Shown piece by piece: positions 1-64,000 of a stretch of 64,000 nt of DNA. Numbering within the stretch: the stretch's first letter is position 1; each line of letters starts with the position of its first letter. The stretch lies in assembly GCF_964355755.1 (NCBI RefSeq), contig NC_092675.1, forward strand, positions 26,942,912 through 27,006,911, read 5' to 3'. Under the pieces are notes generated by a model that saw nothing but the letters and a program-made list of their open reading frames with translations, was not told where the DNA came from and ran no database searches. The translations under genes and the position numbers were made by a program. Source of the DNA: Antedon mediterranea (taxonomy: Eukaryota; Animalia; Echinodermata).

Positions 1-1046
1 TCCTGCCGTACGTTATGTTACGTCCATTATTGAGGATAAACAGATTGAAGGAGGACATTTTTTTTTAATGTCAATCAAAAAGTGCAATGTTCATATAGGG
101 CTTCAAGCTCAAAGTAATTGTTACAAAAATCAAATGAATTACCTGCTCATAATAAAGTAAATTAACGAAACAAGATAATATAACGACGACGAACGAACGA
201 TACGTTTGCAAAACAATGATGAAAGTTGAAATATTGAAACACCGACTAAATTATGCATTGTAATCTCTGTAGTGTAACAATCTACTAGGATATGTGACTT
301 AATGTGTATGCACCATTATAATAATATGTTTTTTTATATGTTACAATTCTCTAGAATAATGCATAGTTTCAGCTAGTCGTTGTGATTCGATCCTTAGTGG
401 GCGTCTATGCGGAAATTGGAGAAATTAATGATGATTAGAAAGTATACAAAAATATGATTGTCCTGCATTATATATGCCTTATCATTCTTGCTGAATAATT
501 TGATACGTTTAAATTCGAATTAACATACTGTAAACTTCATGAAATTGTGCCAAGCGTGACATTTAAGGCGTAAATTTCATCACTGAAAGTGAAAAATTAA
601 AGAAAAATAGAACTCGGAATCAATTACCTACTACTACTGATTTTACTAGGTTAACATGCCGTTTTCTAGACCTAAGTAACACACCTCTATATTGAAGCTT
701 CTTATCTACTTCTTTTCACGTCAAAAACAACAAGTAAAGCTGAGGAGGTACAATTTACAACTATAAGTGACCGATTCTTTCGACTGAATTTACAATTTTC
801 TGTGATTGACTAATTTCGCGATATACAGCGTCTTCCGTGTGTCATGAAACAATATATAGGCCTCAATATTTGTGATTAGGTCCAGATAAATAATTATTTT
901 AGATAGAATGAGAGAATGCACATGAAACCTAGAATTAGTTAATGTTTAATTAGTTAAAATCACTATAAAAATATCTAATTTAACGATATAAATACAGTTT
1001 CAAATAGGACAATAGGCCTAACTGTTTTTTCCCACTGCTATTAAAG

Positions 1047-4000
1047 ATTGGGAGTTGGACATGACACGGAAAAGAATAACTGCTCAGAAGCGGCGGAAAC
1101 TGGCAGCATCATGGCGCCTCTTGTTATTTCAAACTATGATGTCCATTTTTGGTCAAATTGCACCAATAATCAGCTTGCTGATAATATGGAGTAAGTGACG
1201 CATGTGCTGTTTTAATGTATCCTGTATTTCCCACGCTTAAATCAGTTTATTAAAGAAGCATACAACATAGTCAAATTATTCTTTTTTATTCACGATTAGA
1301 CATTGTGTTTATTGTGACTTGTAGGCCTACTGTATACAATTTAAATTTTGTATTAAGCAATGTTATACCATTCGCTGATTTTTGCTTAAATTTCTTCAAA
1401 ATGTTATGTCTGCCTTTAGAATATAATTCGTCTATATTGGAATATTACAATTTAAACACAATTTTATTCAATAATAAAAGTGTGTTGATTTGTCAAAATT
1501 ATGATTATATTTGTAATAAATATGCAGCCTAACGGAAGTAGTTCTGGGGCTTACGTGTACATAATATATTATATAAATTTATAAAGCACTTTTCCAAAAA
1601 AAAAAAAGAAGACCAAAGCGCTGAACATTAATCAGAGCAGTAGCCTATAAAAAGACAAATAGACCATCTAAATTATTCCTTAGTATAGGGAAAAGAAAAC
1701 TCTTCAACAACTTTTAAAAACATTGTACACTTGGAGCTATACGCACATTAATAGGTAAATTATTCCATAACTTAGGTTCAATGACAGACAATTATTTATC
1801 ACCAAATACACAGTACTAACGTTTTATTCTATTTTACAGCAAGTATCCATGTTTAGTGGACGATCCATTTAAAGGAGACTTCTTTGAACCTGTGGAAAAC
1901 CCAGGCTCCCTGTATACGTTCGAAGATCAGTGTCGGTTTATACACGATGAAAGGTTTGGGGCGTGTCCATGGGCTATCCCATCGTACGGGGTACGTCACC
2001 GTTTTTATTTTTAAATACCAACATATATTCACATTATTTTAAGATTAGGATTAAACAGATATTGTAACCAATAGGTAAACGTACCTTAATACTTAATATT
2101 AAAATATAATTTGTTTATAAAGTCTTAAATCTTGTCTATCAAATGTTATGTGTCAAAATAATGTGACGTGCCCATATGGCAGTGCTATGCTTAAATATGT
2201 TAGTGATATGACATCATCATGTCCATATATGGATACATCACCTTTTTTTGACACCTAAAGTATGACAGTGTAGACAAGCCTTTAGATGTATGTGTATGTA
2301 CATTTCTGCCAAAAAATCTGAAGACTACTGAGGTACATTTTACTGTTAAATATATCCATTCAATTCAATTATGCATTGTTTTCCACACGCACAAGTGGAA
2401 AATGTGAATGTTGATTGTTCTACAATGCACTATTTAAAAAAGCAAATTATATAAAAAATGTTTACTTTTATCGGCCGATATTCAAGAAGAATATTTGTTT
2501 TTACTATATTGATGATGACAAAATGTGTATTTAATTTATATAAATTGCTACCATCTTTGTTTTATAATCCAATAGATTGATCCATGTTTTACCTTAATGT
2601 GCTCTGATCCCGAAAATGCAACACTTTGTGCGCATGACCATGCAAACTCACCAGCTTTGGACGGTACTTCATGCGCAGATGATGCGGTAAGCCGATAGTA
2701 ACATCGAATGAAAACGAAAATAACCATAGGCCTAGGGTCAAAGGTTATATACACATTAATCACACTGTGTCATGTTAGCCTATATTTAAATTACTGTTTA
2801 AGCATAAAGTAATTGAATGTGATTGAAACAACATTTTCTATTGACAACATGTTATTGTATGTATATGAATGGTTTATTCACAGTGGTGTCAAGGAGGTCA
2901 ATGTACATTTATGAATCAAATAAACGGAGGCTGGACAGATTGGAGCCCATGGACTCAATGTTCATATCCGTGTGGTGGCGGTGTTACAAGCAGAACTCGA
3001 GAATGTTCAAATCCAAGGTAGGTATTATTGCTAATGCATTTTAGTGAGTAACAACCGAATTCTTGTACTTACCATACCATGTTTTATGTTAGCATGTAGG
3101 CATATTCAAGTTCTAAAATCAAAGACTTCTCTTCGTTGACAAAAAGCGCAAGTATCTGTTGGTTATAAACGTAAATTGTACACCGATGGTTTTTTACTAA
3201 AGAGTCACCACACAAGCTACAACACACAATATTGAATTTTCAAATCGACCAATCAGTGAACGAGTTACAAAAGAACCTGTTAATTATGCAAATACACTGG
3301 TACCTACATATTTCTGTAGGATACAAACTAATAAAGCATGTTTTTGAGAGTCTGTTGTTTATGTTTAAGATGTTTGTTTACAATTCAGTAAATAGGCCTA
3401 CAATGAGTAAATATTTTCATCTCAGGCGTGTATGTAAAATAGGTTTATTAACTTATATAATCCATCTCTCCCCACAAATGCATACTTCCTGATTGGTCTC
3501 ATTTAATTTCATAAGCATATGTAGGCCTACCTTTAATTAACGAAGAAACTAAATGTTAATTGTGCTTAGATACACTTATTTTAATTGCTAAATTAACAAT
3601 ATGATATTAGCTTTGCTTGGTTTTGATTTGAAAATAGGTTAACCACGCAAGGATATTCCTAGTTTTCTTTCAACGTTTAATATCATTATTAATTATAAAA
3701 TGCAAACAAGACTAATATTCGAATTAAAGAAAGGCAATTCTATACAATAATACGTCTGGTCATTGAATAACTCTGTTGAAAGATTAATGGCGGGAATCTA
3801 ATCATCGTGTCTGTACATTGTATGTGTATACATGTATATACCTTATTTTAGTCATAACGATAACATTACACAGTAAGTATCAAAAGGTCATGTTAGCATC
3901 CCGTCTGCTGAATATTCAATTGGAAAAGTATTCCTAATTAACTTATTTCATTAACTGTTGTTATACGTGCATATCGTAAACAATACAATTTTGAGGGGAA

Positions 4001-7000
4001 AAAACCCCTAAATTATATATTTATCAAAACAATAATTTAAATTCAGTGTGATTTTGTCACGCAATTTGAATTATAATATTTGTCAAAATAAATCAGAGCT
4101 TATTTCGAAAAATATTTAAATAAAAATTGTTTCATAGATAGACTATAGACTTTATTAAACATTAGGATCATCGTAAAGTTCCTAAGTAGCCTCACAGTAG
4201 AAACGATACTATTGGAGAAGTTTAAATGTTTAAAGGAAATAGGTCATTTCCAATCTCCTTGTAGAATACCTGTTTAATTCTCAAAAGAACTGTCTAACAG
4301 ACTTTGAGTGCTACTGTATGTTAGGTTAGCAGGGGCAGTAGCCTGAATTTGCCCGCCGAGAGGTGAGAATAGAACAGACAGTGGGCGTGAATTTCTATGC
4401 AAGTTCACACCGTAGGAATTAAGCGTACGTAAGAAATACATGGCGCTTATCTTTTCCGTTAAAGAGGTTTTTTTTTTACAAGACGCTGAACTTTTAGTTA
4501 ACGTTTCAATTAGTGGTTGGAATATGTTAGTCATACATTTTACGGTAATTGTGAATATATGCAAATTACCGTAGGGAAAATGAAACTCTATGCTGTACTT
4601 GGAACATTATGTATAAAAAAAATGTGTATTCAACATATAAAAAAAATAAGGAATAATCTTCATTACATTACTGAATACGGTTTCTAATTTATTTATAGGC
4701 CTGAAAATGGAGGTAGATACTGTGAAGGCGAAATGGATGAATTCAAAGTTTGTAACAAAGAGGTAATCATTCACACGTAATTCTCTTACAGATTTTTAAA
4801 TTAATATATATTTTTAAACCTCCAATAGTCCACAGTTAGGCACATAAATGTAGTGTAACCAGGAAAGATTGCAATTCCGGCTATAACCAGCTATAGTTAA
4901 ACTACTCAAACTCAACATTCAATTAAGAATTATAATGTGTAGACTTTTGAGTCATACATAGATGTGATATTGCTGTCATGAGAGGACTACTAGGCCCGCT
5001 ATGATTATGGACCAACGACAAATAAGCGATCAGCACACCGGGAACTATCCCTTACATTTTCTAGTGTATCAAGTGCATCATGCACACGGGACCAACGGAT
5101 TTACGTCCTATCCGAAGGACGAGGCAAGGAGAGTAAAGAACCTTACTTAAGGATACAAGAAGTATATAGTTACAGTCAGGTCTCGGACCTATGCATAATC
5201 TCATTAAGCTCGTTCATACTGTAATGCTCGTTCATACTGTAATGCTCAACATTTTCGCGAATTTCGCAATTGAACATGTTTATGTTTACTGAATCAAAAC
5301 TGATGATGCTCAGTGTTGTACGTATCTATTGCTTTCATTTGGTAAAACATGGGTGCTCCACGTTTTAATGTTAGCCATTCTGCTCATCATAACTAGGTAT
5401 TGCTATATCTGAAATCAGTTTCAAAGTTTAGAGATCGATTCAGCAATTTATTTTTAGTAACATGATATCCACGTTTAAGCTGTATTTAAAATCTTAGCAG
5501 ACATAAAATGTATAAGATTATTTTTCGAACTTATAACAGATTAATAAGTAGACTACTAGTTAAAAATACTAAATGATAAATTATGATGTTTCCGTTGACG
5601 ACGTTGTCATGATTTTGACATTTCAGAAATGTAAAGGTAAAGCTGAAGATATGAGGGCGCTTTACTGTGAATCATATGGTAACGAAATTACTAAAGGGGA
5701 TTGGAAACCTCATCAACTTGAAGATGGTAGGCCTACAACTATTTATGTCTTTAGTAAATTGTAGATTGATTTCACGGTAGATACACTAAGTAATTTTTTT
5801 TTAAACACTGAAGCTAATTTGAGTATAAGCTGTTTCTCAGGTTAATCAAGGAAGAGTGAAATTTCCAATGACATCACTCTTTCTTGGTAAGAGTGAATGG
5901 TAAGACGACTGAATTATAGGCCCTATGTAACGTCATACTGTGTTTTACTATTCCCTGATAAAATAAATCGAATACTTCAAAGTTACAGTACTGTATATTT
6001 ATTGATCTGTAATTTTTTTTCTTTAAAATCACAGAAGATCGTCTATGTATGGTAACATGCGAAAACCGTGATACGAACGAAGTAAAAACTTTTGATTTCT
6101 TCATTAGTGATGGCGTATCATGTTCTTACGAAAACCCGTATGGAATTTGTGTACAGGGGTATTGTCGGGTATGAATTTCATATATTTAAAAAAAACTCTC
6201 CTGAGACATTATTTTCATAGATAGTAAAGTTTGTTATAAGAGTACGATTGTCAAATAGGCGAATCAAAAACGTCAGCTTATACGCATGCGTGGAGAGAGA
6301 TTTGAAAGATGGAAACATGAATACGCATGTGTATAAGCTGACGCTTTCGATTCGCTTAAACGCACGAGAAAACTTCACAGCACCTTTGTCACGTTTGCAA
6401 ACTCCGAGTTTACCACTGTTTGAAGAAGTTTGTAATGTTTTTCTAAAACACTGAGGTTACCGGAGGCTGTCACTTTGTCCAGTTACATGATCACACAATC
6501 ACACATTTTGTTATTTTGATTCGTTGAGACCTCAGCACATTAGCTTGCTAAGAAGGTGCACAGTCGAATCATCTGAAAACTGGTCTACATAAGCACACTT
6601 TGTGCACAGTATAAACGTCTGCAAACTTTGGAAAAGTTTGCTAAAAAGGTCTTTCAGTGCACACTATTCTTAATGCTTTAGTAATTAGTGAAACAACTTT
6701 ATTAGTAAAGCGTCCTAACAAAAATCCTACCTTAAACTCTGTTTAATTAGCTGTATCGTTACACTTTATTACTTATCTTATTTAATTGTTCACCTGGATC
6801 TAATAATTCGAATTGTTTTTAATCTAGACCATTGGGTGTGATAAAGAGTTTGACTCAAACATGATGGCGGACGATTGTGGTGTATGTGGAGGTGACAACT
6901 CCCAATGTCAGTATCCAGAAGAAACTTACATTGAAACATTAGATACGGGTAGGCAATTGGAATCAATTTCAGATTGCACTGTATCAAGATTCTCTTTCTG

Positions 7001-10000
7001 TCTTCTATACCGCATATCGTATCTGAGTTTAAGAAAGTCTACCCAGTTGGGCCATATCCTATGGATTCACTTATTCTTAATTTATCTGCGATCATATTGG
7101 TTTTCCTTTCAAATAAAGTCAACCATGATTGTACCGCGTCTAAATATCACTTATTGTAAACATATCTTTATTGTTCAAGTATATAGTTAGTTCGGTTATT
7201 GATTAGGAGAATATACAAAATGATTGCTACTTGTATTAAAGAGACGTTCTTTCTTAATGTTATTTTTCAGAAAGAAAACTAATAGCACGAGTTCCAGCCG
7301 AAGCTCATAACATTATCATCACCAGGCCATTCGATGAACTTTACGATATTGGTAAGTTTGGTTATGGCTTACATAATAAAAACACTACTTCGCTGTGATA
7401 ATAAAAGTATATAAGAATGCAACTCTATATATTATATTACAAATAGAACTTTGCCCCTAGTACACCATGCTTTGCACATTTTTGATTTTCAGGAAAATCG
7501 ATTATTTACTTATTTTTTACCTAATATTTAAATATGCTAAGATTAAAATAAAAATGTATATAAATTAAAAAATTATAAATGTGTTTATGAGTGCTAACAG
7601 AGGTCGTTTGAATTCAATATATGACATACCATGTGTGCCAAAAAACCTAGAAACTAGCTTAAAAATGATTATAAAATATAATAAATATTGTATTTATTTA
7701 GTTATAAGTGAAGCGAGAACTGGGAAGATAATACTGCAGACAAAAGGTATTGGTGAAGATACATCACAGGTTGTAGAAGCACACACACGATTTGTTATTA
7801 CAACAAACGAAGCTCAACAGCAGCAAATCACTGCAAATGGTCCAATGAATACAGATATAGAAGTATCAGTACGTTTAAGTGCAATTATTATATTCAAATA
7901 ATGAAATGAGAAAAACTAATTAAAAGAATAACATATAGGAATAATGTCGAATAAAGTTGCGCAACTAGAGAGCAGGAGGGTGAACTTTTACTTTCAACAA
8001 TATAATAGTTGTTTAATGGAGATTTGATCAACTCATTCCAATCTTCTGATTGTAACTGAAAATGATGCATTAACCTGTTTCTGTCGGCTCGGAGGATTTG
8101 ATAAAAGATGATGGTTATCGATTGAAATGTTTTTCTTTTAAATTCAATACGTTTGTTTCATATTTCTTTAGTTTGTTGTGCTTGAATGTATCCTGACGGT
8201 TTTAACTGTAAACCCAGTTTCCCTTTTACCCATATTTTATCGTATAGTAATTTTTTTTAAATTAATTTTTAGCTTACTCCAATCGACGTAAGGAAAAATC
8301 CCGGAGCTGACGTAACTTACAGTTATTCTGTTCATAAAGATTATCTAGTGAACTCTGTTATTGCTACGACAGAGGCACCTGAAACATACACATGGACTGG
8401 TATGGGATGGTCCAAGTGTAGCAAATCATGTGGTGGAGGTAGGTTGTTATTACTCATGAACACTTCTGAAGAATTTACAACAACATTAATCAGAATATTA
8501 AAACAGTATAATAGATGAATGTAAGCTACTGTAACATCGACACTATTTATTGTATATACTTTATCTCTATATCAAGGCCTAAGCATCTTCTCCTCTTAAA
8601 TACCAGCAGAGAAGTAGGACGTACTATAGAAAATTGGCCTAGCCAAATAATAGTCAGAAGCCTAACACAATCTTTTCTTACACAATCTTCGGTTCATAAT
8701 GCTGACTTCGTGCGTGCAGTAACTTACATACTTGATTTCAAAGAATATACCTTATGTACAAAAAACTTCGTATCAACATTTTTGATTTCATTATCATTTT
8801 GTGTTTTTAGGGTTTACATACTATCGGTATCAATGTATCCGAGATTCCGATAGAAAGAAAGTAGAAAAATCACACTGCAATCAAAAGAACTTTAATCAAA
8901 ACGACTACAGAGCATCGTGTAACTCGAGAAGGTGTCCTCTGCCAGAGTAAGTAGAGAGGGAAAACTTGGACGTGAACTGTTAATCTAGGCCTAATACTAC
9001 TCATAGTTGCTACTATAGATATTGCTAGTTATCTTTACGACTGTTTCTTATTATAAACATGAATGAAAAATCTGTCTGATGAGCTTCGAAATGTGTATGA
9101 AAGGTTGCACATCTGTTTGCAAACAAATTCGTTGAATTATACCTTATCTGAACTAGCCATGTAGCGTCTAAGTTTGCCGATTATATCTGTATTGATAGGT
9201 TTGATTGGACGATTGGTACATGGGGAGAATGTTCAAAAACATGTGGTTCGCATGGAATACAGCTGCGGAAAGTTACGTGTATGAAGTCGTTCATGGGTCG
9301 AACAACTAAAACTAAAAAGTCTCTGTGTCGAGGTAGAAGACCCGCCAAGAAACAGTCTTGCACAGGCCTTTCTAGATGTGCTGCAAAATGGGAAACAACA
9401 GAATGGTCTGATGTAAGTTCATTTTAATAATAAATAAATAATAATAATAAATGAAAACTTATATAGCGCCGGTATCCTCCACCCATGTGGCGCTCATGGC
9501 GCTTTGTGCATTAACAACGTGCGAGAACATCAGCGAATAGCGACGTCTTTAGGTTGGTCTTGAAACTGTTTAGACTAGTTGAGCATTTAACTGTTGCTGG
9601 TAAGCTGTTCCATACACTTGCGGCCGCAACGTAAAAAGATCTCTGACCCCATTGATTTTTCGCTCTACGCTCTTGAAGAAGGTTTTGTGACAATGATCGT
9701 AGGCCTCTGCGGGATGATTCGTAACGATCCACAAGGTCAGATAAATAAGCAGGAGCACTGTAATTTAGGATCTTAAATAAAAACAACGCAAGTTTGTACT
9801 TAATACGTTGTTGAACAGGCAACCAATGCAAATCCATCAGAACAGGAGTTATGTGAGCGTTTGATTTTACAGATTTTGTAAATAATGAGGTTTATTGGTG
9901 TAACAGTTATTTCATTTTGTGAATTAAATTAAATACTTTATAGATTAATACCGTATAATATGACTTCAATTTTAGTGTTCTGTTACGTGTGGCCGAGGAT

Positions 10001-10744
10001 CAAGAACCCGGGATGTCTACTGCAAACTTCCAGCAAAATATCCAAATTCGTATATTTGTCGAGAAAACAGACCACTACAATACCAAGAATGTTCACCAGG
10101 CGACTGCATGTCAAGTTAGTAGAGTATTTTATATTTATAAAGTTTCCGGCTTCTCTCGAGTAAAAAGTCATTCTGCACATGTTCATGTGTATGAGCATGC
10201 GTGTCGGAGCGTGTCTATTTTACCGTAGTGTTACCGATATATAAAACGATGAAAAACGATCTGGTTAGGTGGTGTACCACGAACTATTTTTTCAGATAAT
10301 CAACAAAATCCTATTTTAGTTTGATTTTCCGGTTTTGTATTATTTGTTGTTGTATAGTATATATGGAATATTTTTCCTGAAATAAAGTGATCTAATCAAA
10401 TACCCATGCGGAATAAGGTTATAGATTGGCGGTTTTTCCAAAAGCCCTTCAACCAGAATTTGCATGAGTAGGCATATGATCTGTAATGTGTAGATTTACC
10501 TTTAAATTACAAAATGATGAAACTGATAAACAGTATTCCATTTCTGTTTTTAGAAGAGGAAGAGGACGAAATGCGTAGGAAAGAAGCTATTCGCAAGCAA
10601 GGTTGTAAACCGTTGTCTCGCGGTCCTTGTGAGCCTTCGATGTACCAGACGTTCTGCACATTACCCGGATATGAACAGATATGTTGTACAACTTGTGATG
10701 CACAACGACGTCTGGTTCAAAATGAACTTGCAGGTCGGGGATAA
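1047..10744 (+). CDS. ADAMTS2/3/14-like (procollagen N-proteinase family) metalloprotease, 3' portion; 5' exons lie upstream of the window
   Basis: 15 GT-AG exons with consistent phases: 1047-1190, 1840-1990, 2576-2686, 2884-3017, 4699-4762, 5627-5726, 6035-6168, 6828-6948, 7271-7351, 7702-7868, 8273-8438, 8811-8946, 9199-9412, 9976-10114, 10554-10744 (TAA). Translation gives the end of the Zn motif and Met-turn (LGVGHD...GSIMAPLV...FWSNC), CLVDDPF, disintegrin-like (EDQCRF...ALDGTSC), TSP1 ([19 protein letters not shown]...[10 protein letters not shown]), Cys-rich (DGVSCSY...GCD...[12 protein letters not shown]), spacer, three further TSP1 repeats and a PLAC-like end ([15 protein letters not shown]). 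[12 protein letters not shown] and DGxxCSY are characteristic of the ADAMTS2/3/14 clade. Confidence 0.93.
2131..2278. mobile_element. small palindromic MITE-like element (family also at ~60590-60718 and ~63043-63161)
   Basis: Ends cttgtct.../...agacaag are inverted; the internal gtgatatgacatcatcatgtccatatatgg block recurs at ~60610 (reverse) and ~63083. Confidence 0.55.
4960..5190 (-). mobile_element. probable SINE remnant in ADAMTS intron
   Basis: Minus strand reads ...tccttaagtaaggttctttactctccttgcctcgtccttcggataggacgtaaatccgttggtcccgtgtgc..., resembling the post-tRNA core of invertebrate tRNA-SINEs as I recall it; family not confirmed. Confidence 0.35.
9422..9860 (-). mobile_element. 5'-truncated LINE (CR1/L2-group) 3' fragment in ADAMTS intron
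   Basis: ORF 9511-9837(-) [14 protein letters not shown]...APAYLSDL...[15 protein letters not shown]...FKTNLKT is the typical ORF2 C-terminus downstream of RT; followed by a short 3' UTR and a (TAA)n-type tail at 9422-9452. Confidence 0.85.
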
Positions 10745-11290
10745 AGGTAACAAAATGACTACAAAAACGAAACATTACACATCTGTATGTCTTAACATAG
10801 TAAAATAAAATTAAGAAAAGTACTTAAAGATGTACAATATCTCTTACTACAAGTCATTAATATTAAAAGCTTGAGCTAATGATTAATAATAATATTATTA
10901 TATAATTGTCAACATCATGTTATTTTTAAATTATTTATTTTTTTTTTTTGTATTTAGCATGGATGTTATTACCATTATTTGATTCCAGACTTGTTTATAA
11001 GTTGTAATAAAATAAAATTATATTATGTGCCTTTCTAAGATTAAAGAAATTTATTTGAAAATTAGTTTTGAAGATTTGTGGAATTCGAAATGAAAGGCCT
11101 TAAATTAAATTATTATAGGCCTACATATGGTAATATTACAAACATTGCCTGTTTTTATAATAATTTGTTATGAAATAAAAATTTTGTGTAAACAACTATG
11201 TATATATTATTCAACAATAAATTGTTAATCTAAATAAAATACTCTTTTTTTGTGACAAAAATGATTGCGTAACGCATTGAAAACGCGTCA

Positions 11291-12651
11291 TCATACCACT
11301 GCGACGCAAGTACGCGTCATCACTGGGCTTTCTACAAAAGATGATTGTTCGCCACGTTTGATTACGTATACTACTGCTTTTGCGGCAGGTACCAGTTTAG
11401 TAGAGCAGCCACACGCTAATCCACTTTCACAAACATTACTTGAACATGTCGACTCGTAAAATAATTGCTTCTTTACAAATCCATTACGAATAGATGGCTA
11501 TAAAACGAGAAATAAAAATAGATACGTTAAATAGGCCTACAACACAACATCCTTCATTTGCAAAACCTCTTGCTTGTGAGGCACAGATGATGTTTTTTGA
11601 GAAAAAAAAACTAACCTGTGCTATGTAAACGAGATCACCTCGTTTGTTATAGGAAAGAAATAACATCTTGTTATCGTCCCGATTTACTCTACACACGCTC
11701 GTGCCAGGTTGAGCTGTCGGCGTTATTTCACGACGTTTTCGTCGTAAAGGTTTGCCGCCAAAACTAAGAGATGGAAAAGATACAGTTTCTTCATATGCAA
11801 CTGAAACGGAACTTGACTGCCTGTATAATAAAAACATACTTTTGATGTAAACCTTATAGGAGGAATAATAATTTAGGTATAGGAAGCAGTCACCACGTCA
11901 ATTATAGAAATCTGTAGTTAAATTGGTCGTCAGCAATTAACGCTGTTTTGTTGTCTAAAGCTGTATAAGTCAGTCAATGGTTAGGCCTAAATACTGGATA
12001 GAAGCAGTTTTCAAATAGTGTAAATTTTATTTTCTTTAGCTTTTGCAGAGGTGGCATATTATTTAGAGAGGTTAAGTTTATACATAAGTCTTTGTTTTAT
12101 CTCGAAGTTATATTCAAGATTCTACAAAGACGGAAACAGAAAAAAAACCCCATTTTTGGACTTTCTAATTATGTTCCGACTGTATCCAAATTGGGCTCTA
12201 GTAGTGGGATCATATAATTAAGGCGATGTAATAGGCTCTGAATGATTTCTAAAACCTATTATTTGAAATCTCAGAATATGTTCTCCAAATCAAAATTTAA
12301 AGCAAAACAATAAAATAAGTAAAAATAGTTATTTTTTATACTAACGTACATTGTTGATTCTTGGCACGTTCCAACATCATAAGGATTTTCAAAGCTTCCA
12401 TTGAATCGATCAGCCAGTGCATTGAGCTGCGTATCTGTCAGGTGTATAGGTGGTTCCTGCATTTCAAATACACATTTTTCTCGTTGTTCACAAGGTAATA
12501 GTTCTAACACTTCAGCGATGTTCAACAGTTTCTGTCTTTGTGCGGGCGTTAATTCGACATTCCGTTGACTATCACAGGTTCTTTGACAATTGACAAGAAT
12601 GATATTAAACATTATCATTATAATTACAACGATTCTTGAAGATACGACCAT
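11291..12651 (-). CDS. secreted neurotrophin/Spaetzle-like cysteine-rich precursor, paralog A1 (237 aa)
   Basis: Exons 12651-12350, 11820-11616, 11497-11291 (phases 2,0; GT-AG). Signal peptide MVVSSRIVVIIMIMFNIILVNC, furin-type site RRKRR, mature domain TSVCRV...NKRGDLVYIAQ|PSIRNGFVKKQLFYESTCSSNVCESGLACGCSTKL...AKAVVY...MTRTCVAVV*. Confidence 0.88.
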
Positions 12652-14341
12652 CTTGATGTGAAAATGAAAACAACAAATGTGATAAAAACACACTGAACTC
12701 AATGAATAAGTTAAGATTAACTTGGTTTATAAGTTTAGTTTTGATGGTTAAAATGCATTTCCTCCGGTAATTACGAAAGGTTATTGTAAGATTAGGAATA
12801 CACAGACCCCGCGATTAAGTTATTACAGCTAGAATAAAAGAACATATAATTTAAAGGAGAAAGAAATGTTTTCTATCCGTTCATAGAAGGATTTGGATAT
12901 TCCTTCCCTAGATATGCTTGCGGTTTTCTTACATTTAAAATGTTATCATAAAGAAGAGGGTATAACACGTGGAAGAATGGAATTTCACCCAAAAATAACA
13001 AGCCAAAAATTAACAAAGTAAATTTGTTTTGTATTTGAATCAGGCAATATACTATAATACTTTTTATTCAAGTAAAGTTAAGTAAATTACTTTTTTTTTT
13101 TAATTAAAATACAGTACATTGCAAAATAAAAGATCAATTAATATTGATATAACACCTTTTAACCTCCAATGACGGTTGGTATTTAATTCCATTTCCGTTT
13201 TGAATATATCAAACCGGATCTTTAAAACAATTCAAATTCAGTAATTTGAATTTAGTAATATATCAAATATAACGTATAATAACAAGAAGTCATAATTAAT
13301 CGTTCACAATTATTTTATGATATGTATTATTTTCCTTCGTCCTAAATAAATAAAATACAATTATTATAAATATTACTGTACTTTTTCATTAACCTTTTTA
13401 CTAATATCTGAGTAAAATAAGTAACTGCCCCACCCTTCATTTCAATCCGTGTAATTTCTAATCATTCTCAATTTCGTCGTCGTTCGCTTTTCTGAAATAG
13501 GCCTAACCATCTTCTTATGACATTTGGTAGTATTCCATTACTTCCAGTTGATATTATAATAGGCCTACTACAAATTTTTTTAAATTTTTGAGATCATCGT
13601 CAACCTTTAACCAGACATATGTCCTAGTATCTATTTTTTTTTCTTTTTTTTAAAGACTTTCGACTACCTTTAGACTGCCTCTATAGTATGGTCTTTTTGT
13701 ACCTATCAAGAACTGATGGAAAATGTTGACCATTATGTTTCGAAGGTGCATCATACATACATGTATATGTGTGAATTTTAGTCAATTATCAGTAATAGGG
13801 CCTATATTCAATTTAATACCGTCAGAAAGAGTGACTTGATTCTATTACCATTATATAATATCATGCATAGGCTTCTTGCCCTCATTATAACCAAACCTTC
13901 CAGAATTAAGAATTTGATAGGTGTAGCACATGTGATTCTGATCACGGAACTTGCCTATACTGGACAATCTGCCAATCCACACTCATGTTGATTTGTTCAA
14001 TCAATGACCATGTATGTAGATTATAATTTGAATGCGTGCTCTAATTTTGAGTAAACAGTTTAATATTAGGTCCTGTTACTGGATCATAAATGCATCAAGC
14101 TATAGCACCTATTATTACCTTGGATCAAGTTCTTAAGACCATTCATAAGTACCCGATTTCTACAACCACAAAGTTAGGAGTTTACAAAAAAAATAACCAT
14201 CCATAATTACGTTTAACAGAAGCAGCTATAGATGGAACCATTTTATGACAAAATAAACATTCTTTAATTGTTATATATAAATATAATATTGATAAAATAA
14301 AAGTTAAATTGTTCAAAATTAGCTGTAATTGCTGAATCTCT

Positions 14342-14663
14342 ATGTTAATTTACTATATTTATATAATCATTTAGAATTTATCTTAAGCTTATATATTAGT
14401 AAATTACGATACCTAAAACGTTTTAAGATTTAAATAGAGAATAAAAACCAGTAAACATATAATACTATCTAGCTAATTCACAAAACATATGTTATTATTT
14501 CTCCATGTTAATTTACTATATTTATATAATCATTTAGAATTTATCTTAAGCTTATATATTAGTAAATTACGATACCTAAAACGTTTTAAGATTTAAATAG
14601 AGAATAAAAACCAGTAAACATATAATACTATCTAGCTAATTCACAAAACATATGTTATTATTT
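14342..14663. repeat. near-perfect 163-bp tandem duplication
   Basis: atgttaatttactatatt...catatgttattatt occurs at 14342 and again at 14505. Confidence 0.9.
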
Positions 14664-15141
14664 TGAATTTTTCAAAATAAATCCCTTTTATACGATAATA
14701 TTAATTGTTTGTTTACTGTAAAACTACTTGAAAATGGCTTTACTAAAGTAAATAATTAATTCCTAAAACATATTGGGTCTTATTGCGAGAATAACACATC
14801 TGCTGTTTCTATCTTATAACATTTTTCAATCAGTTTTGTAATATTATCATACAATATTACACATTATTGTTCTAAACTGCTTCTCCCATTCAACGTACAC
14901 ACTAAAGTTTATTAAAACTAAAAAATAAATAATTTACAAATTATAATTTTATTTCAGACATAGTCTTTCGTAAAATGGTAAACATACTTAACTTTGAAAA
15001 TACGTTTCATTAAATAATACTTTTAAACAGACAAAAATGAAATAATGGGAACAAATTGTGTAAAGTGTAGTTTCGGAAGATGGACACTGTGAATGAATGT
15101 TCATCGTGTCTATTTTGAAACGTACCTGTGCACGTGTCGAA

Positions 15142-15394
15142 GGCATGGTTAAACGCCTGCCATAAACGCGTCATCACACAATCTAAGTTGACGAACGGAT
15201 TAGTTGAACGCCTGCCATAAACGCGTCATCATACTATGTATGTTGACGAAAGGATTAGTTGAACGCCTGACATAAACGCGTCATCACACAATGTATGTTG
15301 ATGAAAGGATTAGTTGAACGCCTGCCATAAAGGCGTCATCACACAATGTATGTTGACGAAAGGATTAGTTGAACGCCTGACATAAACGTGTCAT
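15142..15394. repeat. 55-bp minisatellite (~4.5 copies) overlapping the stop codon of paralog A2
   Basis: ggattagttgaacgcctg at 15197, 15252, 15307, 15362 (period 55), degenerate copy at 15142. Confidence 0.9.
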
Positions 15395-16759
15395 TACGGT
15401 TTGTTCTGAAAATGTACCTGTGCCGTCTCTAATCAAGTACACAACGCACGTTGAGGAAGGGATTAGTTCGGTAGAGCAGCTGCAAGTAGATCCGACACAT
15501 TCAGTGTCTAAGCAAGTTGATTCGTAGAAGAATTGAGCCATTTGGAAACCATTTGCAGATGTGGGCTATCAACAAATTAAAAAAAAAGTTTCGATTTAAA
15601 AAAAAAATTTTAATCATTGGATTATTATACTGCTTATTGAAAGTAAACATGAACTAAGAAATATACAGATATTTTTTTGTCCGAATCTGCTCTAACTTAT
15701 TTTGAAGGACTATAAGACTAATATTCGTACATCATACACTTCATAAAAATAATTGGTGTTGATTCTAGAAATGATTACCTGCGGAATGTAAACAAGCTCC
15801 CCATCTGTGTTATAAGCAATAAACAATTGTTGGTTATTTTCCACAACAGCCCGACAGACAGACGTTCCAGCCGTCTGTCGACGTCTTCTGCGCATTGGTT
15901 GGTATTTTCTAAAAGTAATAAGTGTTAAAGTTAACTTTAAATTATATGCATAAAAGGGCGTAAATAATGTGATAATGCTGAGAATTTATAGAGATTTAAA
16001 GGTAGGCCTGCAGCTGAAAAAAATAAAAGTCAACCAAGTGGTCTCTACCATCAACGCAATGACAGTGTATGAAGAAAATAATTAAACCAATCTTTACTTT
16101 AATCCAGAAAAAATAGTAATCTTTTTAAATAATATTTTGTGTTTATATGAAATGAACTACTTTTACTTAATAATGGAAACTACTACAAAAGGCAGCTTAC
16201 AAACAATTATTTTACAAACACATATCCACATATCAATGAATACACAATAATAAAAACTATAACGATTAGATTATAGTTTTTGTTTAATATATAAATTCAT
16301 CGGCTCTTTGTGGAAGTGGTATGAATTCTTAAGACAACAATTATAAGTGTATATAAGGCTTTCATGAAATAAATAAGTGATGCAGAAGAACCATATTTTG
16401 AGCCTTCTACATGCCGGGAAGAGATTTATGCTAGGCCTTCCAGAAACTTACTCTTGTACTTGTTCAACACATTCAGCAATATCTACAGGGTTTCGAAAAC
16501 TTCCTTTGAAGCGTTGGGCTAAAGCAACAATCTGGGAATCCGTAAGCTGTATAATAGGCTGCGTCAGATTTAGCATACATTCCAATCTCTCGTCACATGG
16601 CAAGCTATCTAGATAGTCTGCAAATATTGTTAGCGTGTTCATTTGCTAGGTTGTTAGTTCAACACGCGGGAAAACCGAAGTGGTCTCAGTACAACAACAA
16701 GCATAGCTTCCATGCGCGAAAATTACAACCAACGCCAAATACTTCAGTAAGTATATCAT
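15365..16759 (-). pseudogene. neurotrophin-like paralog A2 with in-frame TAG at codon 38 (pseudogene, null allele or sequencing error)
   Basis: Exons 16759-16452, 15908-15779, 15565-15365, splice sites intact. MIYLLKYLALVVIFAHGSYACCCTETTSVFPRVELTT*QMNT... with TAG at 16648-16646 where A3 has Glu; RRRRR site; mature TSVCRAV...YIPQ|PTSANGFQMAQFFYESTCLDTECVGSTCSCSTELIPSSTCVVY...MTRLCQAFN*. Confidence 0.82.
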
Positions 16760-17809
16760 TGTAAGAAATTAATAAATTAAATATGTAGGTTAGATAATGA
16801 ACAGTCGTGTTTGTCAGTAGAGTATAACTACTATTAGTAGGTAACAGGGCGGCAAAGCAAAACCCTACAGTATCCTGTATGTCCAGAAGTGTTCACACAA
16901 ATGATGACAAGAATCGCCTAGCAAATCATGACCGGTAAATATTCTTTAAGACAGTTTAAGGGCGATCCTATTGAGTAGAATTATACCACTTATATAAACA
17001 CTTAAGCATGGTAATTCATTCCGTGGCATCAATGATTTAACTAAAAGATTAACACGTATTTTCTATTATACAAATCGCCAACAGTAATTGTAAGTGAGTG
17101 AGAAGGAATGTAGGTCACAATACACTGACTTAAATCCGGTTTATGAATAACGATGACAATCTAAATTTCATTTTATTTAGGTATTTGTTTTGTGGTTACT
17201 TACTGATTCTAATTCACCTAAATTCTCCGAAATAAACGAACACACCATGGTAACTATCTACCAGGTTTAATATTCGTTTAAAAATGATAACGCATTCGCT
17301 ATCCTGTATGAATACCTTCACATTATATTTACGAGGACTTTATGACTTACAGAAGTTAGCAGGCCTATACAATGTTACGACATGGTGTGGCTGTGTTTAT
17401 TCACTTTAATTGTAATCAATATACTATATTGATTTGCACGAAAATTAGTTTTGCTTAATTTTGTAGCTGTATTGTTATAATCATAATAATAACAGCAAAA
17501 CGTTCACATTCCGACCGACACAAATCTATCACTTACAGCTAAAAAGAAAGAAAATACATACAATGTATTATGTTAATGAAATACTTTAATAATGTTGTTA
17601 CATTTTAAAATACATTTTAACTTGAATTTTACAAAAGAATATAAAATAATTGGCTTCACTGTTATATAACCAATTTGTATTTATTATTATCACACAATTA
17701 ACATATATTTTATAGAGACTGGATAATTATTTTACTTTTTCTATCTCCTTCCTATGTTCCTATGTTATAGTTTTATGAATAGAAAAAAAGTTGAATTGAA
17801 TAATTATCA

Positions 17810-19150
17810 TTATGTAAATGCATTACATCTACGGGTCATTATGGTCTGCTGTGTAAATGTATTTGTGTTCCCCTGAATTACATGTACAATGCATGTTGAA
17901 GATGGAATAAGGTCAGTGGAGCAGCTACACGCAGGACCATCGCACCCAGCATCCAAGCAAACCGATTCGTAGAAAAACTGTGCCATTTGAAACCCATTGC
18001 CTGTTGTAGGCTGTAGAAATAGAAAGAGTGTTTGACTTCATTAATAAATGAAATGAATGTTTTTGTTTAAATTATGTTAATAATTTATATTAGACCTATA
18101 CGTAATAAAGTTTGGTTCCAACTCTTGCCCGCAAGGAGATGACGTATGCGCAACGCAAGTGGGTTGACCAATCACAAACGAATGTTTGTATGATCCATCG
18201 CGTCGTGATTGGTAAATTTACTTAGCGGCGCGCTTAAGTTCTTGCGTTTCGTCCTAGTGGGAACCAAGCCTAAGCCTACTGCTTGTTGAAGTACTGTGTT
18301 TTAGTGAATGCGGTACCATGTACTTACCTGTGGAATGTACACAAGTTCTCCATTTTTATTGTAAGCAACAAATAGCATTTTATTATCCTCCACAGTTGCG
18401 CGGCACACTGGAGTTCCATCGGTTGCTCGACGTTTTCTGGATGGTCGAGGTTGTTCAATTCTATTAGATAATAAAAACAGAAAAAGCAAATTCAGTTTGA
18501 TAAATTAGTTTTAAACAACAATGTAGACCACACTAATGCATTTCAGTCTGCAAAAATGTTTTGAACAAACTTTAAGTTTAGAAAGAAAAGTTCGGCAGTG
18601 CATCAATTTCAGTGAATGAATTATAATACCTTTTTATTCAATTTAAAGAGACACAATGAGAGAAATAATCTGCTGTTTTTAGTCTACACTAGATAACTCG
18701 GAGTTTACAGACTAAAAGTTGCTATTGTAGACTTCTGCAGTTTGTCAACTGATTTACATCAAACCTTTTGCTAGGCTAGTTTTAAAGAATTTATCCAGAC
18801 AGTGGAAACATTCGCTAAAGTAAAGCTAAGTAAAGTTTGATTATAGCAACTCACATTGGTTCTTGACATGGTCCAACATCGGAGGCTTCCTGGAAACTTC
18901 CACCATAACGCTGAGCTAAACCAACCATTTGTGAATCCGAAAGTTGTATAGGTGGTTGTGTCATATTGTAGGTACGGTTCATTCGTTGATCACATGGTAA
19001 ACTTTCCAAAAAATTCGCCAAGTTTATCAGTTGCTGTTTTTGTTCGTTCGTTAATTCAACTCGTGGAAACACCGAAGCAGATTCCGAACAACAACAAGTT
19101 GCATAACTTCCATGTATAAATGTTAACATCAAAATAACAACCTTTAACAT
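17810..19150 (-). CDS. secreted neurotrophin/Spaetzle-like precursor, paralog A3 (209 aa)
   Basis: Exons 19150-18855, 18460-18328, 18010-17810 (phases 2,0). Signal peptide, SRKRR site, mature GTPVCRATV...NKNGELVYIPQ|PTTGNGFQMAQFFYESVCLDAGCDGPACSCSTDLIPSSTCIVHV...MTRRCNAFT*. Confidence 0.88.
18111..18270. mobile_element. MITE with aagcttggttcccactag-type terminal inverted repeats (degenerate copy in A3 intron 2)
   Basis: ttggttcca...tgggaaccaa termini and internal gaccaatcac/gtgattggt inverted block shared with copies at 32137, 50679 and 54315. Confidence 0.7.
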
Positions 19151-19816
19151 GTTGATTGTAATCGGGCTGAAATTATAAAACTCAAATTGTTCTAATAATT
19201 TTCAGTTATAAAATTTTCGTTCCGCCTATAATGATAATACTTATCTCAAACGGTCCTTACTCCATACGATGATTCAATCGCAAATAATATCTAAACGTCA
19301 ATGATTTATTTTAGTGGATGTTTATAAATTCAACCTTCAGACTGACAATAGGCCTAATCGCCAAACCAAGAACATTTTTTTCATTATTTAATCATATTTT
19401 GCACACCGCTTCCAAAACGGCTTATATTTGGACTTACAAGGACACTTAACGAATCTTTGGTGTTAGCAGGGAAGAGTGAAGGTGTTAGTATCATAAATAA
19501 TCTGTATTAAGTAGGCCCACTTTTAGTTCAATTTAATAAGTCAATTTTAGTCTTGGAATTTAAAGAATGTTAACGTTATCTTTGTTAAAGATACACTATA
19601 TTCGATGCTTGAGTCTGTTCCAACGGAAATCCTCTGATAGAATATTAAGATTTTTTCAGTACTACCGGCTTAGTTTATGATTAAAATTGAAAAGAAAAGT
19701 TACATTTGTTGTACCATTAACGATCTAAATAAAATATACTCTGTATAATAAAAAAAAAACATTTGAAAGAGGACTTGGACAAACATATCAAAATGCTGCA
19801 GTGTAAGCTATTATAG

Positions 19817-19942
19817 TTTTATTAATCGCGTACAACGCGACTCTACAGTTCACTATGTCGGTCGGACGGTCGGTCGGTTGGTCGGTCGGTAAACACTAAC
19901 TCAAATTTGAGAACGCGACTGATGCCATTTATATGGCCTTGT
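19817..19942 (+). mobile_element. short deleted copy of DINE/Helentron-like element with (GTCG)n microsatellite
   Basis: Head tcgcgtacaacgcgactctacagttcactatgtcggtcgg and tail cgcgact...atggccttgt match the full copies at 45603 and 57466. Confidence 0.6.
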
Positions 19943-20329
19943 CTTTTATTGTCAAAAGTAATGTTCATCATTTTTACAGCAAGGTGAGTGATTCTTTAAT
20001 TCTTTTTTTCTCTTTTGTGGTGTAAACTACCACTTTTATTCGTTCAAATACATTAAAGATGTTCGGTAATACTTTTCTTTTCTATTACCCTCCTTTTTTC
20101 ATAATTTTCTTGAATTTACACATAATTATGAATCACTACAAAATCATAACAACGAACATTTAACATGGAACTGCTGAATACAATATCAATGTATTTAAAA
20201 ATAAATGTTAACTTGTTTGATAAACCAGTTGCCAAGTACTTACTTGCTACGTTTCGGCTATTTTCAGTAGCCTTGGTCACGCAAATGGCGTTGACATGAT
20301 GTTCTGTCATTCGTCAGGGTTAACATTTA

Positions 20330-21196
20330 TTTTTAGTCGCGTGGACGCGACTCAATAGTTCACTATGTCGGTCGGTCGGTCTGTCGGTCTGTCTGTCGGT
20401 CCGATATCACTATGCGGTTTATCGCTTTTCTGTACTTTTTGAACTATTTTGATGTACAGACAAGTTTTAATTATGTCGGTCGGTCTGTCGGTCGGTCGGT
20501 CGGTCGGTTGGTCGGTCCGGTATCACTTTGCGTTTTATCGCTTTTTCTGTACTTTTTGAACTGTTTTGATGTACAGACAAGTTTTAACTATGTCGGTCGG
20601 TCGGTCGGTCGGTCCGGTATCACTTTGCGTTTTATCGCTTTTTCTGTACTTTTTGAACTGTTTTCATGTACAGACAAGTTTTAAAGTACTTTTCTGAGAC
20701 TTCTGTACATTTCTGAGACTTCTGTACATTTATAAGACTTATGTACATTTCTGATACTTTTTCTAAGGCATTACATTTCTAAGTTGTTCTGTCACTTTAA
20801 GTTATTATATACGGGCTGTTGTGTCATTTAATATTCTATCTAAGCTTCCTAACAGAAAAGAGTTCACTGTGCTTGTTTATTAAAAGAGCAAGAACAACAG
20901 CAAGAAACAGCAAGAGCAAAGTTTATATATTATATAACATTTTATTCATGCAAAACAAGAAACAGCAAGAGCAAAGTTTATATATTATATAACATTTTAT
21001 TCATGCAAAACAAGACAGTTTGCAGCATGGTCAGAGTAGTAAGGCCAATGTGTAAAGAGTTCAAAACCTCTCTCTGATCTGATGTAAACATGATCAATAA
21101 GTCCCCCCTTTTTCATGGGTTGGATATTGCACAGACTGACTTTTTGAAAGTTCATTTTTTTCTGAGAGCACGCGAATTATGGCTGTTGGCCTTGTT
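20330..21196 (+). mobile_element. DINE/Helentron-like non-autonomous element with (GTCG/GTCT)n and internal repeats
   Basis: 5' ttttagtcgcgtggacgcgact hairpin, three tandem ~115-bp cores with GTCG microsatellite, 3' cacgcga...atggctgttggccttgtt. Confidence 0.7.
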
Positions 21197-22697
21197 AAAT
21201 ATCCATTTGAAACCAGATGAAATTTTTTGAGAATATCAATCTAGGCCACTCGAATTCTCTGCCTTATCATTACATAGTAATTATTATTCATCATAAACTA
21301 GTATCTTTAATAATGTTGCTCTACTATTTCATTTAGGCCTATAATGTTATGTATCATATTTATAAAGTAGTAAAATTATATCCAGTTTGGTCCAGGGTGG
21401 TTGGTGGTGCATTGCGTTTATTGACATTTGCATGCGTTTCTGGTGGAAAGAATGTTAATTGTGACAGGAAACGTGTTAATCATATTATCATTTTAGAAAT
21501 GTTGAATATTCTAATATGACACCTAGTATATATGTATGTGTTTAACTATTAAATATCTCTCTTCTCGGTTAAAGGTTTGCATGGCGAATAAACACCAGTC
21601 ACAAAGTTTGTTTTCCAAAGGAAATGAAGTATGGTTGAGAAAATGTCTCGAGGACCCGGTTGTTATGCTACAGCCGGTCGGTCTTCATTCGATGTCGCTG
21701 TTTGTCTAACTGTCTGTCTGTATTTTAGGCGTGGTACCAATTTCTCACACATGATGCAATTGATAATTGTTCGGTACTATTGTTTTAATAATATCAGGGA
21801 AAAATAATTTCATTCTTCCCTGAGTATAGGCCTGCACAATGTTTACGGTATCTAATGAAGTGGTATCCGATGCTTTTCATCCGGTGCTCTACCTATTTGA
21901 TTGTGGATAACTGTAATTAGTCCAATGCATTGATCCAGATAATAAATATGTAACTCATTGAGAATGTAGGCAGTTCTAGTGAATGTGGTGGTATTAGTGG
22001 TTTTCACCATGTGTTTTATGTATTACAGTCCCACAATAGGCCTATTTATTTCTTTTTTAGAAGGAGAAATACATTCAGAGAGAAAACAATCTATTGAAAT
22101 TAGTTAATAAATCAAGGGTTGAACCATGAAAACATTGAAATAACCGTCGTCCTTGCTCCTACTCACTCTAGCGTGGACTGCCAATTACTGCAATTAACTT
22201 GTCTGATGCTCAGCAACCGGCATTCAAAATTGCGGCAGGGTAGACTCCTTTGAATGGGACAGTAATCCTGTCGATACCAGGGAGTTCCCCATTTCATTAC
22301 GGATTAATTAATCTGCAGGATGCTCGAAATATTTCTTTGAGCTTTTTAAGCGGCATGATGTATTCCACTATGCACAGCACAACATTGTCAATGAAATACG
22401 TTTCATCTAACACGTCGGCACACACGGATTGATAACGCGCATGTGCTACAACATAATTACAAATATTTAAAAGTAAAGGTAAATTTCTTTCGTACTCTAC
22501 ATTCGTTTAAGCCAATAAGTAGGAAAATCCGGAATCATGGTTCCGGTCCGTTTCTGCTTTGAAGTACAAATTATTATCTTGTTATTTTAAGATTTCAAGA
22601 GATCTCAAACGTAAGAGTTTACACTCAGTAGAAGGCCTATTCGCATTAGGCTAAAAAGGATAAACCTGTAAAAAATAAACATTTGCTATAGTTTATA

Positions 22698-25600
22698 ATG
22701 TTGTCTATTTTCCAAATGCTATTGTGTTGTGTGTCAATACCGGGCACCATGTCTTGTTGGAGTACATCAGATTGCCCCGTGTGCCCCGTGACAGACTCTG
22801 ATGGAGAACAGAAGCCAACTACTACACAGCCCAGCTTAACTTTGATCTCCGGTGTAGAAGCATCACCACCCATACTCTCGAATGAACAGTCAGACATCCT
22901 TCGACAATTAGGTGACCAACTAGACAGCCTGTCGTGCGAAGAATTAGAGAATACTATCTATAATACCACACGACTTCCTTTACCACCGATAGAGTTAGAT
23001 GTCAGCCAGGCCATGATTCTCATAGACATTTTTCCTGAACTTAAAAAAACCAATGCAGATAGGCCTACAGAAAACGAGATAAATGCTTGTAACGAGTTTG
23101 AGTAAGTTTAAATATTAATTCATAATAAATATAAAACAATTATAAATGTTGAATGTCGACAATTCAGGCTATAGATTTACACTATCATTCATTATTAAAT
23201 TTGGTATGTTTTCAAGTATTTATTTATTTGTTTAGTTTATGTATTACGATGCCTGAATTCTTTAAAACAATGTAGGCCTAACTGTATATATCTTTCTTTT
23301 TTACAGAACTGACTTTTTGAAAAGTGTTAACGCCGCAAACGTGTGTGCATTTGATACCGCAGATATAGCCCTTAACCTTGCGCTAGATAAGCATGGATTC
23401 CCCGTTTATGTTACACAGGTAGGCCTCGCTAAGTAGTTTTCTCACCCACTTCTCTTGATTTAGACTGATAATAATAAAGCCGAGTGTTTCGATATTTGAG
23501 GGAACTTTCGATTTTCGACGACCGACTATTTACTCTAAAATACATGTTATTAATGGGATACAATGTTAAATTTAAATAAAATTAATTTTTGTTAACCAGA
23601 AACAAGTTCAATATAGGCCTAGAAATATTATTAAAAATATCCTTCGTGAAAACGCGTGAACACCACGTCCGGTAGGCATTATTGTTTTTCCTATAAGGTT
23701 AAGGCTGAAACTATAGAGGGCCTGAATCCATACATGAATGTTCATGATGTGACGGAAACCCTGGAAATAATTTTTACGCAGTTTAACCGAAAATGATCCG
23801 TGCAAAAACACAATAAAAATAAAAACGTTATAACATATTATGTTGCTTATGTTTCTGAAATATTTATTAAATGAATATATATTACAAATTAAAACTCACA
23901 CATAACCTTACAATCAATAGCTATGCCTACATATTAACGGATTCTGCCAAAAAAGAAAGAAAATTAATTCAGCAACGCGACAACGTCAGGCTAGGCCTAT
24001 AGCTAGCGTACGATGTTCGTACGCTACCGCTCTTTACCAGCTAGGCCTACAAAACTAAGCCCAACTAGGCCTAGAAACGTCTACGAGAGAAATTCCGACG
24101 CGAGCTACTTAGGTAGTGTATTGTTTTTCTCTTTTGTCATAATAGAACGCACACTGATGACAAGAAATTATCTAAGATTTAATGTTTTTAAAGTTATATA
24201 ATTTATATGCATTATTTTTACAAAACGCCACAAATTGCAGGTCTAGTGTCTTGAACATCGAGAGAAAAAGAGTACAGTAACTTACTTCGAAGAATATCAC
24301 AAGAATGAGTAATCCGCGATTTTCCCTGTAACATAACAGTAATATTGTCCATGTGGAAGGGCGCCGCCATAAGTGAGGATGTATCTGGGATATATACAAC
24401 TTTTTGTGACGGTTTCACTAATCAAAGGCTGGACCACCGGTAGTATTTTCATGATAAAAAATGTTATCAACTACATGCCAACATCATGTTAAATGCTGTT
24501 TGGATATTTAATTGTTTGTTGGATGCAATTTATTTAGTAAAAACTGCCGTATAAAAAATTCGCTTTATCAACCGGGCGCTACGATAGCGTGACCGGGCGT
24601 GTTGGTGTTTACGCGTTTTCACGAAGGATAGTTTAATAATAATATTCCTATATTTAACTTGTTTCTGGTAAAACAAATAAATGTTAATGAAATTTAACAT
24701 TTTATCCTATTAATAACATGTATTTTATACTAATTTGTATCATAAAAACAATACTTAATTTACCGGGCGTAGGGTAGTACGCGGCAATGGTAAAGAATAG
24801 GCCGTGCTGAGTAACGATTCGTTGATTTTTGGTGTTGTTGTGTTAGGCCTTTTTTGTGAACTAATTTAGCATGTTAGTAAATAATTGTCTGTAAAAGTGA
24901 ATGTACACTAGGTTGTTAATAAATTTGTATTATGAAATAGTTTACAATTGCAAAATATATTATCATAATTCTATTTAATGTGACATGTATAATATCTATC
25001 AAATCAAGTCTTATTTGGTATGTATACATCCGCCCTTATGAGGGCGGGCATCACTCTCTGGAGCTCTCTGTTGCAAATTTCTCATGCAAAAATCGCGGAA
25101 TACTCATTTTTGTGATATATATTCTTTGCTTACTCCGTAAATCAGACAGTGGGTTTTGCCAGTATCACGTCATGAGCTCAGACATGCATCATGAATATGC
25201 ATGATATATGAACGCCCTCTATAGTTTCTGTCTTAACCTAATAGCAAAAAAAATAATACGCCCGGTAGCGCCCGGTTGATGAAGCAAACTGTTTATTCGG
25301 CAGTTTTTACTAAATAAATTGCATTAAAACAAACAATAAATATCCAAACAGCATTTAACATAATGGTGGCATGACATTTTTTTATCATAAAACATTATTA
25401 TAGCATATATCTCAGCCTAAGCCCAATCAAATCATCCTATCCAAATCTTTAGTCTGAGCCCACTATAAGCAAGTTGCTCAGGCGAGTAAATTCTGACAAT
25501 GTGCTGCGTAGGCCTAGCTAGGCCTATAAACTTTTAATTTTAATTTTTAATTGATATTTCCAAAAGATTTTGTAATAGCGAACATGTTTTAGTTGCCATT

Positions 25601-26249
25601 TCTCGAAAGAAAATGTTACGCTTGATCGAACGAAAACACGGCAGGTCAGTTTGTTGTGTGACCCGCACGAGGTCATCCCATGCATATTTAATGAGTTTCG
25701 TCGCGACAGACTCAAGCGTGTGTATTGTAGTGTATATCCTATTTCGTTTTCTATTCCTTATATGTATCAGATATACAGTATGTAAGTTATTTTCAGAAAT
25801 AAATTTGATCAAATCAAATCATCATTATGTTTTACTATTGTTTTTATAAGAACTTTTTTCTTTGTGGGTTTTTTTTGTGAGTCACCCTGCACCAAAGATT
25901 ATAATAAAGCGCCGTATTAATTTAAAAAAAGTTATTGATATTTTAAGTATACATTGGTAGAAGTATTTATTTAATCGAAGAATATTCGTAATGTGTAACG
26001 TAAATTTCATCTTTAACAAATTTAGTTTTTTTTGTGTTATATTCACACTCACAGGACACGCGATACAACCTTCTACAAATGTTTCAAGAAAACCTTTGCT
26101 TGAGTACTGACTGCGGGGGAGGCTTACAATGCTCTTGCAACAATCAATTGACACACAACGCAAGGGCTGTTGTAAGTTATCTGAAAGGGAATGATTTCAG
26201 ATTCTACAAAGCAGACATACAGTTACGTTCTTGTTCAGGTTTTGTATAG
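22698..26249 (+). CDS. secreted neurotrophin/Spaetzle-like precursor, paralog B1 (236 aa)
   Basis: Exons 22698-23101, 23307-23418, 26055-26249 (phases 2,0). Signal-like MLSIFQMLLCCVSIPGTMS; mature ANVCAF...LALDKHGFPVYVTQ|DTRYNLLQMFQENLCLSTDCGGGLQCSCNNQL...ARAVVSY...IQLRSCSGFV*. Confidence 0.87.
23537..25395. repeat. interleaved inverted repeats (foldback-type insertion) in B1 intron 2
   Basis: 23537-23665 is inverted at 24603-24728; ~24450-24600 is inverted at ~25260-25395; ~24270-24380 resembles the reverse of ~25020-25130. The block is absent from the paralogous B2 intron (575 bp versus 2636 bp). Confidence 0.7.
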
Positions 26250-26747
26250 ACCTACAACTCTTATAATGTCAATGGATCAACAAGTGTTCCTTTTGATTAG
26301 AAAAGACTATGCCTGTTTTCCCACTGTGCTGTTCATATTTCCATGTTCCCGCAATTTCATTTCTCTGACGAATTCTAGTTCCTAGAGTTTTTTTTTTCGA
26401 TTTAGAAAATGGTTTTTGTTTGAACTGTGCAACCAATCAATCTTGGAATTAATGATAAATAAAATACAGGCTTTAGGCCAAATGTTTCTTTAACATTCTT
26501 GTTCAGGTTTTGTATAGACCTACAACTCTTATAATGTCAATGTATCATTGATTGTTCCTTTTAATAGAAAAAGATTAAGCCTTTTTTGCACCTAAGCGAA
26601 TTTGTTTAGGCGAATCAAAACCGTCTGCACGTACGTGTGTTCACCTTCTATATGTAGTGACTACTTATTAGAGCATTCATGTAATGATATAATTACTACT
26701 ATTTAGTTACATTATTATGCTGTAACACAAATCCAATTCACAATTAG

Positions 26748-27191
26748 GCAACACCTTCAAAAATAGCAGCAATATAGCCACACCTTCAACAATAGCAGCA
26801 ATAGCAACACCATCAACAATATAGCAGCAATAGCAACACCTTCAACAATAGCAGCAATATAGCCACACATTCAACAATAGCAGCAATATAGCCACACCTT
26901 CAACAATAGCAGCAATAGCAACACCTTCAACAATAGCAGCAATATAGCCACACCTTCAACAATAGCAGCAATATAGCCACACCTTCAACAATAGCAGCAA
27001 TATAGCCACACCTTCAACAATAGCAGCAATATAGCCACACCTTCAACAATAGCAGCAATAGCAACACCATCAACAATAGCAGCAATAGCAACACCTTCAA
27101 CAATAGCAGCAATAGCAACACCATCAACAATAGCAGCAATAGCAACACCTTCAACAATAGCAGCAATATAGCCACACCTTCAACAATAGCA
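26748..27191. repeat. minisatellite of ~27-29 bp units (caacaatagcagcaatatagccacaccttc variants)
   Basis: Direct inspection; explains the spurious poly-Leu ORF 27014-27214. Confidence 0.92.
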
Positions 27192-28285
27192 TTGTTTCTA
27201 AATAACACATACACCCAAATTGCTATTCACAATAACACAATTGAATACAAATTGATTGTCCAGTGACTCCCACTTTACAATGGTAAAGTCCATTGTTGGG
27301 TGCGGCTTTTTACAGTGGTGTTTTTTTTTCGATTTCCCATTTTTACAGCAAGGTGAGTTCTTTTTTTCTCTTTTGTGCCACTACCACTTTTATTCATTCA
27401 AATACATTAAAGATGTTCGGTAATATTTGTCTTTCTATTACACTCTTTTTTCATTATTTTCTTGAATTTACACATAGTAAATATAAAATAAAAAAACACA
27501 TAATAGCTAATTTTTTTAATATCTTTACAGTATAGCATATAGGGCTACTTTGGTATATATAAATTGGCTATAAAATATCTCATCAAGAACACCATGATTG
27601 AGTAGTCAAAAACAAAATGTCTGTAATTATATTGGTAATTATTCAACTATATTATACTGAAAATATCAAGTGTTTTAAAAATTATAACAATATCAATGTA
27701 GGCCACTTGAATCAAAACAAAATCATAACAACGACCATTTAACATGTAGGCCTAACTGCTGAATACCTGAATATAAGAAGGGTCCAAGTCCACACAATAG
27801 TGTTTTGAGAACAAAAAACATCATATTTTGTTGGTATTCTTGTTTATATGACAACTTATGTATTCATATCTAAATGTAAAATGATATAGTACATGATTAT
27901 ACGCGCTTCTGTCGTTGCATCATGGGAACGCGTTTAAGACAATGGACTTGGGCCCTTATAATCATGTTGTATAGTGAAACATACATATTCGTCAACGGAG
28001 AGCGCTATCAATTGTGTGTAAGAAGGGCCCAAGGCCCAGGAGTTGGGCCCTTCTTCTATACATAGAGGTATTCTACCACGTGTCAATAGTACTTAGAGAG
28101 TGGACTTGGGTATATAATTCATACACAAGGTAGCCCTATGCATAAGTGACCATTCCATAAATTTGGCCAAATGACTTGCTTAAAAAGAATTTACAGAACA
28201 ATGTAATTAAAGATACCAACGATGTCGGCATTTCTTTATTATTATATCCTCATCATAGTACAATTATTATTTATCATAAACTATT

Positions 28286-28716
28286 ATCTTTAATAATGTT
28301 GCTCTATTTTATTTTTATTTTTTATTTCGCTTTCTTTCAGTAGGGTAGCCCTCTCAGTAATAAAATAAAACTGCTCTTCCGAGGGGCCCTACGGCACATT
28401 TAAACAAAATTTGAAAACAACTTAAACTAAACTTAAACTAAAACTTAAACTAAAACTAAACTTCAATGCATGTTCTCATTATTATTATAACTTTTATACC
28501 ATATTTAAATATATTTCACTGCAACCATCCTATACCACCGGCAACAATAAATGAATCTTAACAAGTGATTTAAAACGGTTATAATTGTTTTGTTTTCTTA
28601 ATTCATAAGGTAGGCCATTCCAGAGTGAACTTCCATAATAAAAAAAACTACGTTTGTATATTTCGAGGTTACATCTGGACAAATACAACAGATTATTTTC
28701 ATAGTTTCTGGTTTGA
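28286..28716 (-). mobile_element. 5'-truncated LINE 3' fragment inserted in the duplicated B2 upstream region
   Basis: ORF 28530-28733(-) KRSFFYYGSSLWNGLP...FKSLVKIHL is LINE ORF2 C-terminus-like; A-rich tail on - strand at 28286-28326; flanks are nearly contiguous in the paralogous copy at ~21320-21345. Confidence 0.7.
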
Positions 28717-30447
28717 ATAATGTTATGTATCATATTTATAAAGCAGCAGTGAAATCATCCAGTTTGGTCCAGGGTGGTTGGTGGTGCATTGCGTTTATTG
28801 ACATTTGCACGCGTTTCTGGTGGAAAGAATGTTATTTGTGACAGGAAACGTGTTTTTAGAGATTTTTTGTCTGACGAAATGAATAATAATATTCTTATAG
28901 TAATCATATTGTATAATTGAGATAACAGGAGTGGACATTTTATTTCATTACTATCATTTTAGAAATGTTGAATATTCTGTAATTATATAATTTTGCCAAT
29001 ATTACACCTAGTCATTGTACGTGTATGTGTTATAACTATTAATTCAATTCAATTTCTTTTATTTCGGAAATTTCATCCATATCAACAAATGTACAATAGC
29101 TAATAAACAATATTAAATTTTGTTTCCCAAAGGAAAGGAAGTAGGCCTATCGAAATGTCTCGATGATTCGGTTGTTATGCTACAGCCGGTCGGTCTTCAT
29201 TCGATGTCGCTGTCTACTGCCTGTCTGTATTTGACGCGTGTTACCAATTTCTCATACATGATACAACAACGAATGATAATTGTTCGGTACTATTGTTTTA
29301 ATTATATCAGGAAAAAGTAATTTCACCTTTCCCCGAGTAGGCCTATATGGCCTACACAACGTTTACGGTGTATCTAATGAAGTAGTATCCGGTGCTTTTC
29401 ATCCGGTGCTCTACCTATTTGATTGTGGATAACTGTAATTAGTCCAATGCATTTGTGCTCTGTTCCAGATAAATATGTAACTCCTTTGTATATTGTGATT
29501 GTAGGCAGTTCTATAGTGAATGCTGCGGTATTCGTGGTTTTCACCATGTGTTTTATGTATTACAGTTGTAGGCAGTTCTATAGTGAATGCTGCGGTATTA
29601 GTGGTTTTCACCATGTGTTTTATGTATGTATTACAGTGATTGTAGGCAGTTCTATAGTGAATGCTGCAGTATTAGTGGTTTTCACCATGTGTTTTATGTA
29701 TTACAGTCCCACAATAGCTCTATTCATTTCATTCTATCTGTGATGAGAAGGGGAAATACATTCATAGAGAAAACAATCTATTGAAATTATTTAATAAATC
29801 AAGAGTTGAACCATGAAAACATTGATAACCGTCGTTCTTACTCCTACCATGGAGACTTATTTCTCCATGCTCCTACTCACTCTAGCGTGGACTGCCAATT
29901 ACTGCAATTAACTTGTCTGATGCTCAGCAACCGGCATTCAAAGTTGCGGCAGGATAGACTCTTTTGAATGCGACAGTAATCCTGTCGATACCACAGGGAG
30001 TTCCCCATTTCATTACGGATGAATTAATCTGCAGAATGTTTGAAATATTTCTTTGAGCTATATAAGCGTCATGATGTATTCCACAATACGCACAACTGCA
30101 CAAGCACAACATTGTCGAATGAAATACATTTCATCTAACACGTCGGCACACACACGGATTGATAACTCGCATGTGTTACAACATAATTATTCAGAAATAG
30201 TGACAACTATTTGAAAAATAAAGGTAAATTTCTTTCGTAGGCTACTCTACATTCGTTTAAGCCAATAAGTAGGAAAATCCGGGATTATAGTTCCGGTACG
30301 TTGCTGCTTTGAAGTACAAATTATTATCTTCTTATTTTTAGATTTCAAGTTATCTCAAACGTAAGAGTTTACACTCAGTAGAAGGCCTATTCGCATTAGG
30401 CTAACAAGGATAAACCTGTAAAAAATAAACATTTGTTATAGTTTATA

Positions 30448-31900
30448 ATGTTGTCTATTTTCCAAATGCTATTGTGTTGTGTGTCAATACCGGGCACAAT
30501 GTCTTGTTGGAGTACATCAGATTGCCCCGTGTGCCCCGAAGAACAGAAGACAACAACTACACAGCCCAGCTTAACTTTGATCTCCGGTGTAGAAGCATCA
30601 CCACCCATACTCTCGGATGAACAGTCAGACATCCTTCGAGAATTAGGTGATCAACTAGACAGCCTATCATGTGACAAATTGGAGAATACTGTTTACAATA
30701 CAACACAACTTCCTTCACCACCGATAGAGTTAGACGGCAACCAGGCGATGATTCTCAAAGATGTTTTTCCCGAGCTTAAAAATAACAACACAGGTCAAAA
30801 TAACCAGACAAATGGTTGTAACCAGATTGAGTAAGTTTAAACATCTATTAAAATAATAATATAAACAATAACAAAAAAAGTTGAAGTGAGACGTATGAAA
30901 TACAAGCATTAAAAAACCCTCCGAATATACCATAGAACACCTTATAGCACACGTTATTTGAAACAATGTTATATTTATAATGAATATGGTACTAAAAAAT
31001 GTTGTTTTACAGAACTGGGTTGTCTAAAAAACGGAGTGTTAACGCCGCAAACGTGTGTGCATTTGAAACCGCAGATATAGCCCTTAACCTTGCGCTAGAT
31101 AAGCGTGGATCTCCTGTTTACGTGGCACAGGTAGGCTACGCTAAATTTTAGAAGTTACGCTAAATAGATGAAAATAATATTTTTAGTGTGTATATCAGCC
31201 TATTCGTTTTCTATTCAATTTTAGATGTATCGTATATTTTCAGAAAAAAAAAAAATTCAAATCAAATCATCATTATGTTTACTATTTTAAAGAACTTTAT
31301 TCTGTGAGTCACCCTGCACCGAAGATTATAATAAAGCGCCGTATTAATTTTAAAAAAGTTAATCATATTTTGAGTATGCATAGGCCTAATGCATAGGCCT
31401 ACTCGTGGTTTGAAATCTTTGTTTACTTTCGCTCGCGACGATTTTCCAGACGAAATGTAATCAAATAAATTTACCTGTTAATTGCTTAAACTTTTTGTTT
31501 TTGGCTCGAATTTTCGACCTAAAATGAATAACTGTAATATTACATTGATATGGCCAATTTAAATTTAGAATATTTTGACCTTCATTGTTTTTGTTTCAAA
31601 GGACAATACATCTTTAATCAAAGAATGTCCGTAACGTGTACGTAAATTCCAGAAATCTGTAAAATTTTCATCTTTAACAAATTTGTTTTTTTGTTATATT
31701 CACAGAACACGCGATACAACCTTCTACAAATGTTTCAAGAAAACCTTTGCTTGAGTACTGACTGCGGGGGAGGCTTACAATGCTCTTGCAACAATCAATT
31801 TACTCACAACGCAATGGCTGTTGTGAGTTATCTGAAAGGGAATAATCTCAGATTCTACCAAGCAGACATACAGTTACGTTCTTGTTCAGGTTTTGTATAG
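30448..31900 (+). CDS. secreted neurotrophin/Spaetzle-like precursor, paralog B2 (231 aa)
   Basis: Exons 30448-30830, 31013-31130, 31706-31900 (phases 2,0). KKR site then SVNAANVCAFET...LALDKRGSPVYVAQ|NTRYNLLQMFQENLCLSTDCGGGLQCSC...IQLRSCSGFV*; near-identical to B1. Confidence 0.88.
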
Positions 31901-32136
31901 ACCTACAACTTTGAATAGAAAAGACTATGCCTGTTTTCCCACTGTGCTGTTCATAATTTCATTTCTCTGACGAATTCTAGTTCCTAGAGTTTTTTTTTCG
32001 ATTTAGAAAATGGTTTTGAATAGCTTCTACGTTTGTTCGAACTGTGCAACCAATCAATCTTCGAATTAATGATAAATAAAATACAGGCTTTAGGCCAAAT
32101 GTTTCTTTAAAAGGTAATGACCCTTCTTCCTTCCTA

Positions 32137-32317
32137 AAGCTTGGTTCCCACTAGAACGTAACGCACGGACGTAAACGCAACGCAAGCGTTTTAACCAAAG
32201 ACAAGCGAAGTTAAAGACAGTTCGCAATCACAAGCGAATAAGCCATCGCTTGTGATTGGTCAATTCACTTGCGTTGCGTTACGTCATTGCGTTGCGTCGC
32301 TAGTGGGAACCAAGCTT
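32137..32317. mobile_element. MITE with 18-bp terminal inverted repeats
   Basis: aagcttggttcccactag ... ctagtgggaaccaagctt, internally palindromic. Confidence 0.85.
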
Positions 32318-32943
32318 AAAATAGCCAAGCAAGGATTTATGCAAATATATAGTTTATACTAATTGAATTTAATATTTCTTTTGCCTTTTATTAAGCTTAT
32401 TTATTATAATCTAGAATTTGAATCCTAATTTATGATAATCAAAAAAATTGTATGACGGTACTAAAGTATCTAGTATCTGAAAGGTTCTTTTTGTACTGTA
32501 CACTATAACTATATACTAAAACGGTCAAGTAATGCAGTACAAACAATTACTATTATTGTTACATCAAATACCTATATATTTCTAACTGTAACACAAATCC
32601 CATTCACAATTAATTATTATTATTATTATTATTATTATTTATTGCCAAAAACCAGTTACAAACAAACAGAACACAGAAACTAAGGGAGTAGGCAGGAACC
32701 TAAAAGTGAACCTAATCACTATAACAAGAGTTCAGGTTCCGTACTCCCAAAGTAACAACAATGATATAAAATAAACTTAATGATGATATTCTCGAATTAT
32801 GTTTTTAAAATGTTAGGATAATAAGTTCTCAACCGGATGGTATCAGTAATAAATGACTAACATTATATGGGTATGCGCAACTAGCCTCCATATTTAAAAA
32901 AGGGTAATATCAAGAACAGTTTAAAAGCAGCAGCAGCAACAAC

Positions 32944-33352
32944 AACAGTAAAGCTTGGGTAAATAAAACGAAACACAAGAACGTAAACAGCAACAGCATT
33001 ACAGCAGTGACAACAGTAAAGCTTGGGTAAATAAAACGAAACACAAGAACGTAAACAGCAACAGCATTACAGCAGTGACAACAGTAAAGCTTGGGTAAAT
33101 AAAACGAAACACAAGAACGTAAACAGCAACAGCATTACAGCAGTGACAACAGTAAAGCTTGGGTAAATAAAACGAAACACAAGAACGTAAACAGCAACAG
33201 CATTACAGTAGTGACAACAGTAGGCTTGGGTAAATAAAACAAAACACAAGAACGTAAACAGCAACAGCATTACAGCAGTGACAACAGTAAAGCTTGGGTA
33301 AATAAAACGAAACACAAGAACGTAAACAGCAACAACATTACAACAGTGACAA
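32944..33352. repeat. 68-bp minisatellite, 6 copies
   Basis: gcttgggtaaataaaac recurs every 68 bp (units at about 32951, 33019, 33087, 33155, 33223, 33291). Confidence 0.93.
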
Positions 33353-34282
33353 TAGCCACACCATCATTGTACTATTTATACACAACACCATATAAGTACA
33401 GTAATACATCGGTTAACATTTATTATATATTTAATACCAGCCACTGCCGTGGTACCTTACTCTCAATAACAAAATACCTTAGTAATTATTGCTTATTTAT
33501 GTATTATATATTTATGCTACTACTGTGATCTACACACCTTAAATAATTTAATTCTTAATTGTTTTTTGGCTATTTCGGGGGCTACTCTTGTCATACTAGT
33601 TCGCTGTGTTACGGATATTTTATGAGACCTGAGTAGGACCCAGGTGAATTCCACTGAGTGTCGGTAAATTATTAGTACCGAGTAGGCCTACGTGGAATAT
33701 AATATTTTATTGGGGGCGAGATAATTGTCAAGAATTATACCAGCCCAATTGAGCGACTAGCTAAGTAGCACCATAATAGTAAGATGGGATGATGATGGGG
33801 ATGGTTGGGTGGGAAAATAAAATCTGACTGATGCTAGCGTGTTGCTGTAACATCAATGATACATGTCCAGTTTGTTATACTATGTATAGTCAATCTGATC
33901 TATTTGATAGGGACACCTGTTTTTATAAATATGTCGCCTAGTCTTTTAAGTTTAATTTATTAGTACGGTAACCTTGTGTACAATACCAATTCTCCTTAAA
34001 AAAGTAGACTTAAAGGAGGCAGTACCAAACCCATCCATCAACTGTCACTTGTTGAGGTCACTATAGTGTAGGTATAATTATCTATTGATATTCAATGCCC
34101 TTGTAGTGGAGTCCGGGTTACTCCAGATGGTATTGTGTATAAACTATAATTTAGTTTCCCAAATTTGCTTTTATACACAACACCATATAAGTACAGTAAT
34201 ACATCGGTTAACATTTATTATATATTTAATACCAGCCACTGCCGTGGTACCTTACTCTCAATAACAAAATACCTTAGTAATT

Positions 34283-37200
34283 AGTTATCCGCTTGGTATA
34301 CCAAGCGGATAATTAGTTATCCGCTTGGTATACCAAGCGGATAACTCCTTGTTATTGTATGAGATCAACAGTTTTTTGGTTATCCGCAACGAAGTTGCAG
34401 GATAACCTCTTGTGATTGTACGAAATCATCAACATCAACTTTTTAGTTATCCGCACTTGGCGGATAACTCCTTGTTATTGTATGGGATCATCACTTTTTT
34501 TTTCTGTATTATTAGTTATCCGCACTTGGCGGATAACTCCTTGTTATTGTATGGGATCATCACTTTTTTTTTCTGTATTATTCTTCTTTCTTTCCTTCCA
34601 TTTTTGTGTAGAGCGTTTCTCTGAAATGTGTAAACATAACATTTCATAACTTTGACAACATGTGGGCATTTACGTGAACTTGTGCACCTCCTATTTTTGA
34701 ATGACGTCAGAGTTGCGTAACGTGACTTACGCGCGATTTTATGAATTTCGCGTATTTAACATAGATCGAAAATCATAAAACATTTTAAACTGAAACTTGG
34801 CAAAAGCTTAATTTATATCTTACGCTAACTTTCTATCGATTAAAAATGGCATGTTTTGCAAGAAATTACGCGCGCACGCGCATTTAAAATTTCACTTTCT
34901 TCCTTTTTTTGTGAGCCCTTTTTCTCTAAAATGTGTAAACAGAACATATCGTAACTTTGTCAAAATATAGACATTTACGTGAAGTTGTGCACCTCCTATG
35001 TTTGAAAAACGTCAGAGTTGCGCAACGTGACTTGCACGCAATTTTATGAATTTAAATGATTGATCAGAGGTTAAAAACCAAAAGTCGATTTGTATTGAGA
35101 CTTTGTGAAAATTTAATTTATATCAAGAGTCAATTTTCTGTGGATTAAAAATGGCATGTTTCACACAAAGTTACGCGCGCACGCGCATTTAAAATTTCAA
35201 AATGCGCAAAATTAATTTCTAATCAGTTTTCTACGCGTTTCATGTAATTTTAAGCATGTCAAAAATTCCCACGCACCCGCAAATTGTTACGTGCGCGGTG
35301 CGCATGTAGCGTTGAAAACATATTTTTTTCTCGTGATTTATGTTTTTCTAGCTTTTTTTAGTAATTTTACCAACTTTTAAACAATTTTGACTTAAAATCA
35401 CGTCATACGAGCACGTCGAATTTAACAATTTGTGCGCTTTTTTGATGAAAAAGTTCAAAAATTTGTCAAAATTATGCCTTTTTTTAAACAGTCGTAATTT
35501 CTAAACTGCACGGTCAACTTTTTGTGGATAACATATTCTGGAAGTTGATTAGTTGTATATCGGATCACGTATTAATATGGCTAACCGGACATTATGACGT
35601 CATCGTATGGCCACGCAAATATAAAATAAAGGATTTTTGTATCTTTCGTTATAGGTCATCACATTTAATAGAGCGCATCTCAACTTAGCCGTTTTCCATT
35701 TTCACCCCGATTTTGATATTATCTAGGTAAATCAACTATCTTTCGTATGAGTTAAAAATATTTTAATTTTTATGACGTCATCATGTCTAAAAATGTAAAT
35801 AACGTGGGTCACTTATCTTCGTCTTTACAGTAAATTTCAATCTGTTATAGCTCGTCAGAATAAAACGTGATAATCATAATTAAAACGTTTTCTGGAAGCT
35901 ATTGGATTGTAGATACGAATTTATGTAAACATTTTGCCAATCGGATGTTGTGACGTCATCATATGGCCAGTTGAATAAAAAAAGTCGTATTTTCATATTT
36001 TGCGTAATAGTTCATCACATTTAAAAGGGCGCGCATCTATATTTTACGTATTCAAATTTCTTCTACACGTTAATATGTTGTTGCTGAGATAATTTCCTTC
36101 CGAAATTGCTATCTTAGTGTTTCATCGTGATACCGTCGCCATGTTACAAATTTGAATAAATGGCGGGTCCCGTAAATTCACCTATTCTACACTGTATGTA
36201 ACATGTATACAGATTATACTGTTTGCATGTATATACTATATGACACAAAATTGACAGAATTCAGCACTAACATCATATCATATTCTTCAGATCAGGTCAT
36301 AATGCGATAATTTTTTTCTGTGTGCAATATTCTAACGTATGACGTGCGCGTGGCGTTTGTCGTGCGGATAACTAACTCGTCAAAGTGACGAGTTACATGT
36401 CTAGTTCTTCTTTCTTTCCTTCCATTTTTGTGTAGAGCGTTTCTCTGAAATGTGTAAACATAACATTTCATAACTTTGACAACATGTGGGCATTTACGTG
36501 AACTTGTGCACCTCCTATTTTTGAATGACGTCAGAGTTGCGTAACGTGACTTACGCGCGATTTTATGAATTTCGCGTATTTAACATAGATCGAAAATCAT
36601 AAAACATTTTAAACTGAAACTTGGCAAAAGCTTAATTTATATCTTACGCTAACTTTCTATCGATTAAAAATGGCATGTTTTGCAAGAAATTACGCGCGCA
36701 CGCGCATTTAAAATTTCACTTTCTTCCTTTTTTTGTGAGCCCTTTTTCTCTAAAATGTGTAAACAGAACATATCGTAACTTTGTCAAAATATAGACATTT
36801 ACGTGAAGTTGTGCACCTCCTATGTTTGAAAAACGTCAGAGTTGCGCAACGTGACTTGCACGCAATTTTATGAATTTAAATGATTGATCAGAGGTTAAAA
36901 ACCAAAAGTCGATTTGTATTGAGACTTTGTGAAAATTTAATTTATATCAAGAGTCAATTTTCTGTGGATTAAAAATGGCATGTTTCACACAAAGTTACGC
37001 GCGCACGCGCATTTAAAATTTCAAAATGCGCAAAATTAATTTCTAATCAGTTTTCTACGCGTTTCATGTAATTTTAAGCATGTCAAAAATTCCCACGCAC
37101 CCGCAAATTGTTACGTGCGCGGTGCGCATGTAGCGTTGAAAACATATTTTTTTCTCGTGATTTATGTTTTTCTAGCTTTTTTTAGTAATTTTACCAACTT

Positions 37201-40200
37201 TTAAACAATTTTGACTTAAAATCACGTCATACGAGCACGTCGAATTTAACAATTTGTGCGCTTTTTTGATGAAAAAGTTCAAAAATTTGTCAAAATTATG
37301 CCTTTTTTTAAACAGTCGTAATTTCTAAACTGCACGGTCAACTTTTTGTGGATAACATATTCTGGAAGTTGATTAGTTGTATATCGGATCACGTATTAAT
37401 ATGGCTAACCGGACATTATGACGTCATCGTATGGCCACGCAAATATAAAATAAAGGATTTTTGTATCTTTCGTTATAGGTCATCACATTTAATAGAGCGC
37501 ATCTCAACTTAGCCGTTTTCCATTTTCACCCCGATTTTGATATTATCTAGGTAAATCAACTATCTTTCGTATGAGTTAAAAATATTTTAATTTTTATGAC
37601 GTCATCATGTCTAAAAATGTAAATAACGTGGGTCACTTATCTTCGTCTTTACAGTAAATTTCAATCTGTTATAGCTCGTCAGAATAAAACGTGATAATCA
37701 TAATTAAAACGTTTTCTGGAAGCTATTGGATTGTAGATACGAATTTATGTAAACATTTTGCCAATCGGATGTTGTGACGTCATCATATGGCCAGTTGAAT
37801 AAAAAAAGTCGTATTTTCATATTTTGCGTAATAGTTCATCACATTTAAAAGGGCGCGCATCTATATTTTACGTATTCAAATTTCTTCTACACGTTAATAT
37901 GTTGTTGCTGAGATAATTTCCTTCCGAAATTGCTATCTTAGTGTTTCATCGTGATACCGTCGCCATGTTACAAATTTGAATAAATGGCGGGTCCCGTAAA
38001 TTCACCTATTCTACACTGTATGTAACATGTATACAGATTATACTGTTTGCATGTATATACTATATGACACAAAATTGACAGAATTCAGCACTAACATCAT
38101 ATCATATTCTTCAGATCAGGTCATAATGCGATAATTTTTTTCTGTGTGCAATATTCTAACGTATGACGTGCGCGTGGCGTTTGTCGTGCGGATAACTAAC
38201 TCGTCAAAGTGACGAGTTACATGTCTAGTTATTTCTCTTCTTTCTTTCTGTATGATTTTTGTGGAACGCTTTTCTCTAAAACTTGCAAACATAACATTTT
38301 GTAACTTTTTCAACATATCGTCATGCACATGAAGATGTGCAGCGAAGCTTTTCATGATGTTTACAATTGCGCAACGTGACGTACGCGCGATTTAACGATT
38401 TTGTCGTATTTAACATAGCTCGACAACCAAATAACATTTCAACTTGAAACTTTGCAAAAGTTTAATTTATATCATGCGCTAACTTTCTGTTGAAAAAAAA
38501 TTGCGTGTTTTACACAAAGTTACGCGCGCACGCGCATTTAAAATTTCAAAATGCGCAAAATTAATTTATAATCAACTTTCTACGCGTTTCATGTCGTTTT
38601 AAGCATGTCAAAAATTCCCACGCGTGCGCACATTTTTACGTGTGCGGTGCGCACGTAGCATTCAAAACGTATTTTTTTCGCGTGATTTATAATTTTCCAG
38701 CCTTTTCTAGTAATTTTACCAAATTTTAAACAATTTCGACTTAAAGATACGTCATACGAGCACGTCGAATTGGACAATTTTCGCGCGTTTTTTATGAAAA
38801 GGTTAAAAAATTCGTTTAAAATATGCCTTTTTTTAAACAGTCGTAATTTCTAAACTAGACGGTCAACTTTTTGTGGATGACATATTCTGGAAGTAGATGA
38901 GTTATAGATATCGGATCAGGTATTAATATGGCTAACCGGATATTGTGACGTTATCGTATGGCCACGCGAATATAAAATTTACGATTTTTGTATCTTTCGT
39001 CATAGCTCATCACATTGAATAGAGCGCATCTCCACTTATCCGTTTTCCATTTTCACCCCGATTTTGATATTGTCTAGGTCAATCAACTATCTTTCGAATG
39101 AGTTAAAAATATTTTAATTTTTTTGACGTCATCATGCCTAAAAATTTAAATCACGTGTGGCATTAATTTCATCTTTACTGTAAATTTTAATCTGTTATAG
39201 CTCGTAAGAATAAAATGTGATAATCACGATTAAAACTTTTTCTGGAAGCTATTGGATTGTAGATACGAAATTATGTTAAAATGTTGCCAATCGGATGTTG
39301 TGACGTCATCATATGGCCAGTTAAATAAAAAAGGTCGTATTTTCATCTTTTGCGTCATAATCCATTACACTTAAAAGAGCGCGCATCAATATTTCACGTA
39401 TTCAAATTTCTTCTACACGCTAATACGTTGTTGCTGAGATAATTTCTTTTCGGAATTGCTACCTTCGCGTTTCATTTTAAAACCGTCAACATGTTAAAAA
39501 TTGCAATAAATAGCGGGTCCCGTAATTTCACCTATTCTACACTGTATGTGATATGGATACAGATTATACTGTGTATATACTATATATGAATTTAAATAAT
39601 AAAATTCAGCAATAACAACATATCATATTCTTCAGTTCAGGTCATAATGCCAACGTGAACACTTCCTTTTGTCCTCAACCTATCCTCTTAATGTTAATGT
39701 TGCACCACTTGCGCGGCGGATAACCAAACTCGTCAAAGTGACGAGTTACATGTCTAGTTTCTGTATTATTAGTTATCCGCATTGAGCGGATAACTCCTTG
39801 TAACTGTCCTGTTTCATCATCTTTTTTTTTTTTTTTTTCTGTATTCTTCTTTCTTTCTGTCATTTTTGTGTCTCGCGTAACTCAAAAACGTGTAAACATA
39901 ACATTTCATAACTTTGTCAACATGTGGGCATTTACGTGAAATTGTGCACCTCCTATTTTTGAATGACGTCAGAGTTGCGCAACATGACTTACGCGCGTTT
40001 TTCCGAATTTCGCGTATTTAACATAGATCGAAAACCATATAACAATTTAAATTGAAACTGAAAAAAAGTTTAAGTTATATCTTGCGCTAACTGACTATGG
40101 AGAAAAAATGGCATGTTCCACACGAAGTTAGGCGCGCACGCGCGTTTAAAATTTCAAATTGCGAAAAATCAATTTATAATCAACTTTCTACGCGTTTCAT

Positions 40201-42886
40201 GTCATTTTAAGCATGTAAAAAATTCCCACGCGCGCACTTTTTTTTACGCGCGCGGTGCGAACGTAGCGTTGAAAACAATTTTACTCTCGTGATTTATGTT
40301 TTCAAGCCTTTTATAGTAATTTTACCAAATTTGAAACAATTTCGACTTCAAATTACGTCATACGGGCACGTCGAATTGAATAATTTATGTGCGTTTTTGA
40401 GGAAAAAGTTCAAAAATTTGTCAAAATTATACCTTTTTTTAAACAATCATAGATTCTAAACTACGAGGTAAACTTTGTTTAAATTACATATCCAGGAAGA
40501 TGATAAGTTGTAGATAAGGAATCATGCATTGATATGGCAAACGGGACATTGTGACGTCATCGTATGGCCACGCGAATATAAAATATAGGATTTTTGTATC
40601 TTTCGTCATAGCGCATCTCATTTAATAGAGCGCCTCTCCACTTATCCGTATTCCATTTTAACCCAGATTTTGAAATTTTCTAGGTCAATCAACTATCTTA
40701 CCCATGAGTAAAAATTTTTTTAATTTTTATGACGTCATCATGTCTAAAAATGTAAATAACGTGGGTCACTTATATTTATCTTTACAGTAAATTTTAATCT
40801 GTTATAGCTCATCAGAATAAAATGTGATAATCACGATTAAAACGTTTTCTGGAAGCTATTGGATTGTAGATACGAATTCATGTAAACATTTTGCCAATCG
40901 GATGTTGTGACATCATCATATGGCCAGTTGAATAAAAAAAGACGTATTTTCATATTTTGCGTAATAGTTCATCACATTTAAAAGGGTGCGCATCTATATT
41001 TTACGTATTCAAATTTCTTCTACACGTTAATATGTTGTTCCTGAGATAATTTCCTTCTGAAATTGCTATCTAAGTGTTTCATTTTGATACCGTCGCCATG
41101 TTAAAAATTGGAATAAATGGCGGGTCCCGTAATTTCACCTATTCTACACTGTATGTAATATGTATACAGATTATACTGTTTGCATGTATATACTATATGA
41201 CACAAAATTGACAGAATTCAGCACTAACAGCATATCATATTCTTCAGTTCTTGTCATAATGCCATAATCTTTATCTGTGTGCAATATTCCAACGTATGAC
41301 GTGCACGTGGCGTTTGTCGTGGTGCGGATAACTAACTCGTCAATGTGACGAGTTTCATGTCTAGTTCTTCTTTCCATCCTTCCTTTTTGTGGATCGCGTT
41401 TCTCTAAAATGTGTAAACATAACATTTCATAACTTTGACAACATATGGGTATTTACGTGAAGTTGTGCACCTCCTATTTTTGAATGATGTCATAGTTGCG
41501 CAACGTAACTTACGCGCAATTTTATGAATTTCAATGATTGATCATAGATTAAAAACTAAAAGTCATTTAGTATTGACACTTTGACAAAATTTAAGTCATA
41601 TCAGGGGCAAACTTTCTACGGATTAAAAATGGCATGTTTCACAAGAAGTTACGCGCGCACGCGCATTTAAAATTTCAAAATGCGCAAAATTAATTTCTAA
41701 TCAACTTTTTATGCGTTTCTTGTCATTTTGAGCATGTCAAAAATTCCCACGGGCGCGCAATTTTTTACGCACGCGGTGCGCACGTAGCGTTAAAAACATA
41801 TTTTTTTCCCTTGAATCATATTTTTCAAGCTTTTCCTAGTAATTTTGAAAACAATTTAGACCTTTTCCAATTTAAATAACGCCATACGAACACGTTGAAT
41901 TAAACATTTCATGCGCGTTTTTTATGAAAAAGCTTAAAAAATCGTCAAAATTATGTCTTTTTTTAAACAGTCATAGTTTCTAAAGTAAACCGTGAACCGT
42001 TTATTTTTATTACAAAATCTAGAAGTTGATGAGTTGTAGATATCGGATCATGCATCGATAAGGCTAAAAAAACATTGTGACGTCATCGTATGGCCACACG
42101 AATGTAAAATATAGGATTTTTGTCTCTTTCGTTATTGCTCATCACATTCAATGGAGCGCATCACGCTTATCTGTATTCCTTTTTCTCCTACATTTATATA
42201 TTGTGTAGGTCAATCAACTTTCTTTAGCATGAGATAAAAATATTTTAATTTTTATGACGTCATCATGCCAAAAAATTTTAATTACGTGGGTCATTAATTT
42301 CATCTTTACAGTAAATTTTAATCTGTAATAGCTCGTAAGAATAAAATGTGATAATCACGATTAAAACGTTTTATGGAAGCTATTGGATTGTAGATACGAA
42401 TTCATGTAAACATTTTGCCAATCGGATGTTGTGACGTCATCATATGGCCAGTTGAATAAAAAAAGTCGTATTTTCATATTTTGCGTAATAGTTCATCACA
42501 TTTAAAAGGGTGCGCATCTATATTTTACGTATTCAAATTTCTTCTACACGTTAATATGTTGTTCCTGAGATAATTTCCTTCTGAAATTGCTATCTAAGTG
42601 TTTCATTTTGATACCGTCGCCATGTTAAAAATTGGAATAAATGGCGGGTCCCGTAATTTCACCTATTCTACACTGCATGTAATATGTATACAGATTATAC
42701 TGTTTGCATGTATACTATATGACACAAAATTGACAGAATTCAGCACTAACAGCATATCATATTCTTCAGTTCTTGTCATAATGCCATAATCTTTACCTGT
42801 GTGCAATATTCCAACGTAAGACGTGCACGTGGCGTTTGTCGTGGTGCGGATAACTAACTCGTCAAAGTGACGAGTTTCATGTCTAG
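34283..42886 (+). mobile_element. nested array of five ~1.5-1.8 kb non-autonomous Helentron/DINE-like elements
   Basis: 5' hairpin heads (a/g)gttatccgc...ggataac at 34283, 34314, 34378, 34445, 34514 and 39771; five bodies each ending gcggataac..aactcgtca(a/a)(a/t)gtgacgagtt..catgtCTAG at 36404, 38228, 39757, 41364 and 42886; bodies 1 and 2 appear identical (period 1824). Confidence 0.82.
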
Positions 42887-43440
42887 TTATTGCTTATTTA
42901 TGTATTATATATTTATGCTACTACTGTGATCTACACACCTTAAATAATTTAATTCTTAATTGTTTTTTGGCTATTTCGGGGGCTACTCTTGTCATACTAG
43001 TTCGCTGTGTTACGGATATTTTATGAGACCTGAGTAGGACCCAGGTGAATTCCACTGAGTGTCGGTAAATTATTAGTACCGAGTAGGCCTACGTGGAATA
43101 TAATATTTTATTGGGGGCGAGATAATTGTCAAGAATTATACCAGCCCAATTGAGCGAATAGCATGAGAGAAAGCCCCCAAGAAATAAACCAAAGTGTATA
43201 TTAATAAAAGTAGTTTAAATTGTATAAGAACAGGCTCTAAAAAGAATAAGGTAGGCCTATTAAACGGCCTAGTACGAGAAAAGACTATTTACATAGTTTT
43301 TAAAAATGATATTACATTTAATTCTTGGTAAACATACTATACCAAGAAGAATAAAAAGAAAACGTAAAATCATAAATATACTGCTCTTGTAAAAAAAAAT
43401 AAAAATATTAGGATACAGGACATTCGATCCCTACGATGAT

Positions 43441-43570
43441 AATCATCTAGACTTGTCCCGGGGTTGAGCCCGACGGGACAAGTGGTTGTGTTAGTTATAG
43501 GTGCTGTTGATCCCTCAAAATTATCCAGGGGATGAGCCCGGCTGGATTTAATCCCGGGGATGAGCCCGGC

Positions 43571-43608
<38 letters not shown>

Positions 43609-43776
43609 AGAGAGAGAGAGATCGTAGCGTAGCTAAACTCATGAAAATCATCTAGACTTGTCCCGGGGGATGAGCACGACGGGACAAGTGGTTGTGTTAG
43701 TTATAGGTGCTGTTGATCTCTCAAAATTATCCAGGGGATGAGCCCGGCTGGATTTAATCCCGGGGATGAGCCCGGC

Positions 43777-43826
<50 letters not shown>

Positions 43827-43987
43827 AGAGAGATCGTAGCGTAGCTAAACTCATGAAAATCATCTAGACTTGTCCCGGGGATGAGCCCGACGGGACAAGT
43901 GGTTGTGTTAGTTATAGGTGCTGTTGATCTCTCAAAATTATCCAGGGGATGAGCCCGGCTGGATTTAATCCCGGGGATGAGCCCGGC

Positions 43988-44042
<55 letters not shown>

Positions 44043-44062
44043 AGACAGATCGTAGCGTAGAC
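43441..44062. repeat. three tandem ~205-212 bp units with long poly-T tracts, inside the YR element
   Basis: aatcatctagacttgtcccgggg at 43441, 43646 and 43858; internal ggggatgagcccg repeats; poly-T length increases from unit to unit. Confidence 0.9.
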
Positions 44063-44168
44063 TAACTCCTTAAATTTTACTTGTAGAATACGTTTAATTT
44101 ATTGGAGATTCCCTAGGATGAAGTCGAGCTTGCGGTAATTGCAAGGCTTGGTAATTTACTGTACAGTA

Positions 44169-45044
44169 TTACAATTTACACATATTTGCTTGAGCGTCTT
44201 TTAAAACCTTCCGATTCGTTCGGATGTATCTAATATAACAGTTAGAGGACCATCTACCCATGGTTTGTACTACATGGTCTTCTACACCTGCTGCAGCAGC
44301 AGATGTTGCAGCCCCTATCCTAAATGAATGACCTGAAAAATTGCGGTTATCTATCCCACTTCTGGTTAAAACTTCCCTTAAAAGCATTAGAAATTGTTCC
44401 CTTGATAACGGATCGTGTGTTGATTCGTTCTCGACGAACAACGGGGCTGAATAGGGTGCACCGTTACACAATCTAAGGGCAATGTATTTAGACATATTAT
44501 GGACGGGATATAAATTTTTGTTCTCAAAGATTGTTATATCGATTCCCAATCTAAAGGGGTCCGTTTTGGATGCCCTCAGATGTAAAACATATAATTGGCA
44601 ATCTGGGCTAAAGGTAATATCGCTAATTCTTAAGTAATCGTTACAGGAAGTCTTTCGTTTACATGTGAACTCACCACATCTTAAAAAACCATAAAACGCT
44701 AACTTGAACACACACTGAATCATAAGGTCCATAAACGGGGAAAACACACCCCGCAAAAGTACGTTACACATTTTTGTTAGTACATCTGCAGTAATCGGTA
44801 AACGTTTTTGTTGATTATTGTTCTGTGATTTTTTAATTCCGCGAAGTATGTATTGTAGTCTCTCTGTTCCCAATGTGATATCTTGATGACCCGCTTTGAT
44901 ATAGTGAAAGCGAATTCCTGCCAGGTAGAGTTTGATTGTATGGAGTTTTAGGTTCAGTACTTTCTGACAGTGAGTTACAAAATAAATGAGGTGTCCCTCA
45001 ACAATTGGCGGAAGTCCTGATTTCGGCAGAATCATACCTGACAT
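44169..45044 (-). CDS. tyrosine recombinase (phage-integrase fold) of a DIRS-order retroelement, probably N-terminally truncated
   Basis: 291-aa ORF with AFYGFLRCGE (catalytic R), SKTDPF (K), GHSFRIGAAT (HxxR) and GRWSSNCYIRY (W/Y), plus the N-terminal TIKLYLAGIRFHYI helix typical of DIRS/Ngaro YRs. Confidence 0.92.
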   Translation of the reverse strand: MSGMILPKSGLPPIVEGHLIYFVTHCQKVLNLKLHTIKLYLAGIRFHYIKAGHQDITLGTERLQYILRGIKKSQNNNQQKRLPITADVLTKMCNVLLRGVFSPFMDLMIQCVFKLAFYGFLRCGEFTCKRKTSCNDYLRISDITFSPDCQLYVLHLRASKTDPFRLGIDITIFENKNLYPVHNMSKYIALRLCNGAPYSAPLFVENESTHDPLSREQFLMLLREVLTRSGIDNRNFSGHSFRIGAATSAAAAGVEDHVVQTMGRWSSNCYIRYIRTNRKVLKDAQANMCKL

Positions 45045-45602
45045 ATAAATATGTCGCCTAGTCTTTTAAGTTTAATTTATTAGTACGGTAACCTTGTGTA
45101 CAATACCAATTCTCCTTAAAAAAGTAGACTTAAAGGAGGCAGTACCAAACCCATCCATCAACTGTCACTTGTTGAGGTCACTATAGTGTAGGTATAATTA
45201 TCTATTGATATTCAATGCCCTTGTAGTGGAGTCCGGGTTACTCCAGATGGTATTGTGTATAAACTATAATTTAGTTTCCCAAATTTGCTGATTAGTTAAT
45301 ATTAGAAACTCAATATTTAAACAACTTAAAGAAGATCTATACAACAATGATTTGCATAAAATATGGGACTTATTCATGTCAAGCTCACATGAACTTAAAT
45401 ATCACCTTTTTTTTGACGACCTAGAAATTGATGAAGAATATCAAATCCAATGTATAAACAATATTAACTATGTATTAGCAAGTAACATATTTGACAAATA
45501 TTGTAAATTATTTTTAACAACTGCATGGAAAGAACGCAACGAAATTTATAATATCCGTCCATAACACAATCTTTTACTTTTCGCTCAAATGTATTGAATG
45601 TA

Positions 45603-45687
45603 TTTTTAGTCGCGTGGAAGCGACTCTATAGTTCACTATGTCGGTCGGTTGGTCGGTCTGTCTGTCTGTCTGTCGGTCTGTCTGTCG

Positions 45688-45722
<35 letters not shown>

Positions 45723-46432
45723 GGTCCGGTATCACTATGCGTTTTATCGCTTTATGACCTTATCTTGATATCAGTTTAATCTAGCTAAGTCAATTTTTCA
45801 CAGAATATTCCTTATGGCCAGGAATCGATGTGGTTATGTTTTCACGGCGCGCAATAAAAAATTACGCGGTCTACGCACGATTTAACGAAATCACGTTTGT
45901 AATCATATCTTAACAACCATGAATCACAATTAAATAAAATTTGGTACTCATAAATTTCAGGGCATAAATCATCATATGGCAATACAATTACGTGCGTAGC
46001 GCATGTAACGCATGCGTACGCGTGCTTAAAATTTTCAAAATTTATTTTCGATGAAATAAGAGTACGTTTCAGGCAATTTTAAGCGTTTACAAAATTGCCA
46101 TGAGTGCGCAGATTTTTGCGCGCGCACTGTGCGTTAAATGTTATTGCGCACTTTTTTTGCCCGATTTCTGTTTTCTTGACTTACTTTTCAACTCGAAATT
46201 ACGTTATACGAGCACGTCAAAAGTGACAGGCTACGCACGTGTAAATTAAAAAAATATAAATGTTTTTAAACATTTCAACATTTTTAAACATGTTCAGTAA
46301 TTTCGGTCAGTATAGTTCACTATGTCGGTCGGTCCGTCTGTCTGTCGGTCTGTCTGTCTGTCGGTCTGTTTGTCTGTCGGTCCGGTATCACTATGCATTG
46401 TAGCACGCGACTTAATGGCTGTTGGCCTTGTT
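45603..46432 (+). mobile_element. DINE/Helentron-like non-autonomous element with (GTCT/GTCG)n
   Basis: tttttagtcgcgtggaagcgact 5' hairpin, microsatellite, 3' cacgcgacttaatggctgttggccttgtt; nearly identical to 57466-58241. Confidence 0.8.
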
Positions 46433-47155
46433 ATAACCTACTGTGTATATACTTTTTAATGTAATAATTTATAATGTTTGTATTTGATTGTGTAGTAAGA
46501 TAAGTCCATATTTATTTTTTTGTTGTTGCACATCTCTTGAGAATTGTGCCTCTGTTATAAAAGAGAAACAATAAAGTTATTAATTAATTAATTAATCAAC
46601 ATTAGCAGCAATAGCAACACCATCAATAATAGCAACAGTATCAACAACAGCAGTGTTTTTGTATTGTGATTTAAATAATGGCATTTTAGGTAGAAAATGT
46701 TTTAATTTAATGTGGAATGATAAATCGCGAATGCATCCACTTCATTGGTGTGTATAAACGATATATTAAAATAAAAGTATTTTTACATTTACGCAGGTAA
46801 ATGTAAAAATAAATGTTAGTAACAATAAATAAACGTTGTTTCAAAAACAGTTATTGTAGCAATAACAACTGATGATTAAGAAAACTGGTACAACCAGATG
46901 ATAAGTTCGAATCAGCACGCTATTTACTGATCAACACCTACACCTGTGTTGGTTGACTTGGTTGTTTAATTATTTTGATAAACATATCTGTATGCATATT
47001 TGCACAATTATTTATATCGTGCATCTAAATTATTTAAATAAATATTTTAACGATAAGGAATGTAAGTTAATAAAGGTGATGTACTGTACTATATGCATTA
47101 GACCTGTTTCTCAGTGTTTGGCGTAAACTAAACCAGTTCGTTAAACAAGCTCGTC

Positions 47156-50100
47156 ATGCATTTTGCTGTGCGTTTGGCATTTGCACTTCTCATTATTGGA
47201 GATCACCTCTGTAATTCTGAAGAACTGCCGAACGAAAAGGTACCGTATCGTTTATTATTATTATTGTTTTGTATGGAATGTAGATTATCTATACAAGGTG
47301 TGTATTTTCATCTATTGAATAAACCAGTACATATATACAGTTGTTTGATAAGTATGATTATTACTATTTTAACCTGTCGTTTTTATAGATAAGTACACTT
47401 AATTCGTCGCATCATGGAGCGAAGTCAAAGCAATCACAAACTAAAGGAACATCGAATTCTGGTAAGATAATGATGGCACAAGTTCAACTGCATCAATTCG
47501 GGAACACGTTGCCACATTATTTTAATGGACATTACATAATATTTTTTAAAATAATAGTAAACAGCGCCATCACACCACTGTATACCTTACAAAGTACCTG
47601 CTAAGGAAACAATTTTGTATGCATCATTTTTATCTAAATCTAGTTGGTGGCGCTCTAAGAGGAATTAAAGCAATGATAATATGACTCTGAATAATAATGT
47701 TTTATAAAATGAAACTTATAGTCAACCTAACAAATCACCAGCATTGGACAAAGAAATGCATATAGTCATTCCAAACGTTAAAGAGGTATCGGTAAAAAGT
47801 ATTCTCCAATTTAAATGATGATTAATCATACTTTGAATGGGCCGGTATGTTAATAAAGTTAATTTCGTAGACAAAATTTGTTTACAAAATAATCGGTTGA
47901 TTTCAATCAAAAACCCATTGGCTAGCAGCAAATTTGTTGGCTTAACTACAGTTAAATAATTTTTTTTTCGATCCAACTTTTGGTCAAAGTGAATAATTGT
48001 GAAAACAAATTTGCAACACAAACATTTACATTTTTTCAACTGGGGACAATCAATGTATCTAATGCAGTGTTAGTAAAATGTTTCGGCCTACTTTTGTTTG
48101 GAATTACTTTTGTTTGGAATTACTATTGTTTCGTATTTTATTTATTTATCTACCATGGTAATAGAGATACAAAATTGTATAGATATCTTGCCTTCTCAGG
48201 AAGAAAAATATAAAAAATATATAATTATTGTAAATTACATACCGTACCAATGTTTAGGTTTGAAAAGCATCATCTGTGGGTTTGAGGTAGACGAATGCGG
48301 CTTTGTAGATGTTACGACCGACTTTATTTCTCTTTGGCGAAGAGTTTGCGATAATGGTACGTCTTGTTCAAAATTAAAAAAAAACTGAGATCAATCAATA
48401 ATTCTTAACCAATCTATTTTAATTGATAATGAATATAAATCCCTCAATTTTCAATTACAATATTGTTTACGTTGTAGGGTGTTCTATGATATCTGATGCA
48501 ACAGCATCGATGAGCGGTAAAACTATGTCCAATCTAGTTTCACCATGGTTCTTCGGAAATAGTGGTGTGTTAAAGATGCAGTACTATATTCCTGATAAGC
48601 AGACAGCAAAGTTCGCAAGTATCAGTGTATATATACGATACGACGAAACAGCCAGTAATAATAACAGGGAGTTGATTTATCTAGCTAGCAGTGAGATGGA
48701 CCGACCATGGGTGCCGATGGCAGCAGAGATGGACCGACCTTGGGTTCCAATGAGTGTGAACGTAAAAATGGACGATTCGACACACTTCAGGGTAAGATGT
48801 TTTCATCTTCCTTCTTTTAGGGATTACCAATCTTTTTTAAAAATCGATAACATTTAAGTTATCAAAAGTATATTGCGTGTAACTTGTAGATTAAAATCAG
48901 CAAAATTATAATCTTTGCTTAGTAAATGTACAGTGCTTTATCTCTGTAAGATAATCACTTTCATCAGATGGCTTAGTTCTCATTACAAAACGAATGTAAA
49001 TATAGTTCTATTTTCTGTATCCATCCAATGTAAACTAAATTTGTATAATAGTCATATTTCTTGACAGAATGCTCTGATGTAGTAATAGCATATCGCTCTG
49101 GGCGGGTATTTCATTCATTCGGAAACCGGATATCCACAGAGATATTATAGTGAACTCTCTATAACTTATCTCACCTAGTGTTTATTGTGATTCATTTTCC
49201 ACTTTTATTGGATCTATATAATAATATTATTAGATACAGTATTATTTGTCAAAGTCCAAAGGCCAGATTATTATGTATTCAACACAGTGCTGCCTTGCGG
49301 TATCACGTAAAACAGAAGTAGCAGTTGCCGCACGCAAATCGCTCGACTTGTTGTAGTATTTCGGCCAAGGCTCTATTTGGTCGTAGCATAGGTAACATTT
49401 CTTGTTAGCTCCACCAGAATAGCGAGAGGGTATGAGCTCAATCGGGTGTGTGTGTTTTTTTCTGTATTTGTTACCGTATTTAGCAGGACTGGGCCTACAC
49501 AAAACGTTATTGCCCGATTTTCATATCTTTAAAGGATGGTTTGATATAAAAACACGTGGTTCAATTGTCATATGCTAGGCGCCTGTGTTGAAGTTAAGTG
49601 TTGGATAAGTGGGTGGGAAGATTTAAACGTTTGTACAACTACTGAACGGCTAATTTAACAATGAAGTGTGCTAGTATGCATCTATAGTAACCAACTAAAA
49701 ACACTCTGAATTTTTATTGTTGCCAATTAGAAATTAGCCTATCCTACAGTTTTGTGACTCCACTATGAGATATAGGCCTACCCGTTGGTATACAGAAATA
49801 TATTGTCATTATCTTAACACTTCTATTTCTCTGAAATCTACCCACATTTATATACCACATCCTATAGGCCTAGATAAAAGAAAGCACTTGCTGTCTATAA
49901 ACTATTATTTATTAAATTATATTTCCTTATACAGTACCAATACTGAAATAAAAGTTCAATACCTGTTCCTACTAAATAAGTGTAAAATATCGCTCAATGT
50001 TCTTAGTTACCAAAATGCTAATATAGTGTCAAATCTACAAATAATGATTTTTTACCCTTTTTTGTTTTGTTTTATATTATTTTAGATTCTTAATTTTTCT

Positions 50101-50337
50101 TTCCAATTTATTTCTAGTTTGAAATTGAAGGTTTGTTAGAAGGTAGTTCCGAAAATATATTCATCGACAATTTTGAATTCAAGCCAAAAGGTATTGTTTG
50201 CATGTTTGATTGTTTTAATTCATACCTCAACTGCAACAATGACGTTTATATGTTATCGAAATAATTTTTCCTGTAAAATAATGTTATTACATTTATAATA
50301 GGCCGTCATGCATTTGTAAATTTATCTTACAGATTAA
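47156..50337 (+). CDS. small secreted single MAM-domain-like protein (~215 aa)
   Basis: Exons 47156-47239, 47389-47461, 48258-48356, 48478-48791, 50118-50190, 50333-50337 (TAA), phases consistent; AATAAA at ~50394. Signal peptide, then MAM-like motifs CGFEVDECGF...LWRR...NLVSPW...LKMQYY...SISVY...PW...V...FR|FEIEG...NIFIDNFEF. Confidence 0.78.
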
Positions 50338-50678
50338 TGGCAAAGACAAGATAGTACTGGTGTGGTATAACGTAATTCCTTTTATATAATTCAAATAAAC
50401 ATTATTTCGATTGCTTAGTGTTTTGATTGATACGTTTGATTAATAATACAATAAAGTAACTTTATCAAAATAAAACAACCTGGCTTGTTTCCAGTTAGGC
50501 TTGAGGACTCAGAATCAGTGTGTAACGGCTATGAGCGCTCACTGGCTAAACCCAGGGGCCCCTGAGCTTATGTTGTCCCTCTGAGCAGTATCCAGACGAA
50601 AAACAGGGATTAGCATATGTCGGAAAAGGCTTAAAACACCCGAGGTCTCCAGAGTTGGAGGGCCACTTAGGGTTTCTA

Positions 50679-50840
50679 AAGCGTGGTTCACACTAGCGAC
50701 GCAACGCAAGGACGTAACGCAACGCAAGTGAATTGACCAATCACAAGCGATGGCTTATTCGCTTGTGATTGCTAACTGTCTTTAACTTCGCTTGTCATTG
50801 GTTAAAACGCTTGCGTTACGTTCTAGTGGGAACCAAGCTT
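50679..50840. mobile_element. MITE, same family as 32137-32317 (opposite orientation)
   Basis: aagcgtggttcacactag...ctagtgggaaccaagctt. Confidence 0.8.
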
Positions 50841-53723
50841 TAACCAGGGGCCCAGGTACCTACGCCACTGTTGAGAATACATACATTTACCTTTTCACCC
50901 TTTATCGGCTTTGCTCTGGAGCGTGTATTTCTTCTATTTATAGTTTTGTTTGTATTAACTTACAAAAAATACATAAAAGATACATAAATCAAACTCTTTA
51001 TTCGGGGCAACGAAACACGCTGCGTTTTATTCATTTTTTATTTTGCACAATACAATAGAGTCTTCGATGCGTTATAACATTTCTCGGAAAAGTTCTTTTT
51101 CCGTCGTTTCGCCCTTTTTGTGAAAATAATGATTAAGCAACAATCACAACAAATAATAATTGCATGATAACAAGACAACACGCAACAGACGCACGGAACT
51201 GATGTCATCATCCGGCAGAATCACTTAGTCATCTAAACATGAAAACATTGAAACTGAAATATATCATATATAAAAAAACAATATAAATTGATAAAGAATG
51301 TTAGATGGAGTCTTATTTCATTTGGAGTGTCTGTAGGCCTACGTTACAGTATTGACAGAATTACAAAACGGATTGACTAATAAAACAAATGTAATGTTTC
51401 ATGAATAAATCGTTTTTATTTGAATTGTTTTTTATTATAAAAATAAAAAGAATATTTGGAGATGAATTATTTAATGATTTCTTAATACTAGTTGAGATGA
51501 CCTACGATAATAAGCATTCAGATACAGAAGAGAGGTGACGGATATTTTGGTAGTAAACCGGGAAGAACCAGCCGATTCTCGGTACTGTATCTATTTCCGA
51601 AGTAGGCATATCATAGGAATATTTGGTAATACAACATCACATGTGTTTCACATGAATCTAGAGTAACCTAACCCTTCACCTAACCTTACATGATACAGGC
51701 ACTACATGTGATGCTGTATTACCAAGGCCTATGATAGATAGTATGTGGAGATACAACTCTGGGAATCTGGTGGAAGAACTCCTTCGTCGATCAGCTCATA
51801 GAGATATTATATAATATCTCTATGATCAGCTCCAATCCAACGTTTCTTTCATATTGTTTACACCATTTGTTCATTAATCATGTATTACATTCTTCCTGCA
51901 AAGGAAATGACTTGACACTATACGGTAAACACCAGGCGGTAGGTTAGCTTGTTTGTACAACAACAAGTAATATTTACTTTAGTATTTCTACATTATTTCT
52001 AGATACAAAAGAGCTTTCTTGGAAAAGTTCGTTTCTTAACGTTTTCTGTAGAATATTCTTTTGTTTACTAACTTTAAACTTTTGTGAAATAAGCGTCTGC
52101 GCATGCCCTATCGTCGCCATCATTTTCCTTATAATTATTGTATTATATACAGTATATTTTTATATAACTGTTATTGCACGGCATCATCTCTGTCTGCGGA
52201 TGTACTTGAGTACATGGGTTATTTGCTACATCATGATTGTGCGTCAGGGAGAGCGCCCATCGGGGAGGATCGACCATGTTTGTCGGTGAGAAGAAATTAT
52301 ATTTCCTGATAAAAATAAATATTGATATCTAATATTTATTTCGATGTCTCTTCGACCTCTGGCGGCCCAAGCCAATAGAGTAAGCCTCTCCCTCACCACT
52401 CACTGTCGGTCGGGCAAATCTTGTCACCAAATCACCCCTGTTTTATATAATAATTATAGTGGAACACATTTCACAGGTAACTTGCATTCAGTATTTTCAT
52501 CTGCGTATACCTGTTTTATACGGGTGTAGGCCTACGTGTTACAGACGTGTCAATTGCAACATTAACAACATAATGGTCTTATATAGGATTTCTCATACAT
52601 CCAAAAAATAAGAATTATGGAATTCCCCTTTTACCAGCTGCATTCCGGTGTAAATCGGAAAACATACTAATGTCAGAGGAATGCATTTACGTCATGAATT
52701 ATGACAATTATATACCAGTCATAAAGCCATTAAAAATGGTGTTTGGATGACGTAGCTGGTGTGGAGAGGTTACCTTTACAAAGGCATATTACAACAGGTG
52801 TGTTTATTACAGTATTACGGTTGGAACGTTACACAAACGAATATTATCAATGATTTTCGTTTGATGATCCATTGTCATGAAATCCTAGACTTGCTCCAAG
52901 TCTGTATTTATTGTCTTTTTTTATGTTATTCCACACGTCGTCGTTTTGATTTTTGTCTGAAAATACGTGACTTGTACTTTCTCAATAACACATACGGTAG
53001 TCAATGCATTGGTATATAAGACTGACTCTGTTTATATACTACTTTACTACAGTACTATTTAATACTCTTCAAAATAAATTGTCATCAATCAGAATAAAGT
53101 AAAACTCATAATAGTCCAGACAGTAACACAATAACAATGCGCATGCTCAATAGATTATTTGTTCACTAACTGTTATGTAATTCTCTTCTTAAATTATGTT
53201 ATGAACAATACATACGTACATTATATTGAAATCGTCTGGTAAAGAGTCAAACTTAATTAATCCCTTTATTAGGCATATACGAAGTGTTCTGAATGTTGGA
53301 TAGATTTAGACGACTCATCTGATCCAAGGACGCCTGCCCCACCTACCCCCACCAATAATTCCCAGAAATTGTATTGTTGTTTGGCCTAAATTTATGCGTT
53401 TTGTTCAATTACTGATCGGTTGAAAGATTCACACCACGATATATTTCTTATAATGACGGGATTTGTTTGTATAATCATAGGAATTATGTATATTTAGATA
53501 TAAATAATCCAAGGTATAATAGTACCATTTGTACCGATGCCTACAATAACACAGTTGTTTATTACACAACCAATTGTTGTTGAAGTATAATAATAATTCT
53601 CATCCATAATAAACGATAATAAACGAAAGTAATAAAAGCCTAATATGGCATTTTAAGTCACCATCCGTCTACTTGGAAACTATTTAAGGTGATACCGTAG
53701 CGCAACACTTAAGCACTGATACA

Positions 53724-55525
53724 ATGATTGCTGTTAGTTTGATGTTGTTTGCACTGATTCAGTGCTCCCAATCATGTCGGAGCACAACTGATTGCACTGA
53801 AACAGACGTGATTCCAAATGATCCAGTTGTGACCGCTCCTTCGTTGACTGTTGAGCAAGCAGAAATACTGAACAACCTTTATCAAGAACTTATGCAGCTA
53901 CCATGTGATGAACGTCGGGAGAGAATCTATAACACGACAGTGCCGCCGATAAATTTGACCGAAAGCCAAGGGCTTGCACTCTTAGATTTGTATCCTGAAT
54001 ATTTTAAAAATAGAAGCGACACCGGTGACGTTTCCAACAAAACTGGAAGTTCATTTCTCAGTGAAAGGGCGCAAGTTCTATCCATTATTGTTTCTATTTC
54101 TAATTATTTTAATTGAACATGTATTCTGAAATATGATATTTTTGAAAAGGAAACCCCACTGATTTATCATTAGAACAAACCTTAAGCAATTAGTGGAAAC
54201 TTTAGTAAACAAATTCGAACTGCTGAATGAATTATAGAACAACATGCCGACAGCTATTAGTTATAACTTAGCAAGGCCAACATGAAAATAACTACAACGT
54301 AACGTAACGTACATAAGCGTGGTTCCCACACTAGCGACGCAACGCAAGGACGTAACACAACGCAAGTGAATTGACCAATCACAAGCCATGGCTTATTCGC
54401 TTGTGATTCGCTTGTCATTGGTCAACACGCTTGCGTTGCGTTCACGTCCTTGCGTTACGTTCTAGTGAGAACCAAGCTTGACGTGCATATCATATAATAA
54501 TCATAATCATCATAATCAAATAATCATCATATAACGTACAACGTAACGTAATCGTAATCATCATAATCAAATAATCATCATATAACGTACAACGTAACGT
54601 AATCGTAATCATCATAATCAAATAATCATCATAACGTACAACGTAACGTAACGTAACAAATAAACATTTTTTTTTTCAAATTTCAATTAATTTCTATAGA
54701 ATTAATTAGAATAAAAACACGTACATCCCTAAACAGACAGGTAATGATGTATTTAACTCAAGCCAACAATTTATCTTTGTCTTGCACCTTTATATTTTTA
54801 TTTTGCACCTTTATATTTGTAAATTTTTAAGATGTTTGTCCTTTTTATGTGTACATTATCATCTTAATATTGTTTTAATTCAGCCTTGTGCTGCGATTAC
54901 GGTATAGTGAATAAATAAATGAATAAATAATGAATAAATAATTTTTTTTAAGTAGGCCTAATTAGTTTACAAAAGTAACTTTCATGTTTTCATTTTTTTT
55001 TCACATAAATGAAGGGCGACTGTTGCTAACATATGTCCATTTGACTCTATGCTAGTTGAATATAATCTGGCTTTGGATGGAAATGGAGACCCAGTTTACA
55101 TTCCTCAAGTAAGTAGGCTATACTGACAACCCGAGTTGCTCTTTAAAACCACAGTTGTTTAATGACCACAATAAAATTGTAGTTGGTTGTTTTATATTTG
55201 AGACTTTAACTTTATTAGGCCACCGTCACGACTAATTATAAACTTTTTATTCGAAAACCCCAACATAATAAGTGTCGGATATGTCTTCTTTTTTTTTCAG
55301 ATTCCAACTGAAAATCCACCATTTTACGTACTCGATCAAACGTTTCAAGAAGACAAGTGTGCATATGTCGAATGTTCAGGCCAATCTTCTTGCCAATGTT
55401 TGGAAGAGCTTGGGCACACTGATCGCGCAGTCGTTAGTTATCTAGATGTACCACCAGGAACAAGTGCATTTTATGTCACAGACATAATGCTAATAGATTG
55501 TTTAGCATATGATATAAATGCCTGA
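53724..55525 (+). CDS. secreted neurotrophin/Spaetzle-like precursor, paralog C1 (221 aa; needs a GC-AG first intron)
   Basis: Exons 53724-54070 (donor GC|GCAAGT where C2 and C3 have GC|GTAAGT), 55015-55108, 55301-55525. Mature ANICPF...NLALDGNGDPVYIPQ|IPTENPPFYVLDQTFQEDKCAYVECSGQSSCQCLEEL...DRAVVSY...IMLIDCLAYDINA*. Confidence 0.8.
54315..54479. mobile_element. MITE (same family as 32137) in C1 intron 1, flanked by (AACGT)n and ATC-rich repeats
   Basis: aagcgtggttcccacactag...ctagtgagaaccaagctt; tandem repeats at 54495-54660. Confidence 0.75.
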
Positions 55526-57354
55526 CTACTAATTTCAATGTGAATAGATCTTGTGCGGTGGGTAGATTATGTAAGAATGCTGTCAGTACGATTTGTTCAA
55601 ATAGGTTGAAATTAAGTTAATTTATTAAACATAACATGTTTCTGTAAAAATTGGAATATAAACAATGAACTATGTCATCATAATTAATTACTGTGTGAGA
55701 ACAGCTCAAATACTAAGTACTCAAATAAATATTGTAAGTAATGGACCATCATCGTTTTGTAAAAATATGGTTATATTATAGATATATAGGTTTTCTAGAC
55801 AGTGTGTAATCTTTCCAAATTGTTTATTGCTTTGAAAATGAATCTCATTATTATAGGCCTACTCAAAACAAGGCCCTTTAATTACATTTTAAGGATTGAC
55901 AGGCTCAAAAACGGGAAAACCGACGGTCTGCATCGATACCGTCTTCTGGAGTACCGGTAGTGAATTAAGTTCGATGAAGACGGAAGAGCAATTTTATTTA
56001 AAAAAGTAACAACAGCCTTTTTTTTAAACGCTGGTTTAGTTATTCAGATAAATTCAATTTTCAAATTTTATAGAATTTTCAAGCAAATAAAAGACTCAAT
56101 ATATATTGGTAACAATTTATTTTGTAATTTGTGATTTTATACAAAAAAAATGTTCTATATAATTTGTTTGTAAACAATACGTCAATTCTGCACCTGTGCT
56201 GCCTTTATACTAGTGTTGTTGTTTTACTGAACACGAGATACTGTATACCAACTTTTTATATATATAGGATGAGAACGCACTGTACTTCAACAACAATAAA
56301 GGCACTGTACCAGATGTCTAAAAATAACTGTACAGTATAATTGACATATCGTATTTACAAACGATACTATGTGATCATGAGGTATGAGAAACAACGAACG
56401 AGAAGAACTGTCATTTTAAAAGTGTTATAAAAATATAAATTGTGGTTTGGCTCAATATAATATTATTTCGATGAGCTATTAAAAACAAATTCCACATAAT
56501 AACTGCTTGCGATACGAAAGCTTAACTCCATAGATCTGAACATACCATGGGGTATGTTCAGATCTATGGCGTTATACTTTCGTATCGCAAGCAATGTCAT
56601 ATTACAATTAGCGTCGTAACAGAAGTGTTCAGATTTGCCTAACTAACGCTTTCGTTTCAAGCTGTCGTCGAACGAGATCACAAAACCTAAGACCCAAGAC
56701 CCAAGATTACTAATAATTCTCTTTCGCACCTGCCTTGTATTTTAACTCTAAATTTGTTAACCAAATTTATCCTGAATACCAGACCAGTTATGTGAATCTC
56801 TTTCATAAAAGTACTTATGAGGCCTAATTCTAAGGTGTGGCATTCAAAATAAAGTTAGTTGAATTATTTTGGAGTCAAAATACAGTGCAGGTGAGAAAAG
56901 GAAACACCCCTAGAAACAAACACAATGGAGTAATATATATCAACAAACAAACCGTCCAGTGTGTTTGTTGTGAAACAAAGGTATATATTTACTCAACAGG
57001 CGAAAATATTGTGAGTTTATTTCTGTTTGTGGTAAGTATTTAATTACATTTAGGGCCTATGGTAAAAAACATTAATAAATGAAACCTACTATGTTTAAAA
57101 TTGTGTAGGCATATAGATAAACAATTATTTTTTTTAAGCTTGCGTATATCTTAGAATTTGTAATCTTAGGTCTTGGGTCTTAGGTTTCGTGACACCCATT
57201 GTGACACATGGGATTCCTTGTGTGGTGGTAGATGTGTTAAGATACACATTGTACTACCTTGATCATACTGTGATGTCGGTTAAAAGTGTCATAAAATATA
57301 AATTGTGGTTTGGCTCAATATAATATTATTTATTCGTGTCATTATCTAGAATTT

Positions 57355-57456
57355 ACTTGGAAACTATTAAATAACCACTCATGATACAATGATTTCCGTT
57401 AGTGGAAATGTTGTTGGCATTGATTCACTGAATGCACTCTGCTGAAACAAACGTTG
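57355..57456 (+). pseudogene. degenerate 5' relic of a C-type paralog
   Basis: acttggaaactatt...gatacaATGATTtccgttagt...atgttgttggcattgattca...ctgaaacaaacgt aligns with the C1/C2 promoter and exon-1 start (acttggaaactatt...gatacaATGATTgctgttagtttgatgttgtttgcactgattca...ctgaaacagacgt) with indels. Confidence 0.6.
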
Positions 57457-57465
57457 CTGAACCGG

Positions 57466-58241
57466 TTTTTAGTCGCGTGGAAGCGACTCTATAGTTCACT
57501 ATGTCGGTCGGTTGGTCGGTCTGTCTGTCTGTCGGTCTTTCTGTCGGTCTGTCTGTCTGTCGGTCCGGTATCACTATGCGTTTTATCGCTTTCTGACCTC
57601 ATCTTGATATCAGTTTAATCTAGCTAGGTCAATTTTTTACAGTATATTTCTTATGGCCAGGAATCAATGTGGTTATGTTTTCACGGTGCGCAATAAAAAA
57701 TTACGCGGTCTACGCACGATTTAACGAAATCACGTTTGTAATCATATCTTCACAACCATGAATCACAATTAAATTAAATTTGGTACTCATAAATGTCAGG
57801 GCATAAATCATCATATGGCAATACAATTGCGCATGCGTACGCGCGCTTAAAATTTTCAAAATTTATTTTCGATGAAATACGAGTACGTTTCAGGCAATTT
57901 TAAGCGTTTACAAAATTGCCATGAGTGCGCATATTTTTGCGCGCGCACTGCGCGTTAAATGTTATTGCGCACTCTTTTTGCACGATTTCTGTTTTCTTGA
58001 CTTACTTTTCAACTCGAAATTACGTTATACGAGCACGTCAAACGTGACAGGCTACGCACGTGTAAATTAAAAAAATATAAATGTTTTTAAACATTTCAAC
58101 ATTTTTAAACATGTTCAGTAATTTCGGTCAGTATAGTTCACTATGTCGGTCGGTCGGTCTGTCTGTCTGTCGGTCTGTCTGTCTGTCGGTCCGGTATCAC
58201 TATGCATTGTAGCACGCGACTTAATGGCTGTTGGCCTTGTT
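57466..58241 (+). mobile_element. DINE/Helentron-like non-autonomous element, copy of 45603-46432
   Basis: Same termini and near-identical body; inserted in a T run. Confidence 0.8.
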
Positions 58242-58546
58242 TTTTAATCAAATTTGTTCGATTTGTATTAATAAAGAATGGTATAATATAATCATGGAAA
58301 AACTATGCCTATTTAGAAGTAAATATAATTCCTCCAAGGTATAACAGTACAATTGTTGTACCGATGCCTACATTAACACACTATTTTTAACTATATTACA
58401 AAACCAATTGTTGTTGACGTATAATGTTCTCATCCATAATAAACGAAAGTAATAAAAGCCTAATATGGCATTTTAAGTCACCATCCGTCTACTCGGAAAC
58501 TATTTAAGGTGATACCGCAGTGCTACAAAGACATACCACTGATACA

Positions 58547-60155
58547 ATGATTGCTGTTAGTTTGATGTTGTTTGCACTGATTCAATGCTCCCTATCATGT
58601 CGGAGCACAACTGATTGCACTGAAACAGACGTGATTCCAAATGTTGCGTCCGCTCCCTTGTTGACTGCTGAGCAAGCAAAAATACTGAACAACCTTTATA
58701 AAGAACTTATGCAGCTACCATGTGATGAACGTCGGGAGAGAATCTATAACACGACAGTGCCGCCGATAAATTTGACCGAAAGCCAAGGGCGCGCGCTCTT
58801 AGATTTGTATCCTGAATATTTTAGAAGCGACACCGGTAAAATTTCCAGCAGCAACACTGAAAGCTGTTTGTTTCTCAGTGAAAAGGCGTAAGTTTCTTTC
58901 TATTATTGTTTACATTTCCTATAAATGTACTAAGTTATTATTTTATATGACCATAACATTCTCTAATATGATACTACCCTACTGATTTGTCTGAAAACTG
59001 CTGATTAATCATAAATAGAACATTTTTTTTTTGGAACAAGAATGCAAAGAATTAAATGTTAATGTTAAATGTTAAAACATTAATTAATATATGGTACGTC
59101 CCTAATAACAGACATGAAATGGTGGTGTATTTAACCAGAGGCAACAGTTTTGTCTTAGGTTTAACTAAATAGCAATTTTTTTTAAAGTAGGTCTATTGTT
59201 TACATTGGTCATTTTGAGGAGTATATTCACTACAAGCTATGTTTTCAGTTAGGCTCCTCCACTTTATATACGTTATTTGTAAAGGGAAATAAATTATATA
59301 AAAAACTTTCATATTTGTTTGTACTTAATGAAGGGCGGCTACTAGTAACGTATGTTCATTTGAACCTATTGAAGTAGTTTATAATCTGGCTTTGGATGCA
59401 AATGGAGACCCAGTTTACATTCCTCAAGTAAGTATACTGACAACCCGAGTTGTTATTTAACCAATTGACTGCCAACTTCGCGTTTATCATTGTCCGCAAA
59501 TGATCTAGGCCTATGTCTAGTAGGCTACTACTACTATTATTAGCTAGCTTGGCCTAGACCTTGCTAGCTGTACAAATATTGCTAAAAACCTTATAATAAA
59601 AATACATTTGCATGTAGAAATGTCTGATGACCATTTGTTTTATTATTTATTTGTTCAAATTATCAATATTTTATAAGTACATTTGTAAAATAATACTAAC
59701 CTGTCAAAAAATGTGTTTATTCTCGCATTGATAAAATGAGCTGACAAGCAGTACCTCTCAGAAATGTACTGGCAGTACAAAACAATGGGCCAATAAACAT
59801 CAGGCAGTCAATGCATGGTTAAACACCAGAGACATTCTCTATTGGCCGCGGATCACGAACAATTCGAAAACCCCAACCTAATAATCAATAAATGTATTTC
59901 TTTACTTAACAGATTGTAACTGAAAATCCACCATATTACGTACTCCATCAAACGTTTCAAGAATACTTGTGCGCATCTGACCAATGTGCTCCAGGCCTAT
60001 CTTGTCAATGTTTGCACGAGCTTGGGCACAGTGATCGCTCAATCGTTAGTTATCTGAATGCAACACCATCTGAATGTGCATCAGGAGGGCTAGGATGTAG
60101 GTTTTATGTCCAACCTATAATGCTAACAGACTGTTCAGCATATCTTATTATGTAA
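58547..60155 (+). CDS. secreted neurotrophin/Spaetzle-like precursor, paralog C2 (225 aa)
   Basis: Exons 58547-58887, 59334-59427, 59913-60155 (phases 2,0). Mature SNVCSF...LALDANGDPVYIPQ|IVTENPPYYVLHQTFQEYLCASDQCAPGLSCQC...SECASGGLGCRFY...MLTDCSAYLIM*. Confidence 0.88.
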
Positions 60156-62012
60156 ATGCCAACCAATTGTTCAGCTTGGTATATACTTTTTAGAACGATC
60201 TACATTTTTAATTTCAATGATTAGACCATGGAAGAAAAAATATTTTTGTTTTCCCTCCATGATTAGACCCAGTGTGTTTTTATTTTACCTAAGTTGTTTC
60301 TTTGGATATTGAATATAAACAATATGATATGTTTCATCATATTAGGCTAAATTACTTTTAAACAACTTAACACTACACAAATAAGATAAATATGAATAAT
60401 AAATATAAAATGTTGTATAGGTCACATAATCTTCAAATAAAGCAATAACGATGTTATTGTTCTTCTTGATCATGACGTCATTTGACTGGACAGTGTTATT
60501 AGGATGGAACATTTCTGATTTATGTTTTCTGTAGGAAAACGTATATATATCGTAGATCGTTATCGTCCGTAGTAGCCTATAAATGTAATGACAAAAAAAT
60601 ACGATGTGCCCATATATGGACATGATGATGTCATATCACTACCATATTTGGGTATATCACTGCCATATTTGGGCACATTACACTTATTTTGTCAAACTAG
60701 TTTGATAGTGTAGACAGATCTTAAGAAAGTTTGTGATCAACATACCCAGTAGCTTGCTAGATAAAGTGGTTTAAATAATATATAATAAAATAATATATAT
60801 ACATCTAGTTTTTGGGCTATCCTGGTCAAAAGTTATGTTATTTTTCTGCTTTTATTGTTTATTCTTATAACGGTACAATTTTATACAATTTCTAACGTTA
60901 TTGCTTGCAAACTTCTTGTTGATATTGAAATCATTGTTTTGTCAAATAAATGAATTAACACTACTTGAAAATCGAGTAATAATGTTTGATTATAAGATAG
61001 GGCCTATATACAATTTGCAAAATTGCTTATGCGAAATATGATATGAACTTTGACACAGGCAATAAGACTGAATCCGGAGGGTAGATCATTCTTTAAAGGA
61101 AAACGTCACTTAGCTAACTGCATGCCTTTCAGTATGCTATAAAAACAGTATTTAATGAGTTTAACAGTTTTCGGAACGAAACGAAACGTCACTTTCAGTA
61201 TGCTATAAAAAAACAGTATTTAGTGTGTTTTCGAAACATCATTATAATAATAATAATTTTATTTCTGTCTTCACCTTTAATGAAAATGACAACCACAACA
61301 GAAGTGTTTGGAAATCCTTAGTCATATACGTTAACTATTGTTATCACCGAATTCACATAAAATAAAGTCTTCGTCTTAAAAAAATAGCCAGGCCTATTAG
61401 TTAGGATCAATTGTGTCATTACTAGTAGATTAGAACTTTTATTTTAGTTTATAATGAACAAACACTACTATTCTTTTCTGGTCCAATTCTCCATGCCTAG
61501 AAGAAATAAAGAAACTTTTCCGCATTCCGATGTAAATCGGAAAACATTACTGCCAGATGAATGTTATTATATTCGTCATTTAAGATATGGGTTTGATGAC
61601 GCAGCCATCTGCATCAGTAAACGAAAGTAATTTTATAAAAAAAAAGCATCGCACAAAATACGTCAGCTATTATTAAGGCTGTTAATATTTTTGATTAAAT
61701 ATTAACGGCTGATAACTCATTAGATCACTCAGGTTAATACGTCATTATCATAGAGCTTCATGAGATAATACGCTTAATGTTCAAACTGTAAAATTAATTA
61801 TAGGGTATAACTATATAAATAATTTAATTGTACAGTAGAAACATCTCCCTCTATTGTTTTAATCAATGAAAAAGACAGATCCTATCCAGGGGCACCCGAT
61901 TAATTACAAAAGCCTTATAAGGCATCTTGTGTCACGGCCTAGAATCTACTCGGAAACTATTACAGGTGTTGTAGGATTTGATGTGAGTATACTCAATTAC
62001 TGTAACTGTACA

Positions 62013-63407
62013 ATGATTGCTGTTAGTTTTATGCTGTTTGCACTGATTCAATGCTCCCTATCATGTCGGAGCACAACTGATTGCACTGAAACAGACGTGA
62101 TTCCAACTGATTCAGTTGTGAAACCTCCTTCGTTGACTGTTGAGCAAGCAAGAATATTGAACAATCTCTATCGAGAACTTATGCAGCTACCATGCGATGA
62201 ACGTCGGGATAGAGTCTATAACACGACGGTGCCGCCGATAAATTTGACTAACATCCAAGGGCTCGCGCTCTTAAAATTGTATCATGAATATTTTAAGGAG
62301 ATGAGTCATAATAACAAAACGGGAAGCTGTTTTTTCGGTAAAAGAGCGTAAGTAAGTTTTCATAATTGCCTCTTTATTTAGCATCATGTTGTTGGTGTCA
62401 TTCTAAATAATATATAATATAATATTAACACAATTTTTGTAGACCTTAGTTTGGTTAGATTTAACTTATTTTGTTTTATTTCACTTCAATGAAGGGCGGC
62501 CAATATTAACGTGTGTTCACTGGAGGTTGTCAACGTAACTTTGAATCTGGCTTTGGATGGAAACGGAGTGCCAGTTTACATTCCTCAAGTAAGTTTTATT
62601 GACACGCTAGGTCTTCTAACGAAATACTCTCATCTATATATAAATTATGGTTAATTCCTACATAGGCGAGCACAATGGAAAAAGAGAACGTCCTTCAAAC
62701 CTTTTTACCCGAGTCATTATCATTCCGAGAACCATTATCTACACTTCCGAGCGAAGTATATACAAGTAGGCTACTTAATCTGCTCAGCTACTGTAAACCT
62801 AAACTGGTATATATTAACTGATTTGACCTTTGTATAACACTTTTTAATAGGTACTATATAACTAATATGATTTTTTTCTTTAATTTTATTCAATGTTTGT
62901 CTCTTTATAAAGCATGAAATGCTTGACGCTTAAGAAATACCCACAGAATCCGTAATTATAGTTGTAAATATTTGAGACTGTACTTTATTAAGCTACCGTA
63001 TAATCATCACGTTGTAAACTTATGACGAAACCCAAACATAAAGCTCTGACTAAACTATCAAACTAATTTGACAAATAACGTAGTGATATGACATCATCAT
63101 GTCCACATATGGGCACATCACATTTGTTTTGTCACGTAAAGTTTGATAGTGTAGACAGAGCCTAATAAAGAATAATTGTCATTAACAGATTCCAGATGCA
63201 AAACCACCAGTTTACAAATTCAAACAAACATTTCAAGAATACAAGTGTGTATCTGTCGAATGTGCTCCAGGCCTATCTTGCCAATGTTTGGAAAAACTTG
63301 GGCACAATGATCTCGCAGTCGTTAGTTATCTGGATGTACCAGCTGGAGAGAGCGCATTTTATGTTAAAAAAATACTGCTAAATGATTGCTCTGCATATAT
63401 TATGTAA
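62013..63407 (+). CDS. secreted neurotrophin/Spaetzle-like precursor, paralog C3 (215 aa)
   Basis: Exons 62013-62347, 62495-62588, 63189-63407 (phases 2,0). GKR site; mature INVCSL...LALDGNGVPVYIPQ|IPDAKPPVYKFKQTFQEYKCVSVECAPGLSCQC...LAVVSY...ILLNDCSAYIM*. Confidence 0.88.
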
Positions 63408-64000
63408 ATGCCGGTCTACATAAAGCTTAACATGATACAGTATTTACTCTTATGACGATCGTATTAGCTTATAGGTTCTTAAGTAACCAGATATGAATAT
63501 TATCTACTTAAGTACTCGACTTCCATATGTACAATTAATCGTAATGTTCAATTTTGATAAATAACTTTTTATTTGACATAACTTGTTTCTTGTTTTAATT
63601 ACTTTTCGTTATTTATTTATTTTATTTCAACAATATTAATACAGGCCATCAATGTTGTAAATTAATTATTAATTTGATCTCGTTACTTTTTATTTGTTGG
63701 ATTGAGATCACGGTACAGCATAATAGTTCCATTTTAAAGTACTTACAATGTTGGACTACACAACGTTAAATATATAAATGTATAAAATATTAATAATGAT
63801 ACCTTACTAATTATACATAAATAGACGGACATTTGGGTTATATCCTAACTAAACTAAGTAACTGAAATAGGTTTACAAATAGACCACCATAATCTTTTCA
63901 ATTTACGGCAACATGTTTGCTTAATAGGCCTAATGGTTCTTTCTTTTCTGTCACTTCTTTCTTACAAAATTATTTTTTCTTTCTTCCTTTCTTTTGACTT

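What the first reader, a model, noticed from the sequence alone, without database searches (positions are those of the whole stretch)
11291..63407. Tandem cluster of eight divergent neurotrophin/Spaetzle-like secreted precursor genes in three subfamilies
Seen in sequence: eight genes (A1-A3 on -, B1-B2 and C1-C3 on +) share one 3-exon layout with identical intron phases (2,0), a signal peptide, a conserved pro-region, often a basic cleavage site, and a ~95-110 aa C-terminal domain with at least 6 Cys. Established knowledge: mature NGF reads SVC...ATDIKGKEVMV...NNSVFKQYFFETKC...C...C...VKAL...TACVCV. The genes here read SVC/NVC...A(L/Y)(D/N)xxGxxVY(I/V)...KQLFYESTC (A1) or FKQTFQEYKC (C3)...AKAVV...TCVAV. 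Inference: a lineage-specific expansion of neurotrophin/Spaetzle-superfamily ligands. Vertebrate neurotrophins are few, dispersed and have an uninterrupted mature-domain exon, so a diversified intron-split array suggests a different role (immune/Toll-type ligands, regeneration, or secreted effector). The ORF track shows only fragments of these genes.
Basis: partly seen in the sequence, partly recalled or inferred. Interest (0 to 1): 0.92.

Follow-up and report, generated by a model that had tools for sequence, protein, structure and literature searches.

The report
Tandem neurotrophin-like genes in feather star
A feather-star chromosome segment carries eight tandem copies (seven with open reading frames) of an unnamed secreted-protein gene whose end domain is predicted to fold like nerve growth factor, so they are likely divergent neurotrophin-type signalling ligands that multiplied in crinoids.

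Summary
Window 11291-63407 carries eight paralogues (A1-A3 on the minus strand, B1-B2 and C1-C3 on the plus strand). Each has three exons and intron phases 2 and 0. Each encodes a hydrophobic N-terminus, a conserved pro-region, a basic residue at the predicted cleavage point and a 94-112-residue domain with six conserved cysteines.

There are two corrections. A2 has an in-frame TAG in exon 1. C1 uses a GC donor, which reads GT in another DNA run.

C2 and C3 are transcribed: contigs of run X1 carry their four exact junctions. The source is the crinoid Antedon mediterranea, and NCBI calls these proteins "uncharacterized".

Pfam NGF, Spaetzle and IL17 models do not reach threshold. An 18-sequence family profile hits NT-3 in the PDB at E 0.005. 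An AlphaFold2 model has pLDDT 88-94 in the mature domain. Its best matches are neurotrophins (Foldseek E 1e-4; VIA Z 7.6), far above Spaetzle (Z 2.7) and IL-17 (Z 4.3).

Canonical membership fails on two features. Cys VI (the terminal CxC) and the NGF signature are absent in 21 of 21 proteins.

Relatives exist in Anneissia, sea stars, a sea cucumber and a hemichordate. This is an unnamed, divergent ambulacrarian branch of the neurotrophin superfamily. Its function and receptor are untested.

The parts
11291..12651 (-). Gene A1 (237 aa). Exons 12350-12651, 11616-11820 and 11291-11497 (stop included). Cleavage motif RRKRR.
   Evidence: Spliced model, identical to NCBI protein P0001. Splice sites GT..AG, phases 2 and 0.
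15365..16759 (-). Gene A2 (212 codons). Exons 16452-16759, 15779-15908 and 15365-15565. Motif RRRRR. Otherwise intact, but carries a premature stop.
   Evidence: Not found among annotated proteins.
16646..16648 (-). In-frame TAG at codon 38 of A2 exon 1. The paralogue A3 has Glu at this position.
   Evidence: Three-frame reading; alignment.
17810..19150 (-). Gene A3 (209 aa). Exons 18855-19150, 18328-18460 and 17810-18010. Motif RKRR. The mature domain has a seventh cysteine.
   Evidence: identical to P0005.
22698..26249 (+). Gene B1 (236 aa). Exons 22698-23101, 23307-23418 and 26055-26249. Monobasic K before the mature domain. Intron 2 is 2636 bases.
   Evidence: Not found as an annotated protein.
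30448..31900 (+). Gene B2 (231 aa). Exons 30448-30830, 31013-31130 and 31706-31897, followed by the stop. Motif KKR. This is the protein that was modelled.
   Evidence: identical to NCBI protein P0008. AlphaFold2 model.
53724..55525 (+). Gene C1 (221 aa). Exons 53724-54070, 55015-55108 and 55301-55525. Monobasic R before the mature domain.
   Evidence: NCBI isoform P0002 joins C1 exon 1 to exons 2-3 of C2.
54071..54076 (+). Non-canonical GC donor (GCAAGT) of C1 intron 1. It is polymorphic.
   Evidence: DNA run X2 reads T at 54072, at depth 47.6 of 47.6.
58547..60155 (+). Gene C2 (225 aa). Exons 58547-58887, 59334-59427 and 59913-60155. Monobasic K. The mature domain has two extra cysteines in an insert.
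   Evidence: identical to P0004. A contig of run X1 (1078 letters) carries joints 58887>59334 and 59427>59913, which are absent from DNA run X2.
62013..63407 (+). Gene C3 (215 aa from the Met at 62013). Exons 62013-62347, 62495-62588 and 63189-63407. Motif KR.
   Evidence: P0003 is the same protein with an upstream start. A contig of run X1 carries joints 62347>62495 and 62588>63189, which are absent from X2.

Best explanation
The window holds eight tandem three-exon paralogues (seven with open frames, two shown to be spliced and transcribed) of an unnamed ambulacrarian gene family whose C-terminal 94-112-residue, six-cysteine domain is predicted to adopt the nerve-growth-factor fold and would likely be released from a helical pro-domain by cleavage after a conserved basic residue to act as a secreted, probably dimeric, receptor ligand.

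Shown by calls or by the sequence:
- the gene models, intron phases and paralogy;
- transcription and splicing of C2 and C3;
- family members in two crinoids, three sea stars, a sea cucumber and a hemichordate;
- a weak but specific profile match to NT-3, NGF and BDNF;
- a confident model whose best structural matches are neurotrophins.

Inferred:
- Secretion, from the hydrophobic N-terminus only.
- Cleavage. The P1 residue is K or R in 8 of 8 genes. It is furin-type in A1-A3, which would allow constitutive processing as in neurotrophins. It is monobasic in B1, C1 and C2, which would need another protease.
- Disulfides. I-IV and II-V would form as in NGF. A local third bond would replace III-VI, because Cys VI is absent.
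- Dimerisation.
- Receptor binding. No receptor was examined. From the closeness of the fold, my odds are Trk/p75NTR-type 0.4, Toll-type 0.25 and other or unknown 0.35.

Within-subfamily duplications arose in the Antedon lineage. In subfamily C the mature domains evolve with dN/dS 0.8-1.35, and changes concentrate outside the predicted strands. This would fit diversification of binding loops.
For: Gene models. Five of the eight models equal NCBI proteins.

Transcripts: run X1 contigs carry the four exact GT..AG joints of C2 and C3. DNA run X2 has none of them.

Family: a profile search of 1.84 billion representatives gives 16 proteins at E<=1e-3. Four are the window's own genes (P0001, P0004, P0005, P0008) and one (P0013) is another Antedon paralogue. 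Seven are from Anneissia japonica. One each comes from Glandiceps talaboti, Holothuria leucospilota, Asterias rubens and Patiria miniata. An Asterias amurensis protein (P0022) is a cluster member of the A. rubens hit. All are named uncharacterized or hypothetical.

Sequence link to neurotrophins grows with profile depth:
- 4 mature domains: NGF at E 0.62-0.78, 4 of 17 rows.
- 12 rows: 11 of 25 listed rows are NGF or NT-3, at E 0.21-1.1.
- 18 full-length proteins: NT-3 at E 0.005, 0.015 and 0.016, venom NGF at 0.11, BDNF at 0.15-0.17. That is 6 of 13 rows, plus coagulogen at 1.1.
- The alignments place family Cys I and Cys II on neurotrophin Cys I and II.
- The Anneissia protein P0007 gives Pfam NGF at E 0.047.

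Structure: the AlphaFold2 model of B2 with the 18-row alignment has mean pLDDT 76.5 and pTM 0.70. The mature domain scores 88-94 and the pro-region helices 77-96. All 25 rows listed for Foldseek ranks 1-33 are neurotrophin entries, E 1e-4 to 2.5e-3, TM by target 0.41-0.67. Then come coagulogen at 3.6e-3, Spz1C at 0.18 and IL-17 at 0.2. VIA-align against 48,161 chains gives NGF Z 7.6 (rmsd 2.9, 87 aligned), coagulogen Z 7.4 (143 aligned) and 3ij2 Z 7.2. The next best is IL-17A at 4.3, and Spaetzle 3e07 scores 2.7.

ESM Atlas, which uses no alignment: A1 and C3 mature domains both give Spaetzle/NGF/IL17-clan clusters at 0.89-0.90. Their structural TM by query is 0.62-0.72 to NGF, NT-4, spaetzle-5 and an echinoderm cluster.

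Selection: dN/dS is 0.15-0.45 in the A and B pairs. A2-A3 pro-region changes are significantly depleted in non-synonymous sites, p 6e-7.

Architecture: signal sequence, pro-domain, basic site and cystine-rich dimerising domain are the features that PMC2586362 lists for neurotrophins and Spaetzle (passages read).
Against: - No Pfam NGF, Spaetzle or IL17 model reaches its threshold on any of the 18 exon ORFs, P0001, the 4 mature domains or the 13 relatives. The best is 14.3 bits against a cut-off of 27.
- Full-length P0001 and the 5-row profile found no neurotrophin in the PDB.
- The terminal Cys V-x-Cys VI is absent in 21 of 21 family proteins. The NGF signature between Cys III and IV is also absent in 21 of 21. 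A true cystine knot therefore cannot form.
- The best sequence E-value is only 0.005.
- VIA Z values under 8 can arise from a common arrangement, by the tool's own note.
- The model rests on 18 sequences, and its coordinates could not be read, so disulfide pairing is untested.
- No receptor, tissue or challenge data exist.
- A2 is broken in this assembly.
- Expression of the A and B genes and of C1 exon 1 is not shown.
Confidence: 0.75

Rival explanations
1. The proteins work like Spaetzle rather than like neurotrophins. They would be secreted as inactive pro-proteins with the structured pro-domain still bound. An extracellular serine-protease cascade would cut them at the single basic residue, and they would then activate Toll-type receptors in immunity or development.
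For: - B1, C1 and C2 have only a monobasic P1 residue, not a furin site.
- The pro-domain is conserved and confidently helical, pLDDT 77-96. In subfamily C it is more conserved than the mature domain: 67-74% identity over the full length against 62-63% in the mature part.
- Subfamily A has Asn at the position aligned with the neurotrophin Asp. PMC2772990 reports Asn there for Spaetzle and Sp-NT2 (passages read).
- The genes are tandemly expanded, and dN/dS is 0.8-1.35 in subfamily C.
- Sea urchins encode their pattern-recognition-receptor homologues, TLRs among them, in large multigene families (PMC3367398, title and start of abstract seen only).
- The Atlas spaetzle-5 row meets its bar for a family name for C3.
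Against: - The fold match to Spaetzle is weak: VIA Z 2.7 for 3e07, and Foldseek E 0.18 for Spz1C. NGF scores Z 7.6 and E 1e-4.
- No Spaetzle chain appears in any PDB profile search.
- Pfam PF16077 is not hit.
- A1-A3 and most relatives (13 of 21 proteins) have furin-type sites.
- No Toll receptor was examined.
Confidence: 0.2
2. The proteins are coagulogen-like. They would be non-signalling, protease-activated clotting or matrix proteins, in which the helical segment packs on the NGF-like sheet until cleavage exposes a polymerisation surface.
For: - VIA Z 7.4 to horseshoe-crab coagulogen, with 143 residues aligned. The match spans the pro-region and the mature domain (model 15-231), making it the widest coverage of any match.
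- Foldseek E 3.6e-3.
- PDB profile E 1.1.
- The P1 residue is basic in all eight genes.
Against: - The rmsd is 4.4 A by VIA and 13.1 A by Foldseek, with 15-16% identity.
- The sequence profile prefers neurotrophins by two orders of magnitude.
- From memory, coagulogen has many more disulfides and two cleavage sites. Neither feature is seen here.
- The linker at 115-138 is predicted disordered.
Confidence: 0.07
3. The proteins are divergent IL-17-type cytokines. IL-17 genes are known to form tandem arrays in sea urchins.
For: - IL-17 shares the cystine-knot superfold.
- Invertebrate IL-17 types that have lost one disulfide are described (PMC11087794, sections 5, 7 and 10 read).
- Sea urchin IL17 genes have 1-3 exons and lie in tandem arrays (PMC5457136, passages read).
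- Atlas feature rows include IL17 clusters at 0.87.
Against: - VIA Z is 4.3 for IL-17A and 3.4 for IL-25, against 7.6 for NGF.
- Foldseek gives E 0.2, probability 0.15-0.5 and 8-12% identity.
- Pfam IL17 is not hit.
- Sea urchin IL17 proteins have eight conserved cysteines (PMC5457136); these have six.
- The conserved pro-domain with a basic cleavage site is, from memory, not an IL-17 feature.
Confidence: 0.04
4. The NGF-like model is an artefact of a shallow alignment. On this view the family is an unrelated cysteine-rich secreted protein, such as an antimicrobial or adhesive factor.
For: - The first AlphaFold2 run with 5 sequences gave pLDDT 37.
- Only 18 sequences support the second model.
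- The canonical knot cysteines and the NGF signature are missing.
- The curated HMMs fail.
Against: Three partly independent lines agree:
- the HMM profile against PDB sequences (E 0.005);
- AlphaFold2 followed by Foldseek and VIA;
- the alignment-free ESM Atlas, for two paralogues that are about 30% identical.
Confidence: 0.08

Closest known systems
Vertebrate and invertebrate neurotrophins (NGF, BDNF, NT-3, NT-4; Pfam PF00243)
   Same: - The pre-pro architecture, with a basic cleavage site directly before a mature domain of about 100 residues.
- The best fold match: Foldseek E 1e-4, and VIA Z 7.6 at rmsd 2.9 A.
- A profile hit to NT-3 at E 0.005, which aligns Cys I through Cys II.
- B and C genes have Asp at the position aligned with the neurotrophin Asp.
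   Different: - Pfam NGF stays below threshold.
- The Cys V-x-Cys VI motif and the Cys III-IV signature loop are absent (0 of 21 proteins).
- A CxC pair lies 5-6 residues after Cys III instead.
- The pro-domain is predicted to be a structured helical unit.
- A phase-0 intron splits the mature domain.
- The genes form an eight-copy tandem array rather than a few dispersed genes.
Sea urchin Sp-NT2 and acorn-worm NTa/NTb (ambulacrarian 'second' neurotrophins of PMC2772990)
   Same: - Ambulacrarian distribution.
- A multi-exon precursor.
- Asn at the Asp30-equivalent position, seen in subfamily A.
- An extra Cys adjacent to Cys V. The sea-star members P0017, P0018 and P0022 have CC there.
   Different: Sp-NT2 is described as keeping the six knot cysteines (passages read). 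No sea urchin protein was among the 16 hits. I had no Sp-NT2 sequence to compare, so identity of the two families is untested.
Spaetzle / Drosophila neurotrophins (Pfam PF16077)
   Same: - The same superfold and the same pro-protein logic.
- Monobasic P1 sites in B1, C1 and C2.
- Atlas rows for spaetzle-5 with TM 0.64-0.65.
- Tandem expansion, as reported for Daphnia Spz7/8 (PMC2772990, passages read).
   Different: VIA Z is only 2.7 and Foldseek E 0.18. There is no PF16077 hit and no terminal CC-x-C.
Horseshoe-crab coagulogen
   Same: An NGF-like sheet combined with a helical segment. VIA Z 7.4 over 143 residues, including the pro-region.
   Different: The rmsd is high and identity is 15%. 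Neither the Cys content nor the clotting context is shown. PMC2586362 states that coagulogen does not dimerise (passage read).

Membership tests
Neurotrophin (NGF family, Pfam PF00243) | Score at or above the Pfam gathering threshold (27 bits) | tested here: not met
   No NGF hit on the 18 exon ORFs, P0001 or the 4 mature domains. Among the 13 relatives only P0007 hit, at 14.3 bits and E 0.047.
Neurotrophin (NGF family, Pfam PF00243) | Six knot cysteines, including the C-terminal Cys V-x-Cys VI | tested here: not met
   0 of 21 family proteins have CxC in the last 15 residues. Cys I, II, III and V equivalents are conserved.
Neurotrophin (NGF family, Pfam PF00243) | Signature [GSRE]-C-[KRL]-G-[LIVT]-[DE]-x(3)-[YW]-x-S-x-C, as quoted in PMC2772990 | tested here: not met
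   0 of 21 proteins match.
Neurotrophin (NGF family, Pfam PF00243) | NGF fold of the mature domain | tested here: met
   On a predicted model only. All 25 rows listed for Foldseek ranks 1-33 are neurotrophin entries. VIA Z 7.6 and 7.2, with the next unrelated family at 4.3.
Neurotrophin (NGF family, Pfam PF00243) | Signal peptide, pro-domain and basic cleavage site before a C-terminal domain of about 100-120 residues | tested here: met
   From sequence only. P1 is K or R in 8 of 8 genes and RX[KR]R in 13 of 21 proteins.
Neurotrophin (NGF family, Pfam PF00243) | Functional homodimer | not testable with these tools
   The complex prediction queue was full on every accepted try and nothing was folded.
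Neurotrophin (NGF family, Pfam PF00243) | Binds Trk and/or p75NTR | not testable with these tools
Spaetzle (Pfam PF16077) | Score at or above the Pfam threshold | tested here: not met
   No PF16077 hit at E<=1 or E<=10.
Spaetzle (Pfam PF16077) | Structural similarity to solved Spaetzle cystine-knot domains | tested here: inconclusive
   VIA Z 2.7 for 3e07. Foldseek E 0.18 and TM by target 0.63 for Spz1C.
IL-17 (Pfam PF06083) | Pfam threshold and the IL-17 fold | tested here: inconclusive
   No Pfam hit. VIA Z 4.3 and 3.4. Foldseek E 0.2 with probability 0.15-0.5.
Coagulogen | Overall fold including the helical peptide segment | tested here: inconclusive
   VIA Z 7.4 with 143 residues aligned at rmsd 4.4 A. 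Foldseek rmsd 13.1 A. PDB profile E 1.1.

The most novel reading that the evidence does not exclude
These genes represent a previously unrecognised, knot-less branch of the neurotrophin superfamily. The branch would be ancestral to Ambulacraria and would combine a neurotrophin-like mature domain with a structured, coagulogen-like pro-segment. In crinoids it has split into two classes. One class is furin-processed (A). The other (B1, C1, C2) is monobasic and would be activated by a protease cascade. The second class would be a deuterostome counterpart of the Spaetzle/coagulogen activation logic. It would feed the expanded echinoderm innate-immune or regeneration receptors.
Probability: 0.15. 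Interest if true: 0.85.

Novelty: new variant of a known kind. Interest (0 to 1): 0.6.

Why it matters
Neurotrophin signalling in invertebrate deuterostomes is known from one or two genes per genome. The passages I read name Sp-NT and Sp-NT2 in sea urchin, two acorn-worm ESTs and one amphioxus gene (PMC2772990).

Here a feather star has at least nine genes of a neurotrophin-fold family: eight in this window, and P0013 elsewhere on the chromosome. Anneissia has at least seven. Curated HMMs miss them all, and every database calls them uncharacterized.

The family shows that the NGF fold is predicted to persist without the third knot disulfide. It also gives a dated series of duplications, with one subfamily evolving near neutrality in its loops.

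Crinoids are classic regeneration models, and echinoderms have very large innate-immune receptor families. A diversified set of orphan secreted ligands is therefore a concrete starting point for pairing ligands with receptors. It also bears on how the neurotrophin, Spaetzle and coagulogen lineages relate.

All functional statements remain predictions.

Tried and rejected
- Pfam on exon ORFs, full-length proteins and mature domains gave no relevant hit.
- phmmer of P0001 and the 5-row profile against PDB sequences gave only unrelated weak hits.
- The word-indexed protein search found little. The A1 exon-1 ORF found only P0001 among 8 candidates. The exon-1 alignment found 5 Antedon proteins among 577 candidates. 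The P0005 mature region found only itself among 15 candidates.
- The first AlphaFold2 run (5 sequences) gave pLDDT 37. It was unusable and was not searched.
- No whole genome is held for the window. I could not survey Trk, p75, TNFR or Toll genes, or check whether the array continues past base 64000.
- The look-up of sequencing runs listed no holder on record as RNA. X1 is only guessed to be RNA, and its spliced contigs are what show transcripts.
- X1 has next to no cover over C1 exon 1 (53600-54261). The listed joints do not include the C1-exon-1 to C2-exon-2 joint of NCBI isoform P0002, and 150 joints were not shown. Neither point counts as evidence.
Junctions of the A and B genes are therefore untested by reads.
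- Complex prediction (homodimer of the B2 mature domain) was never folded. The queue was full and two calls came too early.
- Fold search 'pdb_via' was busy four times.
- The search of earlier findings by place, words and sequence showed nothing.
- A test for dN/dS above 1 in C1-C2 was not significant (Fisher p 0.41). I claim relaxed or diversifying evolution, not proven positive selection.
- IL-17 identity was considered because of the C-x4-C motif and the sea-urchin arrays. It was rejected on fold scores and architecture.
- Literature searches found no paper describing this family in crinoids or sea stars. This covers only the held PMC/bioRxiv library and terms looked for in the crinoid neuropeptide paper PMC9793003. 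Supplements were not read, including Dataset S1 of PMC11087794, which could list such sequences.

Full report
**Source and setting.** The window is AT-rich eukaryotic DNA with GC 0.30-0.35. The exon-1 ORF of the first gene matches, at 98% identity, an NCBI protein named "uncharacterized protein [Antedon mediterranea]". Antedon mediterranea is a crinoid. No whole genome is held for the window.

**Checking the observation.** Stop-to-stop ORFs show three recurring exon types. I mapped five NCBI proteins onto the window and read the junctions base by base. I then spliced all eight genes by coordinates.

- Every gene gives one frame from three exons with intron phases 2 and 0.
- Fifteen of the 16 introns are GT..AG.
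- tblastn of the eight proteins against the window returns exactly 24 exon loci and nothing else at E<=0.01.
- Twelve relatives from other loci and species also hit only these genes.
- N-termini are hydrophobic.

The pro-region has a conserved core. In subfamily C it reads L-T-x-E-Q...L-P-C-D-E-R...Y-N-T-T...P-P-I-x-L-T-x-x-Q. It includes an invariant Cys, and an N-x-S/T site at one conserved place in 7 of 8 genes.

The residue before the mature domain is K or R in all eight genes:

| Gene | Motif | Type |
|---|---|---|
| A1 | RRKRR | furin-type |
| A2 | RRRRR | furin-type |
| A3 | RKRR | furin-type |
| B2 | KKR | dibasic |
| C3 | KR | dibasic |
| B1 | K | monobasic |
| C1 | R | monobasic |
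| C2 | K | monobasic |

The mature domain has 94-112 residues and six invariant cysteines, spaced 39-44, 5, 5-6, 2, 32-34. A2 and A3 have a seventh cysteine and C2 has two more.

- A2 carries an in-frame TAG at codon 38, at 16646-16648. It was not found among annotated proteins.
- C1 intron 1 begins GCAAGT. A DNA run reads T at 54072, so a GT allele exists.

**Transcription.** Run X1 is only guessed to be RNA. It holds a 1078-letter contig that joins 58887 to 59334 and 59427 to 59913. It also holds a 470-letter contig that joins 62347 to 62495 and 62588 to 63189. These are exactly my C2 and C3 introns, all GT..AG. DNA run X2 covers the same places without any of these joints. C2 and C3 are therefore transcribed and spliced as modelled.

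NCBI also lists an isoform (P0002) that joins C1 exon 1 to C2 exons 2-3. I could not test it.

**Paralogy and history.** Amino-acid identity is as follows:

| Comparison | Identity |
|---|---|
| Within A | 42-60% |
| Within B | 84% |
| Within C | 67-74% |
| A against B or C | 26-33% |
| B against C | 36-40% |

B1/B2 and C1/C2 lie in segmental duplications that are 82-85% identical.

A profile search of 1.84 billion representative proteins found 16 proteins at E<=1e-3. Look-ups gave their names:
- Four are the window's own genes.
- One (P0013) is another Antedon paralogue on the same 31.7-Mb contig. It is not in the window.
- Seven are from the crinoid Anneissia japonica. Four of these lie on one 866-kb scaffold.
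- One each comes from the hemichordate Glandiceps talaboti, the sea cucumber Holothuria leucospilota and the sea stars Asterias rubens and Patiria miniata. A. amurensis is a cluster member of the A. rubens hit.
- All are called uncharacterized or hypothetical.
- No sea urchin protein, named neurotrophin or Spaetzle protein was among the 16.

I built maximum-likelihood trees of 20 rows: the 8 window genes and 12 others. The short isoforms P0009, P0011 and P0014 were replaced by their longer cluster members, and P0022 was left out as a near-duplicate of P0017. The trees were run under LG+G4 and under LG+C20 PMSF.

- Both place the window genes with the four Anneissia proteins of that scaffold, with support 100/99 and 90/97.
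- Anneissia P0007 is sister to A1-A3 (100/99 in both).
- A, B and C are each monophyletic, with support 99/93 or better.
- tblastn identities suggest P0019 pairs with B and P0020 with C.

The subfamilies therefore probably predate the split of the two crinoids. The extra copies inside each subfamily arose on the Antedon side.

**What the proteins are.** Curated HMMs fail. There was no NGF, Spaetzle or IL17 hit on the 18 exon ORFs, P0001 or the four mature domains. Among 13 relatives there was a single sub-threshold NGF hit, for P0007 at 14.3 bits against a cut-off of 27. Full-length queries against PDB sequences also fail.

Profiles of the mature domain find neurotrophins, and the match improves with depth:

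| Profile | Result |
|---|---|
| 4 rows | NGF E 0.62-0.78; 4 of 17 listed rows. The rest are one protein, DUSP10, in 12 entries, and one surface protein |
| 12 rows | 11 of 25 listed rows are NGF or NT-3, E 0.21-1.1 |
| 18 full-length proteins | NT-3 at E 0.005, 0.015, 0.016; venom NGF 0.11; BDNF 0.15 and 0.17; coagulogen 1.1. Six of 13 rows are neurotrophins |

The printed alignments run from the cleavage site through family Cys I and Cys II onto neurotrophin Cys I and II. The family's conserved A-x-[DN]-x-x-G motif falls on the corresponding neurotrophin motif.

The 18-row alignment also rescued structure prediction:
- The first run, with 5 rows, gave pLDDT 37.
- The second gave mean pLDDT 76.5 and pTM 0.70.
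- The mature domain scores 88-94. It is built of long beta-hairpins (strands 145-151, 154-157, 162-165, 176-182, 194-209, 216-230).
- Three pro-region helices score 77-96.
- The linker at 115-138 around the cleavage site is disordered.

Foldseek against the PDB lists 25 rows within ranks 1-33. Twenty-four are titled NGF, NT-3, NT-4/5 or BDNF. The 25th is 3ij2, which from memory is proNGF with p75NTR. These rows have E 1e-4 to 2.5e-3, probability 1.00, TM by target 0.41-0.67 and 17-23% identity. Below them come coagulogen at 3.6e-3, an NMR model of human NGF (6yw8) at 0.046, mosquito Spz1C at 0.18 and IL-17 chains at 0.2 with low probability.

VIA-align against 48,161 representative chains does not lean on Foldseek. 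It gives 28 chains at Z>=2 and three at Z>=5:

| Chain | Z | rmsd (A) | Aligned |
|---|---|---|---|
| NGF 1sg1_A | 7.6 | 2.9 | 87 |
| coagulogen 1aoc_B | 7.4 | 4.4 | 143 (spans pro-region and mature domain) |
| 3ij2_A | 7.2 | 2.8 | 91 |
| IL-17A | 4.3 | | |
| Noggin | 3.7 | | |
| IL-25 | 3.4 | | |
| sclerostin | 3.0 | | |
| PTTH | 2.8 | | |
| Spaetzle 3e07 | 2.7 | | |

The tool warns that Z under 8 can be a common arrangement. Here the top three stand 3 units above the rest and cover the whole domain.

The ESM Atlas uses no alignment. It holds models of P0001 and P0003 and gives the same picture for these two paralogues, which are about 30% identical. Feature scores are 0.89-0.90 to clusters carrying Spaetzle, NGF or IL17 labels. 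Structural TM by query is 0.62-0.72 to NGF, NT-4, BDNF, spaetzle-5 and a 65-member, mostly echinoderm, unnamed cluster.

**Membership against likeness.** The fold and the precursor logic are neurotrophin-like, but defining sequence features are not met.
- None of 21 family proteins has the C-terminal Cys V-x-Cys VI.
- None has the neurotrophin signature between Cys III and IV, as quoted in PMC2772990.
- Instead, a CxC pair follows Cys III by 5-6 residues.
- In alignment A6, four cysteines are invariant, one is at least 90% conserved, and the second Cys of CxC is missing in two species.
- The three sea-star proteins have CC at the Cys V position. PMC2772990 notes an extra Cys adjacent to Cys V for Spaetzle, Sp-NT2 and acorn-worm NTb.

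The III-VI bond, and with it a true knot, therefore cannot form. I infer that the I-IV and II-V bonds remain and that a local bond is added. I could not read the model's coordinates to check this.

Subfamily A has Asn at the position aligned with the neurotrophin Asp, and B and C have Asp. PMC2772990 reports Asp as strict in canonical neurotrophins and Asn in Spaetzle and Sp-NT2.

[quoted passage not shown] It also states that coagulogen does not dimerise.

On this basis I commit to the following:
- The proteins are secreted pro-proteins.
- Their pro-domain is a folded helical unit. It is conserved as well as, or better than, the mature domain, so it likely acts as a folding aid or as a mask.
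- They are cut after the conserved basic residue.
- The mature NGF-fold domain acts as an extracellular ligand, probably as a dimer.

All four steps are inferred.

The split between furin-type sites (A1-A3, and 13 of 21 proteins overall) and monobasic sites (B1, C1, C2) suggests two modes of activation.

Selection fits functional genes:
- dN/dS is 0.15-0.45 in the A and B pairs.
- In subfamily C the mature domains show 0.79-1.35. This is not significantly above 1 (p 0.41).
- C changes are enriched outside the predicted strands: 25 of 40 positions against 21 of 56, p 0.022.

**Novelty and verdict.** I found no paper in the held library that describes this family in crinoids or sea stars (terms looked for in PMC9793003). 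The nearest published entities are Sp-NT2 and the acorn-worm NTa/NTb (PMC2772990). I could not compare sequences with them.

I rate the finding a new variant of a known kind. It is an unnamed, divergent, knot-less, tandemly expanded ambulacrarian branch of the neurotrophin superfamily. The family is nearer to neurotrophins than to Spaetzle. Function remains open.

Noticed in passing
window 6828-10741 (+): Exon fragments of an ADAMTS-like gene lie upstream of the array. A TSP1_ADAMTS domain is at 9152-9424 (E 5e-12). An ADAMTS cysteine-rich match at 6828-7187 (E 7.6e-4) falls below the Pfam cut-off.
   Followed up: partly
window 43436-45065 (-): A 298-codon ORF at 44172-45065 matches the tyrosine-recombinase (Phage_integrase) family at E 7.4e-8. 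It sits beside a 211-base tandem repeat at 43436-44036. This is probably a Crypton- or DIRS-like mobile element lying between the B and C genes.
   Followed up: partly
window 34500-42900: A tandem array of about five units of roughly 1.8 kb, 83-97% identical. Its short ORFs have no Pfam match.
   Followed up: no
window 45603-46432 and 57466-58241; also 20337-20684: A dispersed repeat that is 91% identical between two copies and contains a (GTCG)n-like microsatellite. One copy lies just upstream of C2.
   Followed up: no
window 53724-54070 joined to 59334-60155: NCBI isoform X1 (P0002) joins exon 1 of C1 to exons 2-3 of C2. It skips C1 exons 2-3 and C2 exon 1. No supporting joint was among the 15 listed, and 150 joints were not shown.
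   Followed up: partly
window 54048 and 54072: DNA run X2 differs from the window inside C1. It has an in-frame 3-base insertion behind 54048. It also reads T for C at 54072, which turns the GC donor into GT.
   Followed up: partly
window 9514-9891 (-) and 28533-28754 (-): Two ORFs share a similar C-terminal motif, which from memory resembles the ends of retrotransposon ORFs. Neither has a Pfam match.
   Followed up: no
P0013 (Antedon, same 31.7-Mb contig, outside the window): A ninth Antedon family member lies elsewhere on the chromosome. In the LG+G4 tree it groups with Anneissia P0012 (89/81). The PMSF tree leaves both unresolved. The family therefore has at least two loci in crinoids.
   Followed up: partly
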